Positions 1-64,000 are shown, counted from the stretch's first letter. The stretch: DNA of 64,000 nucleotides from an uncultured Oscillospiraceae bacterium (GCA_964385605.1 CAYLPQ010000002.1:28611-92610), one strand, 5' to 3'. Translations and numbers: made by a program. The notes: generated by a model not told the origin, from the letters alone.

Positions 1-654
1 AATGATGTAAATATTGTCGGAATGTATAAAAAAGACGGTGAACTCAGTTTTGGCAGATGCAGCTGGAATACTCTTTCCGGAAAAATCTGTGACGACAGTG
101 TCATTGCCAGGTTTTTTGGTGAATACAAGTCTTCTGATGTAGATATGATATTTATGACAGGAAACCTTGAATCAATCTGTCAGCAGGAAAGCAGCTTCGG
201 AGTTGTGACGAGAGTCATCGCACAGAAAATGGATAACGGAGAGTTTGGTAAAAAGATAGTTGTTAATAATGGAAACAGCTATGTTTTAACTGATGAGGCA
301 GCCTGGGGAATAGAGGAAAATACCATTATAAGCTACGGAAACGGTGCAGCTTTCGGTAGTAACGAAGTTTGTATTTTAAGCTCACTTCAGCTTGACGGAA
401 AACTCTATGACTGGGTCGGTCTAAAAAATCAGGATATAGAAATGAAGATTGGTACAGTAGAGAAAATAGATGAAAAAAGAGTTTATTTTACTGACGGTAC
501 AGCTCATTTTATAAACCGTTCCGAGCCTTTGTTTTTCAGTGTGTCAGATGACGGAATTTTGACAGGCGGAAGCTATATGGATAACCTTGAGGGAAAAGAT
601 ATAGTATATGCCGCAGATAACAGTTTAGTTTATGTAATATTTTATCAAGAATAA
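1..654 (+). CDS. 3' end of a larger secreted/surface protein gene entering from upstream (partial)
   Basis: The frame of ORF 22..654 stays open back to nt 1 (NDVNIVG precedes the first Met). No RBS precedes nt 22. The beta-rich tail ending VYVIFYQE resembles the tail of the SLH protein at 21354..23984 (ending TDIIIIKY). Confidence 0.5.
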   Translation, partial: NDVNIVGMYKKDGELSFGRCSWNTLSGKICDDSVIARFFGEYKSSDVDMIFMTGNLESICQQESSFGVVTRVIAQKMDNGEFGKKIVVNNGNSYVLTDEAAWGIEENTIISYGNGAAFGSNEVCILSSLQLDGKLYDWVGLKNQDIEMKIGTVEKIDEKRVYFTDGTAHFINRSEPLFFSVSDDGILTGGSYMDNLEGKDIVYAADNSLVYVIFYQE

Positions 655-664
655 AAATCCCATA

Positions 665-688
665 GCTGCCGCCTTTATAGGCGGCAGC
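665..688 (+). terminator. GC-rich hairpin after the partial gene (weak terminator candidate)
   Basis: GCTGCCGCC-tttata-GGCGGCAGC lies directly after the stop at 654. There is no clear T-run. Confidence 0.3.
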
Positions 689-705
689 ATAAAGGAGAGC
701 GAAAA

Positions 706-1821
706 ATGGATATCCGGTTATTAATTGCAGACGATAACGCAATACAGATCGACAGTATACTGTTGTACGTAGACTGGAAAGCCCTTGGAGTTACGCAAAT
801 AAAAACAGCTTCTGATGGAGAGCAATGCTATGAAATAGCAAAAGAATTTTTGCCGCACATTGTTATTGCCGATATAGAGATGCCGCGTATGGACGGTATG
901 GAACTGGCAGCCAAACTTAAAGAGTTTGACAAAAATATTAATCTTATATTTATAACTTGTCACGAAAATTTCAAATATGCACAACAGGCAATAGCGCTTG
1001 GTGTAGCCGCATATATTCTTAAACCTATATCTTACGACGAAATAGGTGAAGTGGCGAGAGACATTATTTTTAAAATAGAAGAAGAAAAAGAAAAAGAAGA
1101 ACACGAAATCCTGTTTTCAAGAAAACAGAGAGAAATAGAAAAGGATTTCTATGAGTTTTTTGATGAATACAACAGACTTGACGTCTTGAAAATATATGAT
1201 GCGTTTATAGAGCTTTTAAATGAAGAAAACGTAGATGTTGTAACATATCTGAAAGAACATCATTTCAGATATCTTGAGGAACAGTCATTTGCATACACGA
1301 AGTATATGTGTTATACTATGATAAATGCTATACAGCTTGTTGCAAAGGTTAAGAATATTGACCTTGACGATTTGTTCGGGCAAGGAGTGATATGGGATAA
1401 ACTGGCTATGTTTACAGATAAGGACGACATTGTAAACTGGCTTGCTAATTTTATGCAGATGGTATTTTTGCATATTAATCAGAACGAAAAAACATCCTAT
1501 AAAAAAGTAGCCCACGATATTAAAAATGTCATTGATACCGACCTTTATGAAATAAGTAATATTTCACATATTTCAGAAAAACTTCAGATAAGCTCAAGCT
1601 ATGCGGGAAGAATGTTCAAGAAGGCATACGGCATTACGATTTTCGATTATTTGTTTGAAAAAAGAATGCAGGAAGCGAAACGTCTTCTGGAGGATCCCTA
1701 TATGAAGGTTTATGAGATTGCAGAAAAGCTCGGCTACAGCAACAAGGCATATTTTTCCAGCACATTTCAAAAATACTGGGGAATGACTCCCAGTGAGTTC
1801 AGAAAAAGTAAGAGTGATTAA
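706..1821 (+). CDS. Two-component response regulator, receiver + AraC-type HTH (YesN-like)
   Basis: N-terminal receiver motifs (LLIADDN, IADIEMPRMDG, ILKP). C-terminal AraC HTH (KVYEIAEKLGYSNKAYFSSTFQKYWGMTPSEFR). RBS AAAGGAGAG lies upstream. Confidence 0.9.
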   Translation: MDIRLLIADDNAIQIDSILLYVDWKALGVTQIKTASDGEQCYEIAKEFLPHIVIADIEMPRMDGMELAAKLKEFDKNINLIFITCHENFKYAQQAIALGVAAYILKPISYDEIGEVARDIIFKIEEEKEKEEHEILFSRKQREIEKDFYEFFDEYNRLDVLKIYDAFIELLNEENVDVVTYLKEHHFRYLEEQSFAYTKYMCYTMINAIQLVAKVKNIDLDDLFGQGVIWDKLAMFTDKDDIVNWLANFMQMVFLHINQNEKTSYKKVAHDIKNVIDTDLYEISNISHISEKLQISSSYAGRMFKKAYGITIFDYLFEKRMQEAKRLLEDPYMKVYEIAEKLGYSNKAYFSSTFQKYWGMTPSEFRKSKSD

Positions 1822-1823
1822 AA

Positions 1824-3419
1824 ATGTTTAAGGAAAAAAGTCTTATCAGGCATATACTGATGAATGTATTTATGGTTACAATTGTAATTGTAGCTGTTGT
1901 TTTGGTTGTAGTCTGGTGCATTATGTGTAACAGCTACTCGGACAGGATTGAAACTTTAATTCAGTCATCGGTATCCAATAAAGCGGAGGAACTGCAGTTT
2001 GAACTGGAAAAACAGATAAATAAGACTGAACATATAATCAGCAACCTTGAGATTATTGAAAAACTTGATGTAGAGTATACAGACGGATATGAGTTATTAA
2101 GTTTTATAAATGAACTTAATACGTTTGTTGATGCACTGGAATATGAAGATGAGATCGAGCACGAGCCTGTTCTTATATATACGAAGAACTCAACCCTTGT
2201 GGAAAGTGCTTATTTAAGAAACATTGACAGACTTGAAAAAAGTGCACAGATACTTAAGTATTTCAGTGATGAGAAGGAAATTTTTTATCGTGACGGAAAA
2301 ATATATGAAGATTTTCGTGGAAGACAGTACATAGTAATTTACAGATACCTTCCTTTGAAAAATGAATGTGTTATAGAAATAAAGCTTTATTTTGACGGTA
2401 ATATAGATGACAGCGAATATATTGACAGCTGTGAGCTTTTTAGCGGGGATTTTGATGCTGCGAAAAGAAAACACGTGGTGACAGAACCTGTTTTTGAGAC
2501 TTTTTATCTGCAGGCTCAAATCCCTATGCGAAGACTCTATTTGAGATATTTGCTGTATTTTATGCAATTGCTTCTTTTTGCATTACTGTTTCTGACGGTG
2601 GCATACTTCCTTGCATTAACATCCATAAAGCACGCAATATCGGATATTATGATTCTGGTTGAGCAGATTGACAGCGAAGAATTTTTGCTTGAAGACGCAC
2701 GAGAAATCAAATGGGCCGAGCTAAAGAAAATTCAAAACAGTATCTTTTCTTTAAACAGACAAATTTATGAAATGAATCGGGATAAGTATGAAAGTCAGTT
2801 GCTTCAAAAAAAGCTTGAAATAGAAAACCTCAATCTGAAGATTAATCCCCATCTTCTGTACAATTCTCTTTCTGTAATAAAAATGGGAGCTTTTAAGAAA
2901 AGCGACCGTGAAACAGAAAAGGTTGTAGACCTTCTGGTTGATTACTACAGATTAATGCTTAACAAAGACGAAGAAAAAATCAGATTAGGACAGGAACTTG
3001 AATATCTGGAAAAATACATCAAAATCCATGAAATATCAAAAAAGATTAACTACGATGTGGAAGTGGATATTTCAAGTGAAGCATATGATGTTATGATTCC
3101 GCACCTTATTTTACAGCCAATTGTGGAAAATTCAGTATTTCACGGTCTGGGAAAAGATGTGGAAAGTCCATCAATATCATTTTCTGTAAAATATGACAAT
3201 GAGGTTCTTGTTATTGAAATATGTGACAACGGAACGGGTATTCCAAAAAATAAGGTTGAAAAAATGAACAAGAAGGAAGAACTCGGATACGGATTGAGAA
3301 ATGTATTTTTCCGTCTGGATTTTTATTACGGAGAGAATTATTCGCTGAAATTTGTGTCTGAAGAAAATAAAGGCACTTGTGTGATTTTGACATTAAAGGG
3401 AGGAACAATTGATGAGTAA
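1824..3419 (+). CDS. Sensor histidine kinase (YesM-like, His_kinase/HATPase_c)
   Basis: Starts 3 nt after the regulator stop. An N-terminal TM helix, a ~220-aa external region and a second TM helix (LLLFALLFLTVAYFLAL) are visible. H-box region LKINPHLLYNSLSVI. ATPase motifs EICDNGTGIP and GYGLRNV. Confidence 0.9.
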   Translation: MFKEKSLIRHILMNVFMVTIVIVAVVLVVVWCIMCNSYSDRIETLIQSSVSNKAEELQFELEKQINKTEHIISNLEIIEKLDVEYTDGYELLSFINELNTFVDALEYEDEIEHEPVLIYTKNSTLVESAYLRNIDRLEKSAQILKYFSDEKEIFYRDGKIYEDFRGRQYIVIYRYLPLKNECVIEIKLYFDGNIDDSEYIDSCELFSGDFDAAKRKHVVTEPVFETFYLQAQIPMRRLYLRYLLYFMQLLLFALLFLTVAYFLALTSIKHAISDIMILVEQIDSEEFLLEDAREIKWAELKKIQNSIFSLNRQIYEMNRDKYESQLLQKKLEIENLNLKINPHLLYNSLSVIKMGAFKKSDRETEKVVDLLVDYYRLMLNKDEEKIRLGQELEYLEKYIKIHEISKKINYDVEVDISSEAYDVMIPHLILQPIVENSVFHGLGKDVESPSISFSVKYDNEVLVIEICDNGTGIPKNKVEKMNKKEELGYGLRNVFFRLDFYYGENYSLKFVSEENKGTCVILTLKGGTIDE

Positions 3420-4686
3420 ACTGAAGGTAGTGCTTATAGGTGCGGGAAACCGTGGAACAACATATACGGATATTATGGCAGAAAACCCGGATAAATACGA
3501 GGTTGTTGCCGTTGCAGAGCCCATTGTGAGCAGACGTGAGGAAATACAAAAAAAGCATAATATTAAAGAAGATTTGTGCTTTGATGACTGGCATCCTCTG
3601 TTTGAAAAAGGAAAAATTGCGGATATGGCGGTCATAGCTACGATGGACCAACAGCATTTTGAGCCTGCAATTGCGGCTATTGAGCTTGGCTATGATATTC
3701 TTCTTGAAAAGCCTGTTTCCCCCGACCCGCAGGAGTGTCATATAATTTCGCAAAAGGCAGAAGAAAAAGGCGTAAAAATAGTAGTGTGCCATGTGCTTCG
3801 TTACACACCTCTTTTTATGATGCTTAAGGATATAATAGACAGCGGAAGAATAGGAAATGTAATATCAGTTAATCACGAGGAATGTGTAGGAAATGTTCAT
3901 CAGAGTCATAGCTTTGTCAGAGGCAACTGGGGCAACAGTGGACGCAGCTCCTGTATGCTTTTACAGAAATCCTGCCATGATATGGATATATTGCAGTGGC
4001 TTTTAGGCAAGCAGTGCAAAAAGGTACACTCGTTTGGGACACTTTCGCATTTCAGGGAGGAAAATGCTCCCGCGGGGGCTCCGGACTACTGTATCGAAGG
4101 TTGCCCGGAGAGTGAAAAATGTCCGTATAATGCGGTAAAGCTGTATCTTGAAGACAAAGAGAATGACTGGTTCCGTACTACGTCCACAAGAGAAGCCGAT
4201 CCCACAGACGAAATGGTGGAGAAGGCTATCCGTACAACTCAATACGGCAAATGCGTATATAAGTGTGATAATGATGTCGTAGATCATCAGACGGTTAATT
4301 TGCTCTTTGAGGATGATGTGACGGTAACCTTTACTATGAATGCGTTTAACAAGGGTGGAAGATTCATTCATATTATGGGAACAAAGGGTGAAATACATGC
4401 CTCTACGGAGGATGATGCTCCGATTGAGATATATGACTTTGAAACAAAAGAAACTACTCAGATACCCATGACCGGTGCAGATGGAATTGCAGGCGGTCAC
4501 GGTGGCGGTGATATAGGAATTATATCAGCATTGCACGCATATTTTACAGGAGAATATACAGGTAAATCAATTTCAACAATTGCGGATTCCTGTAATAATC
4601 ATCTGATTGTATTTGCGGCGGAGGAATCAAGAAATAGTAGTAGTGTTATTGATTTTGATGAATACGTAAAAAGTCTTGAAAAATGA
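3412..4686 (+). CDS. Gfo/Idh/MocA family oxidoreductase
   Basis: N-terminal Rossmann fingerprint VVLIGAGNRGTTY and an EKP motif (LLEKPVSP). RBS GGGAGG lies 9 nt before the ATG at 3412. The start overlaps the kinase stop at 3419. Confidence 0.85.
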   Translation: MSKLKVVLIGAGNRGTTYTDIMAENPDKYEVVAVAEPIVSRREEIQKKHNIKEDLCFDDWHPLFEKGKIADMAVIATMDQQHFEPAIAAIELGYDILLEKPVSPDPQECHIISQKAEEKGVKIVVCHVLRYTPLFMMLKDIIDSGRIGNVISVNHEECVGNVHQSHSFVRGNWGNSGRSSCMLLQKSCHDMDILQWLLGKQCKKVHSFGTLSHFREENAPAGAPDYCIEGCPESEKCPYNAVKLYLEDKENDWFRTTSTREADPTDEMVEKAIRTTQYGKCVYKCDNDVVDHQTVNLLFEDDVTVTFTMNAFNKGGRFIHIMGTKGEIHASTEDDAPIEIYDFETKETTQIPMTGADGIAGGHGGGDIGIISALHAYFTGEYTGKSISTIADSCNNHLIVFAAEESRNSSSVIDFDEYVKSLEK

Positions 4687-4735
4687 AAAAAATCTGTTTG
4701 TGTTATCGCAAGATTAACACAAACAGATTTTTTTG
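4687..4735. terminator. Rho-independent terminator (A-tract / hairpin / T-tract, bidirectional shape)
   Basis: 15-bp perfect stem AATCTGTTTGTGTTA / TAACACAAACAGATT followed by a T-run. A second hairpin plus T-run, GCAGGCACTGCCTGCTTTTTTT, sits at 4811-4832. Confidence 0.8.
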
Positions 4736-4832
4736 CCGTATAGGAAGTTATGCGTTTTTATCGCGAGCAACATTTGTTGTTTTGAATTTGGTTGGAACGC
4801 AACATGGATGCAGGCACTGCCTGCTTTTTTTG

Positions 4833-4901
4833 CGATTTGTTTGATTTTGACCTAAAAGTGAGATTTTGTCTCTTGATATTTTATCTTTGCAATGCAATAA
4901 T
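4833..4901 (+). promoter_or_regulatory. Promoter of the 4949 gene with upstream GATTT(T)G direct repeats
   Basis: -35 TTGATA (4873-4878), 17-nt spacer, -10 AATAAT (4896-4901). GATTTGT, GATTTTGAC and GATTTTGTC start at 4833, 4843 and 4862. A ~34-nt block is shared with 11959-11992. Confidence 0.5.
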
Positions 4902-4948
4902 GAGATTAATCAAAATGCTGTGATAGTAACAAAAAGGAGACATGACTT

Positions 4949-5953
4949 ATGAGATGGGCAGTTTTACTTCACCTGGGAAGAAATATGTGGGGTGATTTAA
5001 AGGCACAAAAGGAAATGCACTTTGACCGTGATCTTTGGAATAAGGCTGTTGACAAATGCGCAGAGTGTGGAGTGGATACAATCATCCTTGACGTGGGCGA
5101 GGGTGTAAGATATAAATCACATCCCGAAATCGGTATTCCCGGTTCCTGGGAGCCTGAAGAAATTACAGCGGAGGTAAAAAGACTCCGCAAAATGGGTATC
5201 GCACTTGTCCCTAAACTGAACTTCTCAACAGTACATGATGCGTGGCTTGGCATTTACGAAAGAATGGTGTCGACCCCTGTTTACTATCAGGTGTGTAAGG
5301 ACCTGATTGAAGAAGCATATGAGATGTTTGATAAGCCTGAATTTATACATATCGGTATGGATGAGGAAACTCCCCGTCACGCTGATGACGAGGCTTACAG
5401 CTATGTGGCACTCCGTCTCGGTGATTTGTGGATAAAGGACTGTAACTATCTTATTGACTGCGTAAAGGCAACCGGTGCCAAGTGTCATATGTGGCAGAGT
5501 ACCTTTGTACATAATGAAAAGGCTTACGATGCGATTCCCAATGATGTAGTTGTCGGTTCGTCCCATTACTATGCACACAATAAGGAAAAGTGGCATAAGA
5601 TTTCTGACCAGTCCGATAGGGAAAAGGAATATTACGCAACTCGTTTTGTGCAGAGATACGGATATTCAATTGAGTATATAGAGGAAGACCCTGTAGTTGA
5701 AATTAAAATGAAGGGCAGAAAGAAGCTTTTTGAAAAAGGCTTCCCCGTTGCAATCGTTACAACAAATATCTTTATCAAGGATAACGAAATGGACGAAGTA
5801 GAGCATATCAAGGCGACATATACGCAAGAGGAAATTGATAACCTTGACGGTTTTGTTGCCTGCCCATGGAAATTTATGGACTCTGATAAGGAAGACGCAA
5901 TTATCGAGCAGATAGAATTAATCGGCAAAGCAAAGAGAAAGTATTACAATTAA
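4949..5953 (+). CDS. Cytoplasmic TIM-barrel-like protein, putative GH20-like glycoside hydrolase
   Basis: No signal peptide. The motif order RWAVLLHLGRNMW ... VDTIILDVGEG ... NFSTVHDAWL ... FIHIGMDEE parallels the GH20 layout, including the H-x-G-x-D-E catalytic signature. Assignment is by eye only. Confidence 0.4.
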   Translation: MRWAVLLHLGRNMWGDLKAQKEMHFDRDLWNKAVDKCAECGVDTIILDVGEGVRYKSHPEIGIPGSWEPEEITAEVKRLRKMGIALVPKLNFSTVHDAWLGIYERMVSTPVYYQVCKDLIEEAYEMFDKPEFIHIGMDEETPRHADDEAYSYVALRLGDLWIKDCNYLIDCVKATGAKCHMWQSTFVHNEKAYDAIPNDVVVGSSHYYAHNKEKWHKISDQSDREKEYYATRFVQRYGYSIEYIEEDPVVEIKMKGRKKLFEKGFPVAIVTTNIFIKDNEMDEVEHIKATYTQEEIDNLDGFVACPWKFMDSDKEDAIIEQIELIGKAKRKYYN

Positions 5954-5980
5954 TGCGGAGTGAAGAATACATATAAAATT

Positions 5981-6047
5981 CCTACGTTGTAGGGCAGGGG
6001 CTTGCTCCTGCCGGAAAAGTCGGAACGAGCAAGCTCGTTCCCTACAG
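5981..6047 (+). other. GC-rich three-way-junction-like structured element with mutually exclusive pairings
   Basis: GTAG(5989-92)/CTAC(6042-45) encloses the hairpins GGCAGG-8nt-CCTGCC and GGAACGAG-caag-CTCGTTCC. An upstream CCTAC (5981-85) competes for the same GTAGG. GCTTGCTC and GAGCAAGC can also pair with each other. Confidence 0.4.
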
Positions 6048-6099
6048 CAAAAACTGTAAATAATTTAATTAAAATATAAAAAAGAAAGAGGTAAAAGAA

Positions 6100-9000
6100 A
6101 TGAAAAGATTTTTAAGCTTGTGTCTTGCACTTATAATGGTGCTTGGCATAGGAGCATTTTCTGCATTTGCAGAAGATGCTGAAGCAACCGTTGATGCCGA
6201 TGTACAGGCGGTGGCAGATGCCATTACCGCAGAAATGCTCACGCAGGACAACGAGCCCGCTCACCTGGTGACAAAGAACCTTGATATGTCACTTGAGGGT
6301 GACATCGCACTTCCCGATGGTGTGTCGGTAGCATTTTCATCAAGCGATACAGCGGTTATCGCAAATGACGGTACAGTAACAAGAACATCTACATACGACG
6401 GTAATGCTACAGTTACAGCTACCGTAACAAAGGACGGAAGCGACCCTGTTACTAAGGAACTCCAGTTCAAAGTTCTTAAAACAGAAACAACAGTCCTTAT
6501 GTCGGACAACTTCTACTATCCCTCTCTTAAGGATGATTATCTTGCAAAGTACGACACGGAAACAAGTAAAATTGTGTCAAATCTTACAGGATGGACTTAT
6601 GCGAATTGCACCGCATCAAATATCCCTGCAAATGTGGAAACAAAAATCAAGTCATACAGTGACGGATATGCTATTGACTACAAGCGTCTTAATACAGAAA
6701 CAGGCAAAACTGTTAATGTTAAGAAAACTATGGATGTCGTTGCAAAAGACACTGATGTCATATCTCTTAATATGACAGGTCATATGGTTGACTGGGGCGG
6801 CGGCACAAAGAGAATTGATATTATTCTTTATGCAAACACTTCAGCTGGCGTAAAGAAATTCGGTGAAATAAGATTTGCAGACGGCTCCACATCTATATAT
6901 AATTATGATGCCGAAACAGCCACATTCAATTCAACTTATGTAACTACTCACAAACTTACTGCAGGCAGTGACCGCAATGTTGAAATCAAGATTGACTATG
7001 CTAAAAAGAACTATGCTATTTTTATAAACGGCTCACAGGCAGGGATAACTGCAAATATTCCCGATTTTGAATACACAGAAAAGCTTGACTATTTCACAAT
7101 GGACATTATAAGACAGAACACTTCTCCGGTTGAGCTTCTTATAAAGGATATGTCCGTAACAACAACTGCAGTTTCTGCAATCAGATATGAGGAGCTTACA
7201 ACAGAATCACCCAATGCGATTACAAAGAGCCTTTCGCTTCCCGCAGACTTTAACGGAAAAACCGTTACGTGGATAAGCAGTAACCCCTCTGTTATCGCTA
7301 TAGATGGTACCGTTACAAGAAGCAGTGAAGAACAGGACGTAACCCTTACTGCAAAGATAGAGGGTGAAGATGACAAGGTATTCAACTTCACTGTTCTTTC
7401 AAACAGAGTAAGCACAAAATTCCACTTAAGCTCCGAAAACTTTGAAAATACAGATGCTTATAAGACCATCTGGGGTACAGGTAACGGTGGTGGTAACGGC
7501 ACAACTATTGACGGGGTAAAGGACGCAAACCTTACCTTCAATCAGGTTGTTGTAAATAAAGGTGAGAGCGGTGCTTCCAAAGCACTTTATATGCACAGAG
7601 CAAATGAAGATCAGTCAGGAACCTGTTACGGTCTTTCCCCCGTGTACAAGGTTGGTTCAATAAACAGCAGAAGCATGTACAGTAACGGTCTTATCACTGT
7701 AAAGTCGAGCCTTTGCTTTGACTTTGAAGAGGGTGAAACACCCACATACAGTGTAAGATTTTACGAAAGAGGTAATGCTGGTGATATGAGCAATAAGGTG
7801 GTATTTAACTATGCTACCGGCAAAGTAACTGTCTGCTCATATTCCTATGCAGGAAAGCTCCCCGAGAGAGGCGAGTGGTTCGACCTTGAAATTGTGATTG
7901 ATACCAAACGTGAAAAAATTGAGGTATTCATTGACGGTGTAAGTGTTGTAGGCCACGAAATGTCACTTTCTTCTGCTTATTCGCACGATTATTACGGAAC
8001 AAGCATTTCGGGTGTTCCCGGTATTTCCGGAATATTCTTCAACTGTAACACTGCAAATACAGGTATGTACATGGATAACCTTGCACTTTACACGATAAAT
8101 GACGAAGCATACTATTCAGACGTGGCACAGTACGGATTCTATACAGAAAAAGAGCCTGTAAGTGACTACGACTTCTCAATAGCTGTTGTCGGTGATATTC
8201 AGACAACAACCTACTATCATCCCGAAAAGATTTCTGTCATTTACGACTGGATTGCAAATAATGTCGAGAGCAAAAAAATAGAAAGAGTAGTAACCCTCGG
8301 TGACGTAACCGAGGATGATACTGCAGAGGAGTATGGGTATGTGCTTGACGCAATAAGTGTTCTTGACGGTGTAGTTCCCCACACTGTAATCCGCGGTAAT
8401 CACGATGTTGCAAACTTTGAACAATACTTCACCTATGAAAACTGGAAGGATACCTTTGACGGAAGCTTTGGGGAGTCAACACGTAACACTTATCAGAAAT
8501 TTACCGCAGGCGGCAGGAAGTATATGTTCCTCAACCTTGACTGTGGTGCAAAGAATGATGCACTCCAGTGGGCGAACGAGGTTGTGGCTGCACATCCCGA
8601 TTATAACGTAATCGTAAACACTCACCTTTATATGTACCGTGACGGAAGGACAATCAGTTCATGGTACGGTATGGATGACTATGGTCAGAACAGCGGTACC
8701 ACAATCTGGAATGACTTTGTAAGTCTTCACGAAAATATCGTTATGCTGCTTTGTGGACATGTATCAACAGATACTATCGTTATGAACAAGCGTGTCGGTG
8801 TAAACGGCAATGTTGTTACAGAGCTTCTCATTGACCCCCAGAGTAACGATAATAAGGATGAAAGTGTAGGTCTTGTGGCAATGCTTTACTTCTCCGAGGA
8901 CGGGGCAACTGTACAGACAGAATACTACTCAACAACAAAAGAGGCTTATTACGGTAAGGAAAATCAGTTTGCATTTGATCTTGCAGTTGTAGAGCCTACT

Positions 9001-9267
9001 CCTATAACTCTTGAAATCGGCAATATTACAACAGACGGAAAAATCGCATTTGATGTTACAGTTGACGGCGATGCTTCAGGAAACAAGATATTCGCGGCAG
9101 TATATGACGAAAATATGAAGCTTCTTGAAGTTAAGCAGTACGACGTAGCATCTGCTATAAATCCTGAATTTGCAGCAGATGCAACAGCAAAATATGTAAA
9201 GGTATTCTGCATAGATATGGAAACTTTCTCCCCCAAGGCAGTAAATGCAGAAAAAACTATTGAATAA
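6100..9267 (+). CDS. Secreted multidomain protein: signal peptide, 2x aBig-type Ig-like, 2x LamG-like, metallophosphoesterase module, C-terminal beta-sandwich
   Basis: Signal peptide ending AFSAFA|ED. Ig-like modules ending TVTATVTKDGS..KELQFKVL and DVTLTAKIEG..FNFTVL. Phosphoesterase motif series VVGDIQ ... TLGDVTEDD ... IRGNHD ... VNTHLY ... CGHVSTD (about nt 8170-8900). Confidence 0.75.
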   Translation: MKRFLSLCLALIMVLGIGAFSAFAEDAEATVDADVQAVADAITAEMLTQDNEPAHLVTKNLDMSLEGDIALPDGVSVAFSSSDTAVIANDGTVTRTSTYDGNATVTATVTKDGSDPVTKELQFKVLKTETTVLMSDNFYYPSLKDDYLAKYDTETSKIVSNLTGWTYANCTASNIPANVETKIKSYSDGYAIDYKRLNTETGKTVNVKKTMDVVAKDTDVISLNMTGHMVDWGGGTKRIDIILYANTSAGVKKFGEIRFADGSTSIYNYDAETATFNSTYVTTHKLTAGSDRNVEIKIDYAKKNYAIFINGSQAGITANIPDFEYTEKLDYFTMDIIRQNTSPVELLIKDMSVTTTAVSAIRYEELTTESPNAITKSLSLPADFNGKTVTWISSNPSVIAIDGTVTRSSEEQDVTLTAKIEGEDDKVFNFTVLSNRVSTKFHLSSENFENTDAYKTIWGTGNGGGNGTTIDGVKDANLTFNQVVVNKGESGASKALYMHRANEDQSGTCYGLSPVYKVGSINSRSMYSNGLITVKSSLCFDFEEGETPTYSVRFYERGNAGDMSNKVVFNYATGKVTVCSYSYAGKLPERGEWFDLEIVIDTKREKIEVFIDGVSVVGHEMSLSSAYSHDYYGTSISGVPGISGIFFNCNTANTGMYMDNLALYTINDEAYYSDVAQYGFYTEKEPVSDYDFSIAVVGDIQTTTYYHPEKISVIYDWIANNVESKKIERVVTLGDVTEDDTAEEYGYVLDAISVLDGVVPHTVIRGNHDVANFEQYFTYENWKDTFDGSFGESTRNTYQKFTAGGRKYMFLNLDCGAKNDALQWANEVVAAHPDYNVIVNTHLYMYRDGRTISSWYGMDDYGQNSGTTIWNDFVSLHENIVMLLCGHVSTDTIVMNKRVGVNGNVVTELLIDPQSNDNKDESVGLVAMLYFSEDGATVQTEYYSTTKEAYYGKENQFAFDLAVVEPTPITLEIGNITTDGKIAFDVTVDGDASGNKIFAAVYDENMKLLEVKQYDVASAINPEFAADATAKYVKVFCIDMETFSPKAVNAEKTIE

Positions 9268-9283
9268 AATTAAAAGATAGCAA

Positions 9284-9345
9284 AAAATGTACCATAAGAC
9301 AGCAAGAAATGACCTTGTCACTTAAGCTGTTTTATGGTACATTTT
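9284..9345. terminator. Long hairpin between convergent genes (bidirectional terminator candidate)
   Basis: AAAATGTACCATAA (9284-9297) pairs with TTATGGTACATTTT (9332-9345). The inner part is imperfectly paired. It lies between the stops at 9267 (+) and 9484 (-). Confidence 0.6.
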
Positions 9346-9483
9346 ATTATGAGAACAGTATTACATTAAAAGTATATAGGTGGCAGGAAAACGATGCTTG
9401 TAATATATCGTGTAGGCTCGTTTTATCCACTTTTTGTGTTGGAATGTGAGTTTTTACAGAAGCGGAAATATTATATAATAAAC

Positions 9484-11766
9484 TTAATCTTCTGTTCTTT
9501 TTTCCGATGTCAGCTTCTTATACTCAATAGCCGTAACTCCTTCTATCTGCTTAAATACGCGGATAAAGGTTCTGTAACTGCCGAAGCCCGTATTGTCGCA
9601 TATCTCACCCAGAGACATATCGGTGTTTGCAAGTAACGATTTTGCTTTCTGCACTCTGATTTCGTTAATGAAATCGTGGAGGTTGATGTTCTGCTGTTCT
9701 TTAAACAGCTTTGACAGATAATTACGGTTCATATGGAACTTTTCTGCGATAGATGTGACTGACATTTCAGGGTCAGTGAAGTTTTCTTTTATGTGACTTA
9801 TTATTCTGAAACTAAGGTCGTCACTACTTTCGATTTTCTGTATTTTGATTTCATCGCAATATGCTTTAAATACGTTCATAACCGTGTTTGTTGCCACAGA
9901 AATATCAGTACAGTTAAGTATAAAGCGGATTGTAGCCTTAATGTCGATGTTTAAGGTGATGCTTTGTTCACTTTCATTCTTGCAGGATTTAAGAACACTG
10001 TTAAGAAGGTCAAGAAGCAGACATCTGGCAAAATCAAGGGAGAACGCGTCGCTCTTGAAATTAATGTCAAACAGCTGTGTAAGCTCTCCGAGAAGTGCAT
10101 CAAAATTACCTTCCTTCAACAAAGAAATAATAGTCTGCTCCTTTGAAAGTGGGAAGTAATATCCTGCAGAAGTCCCGGTTTCTATATCGGTGAAGTGGTA
10201 TATACCGTTGTGAGGGTTAACTTTTTTCAGCGCTGTAATGTCAAGAGCCTCGTGATACGCATTGGTGAGGGCATCTGTACCCGTGTGAATACCGCTTGTA
10301 CAGCAGATAATATCAAAACCGAAGTGATTAAAGTTTTTATGTACACCGTAAACCACACATTTGAGCATTTCGTAAAGCCTGGGAACATATGTTGCATCCT
10401 CGAAATAGAACACATAACAGCAATCTCCGTTAATTGTTGCGGAAATATTTTCAAAAGAATATGTTGGAAGAATTGTTGAAATAACCTGCCGGAGCAGTGA
10501 CTGTGCTGCATCCAAGGATGAAACTTCCTCCTCCTTTGTACATAGAGAGAAAAGTGCGACAACATATTCTTTGTCAGGAAGATTTAGTGAATCTTCGGCA
10601 ATGTCTGCATCGCCATAACCCAGCAAAAGCCTGCTGAGCTGATGCTGTTTTATTCTGGTGGTTTTTTCTGCGTCGCGGCGGTGAAGCTCTCTGTTTGCGG
10701 AAGAAATGTCCTTGAAATGATCGCGAAGCAAATCAAACTCATTGCTGCCTACTTTTTTCTTCTTGATGTTAAAGGCATCCATTACCTTGGCAATAGGTTT
10801 GTAATTTCTCTTGACAAGAGTGATTATTACAAGAACTGTGATAATCAGAGTCAGAATGAATATTGCGGTATAGATGTTCTGCATTGTATTAATTTCAGAG
10901 TATATTTCACTTCGAGGGAGTACATATACAAATTTCCACCCGTTGGAAATGGCAGTGGACTCAATAACCGAATAGTCTTCAAACCGGTTGTTTTTAATAT
11001 CTGCATTCTTGATTTCATCACTTAAATCAAAGTTGCCTTCGGATAAAATAAGATTGTTGTTAGCGTCATATATAAGAAGATTACCCTCGCCGAAAGCATA
11101 CAGATTAGATGCGTTATTAAGCATTGCAGGCAGGTTGATACCTACAAGAATGGTTACAGGTGATGACTGGGAGCTGTAAATTGCAGGTACGGTAAGTGCG
11201 TAAAATACACGCGGATTCTCACCGGGAATACGCAGAAACGTCTCCTTATGCCAGCGGGACAGGAATTTTTCAAGGTCTTGCTGTGTGAAGCCTTTTGTGC
11301 CTGAACCGTCATCAAGCAGTATTGTATAAAATTCATCCGGTGAATAGCTGCTTGACGGACCTATTATTGTGTCAAGGTTGTGGAAATACACATACGGACG
11401 GAAAAGATAGTCGCCTGTATTGAAAAATATATCTTTGGAAAGAAGGCCCGACAGCTGATAGATTTTTTCGTAATCTGACGGTGACAGCTCTGCCTCTTCA
11501 GATAGGCTTGAAAGGTCGCTTACGTAACTATTGGTAGAAAGCTTGGTTGCAAAGTTTTCTACATAAGAAATCTGACTGTAAACATTTTCTCCCATACTGG
11601 AAAGAACTGTCTCTGTTGAAGTGATTACACTTTTTTCATGTATGTTCTGCGAATGGAGCAGAGTGAATGCGCTGAAAAGAAACGGCAGACATACTGCCAC
11701 AACGTATGAGAATGCCCACGCATAAAGAATGGTGGATTTAAATGTTTTTTTAATTTTTGTCGGCAC
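9484..11766 (-). CDS. Membrane-spanning AraC-family transcriptional regulator (one-component sensor)
   Basis: GTG start at 11766 preceded by AAAGGAGGTG. TM1 ILYAWAFSYVVAVCLPFLFSAF, a ~270-aa external domain, then TM2 AIFILTLIITVLVIITLV. C-terminal AraC HTH (SVTSIAEKFHMNRNYLSKLFKE ... GFGSYRTFIRVFKQIEGVTAIEYKK). Confidence 0.85.
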   Translation of the reverse strand: MPTKIKKTFKSTILYAWAFSYVVAVCLPFLFSAFTLLHSQNIHEKSVITSTETVLSSMGENVYSQISYVENFATKLSTNSYVSDLSSLSEEAELSPSDYEKIYQLSGLLSKDIFFNTGDYLFRPYVYFHNLDTIIGPSSSYSPDEFYTILLDDGSGTKGFTQQDLEKFLSRWHKETFLRIPGENPRVFYALTVPAIYSSQSSPVTILVGINLPAMLNNASNLYAFGEGNLLIYDANNNLILSEGNFDLSDEIKNADIKNNRFEDYSVIESTAISNGWKFVYVLPRSEIYSEINTMQNIYTAIFILTLIITVLVIITLVKRNYKPIAKVMDAFNIKKKKVGSNEFDLLRDHFKDISSANRELHRRDAEKTTRIKQHQLSRLLLGYGDADIAEDSLNLPDKEYVVALFSLCTKEEEVSSLDAAQSLLRQVISTILPTYSFENISATINGDCCYVFYFEDATYVPRLYEMLKCVVYGVHKNFNHFGFDIICCTSGIHTGTDALTNAYHEALDITALKKVNPHNGIYHFTDIETGTSAGYYFPLSKEQTIISLLKEGNFDALLGELTQLFDINFKSDAFSLDFARCLLLDLLNSVLKSCKNESEQSITLNIDIKATIRFILNCTDISVATNTVMNVFKAYCDEIKIQKIESSDDLSFRIISHIKENFTDPEMSVTSIAEKFHMNRNYLSKLFKEQQNINLHDFINEIRVQKAKSLLANTDMSLGEICDNTGFGSYRTFIRVFKQIEGVTAIEYKKLTSEKRTED

Positions 11767-11958
11767 ACATTCACCTCCTTTAAAATTCAGGATAAGTATA
11801 CCACACTTTGAAACGCAGTTCAAGGTCAAAAAGTGATATTCGATATTGAAATAAGTTTTTTTATGTCTCAATATGCTTATAAATGGAGTAGCTTACACCT
11901 GATAAGTAATAAAAATCACAGATGTTAAGAAAAATGTGAAAAAATTAGCAAAATGTTA

Positions 11959-12017
11959 GATTTTGTCCTAAAGGAGAAAAATTGTCTCTTGAAAATATTA
12001 GCCCAAATAGGTACAAT
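11959..12017 (+). promoter_or_regulatory. Promoter of the solute-binding protein gene carrying the same upstream block as 4843-4876
   Basis: -35 TTGAAA (11989-11994), 17-nt spacer, -10 TACAAT (12012-12017). GATTTTGTCCTAAAGGAGAAAAATTGTCTCTTGA aligns with GATTTTGACCTAAAAGTGAGATTTTGTCTCTTGA at 4843-4876 (28 of 34 positions by hand count). Confidence 0.55.
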
Positions 12018-12061
12018 ATAAACGTATTAAAATGGTTTAGTGTAATCAGAAAGGAGAAAAC

Positions 12062-13618
12062 GTGTTGAGAAAACGGATAGCATTTATTTTGTCGGTTGTT
12101 CTGACTCTGACAACTGTTGCAGCTTGTACAAAAAAAGAAAACAAAATAACCGATGAAAAATATCCGCTTGAAACTGAAGTTACTCTTACTTATTGGGTGA
12201 GCCAATCTTCCTCACAACAACATTTTGCAAATAACAACGGTGACCTTCCTTTGTCCGCAGAACTTGAAAAAGCGACCGGTGTCAATATTGAATGGATTCA
12301 TCCGGAGCGGGGAAGTGACTTATATACACTTATAGCAACTGACAATCTGCCGGATATAATTTTCTATAACTGGAATTTGTTCCCCGGTGGTGCGGCAAAG
12401 GCGATTGATGACGGTTACATATTCCCCCTTAACGATATTATTGACAAATGGTCACCTAATTTCAAAAATATAATTGAAAATGACCCTCGGCTTGAAAGGG
12501 CGCTTCTTACAGATAACGGTGAATTTTGCTATTACCCACTTATACAGCAGGACAGGGCATTAAGAACTACAGGGGGTCTTATGCTGCGCGGTGACTGGCT
12601 GGAGGAGTTGGGATATTCCGCTCCTGAAACCATCGACGAATGGGAAACGGTACTTCGTGCATTCAAAAATAAAAAAGGCGCGTCTGCCCCGCTGTTTATA
12701 GAAGTAGGCGGCTTTGGTGTGGGAGCTTTTACAGGAGCTTACGGAGTGCAGTGGACATACTATCAGGAAAACGGCAAGGTTTGCTACGGACCGGCGCAAC
12801 CGGGATATAAGGATTTCCTCATTACGATGAATAAATGGTATAACGAAGGGCTCATAGATAGGGAATTTGCAGTGACAAATTCTGCAAAAAGAGAAGCAAA
12901 TATATTAAGTGGTAAGACCGGAGCAATGTATGGTGGCCTTGGCGGAAGTCTCGGTGCATATAATGCCAAACTCAAAACTATCGGCTCTGACGGATATTTT
13001 GTAGGAACAAAGTACCCCGTGCTGAATAAAGGTGATAAGCCCAAGTTCGGTCAGTATTCCAGCTTTACCGTATCAGGTGCAGCAATCAGTAAAAGCTGTG
13101 AAAACGTGGAGGTAGCTGCAAGATTTCTTGATTACGGTTATAGTACGGTGGGAAGCCTGCTGTATCAGTTCGGTACGGAGGGTGTGTCCTACAATATGGA
13201 AAACGGATATCCGAAATATACAAAATTGATTACCGACAATCCTGACGGGATTACTATGGCAACTATCCTTGGTAAATATACCAACGCAGGCTTTTCAGGA
13301 CCTTTCGTGCAGGATATACGTTATCTTGAACAGTATGCAGACAGCGAAGTTCAGCGGGATGCGTGGCAGAAATGGATGGATACTGACGCAGAAAAATATG
13401 AATTGCCCGGAAGTTTTACCGAAGGTGAGAGCCTTGGTGAATACGGACGGCTTAACAGAGCGATAGACCAGTATGCGCAGGAAATGCTCGTTAAATTTAT
13501 TTTAGGCACAGAGCCTATTGAGAATTTCGATTTATATATTAAAGAGCTTTATAATCTCGGGCTTGATGATCTGCTTCAGATAAAGCAGTCGTCTTATGAA
13601 AAATATATGGCGAGATAA
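12062..13618 (+). CDS. Extracellular solute-binding lipoprotein (ABC-type family 1 SBP), orphan
   Basis: GTG start after AAGGAG. Lipobox LTTVAAC. Size and sequence are typical of sugar-binding SBPs (YWVSQSS..., WNLFPGG, KYTNAGFSGPF). No permease or ATPase genes are found anywhere in the window. Confidence 0.85.
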   Translation: MLRKRIAFILSVVLTLTTVAACTKKENKITDEKYPLETEVTLTYWVSQSSSQQHFANNNGDLPLSAELEKATGVNIEWIHPERGSDLYTLIATDNLPDIIFYNWNLFPGGAAKAIDDGYIFPLNDIIDKWSPNFKNIIENDPRLERALLTDNGEFCYYPLIQQDRALRTTGGLMLRGDWLEELGYSAPETIDEWETVLRAFKNKKGASAPLFIEVGGFGVGAFTGAYGVQWTYYQENGKVCYGPAQPGYKDFLITMNKWYNEGLIDREFAVTNSAKREANILSGKTGAMYGGLGGSLGAYNAKLKTIGSDGYFVGTKYPVLNKGDKPKFGQYSSFTVSGAAISKSCENVEVAARFLDYGYSTVGSLLYQFGTEGVSYNMENGYPKYTKLITDNPDGITMATILGKYTNAGFSGPFVQDIRYLEQYADSEVQRDAWQKWMDTDAEKYELPGSFTEGESLGEYGRLNRAIDQYAQEMLVKFILGTEPIENFDLYIKELYNLGLDDLLQIKQSSYEKYMAR

Positions 13619-13737
13619 AGGCAAACAGCATACGGAATCTCTATTTAATTATTGTTTGCCCAAGGGGAAGCCTCGTATACAAAACAAGATAATTATTAAA
13701 ATTTACATATACAAACAACAAAATGGAGGTATTGACT

Positions 13738-16700
13738 ATGAAAAGAAGAATTGCACTTTTAATGGCATTGGTATTTGCTTTTATATGCACAGTACCCGTG
13801 GCTTTTGCCGAGGAAACTGTGGTAGAAGAAGCTATTACAGAAGAAGAAATACCTGCGGAAGAACCCGCAGAAGAAACTCCTACAGAAGAAACCATAGAGG
13901 AATCTACAGAGGAAGATATTCCTGAACAGGAGCCTGCAGAGGAAGAAATTCCCGTAATTGAAGATGCTACAGAGGAAAAAACAGAAGATGAAGTTATTCT
14001 TGATAAAGAAAAAGAGGAAGAGATGACACTTCAGGCAGTTACTTCTGATGTGCAGGCAGTTGCGGATGCTATCACAGCAGAAATGCTTACATCCGGCAGA
14101 GAGCCTGCGCACGCAGTTACAAAGAATCTTGATATGTCACTTGAAGGTGATATCACACTTCCTGACGGTGTTACAGTAGAATTTTCAAGCAGTGACACAT
14201 CTGTTATCGGAAATGACGGTACAGTAGTCCGCGCTATCGGTGAGGATAAGACTGTTACAGTAACCGTAACAGTTTCAAAGGATGGCAGTGACGATGTTAC
14301 CAAGGAGCTTGTATTTACTGTTCTCAATATGGAAACAGCAGTTCTCTATTCAAACAACTACTACTATCCTGACCTTGTGAATACAGAGTTTGTTGGATAT
14401 GACAGTGGCTCCAATAAGATTATCACCGCAATTCCGGAGTTTAACTATAGCAGCACAACAGATAATACAGGTCATGTCAGCTCACATCTTTATTCTTACG
14501 CAGATGGATACGGTGTAAATGTCAAACGTCTTGAGGGTACGGGTGTTTGTTACCTTGATAGTTTCACAAATGTATCAGCTTCTGAACAGACAAAGCTCAT
14601 ACACAGCGCAACTATCAACATTTCCGACTGGGGCAGTCAGGTAAAAAGACTTGATATTGAGCTTTTCGGAACAACAACCAAAGTGGTTAGTATGGGAAAG
14701 GTTGAAATAAACGAGGCTACCGGATCTATTACAGTAGTTCCCACTTCGGGCTCCAGCTTTGAACGAATATACGTGTCAAAAAGATTAAGCCTTAACACAG
14801 ACTACAAGCTTGATTTCGTGGTTGACTTTGAAAATAACAAGTTTGAGTTCTTTGTTAACGGTGAAAACTACTTTGAAGGTATTGAGTTCGGTATCCTTGA
14901 TGCATTCGAACCTGCCATTCAGAAGGCAAACTACTATTTCTTTAGAACAGCAGCAGGTGCGACCTTTACTATCAAGGACACAATTGTTACAGGTGCGTTT
15001 GACCTTTCTGACCCGCAGGTGGCACTTGATATGATTGATGAAAGCTGTTTCACATATACAAACAGCAGTAAAATTACAGAGGACTTCGAGCTTGTTCTTC
15101 CTGCAAATGTGGAAACACTCTGTGAGCTCTATGATTTTGATGTAACTCTTACAAGCAGTAAGACATCAGCTATCGCAATTGACGGGTACAGCGCAACAGT
15201 TACAAAGGATGAGGAGAAGCAGGAGGTAACTCTCACTGTTGAAGTGGCTTCAGCAGATAAGTCTGTTACAAAGACCTTTGACGTTAAGGTACACAATCTT
15301 GCCGCTGTAAATATGATTGAGGCGGAGGTTCCCGTTATTACAGACAACGGAGAAAACAAGGATATTTCAGTAGATGTATGCTGTGAAAATCTTATCGAGG
15401 GCGAGACATCTGCTCCCGTTTATCTCTTTGCGGTTAGAAAAGATAAGGCAAGCGGTAAAATTGATGCAGTTGCCGTTGACTCATGCACACTTACAATTGG
15501 TGCAAGCGATACTCTTACAGCATCACTTCCTGATGGTGGTGACGCATACGATTATAAAGTATATGTATGGGATAGCTTTGAAAGTCAGACATCTCTTATC
15601 AATCAGCCCCCTGCAGAGCCTACCGACCTTGTGGTAACGGGTACAACAACAGGCACAGCAGACCTTGAATGGACAAGAGCTGATGATGACAGAAAAGCAG
15701 TTTCTTCCTATAATATATACAGAGACGGAAACCTTGTTGGTTCGACAACAGATACAAGCTATACTGGTGGTCAGCTTGACTTCGGGGCAACATATACATA
15801 CGAAGTGACAACAGTTGACGATTCAGGCCTTGAATCAGAGTATAAGGCATCAGTTGCTGCAACAGCGGCAACGGTTCCCACTATCACATATGTTTCAGGC
15901 GACCCGGAGGGAGCACCCAATGCAACACAGGTCAACTCCGAGAACATAGCTTGCTCATGGGCAGGAAATAATACATATCTCTGGACAGCACCTACGGAAG
16001 CTGACGGACGTATGTGCCACGAAACTACACTTTACGTGAGAAAAAATGCAGACGGAAGTACCCAGGATATTCACTCATTCTTCCACACAAAGTCACCTTT
16101 TACTTATATTGATGGTGACACAAGAGATATTGTAATAGAAATTACCTACTTTGACGAAAAACCTGCGGAAAACACAGGTACAGAAACAATTTCTGTTGCT
16201 TACCAGGGTGGTAGTGTGAGCACTCAGTTTAAAGATACAGGCTACTGGAAAACGGCGGTGTTTGAAATAAACAACGCAAAGTTTACAGAAGCTGCACTTA
16301 CAAACTATACTGAAAAGTACAATATCAGATTTAACTCTACAACCCCCGGACTTAAAATTTATCAGACAACTGTTGTAAATGCAGACGAATATGTAAGACC
16401 TGCGGCATCAGTTAGGATGACAGACGCACTTACACTCCGTGATATTCTCATTTACAGAGAAGACGGTCAGATAGCTTATGACGTAGTTAATGATGTGAAC
16501 TGCCTTAAGCTTGAAAGCGGAAACTACCTTGAAATGGATGTAGAAACAATTGCAGCATCGCAGAGAGAGGTTAGTGTTGAAATCTGCTACTACGATGAAG
16601 GAAATGAAAACATATTCCTTGAATATGCAGGTGAGTCAGGCTCCGGTATGGAGATTATTTCAAGAGAGGGCAGTGGCGAGTGGAAGACAGCACTCATTAA

Positions 16701-16812
16701 TCTTAACGATGCAATGCTTGACGGAAGCCTTTCAAGTAATTTCGGAAGAACAGTTGACCTTAAGCTCTTCGGCGATGGCGACCTTCACATTAAGTCAGTG
16801 AGAGTTTATTAA
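13738..16812 (+). CDS. Secreted multidomain protein: acidic E/P/T-rich linker, aBig Ig-like modules, LamG-like, FN3, two C-terminal WKT beta-sandwich modules
   Basis: ATG 13738 after GGAGG. Signal peptide ending VAFA|EE. Acidic tract at nt 13810-14022. FN3 at about 15607-15870 (DLEWTRA...YNIYRDG...YTYEVTTVD). No anchor motif at the C-terminus. Confidence 0.7.
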   Translation: MKRRIALLMALVFAFICTVPVAFAEETVVEEAITEEEIPAEEPAEETPTEETIEESTEEDIPEQEPAEEEIPVIEDATEEKTEDEVILDKEKEEEMTLQAVTSDVQAVADAITAEMLTSGREPAHAVTKNLDMSLEGDITLPDGVTVEFSSSDTSVIGNDGTVVRAIGEDKTVTVTVTVSKDGSDDVTKELVFTVLNMETAVLYSNNYYYPDLVNTEFVGYDSGSNKIITAIPEFNYSSTTDNTGHVSSHLYSYADGYGVNVKRLEGTGVCYLDSFTNVSASEQTKLIHSATINISDWGSQVKRLDIELFGTTTKVVSMGKVEINEATGSITVVPTSGSSFERIYVSKRLSLNTDYKLDFVVDFENNKFEFFVNGENYFEGIEFGILDAFEPAIQKANYYFFRTAAGATFTIKDTIVTGAFDLSDPQVALDMIDESCFTYTNSSKITEDFELVLPANVETLCELYDFDVTLTSSKTSAIAIDGYSATVTKDEEKQEVTLTVEVASADKSVTKTFDVKVHNLAAVNMIEAEVPVITDNGENKDISVDVCCENLIEGETSAPVYLFAVRKDKASGKIDAVAVDSCTLTIGASDTLTASLPDGGDAYDYKVYVWDSFESQTSLINQPPAEPTDLVVTGTTTGTADLEWTRADDDRKAVSSYNIYRDGNLVGSTTDTSYTGGQLDFGATYTYEVTTVDDSGLESEYKASVAATAATVPTITYVSGDPEGAPNATQVNSENIACSWAGNNTYLWTAPTEADGRMCHETTLYVRKNADGSTQDIHSFFHTKSPFTYIDGDTRDIVIEITYFDEKPAENTGTETISVAYQGGSVSTQFKDTGYWKTAVFEINNAKFTEAALTNYTEKYNIRFNSTTPGLKIYQTTVVNADEYVRPAASVRMTDALTLRDILIYREDGQIAYDVVNDVNCLKLESGNYLEMDVETIAASQREVSVEICYYDEGNENIFLEYAGESGSGMEIISREGSGEWKTALINLNDAMLDGSLSSNFGRTVDLKLFGDGDLHIKSVRVY

Positions 16813-16856
16813 TAGTTCGAAGTTCATTTCGAATTTATAAAGAAGGAGGTAATACG

Positions 16857-19622
16857 ATGAAATATATAAAGAGCTTCGGCATTGCGCTGATGCTTGTCCT
16901 CATGGGAATGTTTGCATCGATTTGTGCAAATGCGGCATATATCGAACAGCATCCCATTACCGAGGTTGAGGCTCCCGGTGAAAACAGTGCATATATAACT
17001 TTTACCGCAGAACCGAAGAGTAATATGATTGAAATGCTCGGCAGTGAAGAACTGAGCATTAATGACGAGCTTTACAGTGAGCCCGCAACTTTCCTCGGAA
17101 TTGAGGGTAGACAGGTATACAAACAGAATGTTTTTTATATGAAGGTGGACCCTGCATTTGCGGACCCCACAGACTGTGCATTTGCAATTATCATCGACTA
17201 CTGGGACTACGGCGGATCAGGTTATTTCCACCTGGAGTATACCCCCCAGGACGGCAGTGAGACAAAGCGAATCAGTGTCCTCAAGCAGGGTGATGAGAAA
17301 GACCCCAATGACCAGAGCTGGCACCGTATGGTAACATACATCGCTGACGGTCAGTTTGCAAACAGATACGAAAACGGCGGCGACCTGCGTATTTATTCAG
17401 GCGCATTCAATACCTTTGCCCATGTTGAGATTATAAACCTCAGCCGTTATGCAAAGGATTCTGTAGAAAACTACGGTGTTGTTAACGACAACAAAGCGAA
17501 GCTTCTTAATGATAACGGCTTCTATGAATGGGACGGCACACAGGAAATGCTCCTTCGTGAGTATACGAGAGAGCAGGCACTTGTGGATATAGTAAAGGTT
17601 CTCGCACCTGACAAGGTTATGAAGAAGGTTACTACCGCATATACAGATGTTAAACCTGAAAATCAGGTCTACATTGCAGCGGCGCAGAAACTGGGTCTTA
17701 TACAGACAACGGTTTCGCCCACTCTTCTCGGTGCAGATGAGAAGATAACCCAGGATGAAATGATAAGGATGTTCATTGCTTTTGTAGGCAAGGATGCGAA
17801 AACTCCTGACATTTACACCTATGCAAAGAGCATAAACCTGGTTCTTGGCGACTCAATGATTTTCCAGATGAAGAAAAATGCCAATATGGATAACTTCGTA
17901 TCATTGTCAGTTGCGGCTCTGACAACGGAAATTGACGGTAAAACACCTATTCTTGAAATGATAGAAAACGGTGTCATTGATATTGAGGTTGCATTCCAGG
18001 ACAGCTACATCAGAGAGCTTATTGAACGTAAGCCTTTCAAGCTTCCTGCAAATGAGGAGATTGACCCCATAACAGGCAGAAAGTGGTACTGGATTGACAT
18101 TTTCGGCAACAGAGTTGAGAAGGGGTATATGGCGCAGAATCAGTTCGCACAGGATGGTAAGCGCTTCTACTTCCTTGACGGCTTCAAGAGAGTTTATGAG
18201 TATAATATAGAAACCGAGTACTGTACCTTTATCGATAAGGGTTATGACCCGTGGAACTACACGATTGTAACTACAAAAACAAACCATCTTATATATCTTA
18301 ACTCCAAAAAGCAGATTGTCAGGATGGATTGCGACACTTATGAGAAAGAAGTTGTTGCGGAAATTCCGCCCCAGTTCAACAATGCAAGTCTTTTACACAT
18401 AACACATGACGGCAAGTATATGTCAGTAGAGGGTAGAGATGGTACTCTTGATGTAAAAAAGGAAACACGTTTTGCAGTGGTTAATCTTGAAACGGGTGAG
18501 TGGGACCTTCGTTACTACCATGCTTTCGATACACCTATGTATTACCCCGACCATCTTATGATTAACCCCATAAATCCACGTTATATGATTTTCGTACACG
18601 ATACGGATGCGGCGGCAAGAGAGAGAATATGGCTCCTTGACCTCGAAACGGGCGAAAGATGGAATAACATCTATCAGAAGAGGCTTTATCCAAACGACAA
18701 TATGTCACCAAGCTACTATACCCTCGGTCACGAAAGCTGGTGTCCCGACGGTCTGTATATTATGGGTCAGGCATCCTCAAGATGGATTAACACCTATCTG
18801 ACAGTAGGTTATCCCACAGGTGAGTACAAGTCAGGATATTTCCTGCAGAGATGGGACAACAAGGACAGAATCTTCGTTCCCAATACAATCTGGGACGGCT
18901 GTAACCATCCTTGCGTAGGCTGGACCTCTAACAGATGGTTTGGCGGCGACGGCGGTTACGCAAGTGACAATGAAATTATACTTAAAATGGCAGACACCTA
19001 CTCGGGTATAAACTACGAGCTTGCAACAATCCCTGAAAGCGGTCAGAACCCCGACCATACGCATCCCGCATTCTCATGGGATGACAAAACACTCCTCTTT
19101 GGTCTTACAAAGCCGAACGGAAAAACAGGTCAGTCCTGTATAGGCTGGATGGATGTATCTGATATTATAGAAAATCCCACTCCCGGCGGTAAGTTCACCA
19201 TCGGTCACGAGATAGAGACCTTCTCCTACAAGGATACTGTAAACTTTATGTACGAGGAAGAGGATGAGAACGGTACATACTACCATGTACCCAACAACTT
19301 CCAGATGCCCATACTTGTTAAGCCTGATTATATTGACGAATCAGGAATAGACGTAACAGTAAGCATCACATATAAGGATGAGTCAATCAATCCTATAAAG
19401 CTTACCTATTACACATTCAAGAATGTAGGCGGAAGAAACCGCTCTATGGAATTTGACTATGAAATCCCCCGTGAAAACACAGGCAAGTGGAAGACAATTG
19501 ACATCACTCTTGAAAATATAGGTGTTGACAATCAGGGAGATTTGGGTATGGACTTTATTCTTACTCCCATAGCTTCTGATATGAAGATAAGAGGTGTGGA
19601 AGTTAAGAAGATTGAGAAGTAA
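16857..19622 (+). CDS. Secreted protein with PL22 (oligogalacturonate lyase)-like beta-propeller core flanked by WKT beta-sandwich modules
   Basis: Signal peptide ending ICANA|AY. LGHESWCPDG and NPDHTHPAFSWDDKTLLFG resemble the Ogl motifs THEFW and THPHPSFTPDDK..LF. A degenerate SLH-like stretch is present (YTDVKPENQVYIAAAQKLGLI ... ITQDEMIRMFIAFVG). Confidence 0.5.
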   Translation: MKYIKSFGIALMLVLMGMFASICANAAYIEQHPITEVEAPGENSAYITFTAEPKSNMIEMLGSEELSINDELYSEPATFLGIEGRQVYKQNVFYMKVDPAFADPTDCAFAIIIDYWDYGGSGYFHLEYTPQDGSETKRISVLKQGDEKDPNDQSWHRMVTYIADGQFANRYENGGDLRIYSGAFNTFAHVEIINLSRYAKDSVENYGVVNDNKAKLLNDNGFYEWDGTQEMLLREYTREQALVDIVKVLAPDKVMKKVTTAYTDVKPENQVYIAAAQKLGLIQTTVSPTLLGADEKITQDEMIRMFIAFVGKDAKTPDIYTYAKSINLVLGDSMIFQMKKNANMDNFVSLSVAALTTEIDGKTPILEMIENGVIDIEVAFQDSYIRELIERKPFKLPANEEIDPITGRKWYWIDIFGNRVEKGYMAQNQFAQDGKRFYFLDGFKRVYEYNIETEYCTFIDKGYDPWNYTIVTTKTNHLIYLNSKKQIVRMDCDTYEKEVVAEIPPQFNNASLLHITHDGKYMSVEGRDGTLDVKKETRFAVVNLETGEWDLRYYHAFDTPMYYPDHLMINPINPRYMIFVHDTDAAARERIWLLDLETGERWNNIYQKRLYPNDNMSPSYYTLGHESWCPDGLYIMGQASSRWINTYLTVGYPTGEYKSGYFLQRWDNKDRIFVPNTIWDGCNHPCVGWTSNRWFGGDGGYASDNEIILKMADTYSGINYELATIPESGQNPDHTHPAFSWDDKTLLFGLTKPNGKTGQSCIGWMDVSDIIENPTPGGKFTIGHEIETFSYKDTVNFMYEEEDENGTYYHVPNNFQMPILVKPDYIDESGIDVTVSITYKDESINPIKLTYYTFKNVGGRNRSMEFDYEIPRENTGKWKTIDITLENIGVDNQGDLGMDFILTPIASDMKIRGVEVKKIEK

Positions 19623-19632
19623 GGAGGAGATA

Positions 19633-21339
19633 ATGGTGATAAAAAAATTCAGTGCAATTATGATTGCATTATGCGTGGTTTGCACTATGTTTGCCGGTAT
19701 AAGTGTCAGTGCCGCAGATGAGTTTGAATGTACATACAGTGTGGATTACGACAATTCAATCATTTACTATGAAATAACAACCCCTGCACGTTACCGTCAG
19801 ATTATTACGGTAACCCTCTCAATGGGGGATGAACCCTCTGGTGTAGTGCGTACAGATGAGGTGCACGCAGACATTCAGGGTAAGGCATCAGGCTCATTTC
19901 AGATGACATCTGACGATGCTGCGGGTACATATGTGCTTAAGACATCAGGTGCAGGTTATCTTGAAAATGTGTCCAATGACAGCGATGAGGTTTACTTTGA
20001 AACATACGAAAACATATACGATTCCAACGGAACGCTTGACCGCTTTAACAGTGCGACAGAAAGTACAGTCGGCGCACTCCTTCTTGAAAAGAAGGCTATG
20101 TTTGACTATGACTTCGAAGAAGGCAGTGACTATGCGGAGAACAGCGATGTAATCCATGAAATGTTCATTGCTATCAGAACAGAGGACTACGAGGGTGCTT
20201 TCGAGAATTTCTCCGAGATACAGGATGCTATGACAGCGATTTCCGCAATCAGAGAAATCACTTTCGCATCCTCTCCCGAAGCTACACAGGCTCTTTGTGA
20301 GAAGAGTGCGACACTTCTCGGTATAGACAAAGAGCACGATGATTATAAAGGCTATGAGGAGAAGATTTACACAGTTCTTCTTTCACTTTTTAATGAAAAA
20401 GCTCCCGAAACAATTGCCGAAATCAAGGATTACATTCAGAGAAGTATAGCTATAGCAAAGCTTAACCGTGTTGATGCCGAAGAAGCTACCGATGTTATAG
20501 TGACATACGGTGAAGTACTTGGTATTGACGTTGATGAATACAAGGAATATATAAGAAAATATGATGAAATCCGCTTTAACTATGCATTTGTAGGAATGAA
20601 CTACACCACTGCAACACAGGTTGTAGCAGCTTACAACGCAAGGAAAGCTAATCCTCCCGAAAAAGCACAGAAGCCCTCCGGTGGTGGCGGAGGAGGCGGC
20701 GGTGGCGGTGGCGGCGGTGTTGCTGCCGACAACGAAAAACCGAAAACACCGTATGAATCAATCGGAGTAGAGGGAGAAGTAAGTGCTCCCATTGACGAAA
20801 ATGTAAAATATCTCACAGATGTTGATTCAGAGCACTGGGCATATGAACCCGTAAAAGCTCTTTATGATGCAAACGTAATCAGTGGTTTTGAGGATGGCTC
20901 TTTCAAGCCTGAAAATAATGTGACCCGTGAGCAGTTTGTTAAGATGCTTGTGCTGGCATTCGAAATGAAAGGCGATGCAGACATAAGCTACAGCGATGTT
21001 CCCAAAAATGCGTGGTATTATGAAGCTGTAAAAATTGCAACTGCAAACGATGTGACAAAGGGCTACGGCAAGGAATTTGGTGTGGGTGCAAATATTACAA
21101 GAGAAGATGCGGCTGTAATGATTCACAGAATCGTGCAGACCACGCAGGCAGAAGAACCCGTACAGTTTGGTGATGATGCAAGTATTTCATCCTATGCAAG
21201 AGATGCTGTTTATGGACTTTCAAATGCAGGAGTTATCAACGGAATGGGCGACGGAACCTTTGCTCCCAAGGCAAAGCTCACACGTGCGCAGGCGGCAAAA
21301 ATTATCTATACAGCCCTTAAATATAATTTGACGAAATGA
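19633..21339 (+). CDS. Cell-wall-anchored protein: Ig-like + helical region, Gly13 linker, three C-terminal SLH domains
   Basis: ATG 19633 lies 5 nt after AAGGAGGAG. The upstream ATG 19594 overlaps the previous gene and has no RBS. SLH repeats: DVDSEHWAYEPVKALYDANVISG...VTREQFVKMLV, YSDVPKNAWYYEAVKIA...ITREDAAVMIHR, ISSYARDAVYGLSNAGVINGMGDGTFAPKAKLTRAQAAKIIY. Confidence 0.85.
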   Translation: MVIKKFSAIMIALCVVCTMFAGISVSAADEFECTYSVDYDNSIIYYEITTPARYRQIITVTLSMGDEPSGVVRTDEVHADIQGKASGSFQMTSDDAAGTYVLKTSGAGYLENVSNDSDEVYFETYENIYDSNGTLDRFNSATESTVGALLLEKKAMFDYDFEEGSDYAENSDVIHEMFIAIRTEDYEGAFENFSEIQDAMTAISAIREITFASSPEATQALCEKSATLLGIDKEHDDYKGYEEKIYTVLLSLFNEKAPETIAEIKDYIQRSIAIAKLNRVDAEEATDVIVTYGEVLGIDVDEYKEYIRKYDEIRFNYAFVGMNYTTATQVVAAYNARKANPPEKAQKPSGGGGGGGGGGGGGVAADNEKPKTPYESIGVEGEVSAPIDENVKYLTDVDSEHWAYEPVKALYDANVISGFEDGSFKPENNVTREQFVKMLVLAFEMKGDADISYSDVPKNAWYYEAVKIATANDVTKGYGKEFGVGANITREDAAVMIHRIVQTTQAEEPVQFGDDASISSYARDAVYGLSNAGVINGMGDGTFAPKAKLTRAQAAKIIYTALKYNLTK

Positions 21340-21353
21340 GAGGTGGATACAGT

Positions 21354-23984
21354 ATGAAAAAAATATTATCACTTATATTGATTCTCGGAATTTTTCTGTC
21401 AGTATTCACCGTACAGGCGGCTGACGAGGTAGTAGAGATTGTCGTTCCGGAAAAACATCTGAACAACGTAACAATGCTTAAAGCACTCGGTATTGGTGAT
21501 TATACAGAAAAACTCCATACCGAAAAGATAACCCGCGGAGAATTTGCAGGAATTATAGCAGCACTTCTTGATGCGGATGAAATTGCAGGTGCGATACCTT
21601 TTGCAGATGTTGACAAAAACAGTGAATACTACAATGCCATATCTGTTGTGTATACATACGGAATTATGAACGGGGTGAGTTCAGTAAGATTCGCTCCCGA
21701 TGAATGTATCACTTATGAGCAGGCTATAAAATGTGTAGTATCTGTTCTCGGATACGCACCCATTGCAGGAGCTTTCCCCGACGGATATATGAATATTGCC
21801 ATAAGCATACGTTTGCTTAACGGTCTCGGAACAAACAGTGACAATTTCACATGGGAAAAGGCTGTTCAGCTTGTTGTAAATTCTTTTGATATTGCTGTTA
21901 TGGTTATTCACGGCATTGGCACAGAATCAACTCTGTACCGTCCGTCAGACAGTCAGACTATTCTTGGTGTATATCACGGTATATTCAAGTCAGAGGGAAA
22001 AGTGACAGATAACGGTATTACAACCGTTACGGGTGATCCTATCCGTGCAAAAGAATTTATGATAGTAAACAATATTGCAGGTTTTGTCGAAGATGACTCC
22101 ATGCGTGAGTATATCGGGCAGAACGTTGAATTTTACTATCAGGTAGCTGATGACGGAACAAGAATACTTTATTTTCTTCCTGAATCATTTTCCGATGATG
22201 TTCTTGTGATTAATGCAGATGACCTTATAACTGACAGCGAAAGCTTTACAAAGACAAATGTCGTATATAAAGAGAATGGCAAGAAGCAGGAAGCAAGGGT
22301 TCATCAGTATGCAGAAATGATTTACAACGGAAAGAACTTTGCAACATTCCTTGTAGATGATATGAAGATAGTTGCAGGTACTCTTAAGCTTATTGATAAT
22401 GATGACGATAATGTTTACGACCTTATTATCGCCGATGAGTACAAAGACATTGTTGTAGCGGCAATCGATCAGACAGAGGAGATTATCACTGATACAAAGG
22501 GTGTTTCTTACTCCTACGGTGGTAAGGTTCGCTCATATTTCTATGACAAGAACTTTGCGCCCATACTTGTTTCTTCAATTATCAACGGAAACGTAATTTC
22601 TCTGTTTGAAAGTAAGGACGGCGAATACAGAAAATTTGTCGTTTCCAGTGATATTATAACAGGTATAGTTGACGGATATGAAAACGACGGTGAGGTTGAA
22701 AGAATTTCCGTTGACGGTGTTTATCGCAGATATTCACATTCATTGCTTGACAATATTGCCAACGGATATGAAGGTGCTTTCGTTCCCGAAATGGGTATGA
22801 ACCTTAAGATGGCGCTTAACTATGAAGGCAAAATCTCCGTAATAGATACAAATGTAAGAGATTTTATGTATGCATACTGTCTTGGTATGGAGCCTATGAC
22901 CGGTGCGCTTAAGAACTCGGTTCAGCTTAAAGTTGTAACAGAAAAGGGTGACGAGGTCATTCTTGATGTAGCAAAGAAGGTTGAAATCAACGGCGCGACA
23001 AAGGAGCCTGCTGATGTTCTCAACATAGCTGATTTCTATGATAAGGAAGGCGAATTTGTTCCCCAACTTATAAGAATGAAGGTTAATTCCAAGGGTGAAC
23101 TCAAGATGATTACGACGGCAAAGACTGTTGAATCAAACCTCGGATTTACCGATAAAGACCAGTTCACACTAGACTACTCTGCAAGTTCTGTAAGCTCATC
23201 CGGTAATGCCTACGGTGGTTGGTATGGAACAGACAGTAATACAATCTTCTTCAGACTCAGAAGAGACGATGCATATTCAGATCCGGAGGTTTCTATCGTA
23301 AAATCTATCCCTGCAGCAGGTACTAATGCGAAAATGTATGACCTCGATGCATTCTGGAATGCAGGCGCAGTTGTTGTGAAAGACAGCGACAGCTTCTCAA
23401 ACTATATGCGTCAGGTTCTTATGGTAACAAAGGTGTATACGGGCTTTGATGAACACAAAAATCCCGTTAGAATGATAGAAGGGTATCAACAGGGTAATCA
23501 GTGGAAGTATGCAGAGGCGGAAGAGGGTGTTATCGACCACTTTATTCCCGAAGGCATAAAGATTGGTGACATCGTTATGATACAGGTTGATGATGCGAAA
23601 AATATAAGAACCATCGATAAGCTTATCTCGCTTTCTGAAAAGCAGGAACCCAAAATGGAGGCGCTTGTAGGAAGCGGTACAACACCTGACCTTGCGTTTA
23701 TGTATGGTTATGCGTGTGAAAAGAATTCAAGCTACATGGTGGCAACTCTTGATAACTATGCACTGAAATCTGCCGAAAACTTCTTTGTAAAGAGTGTTTC
23801 AGCAAGTGCAAATATCTTTGTATACGATGTTAAAGACAAGACATTCAGGAAGAGCAAGCTTCTAGACCTTCCCATTAATGCGGTAAGACAGGGAGATATG
23901 TATAACATCATAAACAAAGACGAAATGATTTTCATGACCTACAATCGTAGAGCTGCAACCGATATTATTATAATTAAATATTAA
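21354..23984 (+). CDS. Surface protein with N-terminal SLH domains and a ~700-aa uncharacterised beta-rich body
   Basis: ATG 21354 follows GAGAGGTGG. Signal peptide ending VQA|AD. SLH-like stretches ITRGEFAGIIAALL and FADVDKNSEYYNAISVVYTYGIMNGVSSVRFAPDECITYEQAIKCVV. Confidence 0.75.
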   Translation: MKKILSLILILGIFLSVFTVQAADEVVEIVVPEKHLNNVTMLKALGIGDYTEKLHTEKITRGEFAGIIAALLDADEIAGAIPFADVDKNSEYYNAISVVYTYGIMNGVSSVRFAPDECITYEQAIKCVVSVLGYAPIAGAFPDGYMNIAISIRLLNGLGTNSDNFTWEKAVQLVVNSFDIAVMVIHGIGTESTLYRPSDSQTILGVYHGIFKSEGKVTDNGITTVTGDPIRAKEFMIVNNIAGFVEDDSMREYIGQNVEFYYQVADDGTRILYFLPESFSDDVLVINADDLITDSESFTKTNVVYKENGKKQEARVHQYAEMIYNGKNFATFLVDDMKIVAGTLKLIDNDDDNVYDLIIADEYKDIVVAAIDQTEEIITDTKGVSYSYGGKVRSYFYDKNFAPILVSSIINGNVISLFESKDGEYRKFVVSSDIITGIVDGYENDGEVERISVDGVYRRYSHSLLDNIANGYEGAFVPEMGMNLKMALNYEGKISVIDTNVRDFMYAYCLGMEPMTGALKNSVQLKVVTEKGDEVILDVAKKVEINGATKEPADVLNIADFYDKEGEFVPQLIRMKVNSKGELKMITTAKTVESNLGFTDKDQFTLDYSASSVSSSGNAYGGWYGTDSNTIFFRLRRDDAYSDPEVSIVKSIPAAGTNAKMYDLDAFWNAGAVVVKDSDSFSNYMRQVLMVTKVYTGFDEHKNPVRMIEGYQQGNQWKYAEAEEGVIDHFIPEGIKIGDIVMIQVDDAKNIRTIDKLISLSEKQEPKMEALVGSGTTPDLAFMYGYACEKNSSYMVATLDNYALKSAENFFVKSVSASANIFVYDVKDKTFRKSKLLDLPINAVRQGDMYNIINKDEMIFMTYNRRAATDIIIIKY

Positions 23985-23986
23985 TT

Positions 23987-24124
23987 AAAAGAGGCTGTAG
24001 CAAAATGAATAAATATTTATGCGGGACTATTTCAGGACTGCTCCCGACAGACTTTGTTTTTTGTGCAAAAACGGGACCGTCCCAAAGAAATGGGCTACAT
24101 AAATATTCATTTTGCTACAGTCTC
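23987..24124. mobile_element. MITE-like palindromic element sharing its termini with the IS at 32629-34448
   Basis: The left end AAAAGAGGCTGTAGCAAAA matches the IS terminal repeat AAAAGGGGCTGTAGCAAAA at 18 of 19 positions. The right end TTTTGCTACAG (24110-24120) is the inverted copy. The arms extend to about 25 bp with one 3-4-nt indel (ATATTTATTCA vs ATATTCA). There is no ORF. Confidence 0.6.
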
Positions 24125-24146
24125 ATATAATAAGGAGTGAAGAAAA

Positions 24147-27100
24147 TTGATAAAAAGATTTTTTGCTGCTTTTGTAGCAATTGTTATGGCTCTTGCCGTA
24201 TGCCCTGTTCTTACAGGTGCGGAAACTGCAGATATTCAGTCTTTATATGACTCCATCACTGCAGAATCTGTTACGCAGAACGAGCTTGAAGATTTCGTTA
24301 CAAAGGACCTTGTGCTTCCCGCTGCTCCCGAAGGAATTACAATTTCATGGGAGTCAAGCGACGAATCAGCAATTACTAAAGACGGTAAGGTAACCCGTGC
24401 CGATGTAGTGGATAAGACTGTAACACTTACTGCTACAATTTCTGACGGAAGTCAGACACTTACGAAAGAAATTAATCTTAATGTTGTAGCAAATGCAACA
24501 AACGTATTTTATCAGAATAACTTCCATTATCCCCAACTTGTGGGAACGTCTACAGTTGTAACTTCGGATATCGGCTGGACAGACAACGGTAGCGGTCAGA
24601 CAACCGTTGAAAAGTCTATCAAGACTGATGACGATGGTAACCATTATCTTTATATGGACCATGCTTCAACAGCCGGCTACCCCCAGATTGGTCCGACCTT
24701 CAGCGCTAAGGGCAGCAAAATTACAATCCGTATGGATATATCGGTAGATGCAACAAACGGAACAACAAAACTCATTGACCTCTGGCTCGGAATGGTTAAG
24801 GGTACAAGCATAGAGTATTCCAAACCCCGTATGATTACTGACGCAAACAATGTAACTTCTATAAGCGGAATTAATAATCTTAAGTTTGATACTCTTCCCA
24901 GCAGAACAGAGCTTTATATTGAACTTGATATGGAAAACCTTACTATGAGAGCGAAAAAGGGGCAGGATGGCGAATGGTCGAACTCAATGAATATGCCCAG
25001 TGCTAACACCGAATGGACAGGCGAGATTAAATCATTGCTTTTCAGAAGAGGTTCGGGTAGTTCTCCGGCAGCTGTTCTTGAAGTAGACAATATGATTGTT
25101 TACGAAGAAAGAGACAGAGCATCTTACGCAGACAGCCTTGATGTTGACAAGACAATTGCTGTACTTGATTTATCAAAAATGACAAGTGAGGATATTAATA
25201 ATATCACACGGGACCTTGACCTTAACTACGCAGAGCTTCAGGCGGCAAACACAGCTAACGGCACAACAGTTACTTTCGAAAGCTCCAACCCTGACGTTAT
25301 CGAAATCGCAGACGGAAAGGGTATTGTAAAACGTGGCTATGAGGCACAGGAGGTTACACTTACTGCGACAGTTTCAAAGGGGAGCTATTCTGATTCTACA
25401 AAGAAATTCATTTTCACAGTTCCCGCAAGTGAAGCGGCTACAGAAATAAAGAATGCACTTGCATTCTCCAATATGTCAAATCAGTCAAACTTTGCTGTGA
25501 CAAATGACCTTAATCTTTCATACACTGCAATCGCAGATGTAAAGGCGAAATATGGTGCAGAAATCACTTTTGAATCATCTGATGATTCTGTTATACAAGT
25601 CGTTAACGGTACAGGCATTATTAACCGCGGTGATGCAGAAAAGACTGCTACTCTTACAGCAACGGCAGTAGTTGACGGTGTAACATTTACACGTGAGCAT
25701 AATATCGTTGTTCCGGCAACAAGCACTTATGTGTTCAAGTCAGAGGATTTCGGCTATCCGGAATATGAGGGAGAGAAGATTTCGGAAATTGGCTGGGTTT
25801 GTGAAACAGACCCCACACGTTTCACAACCACCATTGAGCAGATAGACGGCGATTACTACATTGAAGGTTATCTTCCCCAGACGGACACCGGTACACGCAG
25901 ACCTTCATTCACGTTTCAGAATGACCGTGATGTGAAGAAAATCAGTGTGGAATATACAGCTACATATATGGAAGACAGTGGCGTAAATGCAATTTACGAG
26001 TTTGAATTCTACGGCGGAACAACAGGCAGTGATCTTGACACGAGTAAAACAATTGCAAGAATTCAGTCTACAGGTACATCTATGGCTATATACGGTCATA
26101 CCGAGGAAAGCACTGCGTATCACGGTGCAAAGGCCTGCACTGCAACGAGAGCGACACGCGGCAATTCTGACAGATACCGTTTTGACTTCGACTTTGTAAA
26201 TCAAGGTTACGATTTTTACCTTAACGGTGAGAGAAAGAACACTGACCTTATTCCCTTTGCATCTGGGATGAACTACAACAGCTTCAAAAAGTTCAACTTT
26301 GCAGCATACCGTGAGGCAGTTGGCTCAAAGATTCTCATTGACGACTTTGTAATCCAGGCAAGAGATGTAGAGTTTACACAGGACTATGTATCAGAGGCAG
26401 GTCAGCCCCTTACAGTGGAAGTTTCATTTAAAGATACAAACTACAACGATGCAGTTCATATGTATGTAACAAGCGATTATGACGAGGAATATAATCTTCG
26501 TCAGCTTTTCACAGTTAATAACGCAGGCGGTGAACTTGTAAAAAATGTTATCTTTGACTACAGAGACGCATACCTTGTAAATAAAGAAAGCGGTGCAAAA
26601 ACACAGCTTATCGGTCTTCCCACTGCAGACGAAACAGCGCCTCCGCTGTTTCCCCAGACATATCTTGGCGGTAACCACGGGGTATCCTTCGGCGTCCGTG
26701 TGACAAGTGCAAACCATGGAAAGACATACAACGACATCGGTTCTGTATGGCTTGATGATGCAGGTGTACAGTGGACACTTGTGAGAGTAAACAGTGAAAG
26801 CGAGCTTGTATTCCTTTCAGAAACTGAAAAGAAAAACGGTACATGGGCATTTGTAAAGAATATAACAGGGACAACACTTACTTATGATGAATCTGCAGAC
26901 AACAACTTCGCACTTAATGAAACTGCAATCACAATAGATGCAATTGCAGAAACAAGTATGCAACTTCAGCCTGCAATCGGCAACCGTGTGCAGAAAATGT
27001 ATATCTACCGTGATGGTGAATCTTCTGAATATGTAGAGGTTGACTCTATCAGGGAGGGCTTCACGGTTAACTGCAGTAAGGTTATTCTTGATGAAACCTA

Positions 27101-28256
27101 TGATATTATGGACCCCTCAAAGATAGGTTATCACCTTCGCGAGTATCGTCCCGACGGAGGTTATACAGCTCCTGCAGATATAGCAGAGGGTGGTACACCT
27201 ATTATGCGTTATCATCAGACAATCACTATCCACGAAGACGGTGACGTTACAATAGAACACGACCACGAAATGCTTGAAACCTTCAAATCATTCAGCTACT
27301 ACGGATACCAGTACTATGAAAAGGCTGACGTTTTTGGCGGTGGTGTATTCAGATATATGCCCGGTGTTAAGGGTATTACATCAGGGGACAGATTCTACGA
27401 CTTCTCAAAGCCCTTTGATATGACAAACGATGCACTTCCCGGAACATATATAGCATCAAAGGATTTGTGGGCAAACGAGAACCTTGCACCTGACAGAACA
27501 ATCGAGTATTACCGCGATACAGACGGCAAGAACCGTATGGCATTCGTTGCAGGCTTTGTGCCGATTCTCGATGCGGCACCCGATGTGAGAACGGAAAACA
27601 TCTCATCAGCTCTTACAATGTATAACAGAACAGGTATGAAGGTTTATCCCATGCTTGTAAATAATGCAAGTAAGTTCGCCCAGGAAGGTGCTAAAATTCA
27701 GGGTGTCGTATTCCGCCATTATGATAATCTTGACCAGAGTACAGATGCGGTTACTGCTTATGACGTTGAGTACAAGGATGATGTTTACTACTACGTTGAC
27801 TTTATGGAAGACGCAGAAAACTTTACACTTGACCTTTCAAAGAAGACTGTTGCAAGCGATTATGAGCTTGTTTACAAGACTGACGATGTTACATACAGCA
27901 TAGACGGAAACAAACTCATTGTAAGCGGTAAACAATCGGGCTATATCTGCGTTAAGGGTAAGCGCAGTGCAGAAATTGCAACTGTTGCTTATGACAATGC
28001 TACTCATAAACTTGCTGTATGGCTCAATAACAGAGCGGAAACACAGGTAACAGGTGACATCGTTATAGCAGGCTTTAACGGTGATAAGTGCAAGAGTATT
28101 TCTGTAAAGAAAAATGTTACTCTTACAGCAGATGATTTCACAAGACTTGATATCGAAGATTTCGATGACAGCGGTGTAACAGATATTAAAGTATTCCTTG
28201 TGCATAAGGGAACACTTACTCCAGTCAACTTTGCTAAAATTATCAGTGTAGAATAA
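24147..28256 (+). CDS. Secreted 1369-aa protein: 3x aBig Ig-like, 2x LamG-like, ~500-aa unassigned domain, C-terminal beta-sandwich
   Basis: TTG start 8 nt after AAGGAG. Signal peptide ending VLTGA|ET. Ig-like modules end VTLTATISDGS, VTLTATVSKGS and ATLTATAVVDG. Nothing recognisable by eye in the region encoded by about nt 26364-27900. Confidence 0.7.
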   Translation: MIKRFFAAFVAIVMALAVCPVLTGAETADIQSLYDSITAESVTQNELEDFVTKDLVLPAAPEGITISWESSDESAITKDGKVTRADVVDKTVTLTATISDGSQTLTKEINLNVVANATNVFYQNNFHYPQLVGTSTVVTSDIGWTDNGSGQTTVEKSIKTDDDGNHYLYMDHASTAGYPQIGPTFSAKGSKITIRMDISVDATNGTTKLIDLWLGMVKGTSIEYSKPRMITDANNVTSISGINNLKFDTLPSRTELYIELDMENLTMRAKKGQDGEWSNSMNMPSANTEWTGEIKSLLFRRGSGSSPAAVLEVDNMIVYEERDRASYADSLDVDKTIAVLDLSKMTSEDINNITRDLDLNYAELQAANTANGTTVTFESSNPDVIEIADGKGIVKRGYEAQEVTLTATVSKGSYSDSTKKFIFTVPASEAATEIKNALAFSNMSNQSNFAVTNDLNLSYTAIADVKAKYGAEITFESSDDSVIQVVNGTGIINRGDAEKTATLTATAVVDGVTFTREHNIVVPATSTYVFKSEDFGYPEYEGEKISEIGWVCETDPTRFTTTIEQIDGDYYIEGYLPQTDTGTRRPSFTFQNDRDVKKISVEYTATYMEDSGVNAIYEFEFYGGTTGSDLDTSKTIARIQSTGTSMAIYGHTEESTAYHGAKACTATRATRGNSDRYRFDFDFVNQGYDFYLNGERKNTDLIPFASGMNYNSFKKFNFAAYREAVGSKILIDDFVIQARDVEFTQDYVSEAGQPLTVEVSFKDTNYNDAVHMYVTSDYDEEYNLRQLFTVNNAGGELVKNVIFDYRDAYLVNKESGAKTQLIGLPTADETAPPLFPQTYLGGNHGVSFGVRVTSANHGKTYNDIGSVWLDDAGVQWTLVRVNSESELVFLSETEKKNGTWAFVKNITGTTLTYDESADNNFALNETAITIDAIAETSMQLQPAIGNRVQKMYIYRDGESSEYVEVDSIREGFTVNCSKVILDETYDIMDPSKIGYHLREYRPDGGYTAPADIAEGGTPIMRYHQTITIHEDGDVTIEHDHEMLETFKSFSYYGYQYYEKADVFGGGVFRYMPGVKGITSGDRFYDFSKPFDMTNDALPGTYIASKDLWANENLAPDRTIEYYRDTDGKNRMAFVAGFVPILDAAPDVRTENISSALTMYNRTGMKVYPMLVNNASKFAQEGAKIQGVVFRHYDNLDQSTDAVTAYDVEYKDDVYYYVDFMEDAENFTLDLSKKTVASDYELVYKTDDVTYSIDGNKLIVSGKQSGYICVKGKRSAEIATVAYDNATHKLAVWLNNRAETQVTGDIVIAGFNGDKCKSISVKKNVTLTADDFTRLDIEDFDDSGVTDIKVFLVHKGTLTPVNFAKIISVE

Positions 28257-28268
28257 AGAAAATTAAAG

Positions 28269-28301
28269 AAGCAAGGCATAACAAATCGTTATGCCTTGCT
28301 T
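28269..28301. terminator. Bidirectional terminator between convergent genes
   Basis: 14-bp stem AAGCAAGGCATAAC / GTTATGCCTTGCTT with a 5-nt loop, followed by TTTTG and preceded by AAAG. Confidence 0.75.
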
Positions 28302-28312
28302 TTGTTATCAAT

Positions 28313-28825
28313 TCAAAGTAAATTGATAACAATTGTGTTTTTCTTCATTGCATAATCATAAGCTCGCTTTGTACCGCTGTTGGGCTGATAATCAGACACA
28401 TCTCTTTTGCTGTTTTTCCGCCTGGGTGGTATGTAATGTTCATCATAGAAAATAACACAGTAACTGCTGTTGTCAATCATTTCATAATTGCGCTCAACAT
28501 ATGCCGCCTTCCCTGCATTAATAATCCGTTCAGGATAATATGTACGATCATAACTTTGCAAAAGATATGCAGTGTAACTTTCATCGATATAAGGAAACTC
28601 TGCCCTCACATAAACACGCCTGATGTGTGGATATTTCTTTTTCAGTTCTGTAACAACCTTCAGACAAAGCTCGTCAAACTCACTTTTGCTGCCAAATAAA
28701 AATGTATCAACCTTTTTCTCTGTAATTAAATCTTCAACAACTTCATTCAGACGATTAACCAATTCATCTGTAACATTTACCTTCCTGTGTCCAAAGAAAC
28801 AACAGGTGCGTTCTTTCAATTCCAC
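28313..28825 (-). CDS. SLOG-fold DUF1273 family protein (YpsA/YoqJ-like)
   Basis: GTG start at 28825 lies 6 nt after GAGGTG, giving MELKERTCCFFGHRK. The CCF(F/T)GHR N-terminal signature and ~170-aa size are typical of DUF1273. Confidence 0.7.
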   Translation of the reverse strand: MELKERTCCFFGHRKVNVTDELVNRLNEVVEDLITEKKVDTFLFGSKSEFDELCLKVVTELKKKYPHIRRVYVRAEFPYIDESYTAYLLQSYDRTYYPERIINAGKAAYVERNYEMIDNSSYCVIFYDEHYIPPRRKNSKRDVSDYQPNSGTKRAYDYAMKKNTIVINLL

Positions 28826-28845
28826 AATTATCACCTCAAACAATT

Positions 28846-28921
28846 ATTGACCAATATAACGGACAATATTTTTCTTAATTCTATCATACAATACAAATAG
28901 TTGCAACCAATATTGGTCAAT
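28846..28921. promoter_or_regulatory. Divergent promoter region with 12-bp inverted repeat and CCAATATTGG palindrome (candidate XRE operators)
   Basis: ATTGACCAATAT (28846-57) and ATATTGGTCAAT (28910-21) are perfect reverse complements. CCAATATTGG (28907-16) is self-complementary. Confidence 0.4.
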
Positions 28922-28943
28922 TATGAATTGTGTGGTGTAATTT

Positions 28944-29192
28944 ATGGAACAAAAAATAAGACGCGACCGTAATATGGGTGATAATTTAAGAAAACTTCGA
29001 CTTGAACATAATTTATCACAAGAGAAGCTTTGTGCTGAACTTCAACGACGTGGTTGTGATATTGGTCGTAGCACTTATGCAAAGTATGAAGCAGGTGAGT
29101 TGAACATCCGAGCAAGTATAATTATTGAATTGAAGAAAATCTACAATTGTTCATACGATGACTTTTTCGAAGGATTAGATATTAGTGTATAA
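28944..29192 (+). CDS. XRE-family HTH transcriptional regulator
   Basis: LRKLRLEHNLSQEKLCAELQRRGCDIGRSTYAKYEAGELNIRASIIIELKKIYNCSYDDFF is a canonical HTH_3 pattern. The start could instead be the Met at 28974. Confidence 0.8.
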   Translation: MEQKIRRDRNMGDNLRKLRLEHNLSQEKLCAELQRRGCDIGRSTYAKYEAGELNIRASIIIELKKIYNCSYDDFFEGLDISV

Positions 29193-29193
29193 A

Positions 29194-29234
29194 ATTTAAC
29201 ACGGAGCTATCATTTTGGTAGCTCCGTGTTAAAT
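29194..29234 (+). terminator. 16-bp perfect hairpin after the XRE gene
   Basis: ATTTAACACGGAGCTA / TAGCTCCGTGTTAAAT with a 9-nt loop. The T-tail is weak. Confidence 0.55.
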
Positions 29235-29253
29235 TGAGAGATAAATGCAGAGG

Positions 29254-29544
29254 AGAGCACCTGACTCTTAATCAGGGTGTATGAAAGTTAGATTTGCTTT
29301 TGAATAGTGCAAACTCTGCCGCTTCAGCTTAATAGGTCGCTATGGTGGAAACGACACCTTGTAGCAGCACAGCTTGTGCGTGGCGGATAAACCACCACTG
29401 CAAACTGTGGCTACTGCGTTTCTACATCACCCTCTTCATCTGCCATCGGCAGCGAGGGTGATGTAGACTACCAACTTCGCACGATCAGTTGGTAAAGCAC
29501 AAAACTTAATAAGAGGCACGAATTAAGTCCCTGATGGCGCACCA
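29254..29544 (+). other. Inverted partial copy of tRNA-Lys (27 nt + 19 nt) interrupted by a 245-nt hairpin-rich insert; pseudo-tRNA, att scar or unknown ncRNA
   Basis: 29254-29280 (AGAGCACCTGACTCTTAATCAGGGTGT) matches the D-stem 3' strand through the variable loop of the tRNA-Lys on the other strand. 29526-29544 (AGTCCCTGATGGCGCACCA) matches its T-stem 3' strand, acceptor and CCA. The 10 nt CCAGGGTTCG are replaced by 245 nt. Confidence 0.5.
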
Positions 29545-29548
29545 AAAC

Positions 29549-29580
29549 AAAAAAGCACTTCTTTGACGAAGTGCTTTTTT
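29549..29580. terminator. Bidirectional terminator downstream of tRNA-Lys
   Basis: AAAAAAGCACTTC-tttgac-GAAGTGCTTTTTT. It forms the centre of a 36+6+36-nt perfect palindrome (29526-29603). Confidence 0.8.
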
Positions 29581-29584
29581 GTTT

Positions 29585-29660
29585 TGGTGCGCCATCAGGG
29601 ACTCGAACCCTGGACACCCTGATTAAGAGTCAGGTGCTCTACCAACTGAGCTAATGGCAC
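29585..29660 (-). tRNA. tRNA-Lys (anticodon CTT)
   Basis: Reverse complement GTGCCATTAGCTCAGTTGGTAGAGCACCTGACTCTTAATCAGGGTGTCCAGGGTTCGAGTCCCTGATGGCGCACCA. It folds as a 76-nt cloverleaf with anticodon loop CTCTTAA and encoded CCA. Confidence 0.95.
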
Positions 29661-29666
29661 ATATTA

Positions 29667-29742
29667 TGGAGCTGCCCAGCAGATTCGAACTGCCGACCTC
29701 TTCCTTACCAAGGAAGTGCTCTGCCTGCTGAGCTAGGGCAGC
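29667..29742 (-). tRNA. tRNA-Thr (anticodon GGT)
   Basis: Reverse complement GCTGCCCTAGCTCAGCAGGCAGAGCACTTCCTTGGTAAGGAAGAGGTCGGCAGTTCGAATCTGCTGGGCAGCTCCA. Anticodon loop TTGGTAA, T-loop TTCGAAT, encoded CCA. Confidence 0.95.
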
Positions 29743-29747
29743 ATATT

Positions 29748-29824
29748 TGGCGACCCGGAAGGGGCTCGAACCCTCGACCTCCAGCGTGACAGGCTGGCGT
29801 TCTAACCAACTGAACTACCGGGCC
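29748..29824 (-). tRNA. tRNA-Asp (anticodon GTC)
   Basis: Reverse complement GGCCCGGTAGTTCAGTTGGTTAGAACGCCAGCCTGTCACGCTGGAGGTCGAGGGTTCGAGCCCCTTCCGGGTCGCCA. Anticodon loop CTGTCAC, 77 nt, encoded CCA. Confidence 0.95.
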
Positions 29825-29877
29825 GTATGTATCATCACGTCAAATGCCGAGACATTTGTTATCCGCTGACTTGACCT

Positions 29878-29906
29878 ATTATAATGGTTTTTTGGAGATT
29901 TGTCAA
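29878..29906 (-). promoter_or_regulatory. Consensus sigma-A promoter of the tRNA Asp-Thr-Lys operon
   Basis: On the minus strand: TTGACA (29906-29901), 17-nt spacer, TATAAT (29883-29878), about 55 nt upstream of tRNA-Asp. Confidence 0.8.
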
Positions 29907-29968
29907 TAGGTAATTTGAAAAAAATCCAAGTTTTTTTTAAAATATTCCACGAAAGCTCGGTTATTTGA

Positions 29969-29997
29969 TTGACAAACACTGACATATGGGTTAAAAT
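29969..29997 (+). promoter_or_regulatory. Promoter of glyQS
   Basis: TTGACA (29969-74), 17-nt spacer, TAAAAT (29992-97). The resulting leader is only ~40 nt. Confidence 0.65.
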
Positions 29998-30040
29998 AGG
30001 GATATTGAGAAAGAAAATGTGTTTTTGGAGGTATCTTTTT

Positions 30041-31432
30041 ATGAGAAATCAGGATAAAACAATGGAAAAAATCGTTGCCCTTTGTAAAGGTCGCGGTTAT
30101 GTGTATGCAGGTAGTGAGATTTACGGCGGTCTTTCCAATACTTGGGACTACGGCCCTCTCGGTGTAGAATACAAGAATAACGTTAAAAAAGCTTGGTGGA
30201 AGAAGTTCGTTACAGAAAGTCCCTACAACGTAGGTCTTGACTGTGCTATTCTTATGAATCCCCAGGTTTGGGTTGCAAGCGGTCACGTTGGCGGTTTCTC
30301 CGATCCGCTTATGGACTGCAAGGAATGTAAGGCAAGACACCGTGCGGACAAGCTTATTGAAGATTTCTGCCACGAAAAAGGCGAGGATATTGTTGTTGAC
30401 GGCTGGAGCAATGAAGAAATGCTCAAGTATATTGATGAGAACGGTATCAACTGCCCCGACTGTGGCAAGCATAACTTTACAGATATTCGTAAGTTCAATC
30501 TTATGTTCAAGACTTTCCAGGGTGTTACTGAAGATGCGAAGGCGGAGATTTATCTTCGTCCCGAAACTGCACAGGGGATCTTTGTAAACTTTAAGAATGT
30601 TGCACGTACAAGCCGTAAGAAGGTTCCTTTTGGTATTGCGCAGGTTGGTAAGTCTTTCCGTAACGAGATTACACCCGGTAACTTTATTTTCAGAACAAGA
30701 GAGTTTGAGCAGATGGAGCTTGAATTCTTCTGCAAACCCGGAACAGACCTTGAATGGTTTAAGTACTGGAAGGATTACTGCAGAGATTTCCTTCTTACTC
30801 TCGGAATGAAAGAGGAAAACATCCGTATGCGTGACCATAGTCCTGAAGAACTCAGCCACTATTCAAACGCAACTACAGATATTGAATTCATGTTCCCCTT
30901 TGGTTGGGGCGAGCTTTGGGGTATTGCTGACAGAACAGACTTCGACCTTACACAGCATCAGAACCACAGTGGCGAAAGCATGGAATATATTGACCAGATT
31001 ACAAATGAGCGCTATGTACCTTACGTTGTAGAGCCGTCTCTTGGTGCTGACCGTGTTGCACTTGCTTTCCTTTGCGAAGCATATGATGAGGAAGAAGTGG
31101 GCGAGGGAGATACAAGAGTTGTACTTCGTCTTCATCCTGCACTTGCACCTGTTAAAGCTGCAGTTCTTCCCCTCTCAAAGAAACTTGGCGACAAGGCTGA
31201 CGAGGTTTATCAGAAGCTTATCAAGAAATATAACTGTGAGTATGACGATGCAGGCTCAATCGGTAAACGTTACCGCAGACAGGACGAAATTGGTACTCCT
31301 GTATGTATCACAGTTGACTTTGATACTCTTGAGGACGGCTGTGTAACTCTTCGTGACCGTGACACTATGGAGCAGAAGAGAATTAAGATTGAAGAAATTG
31401 ATTCCTATATGGAACAGATGCTTGAATGGTAA
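30041..31432 (+). CDS. glyQS: Glycine--tRNA ligase (homodimeric class II, GlyQS type)
   Basis: ATG 30041 lies 9 nt after GGAGG. Conserved blocks [49 protein letters not shown] and EPSLGADRV. The product is ~463 aa. Confidence 0.95.
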
Positions 31433-32625
31433 TGAGAAGTCCGAAAGAAATCATATACGAAAGATTTATAACCCCTTTTGCGGGGCGGGTGAGAGGAAAT
31501 ATCGGGGTAGAGCTTGAGTTCCCTCTTATAAACAAAAACGGTGGCAATGTTGACACCGTTTTTGTCAGTTCAATAATGGATTATTTCGAGAAAAAAGGAT
31601 TCAGATGTGTCCTATGGGGTGTAGGTGGAGAAAAGCTTTTTATGGAAAATTCCGCAGGAGATACCTTAAGCTTTGATAACTCCTACAACAATTTTGAGTT
31701 TTCGATGATGTACGGTGACAACCTCCTTGATATAAAAAAGAGGTTTTTTGAGTATTACAGTGAAGTACAGGGATTTCTTAACAAAGGAAATCACGCACTC
31801 TGCCCCCGCGGTACAAACCCGAATTATCCCGGAATTGACGTAAATCATACTCCATTTTCTACCTATAATATGGTACAGGAATATCTGCATAAGTTTCGGG
31901 GTAGTCACAGATACAACGATTTTCCTGCGTTTATGTCATCGGTGCAGACGCATCTTGACACAGATTTGAAGAGCCTTCCGGAAGTTTATACCCTCTTTTG
32001 CAGAATGGATTTTGTAAGAGGTCTGCTCTTTGGGAATTCCCCTGATTTTGAGGGGAAAGGGTGGAGAATTTTCCGCGATTATCTGTGGGAGAAAAGCGGA
32101 TTCGGCAACTGTCCCGAAATTACGGGAAGTGTGGACTATGCTTTTAATACGACAGATGATATTGTTGATTTCTTTCTAAAAAAGGGTATGTTTAATCGTA
32201 TCCGCGACGGTAAGTATGAGGTGTTTGAGCCTGTAGAGATAAAAAAATACTTTTCCGAAGAAAAGTATGGTGCAAAGGAAGAAGATATTGAGTTCTATCT
32301 TTCTTTCCGCAATGTGGAAATTACTTCAAGAGGAACCCTTGAAATCCGCAGTGATTGTACACAGCCCGAGGGTAGATTCCTTATGCCACCGGCATTTAAT
32401 CTGGGTATACTTTATAACGCAGATAAAGCGCGAGAATGCCTTGAAAACTTCTTTAAAACTAACGGAATAAACAAACTCCCCTCTGAACTTCGAAACCTCG
32501 TCTGCGAGTCGCGAGAAATAGAAATAGCACCGAAAGAAGTGCTTGACAAGCTTTCGGGCGATATGCTTGAAATTGCCAGTGAAGGACTAAAAAAACGTGG
32601 CAAAGGTGAAGAAATATTGCTTTAA
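31426..32625 (+). CDS. Glutamate--cysteine ligase family (GCS2-like carboxylate-amine ligase) protein
   Basis: [18 protein letters not shown] and [12 protein letters not shown] motifs are typical of the GCL superfamily. The start (ATGGTAATG) overlaps the glyQS stop codon. Confidence 0.6.
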
Positions 32626-32628
32626 ATG

Positions 32629-34448
32629 AAAAGGGGCTGTAGCAAAACGATTTTTTTAATCGGGTTGACTACAGCCCTGTTTTTCTGTCTTTAAATAAGA
32701 AAAATATGCAAAATCCCATGTTTTTTTGCACACCAAATAAGAGGGGTAACCTCTTGTTAAATAATTTATTCAGTTGTGTTTCCTTTAAGCCGAAAGTTTA
32801 CCATGAAGCTGCGTTCCCGTTCGATTATCTTGAATTTTATGGTGTAATTTGTTGATGTCATATGCCATTGCAACAATTGCAATTTCTGTTTGAACTTTCT
32901 TTTTTCCTCGAAGTAAAAATTGTCTGAATTTGTAATTTTCTTTTATCACTCCAAACGCACCTTCTGATTGTATGCTTCTGTTTGTGCGAAGCAGTATTCC
33001 CATTGGTGATGTAATATTTGCAAGAGATTGTTTTCTTTGTTCTATGAATTTTTTCGATACTTGCATTTTGCGGTTTCCTTTGCTTCGTGTACAGCTTTTC
33101 TTATGCGGGCAACCTTCGCAACTCTCACATTCATAGTATGTGATTTCACTTTCAAAACCGGATTTGCTTTTTCGTTTTCCCTGATACACAGCTCTAAGCT
33201 TTCTGCCATTTTGGCAAGTATATTCGTCATTATCGGCATCATAATGCATATTTTCCCGAAGTGCCATATTGTTCTTGAATTTCTTTGTCTTTGAACGTTC
33301 GTAATTTTGCGGTTTTATGTAGCAATTCTGCTTCTTTTCTTCAAAGTATGTATAGTTTTCTTCACTCTCATAACCTGCATCAGCTGTTACATCATCATAT
33401 TGAACGTCAAGATACTGTTCCATTTTATCAATTAGCGGTATTAAAGTCAGCTGGTCGCTTCTTTCGCTTGATATATCAAAGCCTGTAATATATTCTCCTT
33501 CTACAGCTAATTGCAGATTGTATGCAGGCTTAAGTTGTGCATTTCTCATATGGTCTTCTTTAAGATGCATAAAGGTTGCAGTTGGATCAGTTTTCGAAAA
33601 ACTGTTTCTGCCTGCAAATGTTTCCTGATACTTTTCATATTTTTTCTTGCGTTCTACAAGCTCCGCGAGTTGTTCAATATCTCTTTGAATTTCGCTTTTT
33701 CTTCTTCCTCTGCCATATACAAACGGTGTCAGAACTTTTGAATTTAACACATTAAGAAGCTCTTCAGCTTCTTTGCAGTCAACCATATATTTCAGACATA
33801 AATCAGGGATTAATTTATCCAATTTTTCAAGCAGACGAGTTTCATATTTTGTAGTACTCTTTTTCCATACAAAGCTATATTTATTCGCATTTGCTTCAAT
33901 TTTTGTACCATCTACAAAAAGATGCTCAAATTGTATTTCACCTAATTCCTTAAGTTTTTGAACAAGCTGATAAAACAGTTCTTCGTAACATTCACTCAAC
34001 CGAGTGCTTCTAAATCTGGATATTTCATGATAACTTGGAGCTTCTTCTCCGTTCAGAAGCCAGATGTAGTTAATATCCCTTGTGCAAGCCGAGTGGATAT
34101 TTCTGCTTGAATATTCACCTTCCATAGCTGCATATATTACAATTTTGAGCAAGGTTCGAGGAGTGGTTGCGCTTCTTCTGCCTAAATGAGAATATGTTCG
34201 GTAAAGTACTGTCAAATCCATTTCGTCAATTACTTCATCAAGCAAACGAACACTATCATTTTCGGGAATTATTTTTTCTGCAAATTCTTCTGAAATTAAT
34301 AGTTGAATATTTCTTTTCATTTTGGTATAATCTCCTTGGTATTAGTTTTATTTCGCAATTTAATTATACCAAAAAATGAGGACTTTTGCTACTGCAATTG
34401 TCCTCATTTTTCTCTTTTTCGGGCTGTTATTTTGCTACAGCCCCTTTT
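32629..34448 (-). mobile_element. IS1182-family insertion sequence (1820 bp) with 19-bp perfect terminal inverted repeats
   Basis: AAAAGGGGCTGTAGCAAAA at 32629-32647 and its exact reverse complement at 34430-34448. There is a single transposase ORF. Each end forms a subterminal hairpin (GGGCTGTAG/CTACAGCCC and GGGCTGT/ACAGCCC). Confidence 0.7.
32785..34320 (-). CDS. IS1182-family DDE transposase
   Basis: 511 aa. The N-terminal region (NDSVRLLDEVIDEMDL...YSHLGRRSATTPRTLLKIVIYA), the Cys-rich block (YYECESCEGCPHKKSCT) and the C-terminal DDE region (GAFGVIKENYKFRQFLLRG) match the IS1182/IS5-like pattern. An extended -10 TGGTATAAT lies upstream. Confidence 0.85.
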   Translation of the reverse strand: MKRNIQLLISEEFAEKIIPENDSVRLLDEVIDEMDLTVLYRTYSHLGRRSATTPRTLLKIVIYAAMEGEYSSRNIHSACTRDINYIWLLNGEEAPSYHEISRFRSTRLSECYEELFYQLVQKLKELGEIQFEHLFVDGTKIEANANKYSFVWKKSTTKYETRLLEKLDKLIPDLCLKYMVDCKEAEELLNVLNSKVLTPFVYGRGRRKSEIQRDIEQLAELVERKKKYEKYQETFAGRNSFSKTDPTATFMHLKEDHMRNAQLKPAYNLQLAVEGEYITGFDISSERSDQLTLIPLIDKMEQYLDVQYDDVTADAGYESEENYTYFEEKKQNCYIKPQNYERSKTKKFKNNMALRENMHYDADNDEYTCQNGRKLRAVYQGKRKSKSGFESEITYYECESCEGCPHKKSCTRSKGNRKMQVSKKFIEQRKQSLANITSPMGILLRTNRSIQSEGAFGVIKENYKFRQFLLRGKKKVQTEIAIVAMAYDINKLHHKIQDNRTGTQLHGKLSA

Positions 34449-34555
34449 TGTATGTGTTGATGAAAGCAATAGAAAAGTCCCACTGTCTTTAAAAAGATGC
34501 CAAAAAATGTACGTTCCCAAATGGTGCGTCTCATTGTCAGATGTCCGTGTTTTTT

Positions 34556-35044
34556 CTACTTATTATTTATTGCTTCGACAATTCTATCGGTTTGAACTCG
34601 GTTATTTGTATCGTCCAATCGTTCGGAAATGATTTGTCTAATCTGTCTTTCAGCTAAATTTGACTTTGACTTCTCGAAGATTAAAAAAGAAACATTTTTT
34701 ATATCTCCAGCAGTAGTTTTGACTGTAAGAACGGTCTCAAAAGCTGTAATAGCTTTATTTGCTCCCACTAACATTAAAATCAAAGCGGCAAAAAAGCTTT
34801 CCGAAATCAAACTTAAACCAACTATAAAAATAATTGCTCCAAGAATTAAAGAACCAAAATGAAGTTTAAAATTGGATTCTACCAATGCCAACTGTGACAC
34901 AGGTATAGAATCCTTTTTTGCCCCCAAGGGAATTAAACTTAAAATCGTATTTGGCTTTTTCAAGTTAACAAAATTTTGTTCTTGTCGGCTCTCCCCCTTT
35001 AAATAAAATGTCAGCAATGATGTCATATACTGTATAGGTTTCAT
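34556..35044 (-). CDS. Hypothetical two-TM membrane protein (163 aa)
   Basis: ATG 35044 lies 4 nt after GGAGGGG. Hydrophobic helices FGSLILGAIIFIVGLSLI and FFAALILMLVGANKAI. No family recognised. Confidence 0.55.
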   Translation of the reverse strand: MKPIQYMTSLLTFYLKGESRQEQNFVNLKKPNTILSLIPLGAKKDSIPVSQLALVESNFKLHFGSLILGAIIFIVGLSLISESFFAALILMLVGANKAITAFETVLTVKTTAGDIKNVSFLIFEKSKSNLAERQIRQIISERLDDTNNRVQTDRIVEAINNK

Positions 35045-35066
35045 ATAACCCCTCCAAATAATTATT

Positions 35067-35267
35067 GTCGAAAAACGACTAAAAACAAAAAAGCTAACAC
35101 AACTTGCATTACAAATGAAAACAGGAATCGACCAAGCACTACTCTCTAAATTTGAAAACGGTGAGCGAATTCCCCCAACTGATACACTCATTAGACTTGC
35201 AGATTTTTATGATGTCAGCATTGACTATATACTATGTCGTACAGATAATTCCAAAATCAACAAATAA
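35067..35267 (+). CDS. XRE-family HTH ORF lacking a canonical start codon/RBS (possibly a truncated pseudogene)
   Basis: Translation VEKRLKTKKLTQLALQMKTGIDQALLSKFENGERIPPTDTLIRLADFYDVSIDYILCRTD is a full HTH_3 domain. The only in-frame ATG (35115) would remove helices 1-2. The upstream in-frame codons are ATA ATT ATT GTC. Confidence 0.35.
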   Translation, partial: VEKRLKTKKLTQLALQMKTGIDQALLSKFENGERIPPTDTLIRLADFYDVSIDYILCRTDNSKINK

Positions 35268-35465
35268 TACTTTGAGAAATGGACAGGTACATTATTTGTC
35301 AACTTTTGTGGGGAAGACTTTATAAATCGAAATACTGTTTAAAATAATTAGATATGATATAAAGTAAATAGTAAAAAAGAACAGATTGTCAAGGAAAAAT
35401 ACGCGAGCTATGCTCGCCCTATGACAAACCTGTTCTTTTTTTATATCCGCTTATTTAATTTTTTA

Positions 35466-36203
35466 TTACACAATGGTCTTTCGAAGCCATTCAAGTGTGC
35501 AGTTTACCATATGTTTGCCTGTTTCTTCACTTGCTTCCTTGGCGCTTTCGGCAAACCATTCGGTATTGCGCTCACAGCGGTTGAGGTCTACAAGCTCGGG
35601 ATAGGTTCCCATCATAAGGCTTGTTTCCCACTTTCCTGCATGGTCGAAGCCACCACACTTAATCTGTGCATCTGCACCGATAAGGGGAATAACCTTGATG
35701 TAAGAGAAGGGATCGTCTTCGCTACCCATATCTTCGTAATAGGAGGCATAGGCATCGCTACCCCACCAGCCTTTACCGAGTTTTTCTTCCATATATTCCA
35801 TAGTTACCTTTTTAGCGGCCTTATGGCAGGCAATTGTCATAGGCATCAATCCTGCACCCTCTGTCTGATGATGAGCCACAAGATAAATATTCTTATGACC
35901 TGCATTAATCATAGACTTCAGTATGTAGTACAGGTAGTTTGCATAAGCATCCTCGTCTACATGGAAGTGGCTGGGCTTGGGAGCACATACTGCGTATGAT
36001 GCCACACCGTACCAGATAGGGGGACAAACGACGATTTCCTTTTCCTTTTCAAGCTCTCTTAAACAACCTGTGATAACGAGTGTATCTGTTCCGCATGAAG
36101 CATGGCGGGCATGATATTCCAGAGTACCAATCGGAATCACGAATGGAACCTTTCTATCCACTGCGTCTTGGATTTCATCATATAACATTTCAAGCATCTG
36201 CAT
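35466..36203 (-). CDS. Creatininase (creatinine amidohydrolase) family protein
   Basis: The N-terminal FVIPIGTLEYHARH motif and later HHQTEG and GHAGKWETS motifs fit the creatininase/MftE-like family. A long hairpin terminator lies at about 35385-35452. Confidence 0.7.
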   Translation of the reverse strand: MQMLEMLYDEIQDAVDRKVPFVIPIGTLEYHARHASCGTDTLVITGCLRELEKEKEIVVCPPIWYGVASYAVCAPKPSHFHVDEDAYANYLYYILKSMINAGHKNIYLVAHHQTEGAGLMPMTIACHKAAKKVTMEYMEEKLGKGWWGSDAYASYYEDMGSEDDPFSYIKVIPLIGADAQIKCGGFDHAGKWETSLMMGTYPELVDLNRCERNTEWFAESAKEASEETGKHMVNCTLEWLRKTIV

Positions 36204-36296
36204 TGTTCATTTCTCCTATTCCTATTAATATAAGAATATTATATGCCAAATATCAGTGAAAGTCAAGAAACCAGTTGATTTAATCCGCTTTTTTTG

Positions 36297-36695
36297 TTAT
36301 TTAATCGTATAGACTCCCTTAATCATAATAAGGCAGTCGGTTGAGGTTTTAAGTCCTCTGCCGTCATCAACAGGGCAGATAAGGTGATGATTACCCTGAA
36401 CAGCAGTTCCGTCGGGAAGGTCATAGCCCATAGTTACGTCGCTGATGCCGCCTTTCTGTGTTCCGATAACAGTACAGTTACCCATACGGAGAATTGCCTC
36501 TGTGCCGGAACCGAAAATAACGGATTTTCCTGCGGGAACGTCTACAACCTTAAAACGTGTTGAGGGATATACAACACTTTCAACATAACTGCGGGTAATG
36601 AGGGGATCACCGTCAGTTCCCGGCTCTGCCGCAAATGTGCCTGCAACAAGAAGCAGGCAAAGAACCATTCCTACCATTAAAATACGTTTTTTCAT
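36297..36695 (-). CDS. Small secreted hypothetical protein (132 aa)
   Basis: ATG 36695 follows GAAAGGA. Signal peptide MKKRILMVGMVLCLLLVAGTFA|AE. The longer ORF to 36854 overlaps the mazF end and has no RBS. Confidence 0.55.
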   Translation of the reverse strand: MKKRILMVGMVLCLLLVAGTFAAEPGTDGDPLITRSYVESVVYPSTRFKVVDVPAGKSVIFGSGTEAILRMGNCTVIGTQKGGISDVTMGYDLPDGTAVQGNHHLICPVDDGRGLKTSTDCLIMIKGVYTIK

Positions 36696-36840
36696 AAGTA
36701 ACAAATCCTTTCTGTGTTTGATAAATATACTTTTTAACCGTATAGGAATTTGCGTAAATTTAATACGCAGGTATCCTTGTTTGCACAAGATCAGAGTGCG
36801 ACATGCGTGCAGGCGCAGCCTGCTTTTTAACATTTCATCA

Positions 36841-37185
36841 TTATATAAGTCCAAAGCTTATCTGTATAGCATCATTTACTTTTATCATCTGAAGTTCATC
36901 AAGTCTACCGATTTTTTCCCGAAGACGTTGTTTATCTATAGTACGCACCTGTTCAAGTAAAATTACGCTGTCGCGGCTGAGCCCGTACTGTTGTGCATCA
37001 ATCTCAATATGAGTAGGCATTTTGGCTTTGTTAATCTTACTTGTTATTGCTGCGGCAATAACGGTCGGACTGTATTTGTTGCCTACGTCATTCTGCACTA
37101 CGAGAACAGGTCGTATACCACCTTGCTCGGACCCTATTACAGGACTGAGGTCAGCATAAAAAATGTCACCGCGTTTAACTATCAA
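36841..37185 (-). CDS. mazF: MazF/EndoA (PemK family) endoribonuclease toxin
   Basis: [61 protein letters not shown]...[16 protein letters not shown] closely parallels B. subtilis NdoA. The start is probably TTG at 37185 (or GTG at 37194), after GGAGAG. Confidence 0.9.
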
Positions 37186-37242
37186 TTTTTTCACTCTCCG
37201 TCGGGAAAGCCATACTCTGACAGTACGCGCTTGCACTGCGTG

Positions 37243-37527
37243 TCAGGACTTCCGGCTTTCTAAATATTCCTCGTAGATTTCATAAGCATCTTCATCGGAT
37301 AACAGAGATTCTTCCGCGATACTAAGATTGATATCGCTCATTTCAAGATACCCTTTTTTCAGTTGTTTTTTAAGTTCAATGTTCTTTCTCTCGTTTAGAT
37401 ATTGTTTCATTACTGTGGCAATAAGTTCACTTCGTGACCGATTAAGTGATGAGGCCAGTATGTCAATCTCCTCAAGCAATAAATCGGGCAATGTGACAGA
37501 TATTTTGCGCTTTTCTGAACTTTTCAT
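37243..37527 (-). CDS. mazE: Ribbon-helix-helix antitoxin (EndoAI/MazE-like)
   Basis: RKISVTLPDLLLEEIDILASSLNRSRSELIATVMKQYL is an RHH pattern. It lies immediately upstream of mazF with a 57-nt gap. Confidence 0.8.
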   Translation of the reverse strand: MKSSEKRKISVTLPDLLLEEIDILASSLNRSRSELIATVMKQYLNERKNIELKKQLKKGYLEMSDINLSIAEESLLSDEDAYEIYEEYLESRKS

Positions 37528-37558
37528 CTGACATGCCCTCCCTTGCGAATATATAACA

Positions 37559-37587
37559 ATTATACTACATTTTCAGGGACAGGTCAA
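37559..37587 (-). promoter_or_regulatory. Promoter of the mazEF operon
   Basis: On the minus strand: TTGACC (37587-82), 17-nt spacer, TATAAT (37564-59). Confidence 0.6.
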
Positions 37588-37734
37588 ATGTAAGTTATTC
37601 CAATGAACCGTAACGGTAGACAAACGGCATCTGGTTGCCTATGTAACGTACGGCTGAAGCATACGGATATGCCTTTAACTTAAAATCTACAATGTAATTA
37701 TGCACGTAAACTGACCTGTTAATACATAAATATA

Positions 37735-39219
37735 TTAATTTTGAATTTGTTTTATTGCACGTGGGATAAGCTTTATCAGATCATCGCTTGTGGTTCCATA
37801 GGCTCCGATTTCTTTTTCGGCAATCATTCCGCATCCGGTATGTATGAGGCATGCTGCCACGGCGCTGTCAGTAAGTGCAATGCCCTGTGCCGCAAGTGAT
37901 ACTGTTATTCCGGCAAGAACATCGCCGCTACCGGGCTTTGAGAGAGCGCTGGAAGCCGCTATTGATACATATTTATTACTGCCGCCATAAGTGATTACAG
38001 TGCGTGCTCCTTTTAAAAGAAGATGTACACCGTTTTCACGTGCGAAAGCATCTGCCATATTTATGCGATTGCTTTCTATGTCCGATACTGTATAGCCGCT
38101 GATTCGTGAAAATTCTTTTACATGGGGAGTGAGAAGTACATTTTTATTTTTTATTACATCGAGATTCCCTTTAAGGGCATTGATTCCGTCCGCATCAATT
38201 ATGACACCGCAGGAACATTCTGATAAAATGTTTGATATAAGAATATGGTGTAACCCCTTGCCGAGACCGCAACCTACAAGGATACTGTCTGCTGTTTTTA
38301 TGGCAAGCATAGCCTCGGGTGTAAGTTCGGGTTTTATAATGCCGTTTTGCTCCGGGGCAGGAATCACAATAGCTTCCTTTACCAGTATATTCAACACTCT
38401 GCATATTGACACAGGTGCAATAATTTTAACAAGCCCGCATCCGCTGCGAAGTGCCGCCATTGCCGCCATAGCACAGGCGCCGGGCATAGTCGAACTTCCG
38501 GCTATAATTACCGCTGTGCCGAACACACCTTTATGTGAATATCTTTTTCTTACGGGGAGAATATTCTGTACAAGTTTTCCTGTAATAGGAACACAGGTGC
38601 TTTCAGAACAAGTGCTGTAATCCACACCGATGCCTACTTCGGCAATGACAATTTCGCCGCACAGATCCACACTTGAGTTTTCAATCATTCCTTTTTTGGG
38701 AGCAGTGAATGTTACTGTTTTATCTGCACGAACGCAGGTTCCGCATATTTCACCTGTATCGGAATCCATTCCGCTTGGAACGTCTGCAGACACAACATAT
38801 GATGATGAATTAATCACGTCAATAGCTTTTTTCGCTGTGGGGTCAGTTATTTCCCCGTGTATTCCAATGCCAAATACGGCATCAAGAGCACAGTCAAAAG
38901 ACCTTGCCGGAAAGCTGACCTGTGAAAGCACAGGAATCCCTGCCTCAACTGCTTCGTGGTACAACAAGACAGCCTCCTGGCTTTCGGGAGGAAAAACCTG
39001 AACTATTTCAGTGTATATTTCGTTTTTCTTTAAAAGAAGGGCAGTGGCGTAACCGTCACTGCCGTTATTTCCTTTACCGCAGTATATTCTTACGGAATTG
39101 AAATATTTAAGCTCGTTATAAAGTGCTTCTGCCGCATTCCTGATAAGAAGCATAGAAGAAACACTCTCCATTGCGCGAACTTCTGCTTTTTTTATCGTAT
39201 CAACAGATAAAAACAGCAT
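37735..39219 (-). CDS. nnr: Bifunctional NAD(P)H-hydrate repair enzyme (epimerase + ADP-dependent dehydratase)
   Basis: 494 aa. N-terminal YjeF_N (CGKGNNGSDGYA) and a C-terminal carbohydrate-kinase-like domain (KGVFGTAVIIAGS...PGSGDVLAG). Confidence 0.9.
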   Translation of the reverse strand: MLFLSVDTIKKAEVRAMESVSSMLLIRNAAEALYNELKYFNSVRIYCGKGNNGSDGYATALLLKKNEIYTEIVQVFPPESQEAVLLYHEAVEAGIPVLSQVSFPARSFDCALDAVFGIGIHGEITDPTAKKAIDVINSSSYVVSADVPSGMDSDTGEICGTCVRADKTVTFTAPKKGMIENSSVDLCGEIVIAEVGIGVDYSTCSESTCVPITGKLVQNILPVRKRYSHKGVFGTAVIIAGSSTMPGACAMAAMAALRSGCGLVKIIAPVSICRVLNILVKEAIVIPAPEQNGIIKPELTPEAMLAIKTADSILVGCGLGKGLHHILISNILSECSCGVIIDADGINALKGNLDVIKNKNVLLTPHVKEFSRISGYTVSDIESNRINMADAFARENGVHLLLKGARTVITYGGSNKYVSIAASSALSKPGSGDVLAGITVSLAAQGIALTDSAVAACLIHTGCGMIAEKEIGAYGTTSDDLIKLIPRAIKQIQN

Positions 39220-39267
39220 CTGTCTTCACAACCTTTCTGAAAACACCCAGGATAGGTGAAATTCCGA

Positions 39268-39783
39268 CTATTTCTTAATTTTTATTTTAGAGGGAGCATA
39301 TTTGAAAAGCTCCTCCAGAACTGCGTGAGGGGGCTCGAACTTAACAAGAGTGCGTCTTTCTGCACTGATTACAGCAAAATACACGGTAACATGCTCGCTT
39401 CGGGAGGTTGCATCAATTACTTTATCGTATTTTGCATTAAGTTCAGCTTTGTAGTTGTCATCCTCAACAGGAGCTATAATGTCTGTTTCAGCAAGAGAAA
39501 AAGATATAAGTCTCTTTCTGCGGGACGCATTCATAATAACGTCAACACAGATATTATCCTGGGTGAAAATATACTCATATTCTTTATTCATTCCTGATGA
39601 AATTTTATGTGCTATAAAAAAGCAACCGAAAGACAGCAAGGCTGCCACAGAAGCTAATCCCGTAGGGAGAAGGAGTATCAAAGGAACGACAGCAAGAACT
39701 GACGCTCCCAGATAAATAAGAATTGAAAGAAGTATCTCTTTAGGTCCTTTTTTTCTTTTAATTATATATTCGTGAAAATTCAT
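39268..39783 (-). CDS. Hypothetical membrane protein
   Basis: Two N-terminal TM helices (ILLSILIYLGASVLAVVPLILLL, VAALLSFGCFFIA) followed by a soluble domain. Family not recognised with certainty. Confidence 0.5.
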   Translation of the reverse strand: MNFHEYIIKRKKGPKEILLSILIYLGASVLAVVPLILLLPTGLASVAALLSFGCFFIAHKISSGMNKEYEYIFTQDNICVDVIMNASRRKRLISFSLAETDIIAPVEDDNYKAELNAKYDKVIDATSRSEHVTVYFAVISAERRTLVKFEPPHAVLEELFKYAPSKIKIKK

Positions 39784-39817
39784 TTGGTTCTCCTTTTGTG
39801 TTTTTTATTGAGGAGCA

Positions 39818-42190
39818 TCAGATGCCGTCAACAATACCGGCATTGCCTCCCGGAACAGGGGTCGAAGGCGAGGCTGGTTTTATCGGGACAGACGGCTCTG
39901 CCGGAGCATTGGGAGCAGTGCCTGCCGGTGTATCTGCTGGAATATCATCTATAATTACAGCGGGAACGTCCTCGTTTCTGTTGCTAGCTTCAGGCGCAGA
40001 GCCTGCAGCGAGATCGTTATCGTTAAATTTATAAGGATGTGTTGTACAAAGTTTTGTAGGAATATTACTCTTTGAATAATTCTTACTTGTGCGTGATTTG
40101 CAGGCTGGTGAAGCACGCATACCGCTTTCTGAACAGATCATGATAGAATACTTACCATCTTTTTCATCCTCAAGAAAACTCTTGTTTTCAAGATTCTTGT
40201 GAATGGGTGTCATAACCTTTCTCCAGGCGATAGCGGCAGGGTTACCGGAAAAATTAAGAGGAGCAGGCTCGTCGTATCCGAACCATACTGCACCTACATA
40301 ATAAGGTGTGAAGCCTACGAACCATCTGTCATTCTTGCTTGAAGTAGTACCTGTCTTACCGGCAACGTTCATACCGCTGATTCTTGCGGAAGTACCTGTA
40401 CCGCCGGTTACAACACCTGTTAGCATAGAAACCATACTTTCAGCAGTGGTTTCACTCATAGCTATCTGTTCTTCAGCCTTATGCTCCAGGAATATATTTC
40501 CTTCGGAATCAAGCACCTTTGTATAAAGAGAAGGCTTGATATATTTGCCACCGTTGGGGAATGCACAATATGCCGCACACATTTCGAGGACACTTGCACC
40601 ATCGGTAAAGCCGCCAAGAGCAATAGATGCGAGACCTAAATCTGTGTATGATTTGCCGTTCCTTACGTCTTCCTTTACAAGTGAAGAAATATGGAAATTA
40701 TTCTTTACAAAGTCAAAAGCTGCTTCAGCAGTAACTGCATTACAGATTTTTACCGCAGGAACATTTCTGGAACCACGGAGTGCTGAAGAAACAGGGATTC
40801 TTCCGGCAAAACGACGGTCATCGTTACGGGGTGACCAGTCTCCGAATTTAACCGGTGCGTCGTTTACGATAGAAGACGGAGTTACAATTCCGTATTCAAC
40901 AGCAGGGGCATACACCGAAAGGGGTTTTATAGTAGAACCGGGTTGGCGGAGTGTCTGGGTTGCACGGTTAAGAGTACGGTTGCCCTCTTTTTCTCCGCGT
41001 CCGCCGCACAGTGCTTTTACATAGCCTGTGTATGGGTCCATAATAACCATTGATGACTGAGGCTGTACGGCTTTACTGCTGCTTGGGAATGTGCCCGGGT
41101 CATTGAATACTTCATCCAGAGTATCCTGCATATTGGGATCCATAGAAAGATAAATCTGAAGACCGCCGTTATAAAGAACTGTGGTGGCATACTCTTTAGT
41201 GTAATTATGCTCGCTCATCATATCCTTGATAATCTGGTCTATTACAGCATCTGTAAAATAACTCTGATAACTGACATCTTCAGCAGATTTCGCATCCACA
41301 AAATCAATTTCTTCGTTAAGTGCGTCGTTATACTCTTTCTCCGTTATAAAACCGAGTTCTCTCATTTTTTTGAGTATTACACGTTGACGACTTTTGTTGT
41401 TTTCGGGATTTACAAGAGGGTCATACTTTGTGGGGAACTGTGTGATGCCTGCAAGAGTTGCGCATTCTGCAAGTGTAAGCTCTGAAACCTCTTTGCCGAA
41501 GTAAGTCTGTGCCGCGCTGCCGACACCGTTACATTTCTGACTCAGATAAATTGTATTAAGGTAATACTCAAGAATTTCGTCTTTCGAGAGCTCTTTTTCA
41601 AGATTGAATGCTCTGTAAGCTTCCTGAATTTTACGTTTGATAGAATAATCGTCCTCACTGGTAATATTCTTAATAAGCTGCTGTGTAATAGTACTTCCGC
41701 CGTAGCTGGAATCGCCCTTGTTTGAAAGATACTGCATTGCCGCACCCATAAAACGCTTTATATCAACACCGGAATGTGAATAGAAGCGCTCATCCTCTAT
41801 GGCAACAAAAGCATTTTTAAGATGCTCCGGCATTTCAGAACCCGATACCCATACACGGTTTTCTGTATCAAAAAGCTGTTCGAGTTCAGTAGTCTCACCG
41901 GTTGCAGGGTCTGTAACATAAACAAAGCTTGTCAGATTAAGACGCATATTATCAACGTCAACAAGTTCAGTGTCCTCTACATAACCGTAAAGTGAACCGA
42001 ATAAAAGTCCTGCTATCGCTATGGCGAATATTGCCATAATTGCCAATAATACCAACAATACACGAACAAAAATATTTATTTTTTTGCGCTTCTTCCGGCG
42101 CCTGGATTTTTTAGATCTGGACGCAGTGTTAGTTCTTGCTTCCGGTTTCGCAGAGGAAGCTGGTCTTCTTACTCTGTCCTTTTCTTCCAT
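39818..42190 (-). CDS. Class A penicillin-binding protein (PBP1A family; glycosyltransferase + transpeptidase)
   Basis: GT51 motifs (AFVAIEDERFYSHSGVD, GGSTITQQLIKN) and transpeptidase motifs (STIKP, SRN, KTGTT). There is an N-terminal basic/TM anchor and a Pro/Ala-rich C-terminal tail. Confidence 0.95.
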   Translation of the reverse strand: MEEKDRVRRPASSAKPEARTNTASRSKKSRRRKKRKKINIFVRVLLVLLAIMAIFAIAIAGLLFGSLYGYVEDTELVDVDNMRLNLTSFVYVTDPATGETTELEQLFDTENRVWVSGSEMPEHLKNAFVAIEDERFYSHSGVDIKRFMGAAMQYLSNKGDSSYGGSTITQQLIKNITSEDDYSIKRKIQEAYRAFNLEKELSKDEILEYYLNTIYLSQKCNGVGSAAQTYFGKEVSELTLAECATLAGITQFPTKYDPLVNPENNKSRQRVILKKMRELGFITEKEYNDALNEEIDFVDAKSAEDVSYQSYFTDAVIDQIIKDMMSEHNYTKEYATTVLYNGGLQIYLSMDPNMQDTLDEVFNDPGTFPSSSKAVQPQSSMVIMDPYTGYVKALCGGRGEKEGNRTLNRATQTLRQPGSTIKPLSVYAPAVEYGIVTPSSIVNDAPVKFGDWSPRNDDRRFAGRIPVSSALRGSRNVPAVKICNAVTAEAAFDFVKNNFHISSLVKEDVRNGKSYTDLGLASIALGGFTDGASVLEMCAAYCAFPNGGKYIKPSLYTKVLDSEGNIFLEHKAEEQIAMSETTAESMVSMLTGVVTGGTGTSARISGMNVAGKTGTTSSKNDRWFVGFTPYYVGAVWFGYDEPAPLNFSGNPAAIAWRKVMTPIHKNLENKSFLEDEKDGKYSIMICSESGMRASPACKSRTSKNYSKSNIPTKLCTTHPYKFNDNDLAAGSAPEASNRNEDVPAVIIDDIPADTPAGTAPNAPAEPSVPIKPASPSTPVPGGNAGIVDGI

Positions 42191-42408
42191 AAGCGCACCT
42201 CCAAACTCAAATTAAACGGGTAGTTTGCGTCAAAAATGACAATTTGCAAAAACCACCTATTCTACTGTAGTATAACAGTAAAGAGTTAAAAAAGTGTTAC
42301 AAACTCCATATTATTTGTATATAAGCCCTGAAAACAGTAAAAAATAATGATGAAATCACAGAAAATGCAGGCATAAGATTATTATGTCAAAAAATAAGAG
42401 GTGTAGTT

Positions 42409-42813
42409 ATGAAAATGTCGGGCAGTGTCAAACTTGCTGTTGTGGCAGTCGGAGTGGCATTTATATCATCGGTAACAGGGTATCTTTTTGGAGTGAATGC
42501 AGATAGCGGACCGACAGAGAGGAATATGTCTGTACCGTTAACGGAAGAGGTACAGCCTGTAAATGAGAGTGCTGAAGCTACGGAAGAAAGCGAAGCAGTT
42601 ACAAAAAGCGAGATAACAAAAAAATATGTTCTGAAAGAAAACAACGGAAGCCTGTCGCTGTTTCTTGTAAATTCTGATGGAACAGAAAAGGTTTATAAAA
42701 CCTACGATATAAACATAAATACACTTCCGGGCATTGATCAGGAAAAACTGCGGGAGGGAATAGAAGCAGCATCCTTGAGTGAGGCTTTGATGATGGTAGA
42801 GGATTATATGTAA
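42409..42813 (+). CDS. Small membrane-anchored protein (possibly BofC-like C-terminal domain)
   Basis: N-terminal TM (VKLAVVAVGVAFISSVTGYLF). The C-terminal part LKENNGSLSLFLVNSDGTEKVYKTYDININTLP...EKLREGI resembles BofC-type domains. Assignment is weak. Confidence 0.4.
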   Translation: MKMSGSVKLAVVAVGVAFISSVTGYLFGVNADSGPTERNMSVPLTEEVQPVNESAEATEESEAVTKSEITKKYVLKENNGSLSLFLVNSDGTEKVYKTYDININTLPGIDQEKLREGIEAASLSEALMMVEDYM

Positions 42814-42831
42814 AAAGAACAGCAGTCAGGA

Positions 42832-43647
42832 CTACTGATTGCTGTTCTTTTCTTTTCCAGGAAGAGTTTGCATATGCTTTTTGTAAGTCTGTGAAAAGTA
42901 TGATACATTTTCAAAGCCGCACAACTCGGCGACTTCGCTGACGGTATAGTTATCAAATACCAGTAAGTCCCTCGCCTTATGGCAACGAAGTCGGTTAAGG
43001 TAATGAATAAGAGGACAACCTACCACTTCCGTGAAAAGGTGCGAAATATAATATTTGTTAAATCCTGTTGCAGTGGCAATATTATCGAGTGTCAAAGCTT
43101 CCCGATAATTCTGATGAATATAGCGGAGAATCTTTTTGGCTATATTGAGTTTGCTTCCGTCTCCGGAAGAATAACTTATTTTGTCGGTAGATATATAATT
43201 GCGGACAAGCTCTACCATAAGATTCAGTATATCTGCTTTTATATTGGTCTGATACAGTGTCCCGCGACTGTTGTACTCTTCAATGATATGCTCAAATATA
43301 TGGCTTATATTTTCTGATTGGATAAGCCTTTCAAAAGAAACATCGTAGGTTGATATTCCGAAATTTTCAAGAAACGAAGTGTTGACAATGACACAGTAAT
43401 AATAAACATCGCCATCAGAATGTACCTTGTGAAGTGAATTTGAATTAACAACGGCAAGCTGACCGGGTTTAACTTTTACTGAAATATTGTCGGTTACAAC
43501 TTCTGCTTCTCCTGACACAAAATACAAAAGCTCGATGTTCTCGTGCCAGTGCATAATGAAACCACAATCTTTCCATACGTGGTCATAGTGCATTTTAAAG
43601 CAGTTTTTTTCGCTTATTTTGCTGTGAAGAAACTGATAACTTTGCAT
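42832..43647 (-). CDS. AraC-family transcriptional regulator with N-terminal cupin domain
   Basis: Cupin-like HWHENIELLYFVSGEAEV, then a C-terminal AraC HTH (LTLDNIATATGFNKYYISHLF ... ENVSYFSQTYKKHM). Confidence 0.85.
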   Translation of the reverse strand: MQSYQFLHSKISEKNCFKMHYDHVWKDCGFIMHWHENIELLYFVSGEAEVVTDNISVKVKPGQLAVVNSNSLHKVHSDGDVYYYCVIVNTSFLENFGISTYDVSFERLIQSENISHIFEHIIEEYNSRGTLYQTNIKADILNLMVELVRNYISTDKISYSSGDGSKLNIAKKILRYIHQNYREALTLDNIATATGFNKYYISHLFTEVVGCPLIHYLNRLRCHKARDLLVFDNYTVSEVAELCGFENVSYFSQTYKKHMQTLPGKEKNSNQ

Positions 43648-43803
43648 AAGCGCACCCTCTCAATGACAAGAATACTACAAAAGTGAAAAAATATCTTCAA
43701 AAAGCAATTTGAATTCAGCAATATTCTTGATTTACTTTCTGACAGATTTAGTATACAATGAATTCAGCGAAAAAGCAAGATTCTTTTAAAACGGAGTGAT
43801 TTT

Positions 43804-44691
43804 ATGTATCAGTATCCTATAGGTATGATTATAGACTGCCTGCAGAATGATTTTGAGGGCGGTTTTTATGGGAAAGAATTTGATGTAGCGCTTGGAAAGG
43901 CAGTGTCAATGGGAGTTCAGGGTATACAGATGTATGCAACCACAGGGAATTATTCGCCCAAGGTGCTTGATACATCAGAAAAAAGAAGAAATCTTCTTAA
44001 TCAGGTAAAATCCCACGGACTTTGCTACAGCGCACTCTGCTCGTATTTCGGCATAGGCTTCTGGGACAGGGAGAGAAATCCGCAGCTAATCGAGGACAGC
44101 AAAAGAATCCTCGACCTTGCAAAAGACCTTGAAACCGACGTTGTAATGACACATATAGGCGTTGTGCCTGCCGATAAAAACCACGATCGCTACAAAATAA
44201 TGCAGGAGGCATGTCACGAGCTTGCAGAATATGCTGACAGTATTGATGCGCATTTTGCAGTTGAGACGGGTCCGGAAACTGCGGAAGTGCTGAAAGGTTT
44301 TCTTGACGACCTGGGCTCAAAAGGTGTTGCCGTAAATTTTGACCCTGCAAACCTGGTTATGGTACAGAATGTTGACCCCATAAAGGCGGTATATACCCTC
44401 CGTGATTACATAGTGCACGTCCACGCAAAGGATGGTATACATGTGTGGGATAAGGATCCCGAGGTTGTGTACGGCATTAAAAAAGAAGCGGTTAAGACTC
44501 CACGGTCGGGAAAAGAGCTTCCCCTTGGTGAAGGTGATGTTGATTTTGTGAAATTTCTCACAGCACTTGAAAACATAGGCTACCGCGGATTTTTGACTAT
44601 TGAAAGAGAACGGGGAGAAAATCCTGAAAAGGATTTTCGTAATGCTGTCGGATTTTTAAAAGATATAATGAGCAGAGATACAAAAAAATAA
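43804..44691 (+). CDS. Sugar phosphate isomerase/epimerase (xylose isomerase-like TIM barrel)
   Basis: [24 protein letters not shown] and LTIERE motifs are typical of the AP_endonuc_2 / TIM-barrel family. It is divergent from the AraC gene. Confidence 0.8.
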
Positions 44692-44713
44692 GGCAATATA
44701 ACTTGTTTAAGAC

Positions 44714-44757
44714 AAAAACACTCAATTTGGTGACAGAACAAATTGAGTGTTTTTTTT
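44714..44757 (+). terminator. Rho-independent terminator
   Basis: ACACTCAATTT / AAATTGAGTGT stem followed by T8. Confidence 0.8.
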
Positions 44758-44851
44758 CGAAGGTAGCAATATTACAATAAAATAGAGCAATATCATTGAT
44801 TTACAACCACTTTTTCCTGCTATAGAATAAAAGCAAGAAAGGGTGGTTTTT

Positions 44852-44993
44852 ATGTATCAGTTTCCTATAGGCATTATAAGATTGCTTCAGAACAAATTTT
44901 GACGACGCACTCCGTCAGTCTGCAGAGCTTGGGGCGAAAGGTATACAGATGTATGCAACAACGGGCGAGGTCGTAAAAATTAATGTAGGCTGA
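44852..44993 (+). pseudogene. Frameshifted 5' remnant of a second sugar phosphate isomerase gene
   Basis: ATGTATCAGTTTCCTATAGG... and GGTATACAGATGTATGCAAC repeat the first ~45 codons of the 43804 gene (MYQ(Y/F)PIG ... GIQMYATTG). Frame 1 stops at codon 17 and the remainder reads in +1. The rest of the gene is absent. Confidence 0.7.
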
Positions 44994-45083
44994 GCCTGAA
45001 CCTATGTCGCGATTATACCTAGTGAAAGAAAAGTTTCGCGCGTATTCATTTTCACCATTTATTTGAAAAAGTTTGTTAAAATT

Positions 45084-45115
45084 AAAGGGTTGTATATTGC
45101 AATATACAACCCTTT
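45084..45115. promoter_or_regulatory. 32-bp perfect palindrome upstream of the 45148 gene (operator or terminator)
   Basis: AAAGGGTTGTATATTGCAATATACAACCCTTT equals its own reverse complement. It ends 32 nt before the start codon. Confidence 0.4.
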
Positions 45116-45147
45116 GTGTTATTATAGCCTCATAGGGGCTGAGCGAA

Positions 45148-46047
45148 ATGAGAATTTATTTTAAAAATTTCCTGAAAGAGTACGACTATCCCGAAGAGTC
45201 ATGGGAAGTGCTTCTTTCTGCATTTGATAAGCTTGCAAAACAGAAAGAATTCAACTCATTGATTGAAAATTACTTTAAAATAAAACCTGATTTCAGGGCA
45301 ATAATGACAGCTTTGTGTGAAAAGATAGAAATTAATCTCTACACAGGCTATGGTGTGCTTTTTATCTGCCTTTCAAAAGAGACTAAAAAGCTTTGCAAAA
45401 ACTGGAACTGGACAGACGATATGTTCAGACGTGGTATGCTTGACATAATGTTACAGACGTGCGAGTGCTATGAGGTTAAAAAGGTTTGGGGACTTATGTC
45501 AGAGGGCTGGATGGCAGGCATAATAACAGGTACTGTGGTTTCTATCGGCAGACTTCAGTTTGTGGCAAAAAAGTACAATGGAGAAGATATCGAAGTTGCA
45601 GGTTACAGACTTACAAAGGGAACTGAAATCATTACGGTACATATTCCCGGCTCGGGTGAATCCTTTGACAAGGCTGCCCGTATGAATGCCTACGATAAGG
45701 CATATGAATTTTACGGCTATGCTGACGGTAATACCCCGTGTTTCTTTTACTGCCAAAGCTGGCTACTTTTTCCGCAGAACAGAGAAATCCTCAATCCAAG
45801 CTCAAACATCATTTCATTTATGAATGAATTTAAAATTGTAGATACAATTATTTTAAGAGAAGATGAAATACACCTGGATCTTTGGCGCATTTTCGGATAC
45901 ATGGCAGAGGATGAGCCTTTCGAAAATCTTCCCGAAAAGACTTCTCTTCAGCGTGCTTATAAAAAATTTCTTCTTGGCGGCAATATGCCCGGTCAGGGAA
46001 TAGGCATATTCGTATATGATGCGGTAAATAAGGATACATTGCATTAA
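45148..46047 (+). CDS. Hypothetical protein, possibly GNAT-like acyltransferase family (two-domain)
   Basis: 299 aa. SIGRLQF...HIPGSGESF...AYDKAYEFY...CQSWLLFPQNREIL. It is a paralog of the next gene. The family call comes from memory of similar Clostridial acyltransferase-domain proteins. Confidence 0.4.
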   Translation: MRIYFKNFLKEYDYPEESWEVLLSAFDKLAKQKEFNSLIENYFKIKPDFRAIMTALCEKIEINLYTGYGVLFICLSKETKKLCKNWNWTDDMFRRGMLDIMLQTCECYEVKKVWGLMSEGWMAGIITGTVVSIGRLQFVAKKYNGEDIEVAGYRLTKGTEIITVHIPGSGESFDKAARMNAYDKAYEFYGYADGNTPCFFYCQSWLLFPQNREILNPSSNIISFMNEFKIVDTIILREDEIHLDLWRIFGYMAEDEPFENLPEKTSLQRAYKKFLLGGNMPGQGIGIFVYDAVNKDTLH

Positions 46048-46065
46048 GTAAAGGAGAGAAACGGT

Positions 46066-47015
46066 ATGAGAACTTATTTTGAAAACTTTATGGAAGAATA
46101 CGATTATCCTGATGAGGCTAAGGCGGTGCTTCTTTCGTATACGACAAACTGTCGGGGGAAGAAACATTCCGGAGACTGATTGATAATTACTATAATAATG
46201 AGAAGTCTCCTGATTACGACTATCCTCTCCACAGCAGGATGATTGAAAAATACAGAAAAAATAAGGAATTTCTAGAGCCCCTTTGTGAAAAGCTGAATGT
46301 AAATATACACACGGGGTTAACGGCATTTTTTATCTGTGTTACAAAGGAGACGAAGACCATCTCTAAAATGTGGAACTGGACGGATGAAATGTACCGCCTG
46401 GGTATGGTTGATATACGTTGCAAGCTTTTTGAGGGGTATGACCTTACGGGTAACTGGGGAATAGTTGTAGAGTCCTGGATTGCGTATATCCTTGACGGTG
46501 TGATGAATTCAATCGGCAGACTTCAGTTCTATTACAGAGAGCACGACGGGGAGGATGTAACGATAGCAGGGCGCACCCTCAAAACGGGAGAACATTACAT
46601 AGATATACATATCCCTGCCTCCAAAGAATCCTTCGGGAGAGAGGCAAGGCTTCAGGCTTATGACAAGGCTTATAAGTATTTTTGTGAGCTTTACGGAAAA
46701 GATGTATGCTTTTTCGGCTGTAAAAGCTGGCTTCTGTTTGAGCCTAACAGAGAGATTCTTGGCGAAAAGTCAAACATTGTTTCCTTTCTGAATGACTTCA
46801 GACTTGTGAAAAGTGATTATTTCAAAGAAGAGGAAAAATACAATGAATTGTGGAGAATTTTCGGAAAAATTAAAAAGGGTATGCCTTTTGAAGAACTGCC
46901 CGAAAATACATCTCTCCAACGTGCCTATAAAAAATGGCTTACAGACGGTAACAGACACGGTGAGGGAAAGGGATTTTTTGTATATGATTCAGTGAATAAA
47001 GATACTTTAAATTGA
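46066..47015 (+). pseudogene. Tandem paralog of 45148..46047 carrying a frameshift near codon 26
   Basis: ATG 46066 after AAAGGAGAG gives MRTYFENFMEEYDYPDEAKAVLLSY, then stops at 46168-70. The homologous sequence DKLSGEETFRRLIDNYY continues in another frame and joins ORF 46239..47015. This could also be a sequencing error. Confidence 0.6.
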
Positions 47016-47048
47016 AAATGGCTGAACGAATTTTCGTTCAGCCATTTT
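47015..47048. terminator. Bidirectional terminator between convergent genes
   Basis: AAAATGGCTGAACGAA / TTCGTTCAGCCATTTT, a 16-bp inverted repeat. Confidence 0.75.
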
Positions 47049-47127
47049 GGCGCAAAAGGACAATAAATTACCTCTCAAGATTGAGGGGCAGGGGTGTTGA
47101 TATGTTTGATAAAACACTTTTTTGGAT

Positions 47128-47919
47128 TTATTTTGCACCGATTTTTCTGAATTTATTATACCTTTCTTCGAGAAGCTGTTCATCGGAAAGCTTAACCTTT
47201 TCGCCAAGCTCGTTTATAAGGAATGCTTTAAGGTCACAGCAGATTTCCTCTGCGGTTCTGTCCTTTTCACCGATAACCTTTTCAACAACCTCAAATTTGT
47301 ACAGGTCGCTTGCAGTAAGCTTAAGTGCCTCTGCGGCATCGGGTGCTTTTGCTGAATCCTTCCAAAGAATACTTGCGCATCCCTCGGGAGAAATAACGGA
47401 ATATACTGCGTTTTCAAGCATTACGGCTGTATTACATACACCAAGTGCCAATGCTCCGCCGCTTCCACCTTCGCCAACTATGACGGAAATAATAGGTGTT
47501 TTAAGTCCCATCATTTCATAAAGATTTTCAGCGATAGCTTCACCCTGACCTCTTTCCTCGGCATCGATACCGCAATATGCACCGGGACTGCCGATGAAGC
47601 AGATGATAGGTCTTCTGAATTTTTCAGCTTCTTTCATAAGGCGGAGAGCTTTTCTGTAACCCTCGGGAGTGGGACAGCCGAAATGGCGAGCCACTCTTTC
47701 CTCGATAGTGTTCCCTCGCTCCATTGCAATAACGGTTACGGGCATTCCTGCAAGGAATCCCACACCGCCGATGATTGCACCGTCGTCACCGTAGCGGCGG
47801 TCGCCGTGTAATTCCACGAAATCATCAATCATACGTGATATATAATAGCCACCCATAGGGCGAGCATTGCTTCGTGCAGCAGTTACCCTGTCGTAGGCTC
47901 TTGTCTGTGTGTTGTTCAT
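47128..47919 (-). CDS. accA: Acetyl-CoA carboxylase carboxyltransferase subunit alpha
   Basis: FVELHGDRRYGDDGAIIGG...PIICFIGSPGAYCG...EERGQGEAIA...GEGGSGGALA conserved blocks. Confidence 0.9.
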   Translation of the reverse strand: MNNTQTRAYDRVTAARSNARPMGGYYISRMIDDFVELHGDRRYGDDGAIIGGVGFLAGMPVTVIAMERGNTIEERVARHFGCPTPEGYRKALRLMKEAEKFRRPIICFIGSPGAYCGIDAEERGQGEAIAENLYEMMGLKTPIISVIVGEGGSGGALALGVCNTAVMLENAVYSVISPEGCASILWKDSAKAPDAAEALKLTASDLYKFEVVEKVIGEKDRTAEEICCDLKAFLINELGEKVKLSDEQLLEERYNKFRKIGAK

Positions 47920-47939
47920 ATTAATTCACTCCCATCTGC

Positions 47940-48743
47940 TTATGCTCTGTGTATTCTGAGCAATTTTCCGATAGTATATTTAAGACGGGGTCTTTCCTCA
48001 ATAATGTCTATAAAGCCGTGTTCAAGCATAAATTCTGCTCTCTGAAATCCTTCGGGGAGCTTTTTGCCTGTAGTCTGCTCGATTACTCTTGCACCTGCAA
48101 ATCCTACAAGTGCTTTAGGCTCTGCAATAATGATGTCACCAAGCATTGCAAAGCTTGCAGTTACACCGCCTGTTGTGGGGTCTGTCAGCACCGTTATGTA
48201 AAGATTACCACCGTCGCTATGCTTCTTAACGGCACCGCTTACTTTTGCCATCTGCATGAGGGAAAGAATACCCTCCTGCATTCTTGCACCGCCGGAAGTG
48301 GTGAAACCTACAACGGGGAGCTTTTCTTTTGTTGCTTTTTCAAAAAGACGGGTGATTTTTTCACCCACAACCGTTCCCATACTTCCCATCATGAAGTTTG
48401 AATCCATAACGAATATACAGCAGGGATTCCCGTCAATTTTCGCAGTACCGCAAACAACACCCTCGTTAAGACCGCTTGTTTCGGTAGCTCTTCTGATTTT
48501 ATCCTCATAATCGGGGAAATCAATGGGGTTGTGGCTTTTAAGTGATTTGTCACATTCCTTAAAGCTGCCTTTATCTGTGATGACTGCAATTCTGTCCATT
48601 GCGCCCATACGCATATATGTAGCACATTCGGGACAAATCATATCATTTTCAAAGAAAACGGAATGAAGTGCTGTATGTCCGCATTTTTTGCAGGAAATCT
48701 CCACGTCGTTTTCTTTGGGAGTAAATATATTTTTAATATCCAT
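47940..48743 (-). CDS. accD: Acetyl-CoA carboxylase carboxyltransferase subunit beta
   Basis: N-terminal Zn-ribbon CKKCGH...CPECATY, then GSMGTVVGEKITRLFE...SGGARMQEG. Confidence 0.9.
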   Translation of the reverse strand: MDIKNIFTPKENDVEISCKKCGHTALHSVFFENDMICPECATYMRMGAMDRIAVITDKGSFKECDKSLKSHNPIDFPDYEDKIRRATETSGLNEGVVCGTAKIDGNPCCIFVMDSNFMMGSMGTVVGEKITRLFEKATKEKLPVVGFTTSGGARMQEGILSLMQMAKVSGAVKKHSDGGNLYITVLTDPTTGGVTASFAMLGDIIIAEPKALVGFAGARVIEQTTGKKLPEGFQRAEFMLEHGFIDIIEERPRLKYTIGKLLRIHRA

Positions 48744-48757
48744 ATTTTTTCCTCCAA

Positions 48758-49174
48758 CTACTTCGCCGTCACAGCGAATGAAAATTCGGCACTTACACAG
48801 AGTTTGCCGTTAACATATCCGCATCCCTTTGCAAAATAGAAAGGGTCGCGGTCTTTTGTGATTTCGCACTTTGTTTCAAAAACATCTCCCGGGCGAACGG
48901 GGTTTTTGAATTTTACCTTGTCAAGTCCTGTAAAATAGGGGAGTTTGCCATCTGATATTACTCCATCAAGGCATACGCAGACGGACTGCGCCAGAATTTC
49001 GCAAAGGATAACTCCCGGCACAACCGGATTCCCGGGAAAATGTCCCTTAAGAAACCACTCGTCACCCTCTATTTTCTTTTTGCCGTGGGCAACACCGTCA
49101 ATTAATTCTACTTCATCAAGGAGAAGCATATTATCACGGTGGGGAAGAATGTTTTTAATCTCTTCTTTATTCAT
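48758..49174 (-). CDS. fabZ: 3-hydroxyacyl-ACP dehydratase
   Basis: ATG 49174 after GAGGTG. LPHRDNMLLLD...FLKGHFPGNPVVPGVILCE hot-dog signature. Confidence 0.9.
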   Translation of the reverse strand: MNKEEIKNILPHRDNMLLLDEVELIDGVAHGKKKIEGDEWFLKGHFPGNPVVPGVILCEILAQSVCVCLDGVISDGKLPYFTGLDKVKFKNPVRPGDVFETKCEITKDRDPFYFAKGCGYVNGKLCVSAEFSFAVTAK

Positions 49175-49182
49175 AGCGCACC

Positions 49183-50409
49183 TCAGATTTTCCTGAATGC
49201 GATACAAGCATTGTGACCACCGAAGCCAAGTGATGTTGACATAGCAAGGTCAATCTCTGTGTTAAGTGCGGTGTTTGGTGTATAGTCAAGGTCGCATTCC
49301 TCGTCCTTTTCGCTATATCCGATTGTAGGGGGAACGATGTTCTCGCGGAGTGCAAGAATTGCCGCAATACCCTCAACTGCGCCTGCCGCACCGAGAAGGT
49401 GACCTGTCACGGACTTTGTTGAGCTGATATGAAGCTTATATGCATCGTCGCCAAAAACATTTTTGAATGCTCTTGTTTCGGTCTTATCGTTAAGGGGCGT
49501 GCTTGTTCCGTGAGCATTAATGTAAATCTTTGAAGCATCGTATTCTCCTGCTTCCTTAAGGCAGTCAGCAATAGCTCTTGATGAGCTTTCTGCAGAATCG
49601 TCGGGAGCTGTAACGTGGAACGCATCGCAAGTGCTTCCGTAGCCGACAACTTCGGCATAGATTTTTGCACCGCGGGCTGCTGCGTGTTCGTACTCTTCAA
49701 CGATTACTGCGCCTGAACCTTCTCCCATAACAAAGCCGTTTCTTCTCTTGTCAAAGGGTATAGAAGCGCACGCAGGGTCTTCGCTTTCAGAAAGAGCCAT
49801 ACAGTTTGTAAAAGCCGCTACTGCCAGGGGAGAGATACTTGCCTCAACACCGCCTGCAATAATTGCATCGGCATAACCGCCCTTGATTGCTCTGTAAGCC
49901 TCACCAATAGCGGATGTGCCTGTGGCACAAGCTGTGCTGATAGCAATACACGGACCCTTTGCACCTGTCTTTATAGCAATATTACCTGCACCCATATTTG
50001 TGATAAGCTTGGGAATGAAGTGGGGAGATACTCTTGCAGGTCCTTTGTTTAAAAGGTTGTTGTGTTCGTCAACGAATGTATCAAATCCGCCTATACCGCT
50101 TCCGAAATATACACCGAAGCGCTCGGGGGCAATGTTATCTTTGATATTGCTGTCTTCTACAGCCTGAAGCGCTGATGCAATAGCATACTGAACGAACTTG
50201 TCGCTTCTTCTGATGTCACCCTTTTCCATATACTGTGACGCATCAAAATCCTTGACTTCAGCGGCAACCTTTACCTTGTAGTCAGTTGTATCGAATTTTG
50301 TTATGTAATCAATTCCGCATTTGCCGTTTTTTAAGCTGTCCCAGAAAGTTTCTACATTGCATCCTACGGGAGTGATTGCTCCCATACCTGTTATTACTAC
50401 ACGTTTCAT
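49183..50409 (-). CDS. fabF: Beta-ketoacyl-ACP synthase II
   Basis: MKRVVITGMGAITPVG..., active-site region ISTACATG, HGTSTPLND and NSFGFGGHNA-like end (SLGFGGHNACIAF). Confidence 0.95.
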   Translation of the reverse strand: MKRVVITGMGAITPVGCNVETFWDSLKNGKCGIDYITKFDTTDYKVKVAAEVKDFDASQYMEKGDIRRSDKFVQYAIASALQAVEDSNIKDNIAPERFGVYFGSGIGGFDTFVDEHNNLLNKGPARVSPHFIPKLITNMGAGNIAIKTGAKGPCIAISTACATGTSAIGEAYRAIKGGYADAIIAGGVEASISPLAVAAFTNCMALSESEDPACASIPFDKRRNGFVMGEGSGAVIVEEYEHAAARGAKIYAEVVGYGSTCDAFHVTAPDDSAESSSRAIADCLKEAGEYDASKIYINAHGTSTPLNDKTETRAFKNVFGDDAYKLHISSTKSVTGHLLGAAGAVEGIAAILALRENIVPPTIGYSEKDEECDLDYTPNTALNTEIDLAMSTSLGFGGHNACIAFRKI

Positions 50410-50421
50410 AAAGATCCTCCT

Positions 50422-51156
50422 TTATATTGCAAGGCCGCCGTCAATGCGGATAACCTCGCCTGTGATATAGTCAGAAACATCATCACTGAGAAATGCCGCA
50501 AGGTTTGCAACATCCTCGGGCTTGCCGGCTCTCTTAAGGGGAATAGAGCTGATGTAATCTTCTGCGTTTGAAAGGTCCTTTGTCATATCGGTTGATATGA
50601 AGCCGGGCGCGATTGCGTTACAGCAGACATTTTTGCCTGCAAACTCTCTTGCAGTAACCTTTGTAAGGGCGATTACCCCTGCTTTTGATGAAGAATAGTT
50701 TGCCTGTCCCGCAACACCAATAAGTCCCGATACGGAAGAAATATTCACGATTTTGCCGTATTTGCGCTTGATAAAGTTTCTTCCGCAGGCTTTAATCATA
50801 TTAAAGCATCCCTTTAAGTTGGTGTTTATAACATCGTCAAACTCCGCCTCGTCCATGGAGATTAAGAGGTTGTCGGCTGTTTTTCCCGCGTTATTGATTA
50901 AGATATCAACACCACCAAAGTCCTCGATAACCTTTTTTACGCATTCCTTACATTCGTCGGAATTTGCAACGTTGCATTTATAGATTTCAGCTTTTACACC
51001 GTTATTTTCACAAGCTTTTTTAACAGCTGCTGCCTTTTCCTCACTGCCGTAGTAGATAATAGCGACATTTGCACCAAGCTCTGCAAATTTTTCTGCTATT
51101 GAGGCACCGATACCGCGGGATGCACCTGTTATAATTGCGTTTTTACCCTTAAGCAT
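50422..51156 (-). CDS. fabG: 3-oxoacyl-ACP reductase
   Basis: SDR motifs TGASRGIG, NNAG and YSSSKAG. Located inside the fab operon. Confidence 0.9.
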   Translation of the reverse strand: MLKGKNAIITGASRGIGASIAEKFAELGANVAIIYYGSEEKAAAVKKACENNGVKAEIYKCNVANSDECKECVKKVIEDFGGVDILINNAGKTADNLLISMDEAEFDDVINTNLKGCFNMIKACGRNFIKRKYGKIVNISSVSGLIGVAGQANYSSSKAGVIALTKVTAREFAGKNVCCNAIAPGFISTDMTKDLSNAEDYISSIPLKRAGKPEDVANLAAFLSDDVSDYITGEVIRIDGGLAI

Positions 51157-52066
51157 TTTTTATCGCCTCCACAGCCACATTCAGTGTTTCTTCACTGTCT
51201 ACCGAGTATACGTTTACATCCTTTGAAATCTTCTTGATAAGTCCGCAAAGGGTTTTTCCGGGACCTACCTCAATAAAGTCGGTAACACCATCTGCAATCA
51301 TATTTTCAACTGTTTCCTGCCACTTAACGGGTGATTTCATCTGGCTTTCAAGCATACCGATAACATCTTCGCCGTATGGCTGTGCGGTAAGGTTTGCATA
51401 TACGGGCATCTCGGGGGCTTTGATGTCAAATTCATTAAGCTTTTCACCAAATTTTTCAGCGGCATCACTCATAAAGGGTGAGTGGAATGCACCGCTTACT
51501 GCAAGGGGAATAGTCTTTCCGCCAAGCTCCCTAACCTTTTCTGAAAAGCCGTCCATACTGCTCTTAATACCTGACACTACTGTCTGACCGGGACAGTTGA
51601 AGTTTACTGCGTAAAGGTCAGTAAATTCTGATGCTGTTTTTGAAACGGTTTCGCCGTCAAGCTTCAGCACTGCGCACATAGCAGTGTTTTCGGGGTCTGC
51701 GGCATCGTTCATAAGGCGACCTCTTTCGGTAACGATTTTAAAACCGTCCTCGTAGGAATATGCCTTTGCATAGGAAAGCGCCGCGATTTCGCCTAAAGAA
51801 AATCCTGCAACGCAGTCAGCAAAGATGCCCTTTTCATTTAATGAGAGTGCCGCACCTATTTCCACAAGGTACATACACGGCTGTGTGTTTGCAGTGATTT
51901 TCAGTTCTTCATCAGTCCCGTTGAAGCACTGCTCAATTGTTCCTTTGCGGTAGTTTTCCGCACTGTCGTACAGATTTTTTGCAGAGCGGCCCATATCGTA
52001 AAGGGTTTTACCCATTCCGCTGTACTGTGCGCCCTGTCCTGAAAAAACAAATGCTATTTTACCCAT
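51149..52066 (-). CDS. fabD: Malonyl CoA-ACP transacylase
   Basis: FVFSGQGAQYSGMG and the GFSLGE active-site motif. Confidence 0.9.
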   Translation of the reverse strand: MGKIAFVFSGQGAQYSGMGKTLYDMGRSAKNLYDSAENYRKGTIEQCFNGTDEELKITANTQPCMYLVEIGAALSLNEKGIFADCVAGFSLGEIAALSYAKAYSYEDGFKIVTERGRLMNDAADPENTAMCAVLKLDGETVSKTASEFTDLYAVNFNCPGQTVVSGIKSSMDGFSEKVRELGGKTIPLAVSGAFHSPFMSDAAEKFGEKLNEFDIKAPEMPVYANLTAQPYGEDVIGMLESQMKSPVKWQETVENMIADGVTDFIEVGPGKTLCGLIKKISKDVNVYSVDSEETLNVAVEAIKNA

Positions 52067-52998
52067 TTTACTGCTCCGTTCAATATAATTTCAGCTTCGT
52101 CCATAATGCTTTTCACCATGTCGGAAGCATTTTCTTCTTTATCAATTAATCCCGAAATCTGTCCTGCAAGAAAACATCCTTTTTTGCTGTCGCCGTCAAC
52201 AACTGCGGCGCGAAGGGACCCTACTGCCATATTTTCAAGCTCATCGTCGCTGATTGAGGAATATTCCATTTTCGCATAATTTCTTGAAAAAGGACTTTTG
52301 AGACTTCTTACGGGATGACCGAGTCTGCGTCCTGTAACGATAGTTGCCGTATCGTTAGCCTTAAGTAATTTGTCTTTGTATTCTCTGCTGATATTGCACT
52401 CAAACGCGGCAAGGAATCTTGTTCCTATCTGCACCGCTTCGGCGCCCAGCATAAATGCTGCGGCTACACCTCTGCCGTCTGCAATACCGCCTGCCGCAAT
52501 GACGGGAATATTTACAGCATCGCAAACCTGGGGGATGAGTGCCATAGTTGTCATTTCTCCTACGTGACCGCCGGATTCGCCACCCTCGGCAATAACTGCA
52601 TCTGCACCGCTTCTTTCAACAAGCTTTGCAAGTGCGCAGGATGCCACTACGGGAATAACCTTAATCCCTGCTTCTTTCCACATAGGAATATATTTTTCGG
52701 GATTGCCTGCGCCTGTTGTAACAACAGCTACTTTTTTCTCGGCAACAAGGCAGGCAATTTCGTCAACGTTTTGCCCCATAAGCATAATATTTACACCAAA
52801 GGGCTTATGGGTAAGAGAACGGGCAGTGTCGATCTCTTTACCAAGCTTTTCTACATCGCCGCTTGCAGCTGAAATAATGCCCAAGCCGCCGCCATTTGAT
52901 ACTGCCGCTGCAAGAGTGGCGTCGGATATGTGTGCCATACCGCCCTGTAAAATCGGATATTCTATTCCGAGCATTTCACATATTGGTGTGCGTACCAT
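52054..52998 (-). CDS. fabK: Enoyl-ACP reductase II (FMN-dependent, nitronate monooxygenase fold)
   Basis: YPILQGGMAHISD...AEGGESGGHVG...IAAGGIADGRG. Located between acpP and fabD. Confidence 0.85.
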   Translation of the reverse strand: MVRTPICEMLGIEYPILQGGMAHISDATLAAAVSNGGGLGIISAASGDVEKLGKEIDTARSLTHKPFGVNIMLMGQNVDEIACLVAEKKVAVVTTGAGNPEKYIPMWKEAGIKVIPVVASCALAKLVERSGADAVIAEGGESGGHVGEMTTMALIPQVCDAVNIPVIAAGGIADGRGVAAAFMLGAEAVQIGTRFLAAFECNISREYKDKLLKANDTATIVTGRRLGHPVRSLKSPFSRNYAKMEYSSISDDELENMAVGSLRAAVVDGDSKKGCFLAGQISGLIDKEENASDMVKSIMDEAEIILNGAVKWVK

Positions 52999-53021
52999 TA
53001 TTTCACGACCTTTCTTTTTAA

Positions 53022-53240
53022 TTAGTTCTTTGACTCGATGTAATTAACGAGTTCCTTAACACTTCTGCCTGCTTCTGCGGGCTTGATTTCTATGCCGAAC
53101 TCATCTTCCATTTCCATCATAATTTCTACAGCATCAAGTGAATCTACACCGAGATCGTCAAATGTTGTTTCCTCTGTGATTTCCTCCACATCCATTTCAA
53201 GATGTTCTGCCAATAATTCTCTTACTTTGTCGAGTGTCAT
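53022..53240 (-). CDS. acpP: Acyl carrier protein
   Basis: 72 aa with the LGVDSLD phosphopantetheine attachment motif. Confidence 0.9.
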   Translation of the reverse strand: MTLDKVRELLAEHLEMDVEEITEETTFDDLGVDSLDAVEIMMEMEDEFGIEIKPAEAGRSVKELVNYIESKN

Positions 53241-53282
53241 AATAATTGCCTCCTATAATATTATAAAATTTAATTAAATTAA

Positions 53283-54233
53283 TTACCATTCAATTACGCA
53301 AGCGGCACTTGAAAGTCCGCCGCCAAAAGCTGACATTACGATTTTGTCACCTTTTTTGAGTTTGCCTGACCGGACAAGCTCATCAAATGCTATTGCAACA
53401 CTTGCAGATGATGTATTACCGTATTTGTCGATATTTACAACAAATTTTTCTTTGGGCATCTTAAGACGTTTTGCCGCAAAATCAATAATTCTGATGTTTG
53501 CCTGATGTGTTACCACATAGTCTACATCCTCAAGAGTGAGGGATGCCTTTTGTGCAACGCACTTTATATCTTCAACAATTTTGTTTACTGCAAATTTAAA
53601 GGTTTCCTGACCGTCCATAAATATGTAGGGATGCTTAACCTCGCCCTTGTAGAAAGGTGAGCTTCCGGAAAATGAGGGGATTTCAATAACCTCGTTTCCG
53701 CCACTTGTGTAAAGAAGAGAGGAGAGGTAGCCGTCTCCCGGTGCTATTACGAATGCACCTGCACCGTCGCCGAAGATAACGCAGGTTCCGCGGTCAGTCC
53801 AGTCAACAATTTTGCTGAGCCTTTCAGCACCGATAACAAGAATGTTTTTTACAGTGCCGCGTGCTATATAAGAAACTGCTGTATCAAGTGCGAACAGAAA
53901 TCCGCTGCAGGCAGAGTTTATGTCAAATGCCGGACACTCGGCACCGATTTCCTTCTGAACGATTCCTGCAACAGTGGGGCATCTTGTTTCTGAAGAAATA
54001 GTTGCTGCGATGATTAAATCAATGTCCTTTGCATCCATATTGGCGGATTTAAGGGCTTCCTTTGCCGCGTTAACTGCAAAATCGGCAGCGGTTTCACCGG
54101 TGGATATGCGTCTTTCCTTTACTCCTACACGCTGTATAATCCATTCGTCAGATGTGTCTACCAATTTGGTTAAATCATTGTTTGTAACCGTGTTTTCGGG
54201 GAGATATGCACCTGTTCCGAGAATTTTAATCAT
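53283..54233 (-). CDS. fabH: Beta-ketoacyl-ACP synthase III
   Basis: ATG 54233 lies 8 nt after AAAGGA, giving MIKILGTGAYLP. SACSGF active-site Cys, and HQANIRI and GNTSSAS motifs. Confidence 0.9.
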   Translation of the reverse strand: MIKILGTGAYLPENTVTNNDLTKLVDTSDEWIIQRVGVKERRISTGETAADFAVNAAKEALKSANMDAKDIDLIIAATISSETRCPTVAGIVQKEIGAECPAFDINSACSGFLFALDTAVSYIARGTVKNILVIGAERLSKIVDWTDRGTCVIFGDGAGAFVIAPGDGYLSSLLYTSGGNEVIEIPSFSGSSPFYKGEVKHPYIFMDGQETFKFAVNKIVEDIKCVAQKASLTLEDVDYVVTHQANIRIIDFAAKRLKMPKEKFVVNIDKYGNTSSASVAIAFDELVRSGKLKKGDKIVMSAFGGGLSSAACVIEW

Positions 54234-54249
54234 TGTAAACATCCTTTCT

Positions 54250-54332
54250 TCAGCACACAGTGTGCTGATAAAACATGAGGGAATCTGTAATAATCCCCGT
54301 AAACTTCTCAAATTCAGCACACTGTGTGCTGA
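54250..54332. promoter_or_regulatory. Two 19-bp palindromic operator candidates upstream of fabH
   Basis: TCAGCACACAGTGTGCTGA (54250-68) and TCAGCACACTGTGTGCTGA (54314-32) have 9-1-9 symmetry. A third, imperfect copy, TCAGCACACACTGTGCTAG, lies at 54969-87 upstream of the TetR gene. Confidence 0.6.
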
Positions 54333-54370
54333 AGAAGTTTTTAACAGAGATTTCTCTGTTAAAAATAAAA

Positions 54371-54952
54371 TTAAACCTTCTTTAGTCCTTTTAATATGAA
54401 AGTAAACCCGTAACGGTAGCTCTTTAGAGCATCTTCGAGAGGAAGCTTACGACCGATTGCATCAGCATTGAAGCCACGGATAAAGCACCATATGGTATAG
54501 CTTGTCATATCCAAGTCAACGTTCTTAGCATAGCCGTTATCTATGCCATGTTTGATAATTTTCTTAATTTCTTCGGTCCACCACTTATAGTTGCTGTCTG
54601 ATAGAGAATCGTTCTCAAACACATAGTGTGCGAAATTATAACGGGTCTCATAGGAAAGAATAAGAGTTTTTTCCACAACCTCCATAACCTGCTCAAAAAA
54701 GTCTCTGTTCTTGTCAAAGGAAAAGCGGAGACTGTCCCGCACTTTCATAATCATTTCAGAAGAAATAGTGTCAATAACTTCTCCGATGTTATGAAAACGG
54801 TTATAGAAAACACGGTTTGTAATATCAAGCTTTTTCAAAACCTTGCGTACATTCAAATCCTGGATGCCATCCTGTGCAATAATTTCCTTGACGGCATTTA
54901 TAATAATTTCAGACATTTCATCCGAAATAAGGTTGTCATTCAGTGCAGGCAT
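54371..54952 (-). CDS. TetR/AcrR-family transcriptional regulator (candidate fab operon regulator)
   Basis: ATG 54952 after GGAGGTG. N-terminal HTH IINAVKEIIAQDGIQDLNVRKVLKKLDITNRVFYNRF. Positioned first in the fab gene string. Confidence 0.75.
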   Translation of the reverse strand: MPALNDNLISDEMSEIIINAVKEIIAQDGIQDLNVRKVLKKLDITNRVFYNRFHNIGEVIDTISSEMIMKVRDSLRFSFDKNRDFFEQVMEVVEKTLILSYETRYNFAHYVFENDSLSDSNYKWWTEEIKKIIKHGIDNGYAKNVDLDMTSYTIWCFIRGFNADAIGRKLPLEDALKSYRYGFTFILKGLKKV

Positions 54953-55095
54953 AAGACACCTCCAACATTCAGCACACACTGTGCTAGATGGTATTGTAAT
55001 ATAAATCTCCGTGTTTGTCAATATATATGCACAAAAAATATAAAACTTTACAAAAAATCACAAGATATTGTCATTATCTTGTGATTTTTGCAGAT

Positions 55096-56268
55096 TTATT
55101 TTATATAATCTTTTACAAATTCGCCTATTCTTTCGAGGGCGCGCTCAATATTTTTTATACTGTAGGCATAACTGCAGCGGATAAAACCTTCACCGCATTC
55201 ACCGAATGCAGTACCGGGAACTACGGCGACTTTCTTATCGTAGAGAAGCTTTGTGGCGAATTCGTCGCTCGTAAGCCCTGTTGCACTGATGTTGGGGAAT
55301 ACGTAGAAAGCACCCAGAGGCTCAAAACAACTGAGCCCCATACTTCTGAAGCCGTCAACCATAACGCGTCTTCTGTGATTGTATTCCTCTGTCATATGGC
55401 TGACATCTTCATCACAACTGCGGAGAGCTTCGATAGCAGCATACTGACTTGTGGTAGGTGCACACATAATGCCGTACTGATGAATCTTTGTCATCTGTGT
55501 TATAAGAGGCTCGGGACCGCAGGCATATCCAAGTCGCCAGCCTGTCATAGCAAAAGCTTTACTGAAGCCGTTTACCGTGACGGTATGCTCTTTCATACCC
55601 TCAATTGAAGCAAAGGATACGTGATCTCCATCATATGTAAGCTCGCTGTAGATTTCATCAGAGAGTACAATAAGGTTATGTTCTTTAACGATTTTTGCGA
55701 TTTTTTTAAGGTCTTCTCTCTGCATAACAGCACCAGTGGGATTGTTTGGGAAGGGAAGAATAAGAAGCTTTGTCTTATCCGTAATTTTCTCAAGTACCTT
55801 TTCGGGAGTGAGACGGAATTCGTCCTTTTCCTCTGTCTGAATGGTCACAGGGGTACCGCCTGCCATAAGTGTACAGGGCTTGTAGCATACAAAGCAGGGC
55901 TCGGGAATAAGCACCTCATCTCCGGGGGATATGATTGCGCGGATTAAAAGGTCAATAGCTTCACTTCCACCGACGGTAACGATAACTTCATTTTTGGGAT
56001 TATAGCAAAGGTTATATTTTCTTTTAAGATATATACAGATTTCCTCAAGAAGCTCTTTTGTACCCTTATTAGCGGTATAGTGTGTATGTCCCTGTTCAAG
56101 AGAGTATATACCTGCTTCGCGGATTGCCCAGGGAGTGACAAAGTCAGGCTCACCCACTCCGAGGGATATTACACCCTCCATAGTTGCCGCAATGTCAAAA
56201 AACTTACGGATGCCGGAGGGGGCAAGAGCGCTGATTGCAGGAGATATTATTTTGGAATAATCCATCAT
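55096..56268 (-). CDS. Pyridoxal-phosphate-dependent aminotransferase (class I/II)
   Basis: 390 aa. GEPDF, NPTG and SFSKAFAMTGWRLGY (PLP-Lys motif SxSK). Confidence 0.85.
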   Translation of the reverse strand: MMDYSKIISPAISALAPSGIRKFFDIAATMEGVISLGVGEPDFVTPWAIREAGIYSLEQGHTHYTANKGTKELLEEICIYLKRKYNLCYNPKNEVIVTVGGSEAIDLLIRAIISPGDEVLIPEPCFVCYKPCTLMAGGTPVTIQTEEKDEFRLTPEKVLEKITDKTKLLILPFPNNPTGAVMQREDLKKIAKIVKEHNLIVLSDEIYSELTYDGDHVSFASIEGMKEHTVTVNGFSKAFAMTGWRLGYACGPEPLITQMTKIHQYGIMCAPTTSQYAAIEALRSCDEDVSHMTEEYNHRRRVMVDGFRSMGLSCFEPLGAFYVFPNISATGLTSDEFATKLLYDKKVAVVPGTAFGECGEGFIRCSYAYSIKNIERALERIGEFVKDYIK

Positions 56269-56747
56269 ATGCCGATAACCTCCCTGTCATCTTTTTCAGG
56301 TTCGGCATAGATTACACCGTTATTTTTGTAGGTCTTAAGTTCGAAGTGGGTAGAGGTTGATATAACTGCGTCCATAGGCGCAAGGCGCTCCGCAACGAAC
56401 ATAGCAATTTCTTTAAGGCTTTTACCCTCAACCGTTACAAGCAGGTCGTAAGGACCCGACATAAGTATAACTGACTTAACCTGGGGGAATTTATAAATCC
56501 TTTCGGCAACTGTGTCAAAACCGCCGCCGCGCTGGGGTGTTATCTTAAGCTCAATATGGGCGATATTTGTCTGGCGGTCAGTTAATTCCCAGTTAACGAG
56601 AGTTTTGTAGCCAAGAATAACATTGTCATTTTCAAGTTCACAAATGGCGGCCTTAACCTCCGCCTCATCTTTGCCAAGCATAACGGCTATTTTGGCGGCT
56701 GTAAGATGACTGTCCTGTTCCAAAAGTGCGAGAATTTCATTTTTCAT
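56265..56747 (-). CDS. Lrp/AsnC-family transcriptional regulator
   Basis: ATG 56747 after GGAG. N-terminal HTH (ILALLEQDSHLTAAKIAVMLG) and a C-terminal AsnC-type ligand domain. There is a 4-nt overlap with the aminotransferase start. Confidence 0.8.
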   Translation of the reverse strand: MKNEILALLEQDSHLTAAKIAVMLGKDEAEVKAAICELENDNVILGYKTLVNWELTDRQTNIAHIELKITPQRGGGFDTVAERIYKFPQVKSVILMSGPYDLLVTVEGKSLKEIAMFVAERLAPMDAVISTSTHFELKTYKNNGVIYAEPEKDDREVIGI

Positions 56748-56896
56748 AGTTAATAACTCCAATCTTTGTAAACTTCACTGCAATTATATACTATATAATA
56801 AGAAAAATCTACTCTTTTTCAATAAAAGTCAAAAAATAATTGAATAATGAGGTATTTTGTAGTAAAATAATACATTGTATGAGAGGAATGGTGTTA

Positions 56897-58032
56897 TGAA
56901 ATCAGCATCTTTGAATAAACTTTCCTTTTACCTCCAGATGCTTAAAGCGCGTTATGGTGAGGGAGAGTATTTTGTTGAAATAAATATCAGCTTTAAATCC
57001 GGAACAAAGATTTTTCCTGCATCGGTGAAGAAAGAGGACGATGGACTTGTATTTTCATATTCAGGTAAAAAAGAGCCTTTTGAATGGGAAAAGATTACCG
57101 ATGCTGCAAAGAATTATGACAGTATGCAGCTTGTATATAAGGAACGTGGTACCGATGCTGTGATTCTGGCAGATGACAGAAATGTATCTCTTAAATACGA
57201 GGATGCTGCAGAGGTAACAAAGAGTACCACTGCAACAGTTGGTGAGCGCAAGTATATAATTGCACCTCCCAAGGCTGACAGCCTCCTTAAGGAAATCGGC
57301 ATAATGGCGGAAAACGGCAAGATTAAAAACGATATGATACGCAAATACAATCAGATAGACCACTTTGTGGAGCTGATTGCCGATCATCTTAAGAAGCTCG
57401 ACGGAAAGATAGAGGTGCTTGATTGTGCCTGCGGTAAAAGTTATTTGTCATTTGCGCTTAACTATTACCTTAAGGATGTACTGAAAAAGGACTGTCATAT
57501 AACGGGTGTTGACTATTCCAAGGTTGTTATAGATGCGTCAAAAAGAATGGCAAAAAACCTCGGCTACACAAATATGACTTTTATAGAGGCAGATTTGACT
57601 GTATTCAAGCCTGAAAGAACACCTGATGTTGTTATAAGCCTTCATGCCTGTGATACGGCTACGGATATGGCAATAGGGGCAGGAATAAACGCAGGGGCGA
57701 AGGCTATCTTCGCAGTGCCCTGCTGTCATAAAGAGCTTCTTTCCCAGTATTCTTACGAGCCTTTTGCACCGCTTTTAAAATACGGCATTTTCAAGGCAAG
57801 ACAGGCAGATTTGCTGACGGATTCACTCCGTTGTCTGGCTTTAGAAGCGGCAGGATATTCCGTTACGGCACAGGAGTATATTTCGCCTGTAGAAACCCCG
57901 AAGAATCTTCTTATAAAGGCATTTAAAGACGGAAAAAATCAGCAGAAGGCAAGAAAAGAATATTTTGAACTTAAAAATATGCTTGGAATTAATCCCAAGC
58001 TGGCAACACTTATTGGTTTGGAGGACAACTGA
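56897..58032 (+). CDS. Class I SAM-dependent methyltransferase
   Basis: VLDCACGKSYLSF (motif I) and ISLHACDTATD. The start is probably ATG 56897 after GAGAGG. Confidence 0.7.
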
Positions 58033-58580
58033 TGCAGGACTTTTCAGAAAAGACAGTAAAGCAGGAATATATGTTTAAAGGGGAGATTATCAACCTCCGT
58101 GTTGACACGGTAACAACTCCGTCGGGTAACACTGCAACACGTGAGCTTGTAGAACATCCGGGCGGAGTATGTGTAGTCCCCCTTGATGATGACGGAAATG
58201 TAATTATGGAGTGGCAGTATCGCCGCCCTTTTGATACAAACACCTTTGAAATCCCCGCAGGAAAGCTCACTCCCGGAGAGGATCCTCTTGAATGCGGCAA
58301 GCGCGAGCTTGAAGAAGAAACAGGGATGAGGGCAAATAATTACATATACCTTGGAAAGATGCTTCCCACACCGGGATTTTGTTACGAGGTAGTACATATG
58401 TATCTTGCAACGGGACTTTACGAGGGTGAGTTAAACCGTGACGAGGACGAATTTATGGAGGTGGTTAAAGCACCTCTTTCAGAACTTGTGGAAAAGGTGC
58501 TTTCGGGCGAAATCGTTGATGCGAAAACAGCCCTTGCTCTTATGAAAGTCAATGAAATGAAAAACAGAGGAATGATTTGA
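58032..58580 (+). CDS. NUDIX hydrolase (ADP-ribose pyrophosphatase-like)
   Basis: Nudix box GKLTPGEDPLECGKRELEEETG. A TGATG junction overlaps the preceding gene by 1 nt. Confidence 0.85.
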   Translation: MQDFSEKTVKQEYMFKGEIINLRVDTVTTPSGNTATRELVEHPGGVCVVPLDDDGNVIMEWQYRRPFDTNTFEIPAGKLTPGEDPLECGKRELEEETGMRANNYIYLGKMLPTPGFCYEVVHMYLATGLYEGELNRDEDEFMEVVKAPLSELVEKVLSGEIVDAKTALALMKVNEMKNRGMI

Positions 58581-59866
58581 TGAAGGCGGCATTTTATGCT
58601 CTCGGATGCAAAGTAAATCAATATGAAGCAGATTGCTACGCAAAGATGTTTTCGGATAAAGGCTGGGAAGTCGGCGCTTTTGACGAGGTATGTGATGTCT
58701 ACGTTATAAATACCTGCGCTATAACGAATGTGGGCGAACGTAAAAGCAGGCAGATTTTAAGACGTGCAAAGAAGCTTAATCCTGCGGCTATCGTAGTTGC
58801 AACTGGATGTTATGCTCAAACCAAAGCGGAGGAAATAAAGGATATAAAGGAAGTTGACCTTGTTCTCGGCACGGCAAACCGCTCGCAGATTACAGAGCTT
58901 ATAGAAGCAAAACTCCGGGGTGAGGATACCGACCTTTTAACCGATATAATGAAAGAAAGACTTTACGAAGAACTTGAGTGTGAGGGGAGCGAGGAGCGCA
59001 CTCGTGCATATATAAAAATCCAGGACGGATGCAATAACTTCTGCTCATACTGTATAGTCCCTTATGCAAGAGGACCTGTAAGGTCGAGAGGTATTGATAA
59101 TATAATAAAGGAAGCTGTAAGGCTTTCGGAAAAAGACTTTCGGGAAATTGTCCTTACGGGAATAAGTGTCAATTCCTATGGAAAAGACCTTAAAAACGGA
59201 CATACGTTAAAGGATGTTGTCCGTGAAGTGTGCAAGGTAGACGGAATTGAAAGAGTCCGTTTAAGCAGCATTGACCCGGGTGCGTTTGACGATGAATTTA
59301 TAGAGCTTGTGGCAAATGAGAAAAAGATGTGCAGACATTTTCATATTTCACTTCAAAGCGGCAGTACAACTGTGCTTAAAAGGATGAACAGAAAATATAC
59401 TGCACAGGAGTATCTTGAAACACTTGACAGGATTCGCACAGCAATGCCTGATGCCGGCATTACCACGGATATAATATGCGGTTTCCCCGAGGAAAGTGAA
59501 AAGGAAGTAAAAGAGACTCTTGAATTTGTGGAAAAAGCACAGTTCTTAAAGGTACACGTTTTCCCATATTCGGAGAGAAGCGGCACTGCCGCCGCTCTGA
59601 TGCCCCAGATAGACAGACACATCCGCGAGGAAAGAGCGCAGGAGCTTATAACAGTGTGTGACAAAATAGCGAAGAATGTAGAGGATAGCTTTATCGGTAA
59701 GGAAGTCAAGGTGCTTTTTGAGCAGTGCAGAAATGGTATTTCCGACGGACTTGCGGAAAATTACCTGCGTGTGTTTGCAGAGGGCGACGGACTTGACGGA
59801 GAAATAAGCAACGTCCGCATAACAGAAAGAAAAAACGGAAAGCTTTTTGGTGAAATAACGAATTAA
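58577..59866 (+). CDS. mtaB: tRNA (N6-threonylcarbamoyladenosine) methylthiotransferase, radical SAM
   Basis: N-terminal UPF0004 domain (GCKVNQYE), radical-SAM CNNFCSYC, and a C-terminal TRAM-like region. ATGA overlap with the NUDIX stop. Confidence 0.8.
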   Translation: MMKAAFYALGCKVNQYEADCYAKMFSDKGWEVGAFDEVCDVYVINTCAITNVGERKSRQILRRAKKLNPAAIVVATGCYAQTKAEEIKDIKEVDLVLGTANRSQITELIEAKLRGEDTDLLTDIMKERLYEELECEGSEERTRAYIKIQDGCNNFCSYCIVPYARGPVRSRGIDNIIKEAVRLSEKDFREIVLTGISVNSYGKDLKNGHTLKDVVREVCKVDGIERVRLSSIDPGAFDDEFIELVANEKKMCRHFHISLQSGSTTVLKRMNRKYTAQEYLETLDRIRTAMPDAGITTDIICGFPEESEKEVKETLEFVEKAQFLKVHVFPYSERSGTAAALMPQIDRHIREERAQELITVCDKIAKNVEDSFIGKEVKVLFEQCRNGISDGLAENYLRVFAEGDGLDGEISNVRITERKNGKLFGEITN

Positions 59867-59876
59867 GAGGCATGCT

Positions 59877-60716
59877 ATGGAATGGGTTTTGTTTACTCTT
59901 GTATTTGGTGTGTGCAAGGGTTTCAGAGAGGGAATAAAGAAAAAAGCTCTTGAAAAGAGCTCTACCTTTGAGGTTTTGTTCCTTTATACACTTATCGGAT
60001 TTTTACTTGTTATTCCCACTGCAAAGGATGTATTCAGTATCCCGTGGGAGTATTACTTCTTTATAAGTATAAAATCACTTGTGGTATTTACTGCGTGGAT
60101 ACTGTCGTTCAATTCAATAAAGCATATGACCGTAAGCCTTTACGGAGTAATGGATACGTCAAGGGTGGCTTTTTCTACCATTATGGGAATTACCATTATG
60201 GGTGAAAGTGCCTCCATAAGGCATATGTCGGGACTTGTGCTTGTGGTGCTTGGTCTTCTGCTTGTGAATATTCACAAAAAAGGAGAGCAGGAGGTAAAGC
60301 ATAAGTATATAATTATGACCCTTGTGTCCTGTCTTTTCAATGCCACGTCAGGAGTTATGGACAAATGGCTTACACAGACTGTCACAAGCGGTCAGCTTCA
60401 GTTTTGGTATATGCTCTTTATGACGGCGATGTACGGCATTTATATTCTGTGCTCAAAAACGAAGGTCAGCATCAGAACCCTTAAGACAAATTACTGGATA
60501 GTAATTCTTGCAGTGATTTTTATAATAGGCGACAGAGCACTTTTTATAGCTAACAGAAATCCCCACAGCCGTATTACTGTAATGACACTCATAAAACAGT
60601 CTTCTGTATTGGCGGCGGTACTTACGGGCAGAATTATGTTTAAGGAAAAAGGTACACTTCGCCGAACTCTTTGTGCGCTTCTTGTAATAGCGGGTATAAT
60701 CATAGCGGCAGTGTAA
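59877..60716 (+). CDS. EamA/DMT-family transporter
   Basis: 279 aa with about 10 hydrophobic helices arranged as two EamA-like halves. Confidence 0.7.
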   Translation: MEWVLFTLVFGVCKGFREGIKKKALEKSSTFEVLFLYTLIGFLLVIPTAKDVFSIPWEYYFFISIKSLVVFTAWILSFNSIKHMTVSLYGVMDTSRVAFSTIMGITIMGESASIRHMSGLVLVVLGLLLVNIHKKGEQEVKHKYIIMTLVSCLFNATSGVMDKWLTQTVTSGQLQFWYMLFMTAMYGIYILCSKTKVSIRTLKTNYWIVILAVIFIIGDRALFIANRNPHSRITVMTLIKQSSVLAAVLTGRIMFKEKGTLRRTLCALLVIAGIIIAAV

Positions 60717-60789
60717 AAATGCTTTACAAAAAGCTGAAAAAGCTTTATTATATAAACCGAGGGGAGTAGACCCATAAGGAGTGAATCTT

Positions 60790-61137
60790 TTGAAAAAAGG
60801 AGATTTTCTGATAGTTGCAGTTGTTGCAGTTCTGGTGATTTCCTGGTTTTTCATGTCAAAGACGGGAAGTACTGCGGCAATTTATATTGACGGAGAGCTT
60901 TATAAAGAGGCTTCTCTTTCAAAAGATGCTGAAATTAAAGTTGAGAGTAAATACGGAAAAAATACTGTTGTTATAAAAAGCGGCGAGGTAAGAATTACTG
61001 ATTCCGATTGCCTCGGAAAGGATTGTGAAAAAGGCTCGATAAGTAGGAGTGCAAGAAGTCTTGTATGCCTGCCCAACAGGCTGACAGTTATAATTGAGGG
61101 AGATAAAACAAAAGACGAAACGGATGTTGTATTATGA
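60790..61137 (+). CDS. NusG domain II-containing (DUF1312) membrane-anchored protein
   Basis: TTG 60790 lies 8 nt after AAGGAG. An N-terminal TM helix is followed by IYIDGELYKE...NTVVIKSGEVRITDSDCLGKDCEK...LVCLPNRLTVIIEG. Confidence 0.7.
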   Translation: MKKGDFLIVAVVAVLVISWFFMSKTGSTAAIYIDGELYKEASLSKDAEIKVESKYGKNTVVIKSGEVRITDSDCLGKDCEKGSISRSARSLVCLPNRLTVIIEGDKTKDETDVVL

Positions 61138-61634
61138 TTAGCAGTAAAAAAATAACAAGAGCTGCCGTTACTGTAACTATAGCGGTGCTTCTTGGCTATA
61201 TAGAAAGCCTTTTTCCGCCTATTGTTCCAATTCCCGGAATAAAAATCGGACTTGCAAATGCGGTGGTAATTATTCTTCTGTATGCTGATTCGGTAAAAAG
61301 CGCCTGGACGGTTTCGGTTTTAAAGGTTATTCTGAGCTCGGTGCTTTTTGGCACTGCAACGTCGTTTATATATAGCTTATGCGGTGCGGTAATAAGCCTT
61401 GCCGTAATGATAATAGCAAAAAAAACACGCATTTTTTCCACTGTGGGAGTAAGTAGTCTGGGTGGAATATTTCACAACCTTGCACAGCTTACCTGTGCGT
61501 ACTTCTTTGTTGGAAAGGGTGCTGTGCTGTATATGCCGATACTATGCATTTCAGGTGCAATCTGCGGTGCGCTTACGGGGGTTGCGGCACAGATGGTAAT
61601 TAAAAGGGGGAAGAATCTGTTTGGGAAAGAATGA
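61134..61634 (+). CDS. Gx transporter family membrane protein (heptaprenyl diphosphate synthase component I-like)
   Basis: 166 aa with about 5 TM helices. Its conserved pairing with the NusG_II gene comes from memory. ATGA overlap with the upstream gene. Confidence 0.6.
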   Translation: MISSKKITRAAVTVTIAVLLGYIESLFPPIVPIPGIKIGLANAVVIILLYADSVKSAWTVSVLKVILSSVLFGTATSFIYSLCGAVISLAVMIIAKKTRIFSTVGVSSLGGIFHNLAQLTCAYFFVGKGAVLYMPILCISGAICGALTGVAAQMVIKRGKNLFGKE

Positions 61635-62781
61635 TTATCTGAAGCTTTCTGACAAGAAAGCTGCTGAAATAGAAAAAACACTTGGTCTTACTGTTAAAGA
61701 GGTTATCAGACGTAACCCGGACCGTGACAGGGCAAAGCTCTGGCGCCCCTGCTATATAAGAGATATTGAAAAAATTCTTCATCATCCTTTTTATAACAGG
61801 TACACGGATAAAACACAGGTGTTTTCCTTTTATAAGGATGACGACATTACACGGCGTGCACTTCACGTTCAGTTAGTGTCAAGAATTGCAAGAAATATAG
61901 GAAGATTGCTGGGACTCGACCTTGACCTTATTGAGGCAATCGCCCTTGGTCACGATATTGGACATACACCTTTCGGTCATGCGGGAGAGAAACTTCTGGG
62001 AGAAATATATACCGCCCGTACGGGAAGATTTTTCAATCATAACGTACATAGTGTAAGGGTGCTTGACAAAATATTCAACCTTAATATAAGTCTTGATTCT
62101 CTTGACGGAATACTTTGTCATAACGGTGAGCTTGAGCTTAAGGAGTACCGTCCGTCGAAGCTTTCCGGTTTTGAAGAATTTGACAAAAAGGTGGAAGGAT
62201 GTTATATTGACAAGGACAATGTCAAAAAGCTTATTCCGTCAACCCTTGAGGGATGCGTGGTACGTGTCAGCGATATTATTGCATATCTTGGCAAAGACCG
62301 ACAGGACGCAGAGCGCGCAGGAATGGATTTTGACTATGACGGCAGCTACAATGCCTATACCATAAATAATTTTGTGGTGAATATAGTGGAAAACAGCTTC
62401 GGCAAGGATTATATACGTATGGATGATGAATACTTTGATGCACTTCGTCAGGCAAAAAGTGACAATATGCAGAGAATTTATATGTCGCAGAGCGTAAATG
62501 AACAGTATGAAAAATGCTTAAGACCTATGTTTGAGATGCTTTATGAGAAGCTGCTTGAGGGCATCGATCAGAAAGACAGCCTGATAACACGTCATCATAT
62601 TGAGTTTATAAATACGCGCCGCAGGTATTACAGCGCAGAAACCGATTATGTTGAAAGAAACTCACCTGACGACATAGTTGTGGATTATATTGCATCAATG
62701 ACAGACGATTATTTCATTGATATTTGTGCTCATCTTTTGCCTGATGCGCCAAAGGTGAAGTATACAGGATATTTTGATTGA
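61621..62781 (+). CDS. HD-domain phosphohydrolase, dGTPase-like
   Basis: RALHVQLVSRIA...ALGHDIGHTPFGHAGE is the HD signature. TTG start overlaps the previous gene. Confidence 0.75.
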   Translation: MGKNDYLKLSDKKAAEIEKTLGLTVKEVIRRNPDRDRAKLWRPCYIRDIEKILHHPFYNRYTDKTQVFSFYKDDDITRRALHVQLVSRIARNIGRLLGLDLDLIEAIALGHDIGHTPFGHAGEKLLGEIYTARTGRFFNHNVHSVRVLDKIFNLNISLDSLDGILCHNGELELKEYRPSKLSGFEEFDKKVEGCYIDKDNVKKLIPSTLEGCVVRVSDIIAYLGKDRQDAERAGMDFDYDGSYNAYTINNFVVNIVENSFGKDYIRMDDEYFDALRQAKSDNMQRIYMSQSVNEQYEKCLRPMFEMLYEKLLEGIDQKDSLITRHHIEFINTRRRYYSAETDYVERNSPDDIVVDYIASMTDDYFIDICAHLLPDAPKVKYTGYFD

Positions 62782-62796
62782 AAGGAAATTGATAGT

Positions 62797-64000
62797 ATGG
62801 AAAACAAAAAAATGGCGGAGCTTCTTTTTCCGCAGATAGACAAAACTCCCGATTATTATGAAAATCTCTACCCGGAAAGAAATCTCAAGGAGGGGGCAAA
62901 GGTAACACGTCTCGGCCCCAGTCCTACGGGATTTATACATCTCGGAAACCTTTTCGGAGCTATTACTGACGAAAGACTTGCGCATCTTTCTGACGGTGTA
63001 TTCTATCTACGTATAGAGGACACCGACAATAAGCGCGAGGTAGAGGGTGCAGTGGATGTTGTTATAAATACACTCCGTTATTTTGGCGTTGAATTTGATG
63101 AGGGCGCGCTTTCTGACGGCGAGAAAGGTGACTACGGTCCTTATCGTCAGCGCCAGAGAGCAGAAATTTATCAGACCTTTGCAAAGAGCCTTGTCGAAAG
63201 AGGTCTTGCATATCCCTGTTTTTGCAGCGAGGACGAGCTTGCCGCTATGCGTGATAAGCAGACGGAGCTCAAGGAAAACTTCGGTTACTACGGCAAGTGG
63301 GCTGTTCACAGAAATATTACAGATGATGAGGCAAAGAAGAACATAGAAGAGGGAAAGAGCTTTGTTCTCCGTTTCCGTGCTCCTGAACCAAGCGGTAAAA
63401 CATTTACTATCGTTGACGGCATCAGAGGAGAGCTTACAATGCCCGAGAATGAGCAGGATGTAGTTCTTCTTAAATCAGACGGTATCCCCACATACCATTT
63501 TGCACACGTTGTGGATGACCACCTTATGCGCACAACTCATGTAGTAAGAGGCGAGGAGTGGCTTGCAACACTTCCTATCCATGTTCAGCTTTTCCAGTAT
63601 ATGGGATGGGAAGCGCCTGTGTATTGCCACACTGCACAGCTTATGAAAATTGACAATGGTGTTAAACGTAAATTAAGTAAGCGTAAAGACCCAGAGCTTT
63701 CTCTTGATTATTATAAGAGCGAGGGCTATCTTCCCGGTGCTGTATGGGAATATCTTATGACGGTGCTTAACTCAAACTATGAACAGTGGAGAATGGACAA
63801 CCCCGAAAAAGACGTTAAAGAATTCCCGTTCACTACTGCGAAAATGGGTATCAGCGGTTCGTTGTTTGATATTGATAAGCTTAACGATGTCAGCAAGAAT
63901 TACCTTGCTACTCTTGACAGCGAAACCGTTTATAACTATATTACAGACTGGGCAAAAGAGTGCGATGAGGAATATTATAATCTTCTTACACGGGACAGAG
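62797..64000 (+). CDS. gltX: Glutamate--tRNA ligase (5' partial, runs off the window)
   Basis: ATG 62797. HIGH-type motif PSPTGFIHLGN, then RIEDTD, and the KMSKS-type motif KLSKRK at about 63670. No stop before nt 64000. Confidence 0.9.
   Translation, partial: MENKKMAELLFPQIDKTPDYYENLYPERNLKEGAKVTRLGPSPTGFIHLGNLFGAITDERLAHLSDGVFYLRIEDTDNKREVEGAVDVVINTLRYFGVEFDEGALSDGEKGDYGPYRQRQRAEIYQTFAKSLVERGLAYPCFCSEDELAAMRDKQTELKENFGYYGKWAVHRNITDDEAKKNIEEGKSFVLRFRAPEPSGKTFTIVDGIRGELTMPENEQDVVLLKSDGIPTYHFAHVVDDHLMRTTHVVRGEEWLATLPIHVQLFQYMGWEAPVYCHTAQLMKIDNGVKRKLSKRKDPELSLDYYKSEGYLPGAVWEYLMTVLNSNYEQWRMDNPEKDVKEFPFTTAKMGISGSLFDIDKLNDVSKNYLATLDSETVYNYITDWAKECDEEYYNLLTRDR

What the first reader, a model, noticed from the sequence alone, without database searches (positions are those of the whole stretch)
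1..28256. Regulator-dense, SLH-anchored secreted-protein locus with almost no recognisable catalytic content
Seven large signal-peptide ORFs sit on one strand: a partial one, then 1055, 1024, 921, 568, 876 and 1369 aa. They are built from repeated aBig-type Ig-like and LamG-like modules. Only two carry wall anchors: three C-terminal SLH repeats in the 19633 protein and N-terminal SLH repeats in the 21354 protein. The four largest proteins end without LPXTG, dockerin, cohesin or SLH motifs that I can see. Enzyme-like parts are limited to one metallophosphoesterase module, one PL22-like propeller, a cytoplasmic GH20-like protein and a Gfo/Idh/MocA oxidoreductase. The locus has three sensing devices (a YesN/YesM-type pair, a 760-aa transmembrane AraC regulator, and an SBP lipoprotein) but no ABC permease, ATPase or PTS gene. 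This does not match the usual Gram-positive polysaccharide-utilisation layout of SBP, two permeases and glycoside hydrolases. It may be an uncharacterised cell-surface apparatus for a phosphorylated or uronic-acid-containing polymer, with the SLH proteins acting as scaffolds for the non-anchored ones.
Basis: partly seen in the sequence, partly recalled or inferred. Interest (0 to 1): 0.7.

Follow-up and report, generated by a model that had tools for sequence, protein, structure and literature searches.

The report
Surface operon for acidic sugar polymers
This is a conserved gene cluster of an uncultured gut Clostridia bacterium that most likely breaks down an acidic (uronic-acid) polysaccharide at the cell surface, using enzyme domains too divergent for standard annotation, one of which is an unnamed family also found in phage tail proteins.

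Summary
The ORFs, signal peptides, aBig_2 modules, SLH repeats, regulators and the lack of any permease are all present as described.

"Almost no catalytic content" is true only at Pfam level.
- J's central domain is a full-length homologue of PL22 oligogalacturonate lyase (hhalign 98%, E 2e-13). It keeps the catalytic His and Arg and three of the four Mn ligands.
It belongs to an unannotated family of 607 clusters. The model (pLDDT 87) has a galactose-mutarotase-like supersandwich fold. Eleven polar residues are near-invariant, including in phage tail-region homologues.
- The "LamG" modules model as a ConA-like lectin fold.
- SBP H is closest to the uronate-oligosaccharide binders Smon0123 and AlgQ.
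- Protein E gives weak but consistent GH20 hits.

H-I-J-K-L-M is syntenic at 57-75% identity in two other Clostridia MAGs, one of which also shows the start of G, so the grouping is not a chance juxtaposition.

The scaffold idea is not supported. There is no cohesin or dockerin. M-like genes stand alone elsewhere. L resembles an S-layer-type protein of Monoglobus pectinilyticus.

Best reading: an inducible surface depolymerisation operon for a uronate-containing glycan, with the exact substrate unknown. It is a new variant of a Gram-positive polysaccharide-utilisation locus. Interest is moderate.

The parts
1..654 (+). A: C-terminal 217 aa of a protein cut by the window edge; function unknown
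   Evidence: Open frame from base 1. No Pfam or NCBIfam hit even at E<=10.
706..1821 (+). B: response regulator with an AraC-type HTH (YesN-like)
   Evidence: Response_reg plus HTH_18/HTH_AraC.
1824..3419 (+). C: membrane histidine kinase (YesM-like) with two TM segments flanking a ~200-aa outside loop
   Evidence: His_kinase PF06580 plus HATPase_c. TM segments at aa 5-23 and 238-256.
3409..4686 (+). D: cytoplasmic Gfo/Idh/MocA oxidoreductase; its start overlaps the end of C
   Evidence: GFO_IDH_MocA N- and C-terminal domains. No hydrophobic segment.
4949..5953 (+). E: cytoplasmic GH20-like TIM-barrel candidate with motif HIGMDE at aa 134-139
   Evidence: phmmer to the small GH20 structures 9FYL/9FYM, E 2e-4. 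tblastn to an annotated 'family 20 glycosylhydrolase', E 1e-6 over aa 41-207. No Pfam hit. Motif position.
6100..9267 (+). F: secreted 1055-aa protein: aBig_2, ConA-like module (nt 6487-7179), aBig_2, ConA-like module (nt 7417-8109), metallophosphoesterase (nt 8176-8763), C-terminal ~100 aa unassigned
   Evidence: Pfam aBig_2 x2 and Metallophos. ConA-like modules by HMM. Metallophos motifs GD(699)IQ, GD(735)VTED, GNHD(766-769), H841, GH(886-887). E 1e-23 to metallophosphoesterase domains of large secreted proteins.
9484..11871 (-). G: transmembrane AraC-family regulator (795-aa maximal ORF, start uncertain), divergent from H
   Evidence: HTH_18/HTH_AraC at the C-terminus. TM segments at aa 46-64 and 329-347. 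N-terminus of an orthologue is present upstream of H in L008, 69% identity.
12062..13618 (+). H: lipoprotein solute-binding protein of the Smon0123/AlgQ subfamily, with no permease partner in the window
   Evidence: PDB phmmer: 5XS8/5GUB E 2e-50, AlgQ1/2 E 1e-31 to 1e-33. Smon0123 ligand residues Gln405 and Tyr409 are kept; Trp284 is not. A promoter-like site lies at 11989-12017.
13723..16812 (+). I: secreted 1029-aa protein: acidic linker, aBig_2, ConA-like module (nt 14335-15009), aBig_2, fn3, then two copies of a ~122-aa C-terminal module (nt 16006-16371 and 16441-16809). No catalytic candidate was found.
   Evidence: Pfam. HMMs.
16857..19622 (+). J: secreted 921-aa protein: N-terminal region, PL22-like beta-propeller lyase domain (nt 18039-19226), and one copy of the I-type C-terminal module (nt 19215-19607)
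   Evidence: hhalign against PL22: 98%, E 2.2e-13, 333 columns. R590, H625, Q730, H734 and H736 align with YeOGL R217, H242, Q350, H353 and H355. Six of eight weak tblastn hits are annotated oligogalacturonate lyase.
19594..21339 (+). K: secreted protein with three C-terminal SLH repeats (nt ~20791-21336); the N-terminal ~390 aa are unassigned
   Evidence: SLH E 1.4e-39, three stretches.
21336..23984 (+). L: secreted protein with N-terminal SLH region (nt ~21453-21905) and a ~690-aa body, the architecture of an S-layer protein
   Evidence: SLH at aa 88-131. 25.6% identity over 738 aa to a 959-aa SLH protein of Monoglobus pectinilyticus that lies beside TagA-like, MltG and RodA genes. It is the least conserved gene of the operon, at 57%.
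24147..28256 (+). M: secreted 1369-aa protein: aBig_2, ConA-like module (nt 24498-25121), aBig_2 x2, ConA-like module (nt 25725-26375), an unannotated ~500-aa supersandwich domain (nt 26436-27965), and a C-terminal ~95 aa
   Evidence: Pfam aBig_2 x3. The domain family has 607 representative clusters. AF2 model pLDDT 87. Foldseek matches OpgG, galactose mutarotase and GH38. Conserved D828 H844 H857 D863 D870 Y985 R1117 R1148 K1165 Y1167 D1218.
28269..28301 (.). 15-bp-stem hairpin between the convergent M and YpsA genes; probable terminator marking the 3' end of the operon

Best explanation
The locus is a substrate-inducible set of cell-surface enzymes for depolymerising a uronic-acid-containing glycan. 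It is built from divergent or unclassified carbohydrate-active domains, not from a non-catalytic 'apparatus'.

**Shown**
- H-I-J-K-L-M form one conserved same-strand block, with G divergent upstream in the window and in one relative.
- J carries a full-length PL22-type lyase domain that keeps the catalytic His and Arg and three of the four Mn ligands.
- M carries a ~500-aa galactose-mutarotase-like supersandwich domain with eleven near-invariant polar residues.
- F carries a metallophosphoesterase domain with all five motifs present.
- F, I and M carry aBig_2 plus ConA-like lectin modules.
- K and L carry SLH repeats.
- H belongs to the SBP subfamily that binds uronate oligosaccharides.

**Inferred**
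1. The lectin and Ig modules hold the polymer.
2. M acts as a depolymerase, probably a lyase or hydrolase. J then removes or cleaves terminal uronate units by metal-assisted beta-elimination at the cell surface.
3. F removes a phosphate or phosphodiester substituent, or has an unrelated esterase role.
4. K and L are wall-bound. L is probably an S-layer-type protein.
5. H binds the released acidic oligosaccharide. It either signals to the transmembrane AraC G or the kinase C, as the orphan SBP CuaD does in Ruminiclostridium cellulolyticum, or it feeds permeases encoded elsewhere.
6. D and E finish the imported products in the cytoplasm.

The exact substrate is not known. A pectic or rhamnogalacturonan-like polymer is the leading guess.
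For: **Synteny**
- H-M are in the same order at 57-75% identity in two other Clostridia MAGs (L007, L008). The N-terminus of G is present in L008.
- No strong + strand terminator lies inside H-M. A 15-bp hairpin follows M, and a promoter-like site lies before H.

**J**
- hhalign gives 98% probability, E 2.2e-13, over 333 columns against PL22. MAFFT places R590, H625 (HESWCPDG against HEFWVPDG), Q730, H734 and H736 in register with YeOGL R217, H242, Q350, H353 and H355.
- Six of eight tblastn hits are annotated oligogalacturonate lyase, and two of them cover about 90% of the domain.

**M**
- The family has 607 clusters and no Pfam, PHROG or PDB sequence match.
- The model has pLDDT 87 and pTM 0.89.
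- The fold matches OpgG/OpgD (GH186), galactose mutarotase, and the GH38, LacZ and lyase supersandwiches.
- Eleven polar residues are conserved in at least 86% of 143 members. All eleven are kept in phage homologues at 23-27% identity.
- Contexts of M-like genes: GH88-type, GH78, GDSL esterase and Gfo/Idh/MocA; Gfo/Idh/MocA and AraC; a fucose/rhamnose-type microcompartment locus.

**H**
- E 2e-50 to Smon0123 and about 1e-32 to AlgQ1/2. Their ligands are described in PMC5430744.

**Other points**
- A signalling-only SBP has a precedent in PMC10384115.
- The regulator set YesM/N plus a long AraC parallels the B. subtilis rhamnogalacturonan yes operon (PMC2788870).
- E: GH20 hits.
Against: - No activity has been measured for any protein.
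- J scores below the Pfam PL22 gathering threshold (24.4 against 30 bits).
- A three-orthologue profile of J found nothing in the PDB.
- The fourth Mn ligand (YeOGL H287) does not align in register. The nearest His is H684, four residues away.
- Known PL22 enzymes are cytoplasmic, as far as I recall, and act on short oligogalacturonides.
- M's fold matches have low TM-scores (0.2-0.3). A conserved polar site could bind a ligand rather than catalyse a reaction.
- No GH88/GH105, KduI/KduD or uronate isomerase genes occur in the window.
- F (phosphoesterase) and E (GH20-like) do not fit a simple pectin model.
- Smon0123's stacking residue Trp284 is not conserved in H.
- Synteny of the upstream part (A-F) could not be tested.
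Confidence: 0.55

Rival explanations
1. Same type of machinery, different target. The locus degrades anionic cell-envelope glycopolymers of other bacteria, such as teichuronic or teichoic acids or capsules. M would act like a phage depolymerase or receptor-binding domain. F would cut phosphodiester links. E would remove HexNAc.
For: - The M domain occurs in a phage protein next to Phage-tail_3 and a lysin (P0004), and in a 943-aa protein of Staphylococcus Twortvirinae phages that follows two 'tail fiber' genes.
- BFVD gives a viral homologue (TMq 0.76, E 6e-26) and a 'distal tail protein' hit.
- The polar site is fully conserved in the phage copies.
- F has a metallophosphoesterase domain.
- E is GH20-like.
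- H belongs to an anionic-oligosaccharide SBP subfamily.
Against: - The genomic contexts of bacterial M-like genes point to plant- or diet-type glycan genes (GH78, GH88-type, GDSL esterase, a fucose/rhamnose microcompartment).
- PL22 is a pectin-pathway family.
- P0003 sits beside the capsid gene, not in the tail module.
- No lysin or peptidoglycan hydrolase lies in the locus.
Confidence: 0.15
2. One reading: a cellulosome-like surface apparatus in which the SLH proteins K and L dock and scaffold the non-anchored proteins F, I, J and M.
For: - Only K and L have SLH anchors.
- I (two copies) and J (one copy) share a ~122-aa C-terminal module of unknown function that could be a docking module.
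- K's N-terminal ~390 aa are unassigned.
- K and L are co-transcribed with the enzymes and syntenic with them.
- A distant locus (L009) also groups three SLH proteins with large ConA-like proteins.
Against: - No cohesin or dockerin is found by Pfam or by motif search.
- F and M lack the I/J module.
- M-like genes occur alone with an AraC regulator in other genomes.
- L's homologue in Monoglobus lies in a cell-envelope neighbourhood (TagA-like, MltG, RodA genes) with no enzyme genes nearby.
- A possible cryptic SLH segment in J is not significant (hhalign 7%).
Confidence: 0.12
3. Mainly a cell-envelope and adhesin locus. K and L are S-layer components, and F, I and M are lectin/Ig adhesins that bind host or dietary glycans without degrading them. 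The enzyme-like domains would be degenerate or serve only for binding.
For: - Most of the residues in these proteins lie in Ig-like and ConA-like lectin modules.
- I has no catalytic candidate.
- L has an S-layer-like architecture, is the least conserved gene of the operon, and is homologous to the Monoglobus SLH protein.
Against: - J keeps the PL22 catalytic and metal-binding residues.
- M's eleven polar residues are conserved down to 23% identity.
- All F Metallophos motifs are present.
- The locus has sugar-type regulators, an SBP and two cytoplasmic sugar enzymes.
Confidence: 0.1
4. A chance juxtaposition of unrelated secreted-protein genes.
For: - Synteny of the upstream half (A-F) could not be examined.
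- M-like genes occur in many different contexts.
Against: - H-M keep the same order and strand at 57-75% identity in two other species, and G is present upstream of H in one of them.
- Intergenic gaps are short and the genes share one terminator.
Confidence: 0.03

Closest known systems
PL22 oligogalacturonate lyase (Ogl; YeOGL PDB 3PE7, VPA0088 PDB 3C5M)
   Same: - The J domain aligns over the whole PL22 length (hhalign 98%).
- It keeps R217, H242, E243, W245, D248, N291, Q350, H353 and H355 in register.
   Different: - J is secreted and multi-modular (921 aa, with a signal peptide and flanking modules). Known Ogl enzymes, as far as I recall, are ~390-aa single-domain cytoplasmic proteins.
- Identity is only ~21%, and the Pfam score is below the gathering threshold.
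- The H287 ligand is not in register.
Bacillus subtilis yes (rhamnogalacturonan) operon: YesM/N, YesO-P-Q, YesS, YesT-Z (PMC2788870)
   Same: - The regulatory kit is the same: a PF06580 kinase with a receiver-AraC regulator, a long (~760-aa) AraC-family activator and an SBP.
- A ConA-like module resembles YesU (1OQ1 is among the best fold hits).
- The target is a pectic uronate polymer.
   Different: - No YesPQ permeases.
- No PL11, GH105 or CE12 enzymes.
- The enzymes here are PL22-like and of an unnamed family.
- Homology of G to YesS was not tested.
- SLH anchoring is absent from the B. subtilis system.
Gram-positive PUL (gpPUL) as defined by Sheridan et al. 2016 (PMC5320581)
   Same: Degradative enzymes and regulators are clustered, and an AraC regulator and an HK/RR(AraC) pair are typical of gpPULs.
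   Different: The defining transport system is missing. Only an orphan SBP is present.
Galactose-mutarotase-like supersandwich enzymes: GH186 OpgG/OpgD beta-1,2-glucanases (PMC10514313) and aldose 1-epimerase
   Same: These are the best fold matches for the M domain (Foldseek E 4e-6 to 1e-4, probability ~1). In both, the supersandwich itself forms the active site.
   Different: - No sequence similarity: no Pfam MdoG or Aldose_epim hit, and no PDB hit with a family profile.
- TM-scores are only 0.2-0.3.
- The conserved residue set is different.
Signalling-only SBP plus sensor systems (CuaD-CuaSR of Ruminiclostridium cellulolyticum, PMC10384115)
   Same: An SBP encoded next to regulators, with no permease of its own.
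   Different: - Here the adjacent partner is a one-component transmembrane AraC, not the kinase, which lies 9 kb away.
- No functional data exist.
SLH-anchored S-layer proteins (Sap/EA1-type architecture) and the SLH protein WP_320691001.1 of Monoglobus pectinilyticus
   Same: - L has a signal peptide, an N-terminal SLH region and a ~700-aa body.
- It shares 25.6% identity over 738 aa with the Monoglobus protein.
   Different: - L is embedded in an enzyme operon rather than a cell-envelope neighbourhood.
- Lattice formation is untested.

Membership tests
PL22 (oligogalacturonate lyase) | Homology over the whole ~385-aa propeller domain | tested here: met
   - hhalign of A7 against A6: 98% probability, E 2.2e-13, J domain positions 7-381 against PL22 14-389.
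- tblastn hits to annotated PL22 genes cover 89-93% of the domain.
PL22 (oligogalacturonate lyase) | Catalytic His242 and Arg217 (YeOGL numbering; roles recalled from Abbott et al. 2010; both invariant in alignment A6) | tested here: met
   H625 and R590 are in register in both hhalign and MAFFT, and invariant in the three orthologues.
PL22 (oligogalacturonate lyase) | Mn2+ ligands His287, Gln350, His353 and His355 | tested here: inconclusive
   Q730, H734 and H736 are in register. H287 aligns with Gly/Ser, and the nearest invariant His (H684, in 'CNHPC') lies four residues upstream in an insertion.
PL22 (oligogalacturonate lyase) | Score at or above the Pfam PF14583 gathering threshold | tested here: not met
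   24.4 bits against a cutoff of 30, with only profile positions 34-124 matched.
PL22 (oligogalacturonate lyase) | Beta-elimination activity on oligogalacturonides | not testable with these tools
   Needs an enzyme assay.
Gram-positive PUL (Sheridan 2016) | At least one polysaccharide-degrading enzyme | tested here: inconclusive
   The candidates (J PL22-like, M, E GH20-like) are inferred, not classified by CAZy-type models.
Gram-positive PUL (Sheridan 2016) | A carbohydrate transport system | tested here: not met
   Only SBP H is present. No permease, ATPase or PTS component was found among the ORFs scanned in the 64-kb window.
Gram-positive PUL (Sheridan 2016) | A transcriptional regulator | tested here: met
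   B/C and G.
Cellulosome-like scaffold system | Cohesin and dockerin modules | tested here: not met
   No Pfam cohesin or dockerin hit, and no dockerin-like Ca-binding motif.
SLH-anchored wall proteins | SLH repeats (PF00395) | tested here: met
   K has three repeats (E 1.4e-39). L has one clear repeat (E 2e-8) with degenerate flanks.
GH20 | Match to a GH20 catalytic-domain model, and the D-E catalytic pair | tested here: inconclusive
   - No Pfam hit even at E<=10.
- phmmer to 9FYL/9FYM gives E 2e-4 over aa 37-100.
- tblastn to an annotated GH20 gives E 1e-6 over aa 41-207.
- The motif H134-I-G-M-D138-E139 was seen by eye and resembles GH20 'HxGxDE' (from memory).
Calcineurin-like metallophosphoesterase | Pfam PF00149 above threshold, and the five metal-binding motifs | tested here: met
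   32.5 bits against 21.5. Motifs GD(699)IQ, GD(735)xxED, GNHD(766-769), H841 and GH(886-887) are present; the first has Q where DxH is usual.
GH186 / aldose-1-epimerase (galactose-mutarotase-like) | Sequence-family membership (Pfam MdoG or Aldose_epim) | tested here: not met
   M has no Pfam hit apart from aBig_2. The family profile finds nothing in the PDB.
GH186 / aldose-1-epimerase (galactose-mutarotase-like) | Supersandwich fold | tested here: inconclusive
   Foldseek probability is ~1 and E is 4e-6 to 1e-4, but TM-scores are 0.2-0.3 and rmsd is high.
Smon0123/AlgQ-type SBP | Sequence homology and conservation of the uronate-contacting residues | tested here: inconclusive
   E 2e-50 over ~455 aa. 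Gln405, Tyr409 and Ser287 are conserved, Trp413 is Tyr, and Trp284 and Glu410 are not conserved.
B. subtilis YesS-type regulator | Homology to YesS beyond the AraC HTH | not tested
   No YesS sequence was available. Only the length and architecture are similar.

The most novel reading that the evidence does not exclude
The ~500-aa domain of M founds a new carbohydrate-active enzyme family, either a lyase or a hydrolase. It would have a galactose-mutarotase-like supersandwich catalytic fold and a D/H/H/D/D/Y/R/R/K/Y/D active site. It would be shared between secreted enzymes of gut Clostridia and phage tail (depolymerase) proteins. J would be the first extracellular, multi-modular PL22-type lyase. 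Together they would define a previously unrecognised route for degrading an anionic glycan at a Gram-positive cell surface.
Probability: 0.35. Interest if true: 0.7.

Novelty: new variant of a known kind. Interest (0 to 1): 0.5.

Why it matters
Much of the glycan-degrading capacity of uncultured gut Clostridia is invisible to Pfam and dbCAN-type annotation. This locus gives two concrete, testable leads.

- **An unannotated domain family.** It has 607 clusters at 50% identity, a confident model, a sharply conserved polar site, and homologues in phage tail-region proteins. It is a candidate new CAZy family and a candidate phage depolymerase module.
- **A secreted PL22-type lyase.** This would extend a family known, as far as I recall, only from the cytoplasmic end of pectin catabolism to the cell surface.

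The locus also shows that an orphan uronate-type SBP next to a transmembrane AraC regulator can mark polysaccharide loci that contain no transporter.

Tried and rejected
**Searches that found nothing**
- The search for homologous proteins was nearly blind here. It returned 4 hits for the M domain, 3 with the family profile and 0 for the J propeller. The exhaustive representative search was needed instead.
- Two metagenome scans with J found nothing.
- The PDB sequence search returned nothing at E<=1 for M, or at E<=10 for the M family profile and the J orthologue profile. The F Metallophos region gave only one insignificant hit, E 0.13.
- PHROGs had no family for the M domain.
- tblastn of the M domain and of I's C-terminus against PLSDB found nothing.
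- A literature search for mutarotase-like phage receptor-binding domains found nothing. The Monoglobus genome paper is not held in the library.

- The exact sequence of regulator B is not on record, so the window could not be extended upstream.

**Ideas tested and dropped**
- A cryptic SLH triad in J aa 215-395: hhalign gives only 7% probability, so it is not supported.
- D being orthologous to the Gfo/Idh/MocA genes next to M-like genes elsewhere: identity is only 25%, which is generic family similarity.
- I first labelled 29969-31432 as prolyl-tRNA synthetase. The hits show it is glycyl-tRNA synthetase.

**Not established**
- A relationship of the M domain to PL4 rhamnogalacturonan lyase, which also has a supersandwich catalytic domain (from memory), was considered. 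No PL4 structure appeared among the top 50 fold hits.

Full report

Yes.
- partial A (1-654)
- F (6100-9267, 1055 aa)
- I (13723/13738-16812)
- J (16857-19622, 921 aa)
- K (19594/19633-21339)
- L (21336/21354-23984)
- M (24147-28256, 1369 aa)

The locus also holds regulator pair B/C (706-3419), oxidoreductase D (3409-4686), protein E (4949-5953), the minus-strand AraC regulator G (9484-11871) and lipoprotein H (12062-13618).

A hydropathy scan finds N-terminal hydrophobic segments in F, H, I, J, K, L and M. It finds two TM segments each in C and G, and none in D or E.

Pfam confirms the following:
- aBig_2 in F, I and M
- three C-terminal SLH repeats in K and an N-terminal SLH in L
- Metallophos in F
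- Gfo/Idh/MocA in D
- the YesN/YesM-type pair
- the AraC HTH of G

No LPXTG, dockerin or cohesin was found. Among the ORFs scanned there is no permease, ATPase or PTS gene. The ten ORFs sampled in the second half of the window are housekeeping genes: a transposase, PBP1 and fab genes.

**2. Is it a unit?**

A scan of GTDB species representatives with L returned two Clostridia MAGs, L007 and L008. In both, H, I, J, K, L and M follow one another in the same order and on the same strand. Identities are 74-75% (H), 67-71% (I), 74% (J), 68% (K), 57% (L) and 65-67% (M). In L008 the N-terminus of a G orthologue (69% identity) lies divergently upstream of H.

Intergenic gaps within H-M are 0-163 nt. 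No strong + strand terminator lies inside the block. A 15-bp hairpin sits between M and the convergent YpsA gene, and a promoter-like site precedes H.

Chance juxtaposition is therefore excluded for H-M, and G is seen with the block in one relative.

**3. What the 'non-catalytic' proteins contain**

*J.* The Pfam hit to PL22 is sub-threshold: 24.4 bits, covering only profile positions 34-124.
- A tblastn of the J propeller against PLSDB gave eight weak hits. Six are annotated 'oligogalacturonate lyase family protein', and two of them cover 89-93% of the query.
- I fetched three of these genes. I also read the YeOGL (3PE7) sequence from a PDB alignment and built a PL22 alignment (A6).
- hhalign of the J orthologue alignment (A7) against A6 gives 98% probability, E 2.2e-13, over 333 columns spanning the whole domain.
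- In both hhalign and MAFFT, J R590, H625, E626, W628, D631, N692, Q730, H734 and H736 align with YeOGL R217, H242, E243, W245, D248, N291, Q350, H353 and H355.
- From memory of Abbott et al. 2010, H242 is the base, R217 stabilises the intermediate, and H287, Q350, H353 and H355 bind Mn2+. All but Q350 are invariant in A6.
- Only H287 is out of register. An invariant His (H684, 'CNHPC') lies four residues upstream.

J is therefore a divergent but probably functional PL22-type lyase. Unlike known Ogl enzymes, it is secreted and flanked by extra modules.

*M.* Residues ~764-1273 have no Pfam, PHROG or PDB sequence match.
- An exhaustive HMMER search of 1.84 billion representatives finds 607 clusters at E<=1e-3. 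Many are standalone ~480-aa proteins, and others are fused to aBig_2, ConA-like, SLH or CBM35 modules.
- AlphaFold2 with 29 sequences gives an all-beta model with pLDDT 87 and pTM 0.89.
- Foldseek against the PDB returns OpgG/OpgD (GH186), galactose mutarotase, and the supersandwich domains of GH38, LacZ, copper amine oxidase and several polysaccharide lyases. Probability is ~1, but TM-scores are only 0.2-0.3. This is a galactose-mutarotase-like supersandwich with no close solved relative.
- Across 143 members, D828, H844, H857, D863, D870, Y985, R1117, R1148, K1165, Y1167 and D1218 are 86-100% conserved.
- The same eleven residues are all kept in phage homologues: P0003 (beside the capsid gene) and P0004 (between Phage-tail_3 and a lysozyme). 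Ten of eleven are kept in a 943-aa protein of Staphylococcus Twortvirinae phages that follows two 'tail fiber' genes.
- BFVD contains a viral homologue with TMq 0.76.

Such a constellation, kept at 23-27% identity, marks a functional site, most simply an active site.

*Contexts of bacterial M-like genes.*
- One sits with GH88-type (Pfam PF07470, which from memory also covers GH105), GH78, a GDSL esterase, Gfo/Idh/MocA, LacAB_rpiB and MFS genes.
- One sits with Gfo/Idh/MocA and an AraC regulator.
- One sits next to an Aldolase_II/Aldedh/BMC microcompartment locus of the fucose/rhamnose type.
- Several are single genes with a divergent AraC regulator.
- One forms a tandem pair.
- One standalone copy sits next to five DUF4874/DUF4832 genes.

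*ConA-like modules.* An HMM built from five window segments links F 130-360, F 440-670, I 205-429, M 118-325 and M 527-743 with the equivalent modules of M-like proteins. The AF2 model of M 527-743 (pLDDT 86.5) matches ConA-like lectin and glucanase folds at TMq ~0.6. These include a BT_1020 domain, calreticulin, B. subtilis YesU, ERGIC-53, legume lectins and PL7 lyases.

*F.* The Metallophos domain has all five motifs, with GDIQ in place of the usual GDxH. It matches, at E 1e-23, metallophosphoesterase domains embedded in large secreted multidomain proteins of rhizobia and haloarchaea. It has no solved relative.

*E.* Pfam gives no hit. phmmer finds the small GH20 enzymes 9FYL/9FYM (E 2e-4; PMC11776370). 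tblastn finds annotated GH20 genes (E 1e-6 over aa 41-207). The motif HIGMDE (aa 134-139) resembles the GH20 catalytic pair (by eye).

*H.* Its best PDB relatives are Smon0123 (E 2e-50), the SBP for unsaturated glycosaminoglycan disaccharides (PMC5430744), and then the alginate binders AlgQ1/AlgQ2. Part of the uronate-contacting set is kept (Gln405, Tyr409, Ser287). Trp284 is not.

*K, L and I.*
- L's ~690-aa body is homologous (25.6% over 738 aa) to a 959-aa SLH protein of Monoglobus pectinilyticus. That protein lies beside another SLH protein and TagA-like, MltG and RodA genes.
- L has the signal-peptide, SLH and large-body architecture of S-layer proteins, and it is the least conserved gene of the operon.
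- A distant L homologue (L009) again sits among SLH proteins and large ConA-like proteins.
- I has no catalytic candidate. I (two copies) and J (one copy) share a ~122-aa C-terminal module of unknown function.

**4. Most likely mechanism**

The best-supported reading is a substrate-inducible surface depolymerisation operon for a uronate-containing glycan.

| Component | Proposed role | Status |
|---|---|---|
| ConA-like and aBig_2 modules | bind the polymer | inferred |
| M | depolymerises the polymer | inferred from the conserved site, the fold and the contexts |
| J | performs metal-assisted beta-elimination on oligouronides | inferred from conserved PL22 residues |
| F | removes a phosphate ester or diester | weakly inferred |
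| K, L | wall-bound | SLH shown; role inferred |
| H | binds acidic products, then either signals to G or C or serves permeases encoded elsewhere | inferred; signalling precedent in PMC10384115, |
| D, E | act in the cytoplasm | inferred |

The regulator kit parallels the B. subtilis rhamnogalacturonan yes operon (PMC2788870). The PL22 link and the contexts of M-like genes lean towards a pectic or rhamnose-uronate polymer, but F and E do not fit neatly. I put 0.55 on the general model and roughly 0.3 on a pectic substrate.

**5. Rivals**

- **Anionic cell-wall polymers of other bacteria as the target (0.15).** This is favoured by the phage-tail homologues, F and E. The contexts of bacterial M-like genes count against it.
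There is no cohesin or dockerin. M-like genes occur alone elsewhere. L's relative sits in a cell-envelope context. The shared I/J module and K's unassigned N-terminus leave it open.
- **A purely adhesive or S-layer locus (0.10).** The conserved catalytic residues count against it.
- **Chance juxtaposition (0.03).** Synteny contradicts it.

**6. Comparison and novelty**

- J meets the homology and catalytic-residue tests for PL22. It fails the Pfam threshold and the usual cellular location.
- The locus fails the gpPUL definition because it has no transporter (PMC5320581).
- M is not a sequence member of GH186 or the aldose-epimerase family.

Overall this is a new variant of a known kind, a Gram-positive polysaccharide-utilisation locus. 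It contains one unannotated, potentially new enzyme family and an unusual extracellular PL22.

Interest is 0.5. The leads are worthwhile for CAZyme and phage-depolymerase discovery, but nothing is yet functional, and similar 'dark' loci are common in gut Clostridia.

The organism is an uncultured member of the Clostridia. The best GlyRS match is Monoglobus pectinilyticus at 75%, though other Clostridia score nearly as high.

Noticed in passing
window 29969-31432 (+): This is a class II aminoacyl-tRNA synthetase gene. tblastn hits are annotated glycine--tRNA ligase. The best match is Monoglobus pectinilyticus at 74.9%, but Peptoclostridium (73.8%) and Subdoligranulum (71%) are close, so the taxonomic placement stays loose.
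   Followed up: partly
window 29585-29824 (-): A cluster of three tRNA genes (Lys-CTT, Thr-GGT, Asp-GTC) lies between the YpsA-like gene and the GlyRS gene. No other Rfam family matches in the window.
   Followed up: yes
window 32785-34320 (-): A DDE transposase gene (DDE_Tnp_1_6 and DUF772) lies just beyond the locus.
   Followed up: no
window 45148-47015 (+); loci L013, L018, L019: The window has two tandem GNAT_C-domain genes. In three other Clostridia contigs, M-like genes are immediately followed by Antibiotic_NAT and NAT_N/GNAT_C genes. This recurring association is unexplained.
   Followed up: no
L024 (NZ_OY725740.1, 'plasmid 16' of Monoglobus pectinilyticus): This record is filed in PLSDB as a plasmid but carries the ribosomal-protein/secY/rpoA operon, rodA and mltG. 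It looks like a chromosomal contig mislabelled as a plasmid.
   Followed up: no
L002-L005 (phage contigs), gene at L003 10001-11578: A 525-aa homologue of the M domain with the full conserved polar site sits directly after the major capsid gene (Phage_cap_E) and before the head-tail genes. That is an odd position for a glycan-active domain.
   Followed up: partly
L010 689-7839 and L011: A standalone 485-aa M-family gene lies next to five tandem paralogues of DUF4874+DUF4832 proteins.
   Followed up: no
L023 1-9410: An M-like gene (P0007, 40% identity) lies directly downstream of a bacterial microcompartment locus with Aldolase_II, Aldedh, ADH, PTAC and BMC shell genes, the fucose/rhamnose type.
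   Followed up: no
L008 17064-20615: One of the two syntenic MAGs has an extra 1183-aa gene after M, with aBig_2 and a ConA-like module (a weak 3keto-disac_hyd hit). The window and L007 lack it.
   Followed up: partly
window 17499-18041 (J aa 215-395): This segment has SLH-like motifs by eye (TREQ...YTDV...ITQDEM) and aligns in register with K's SLH repeats, but hhalign probability is only 7%. It might be a degenerate wall-binding region in a 'non-anchored' protein.
   Followed up: yes
window 16006-16371, 16441-16809 (I) and 19215-19607 (J): A ~122-aa module (pattern ...ITYxDEG...GxWKT...) occurs twice at the C-terminus of I and once at the C-terminus of J. It has no Pfam match and no PLSDB match.
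   Followed up: partly
window 42832-44691: A divergent pair: a cupin-type AraC regulator and a xylose-isomerase-like TIM-barrel protein. This is another small sugar-related unit with no link to the locus.
   Followed up: no
window 11767-11871 (first 35 codons of the maximal G ORF): The tblastn match to the L008 orthologue starts at residue 5 of the maximal ORF.
   Followed up: no
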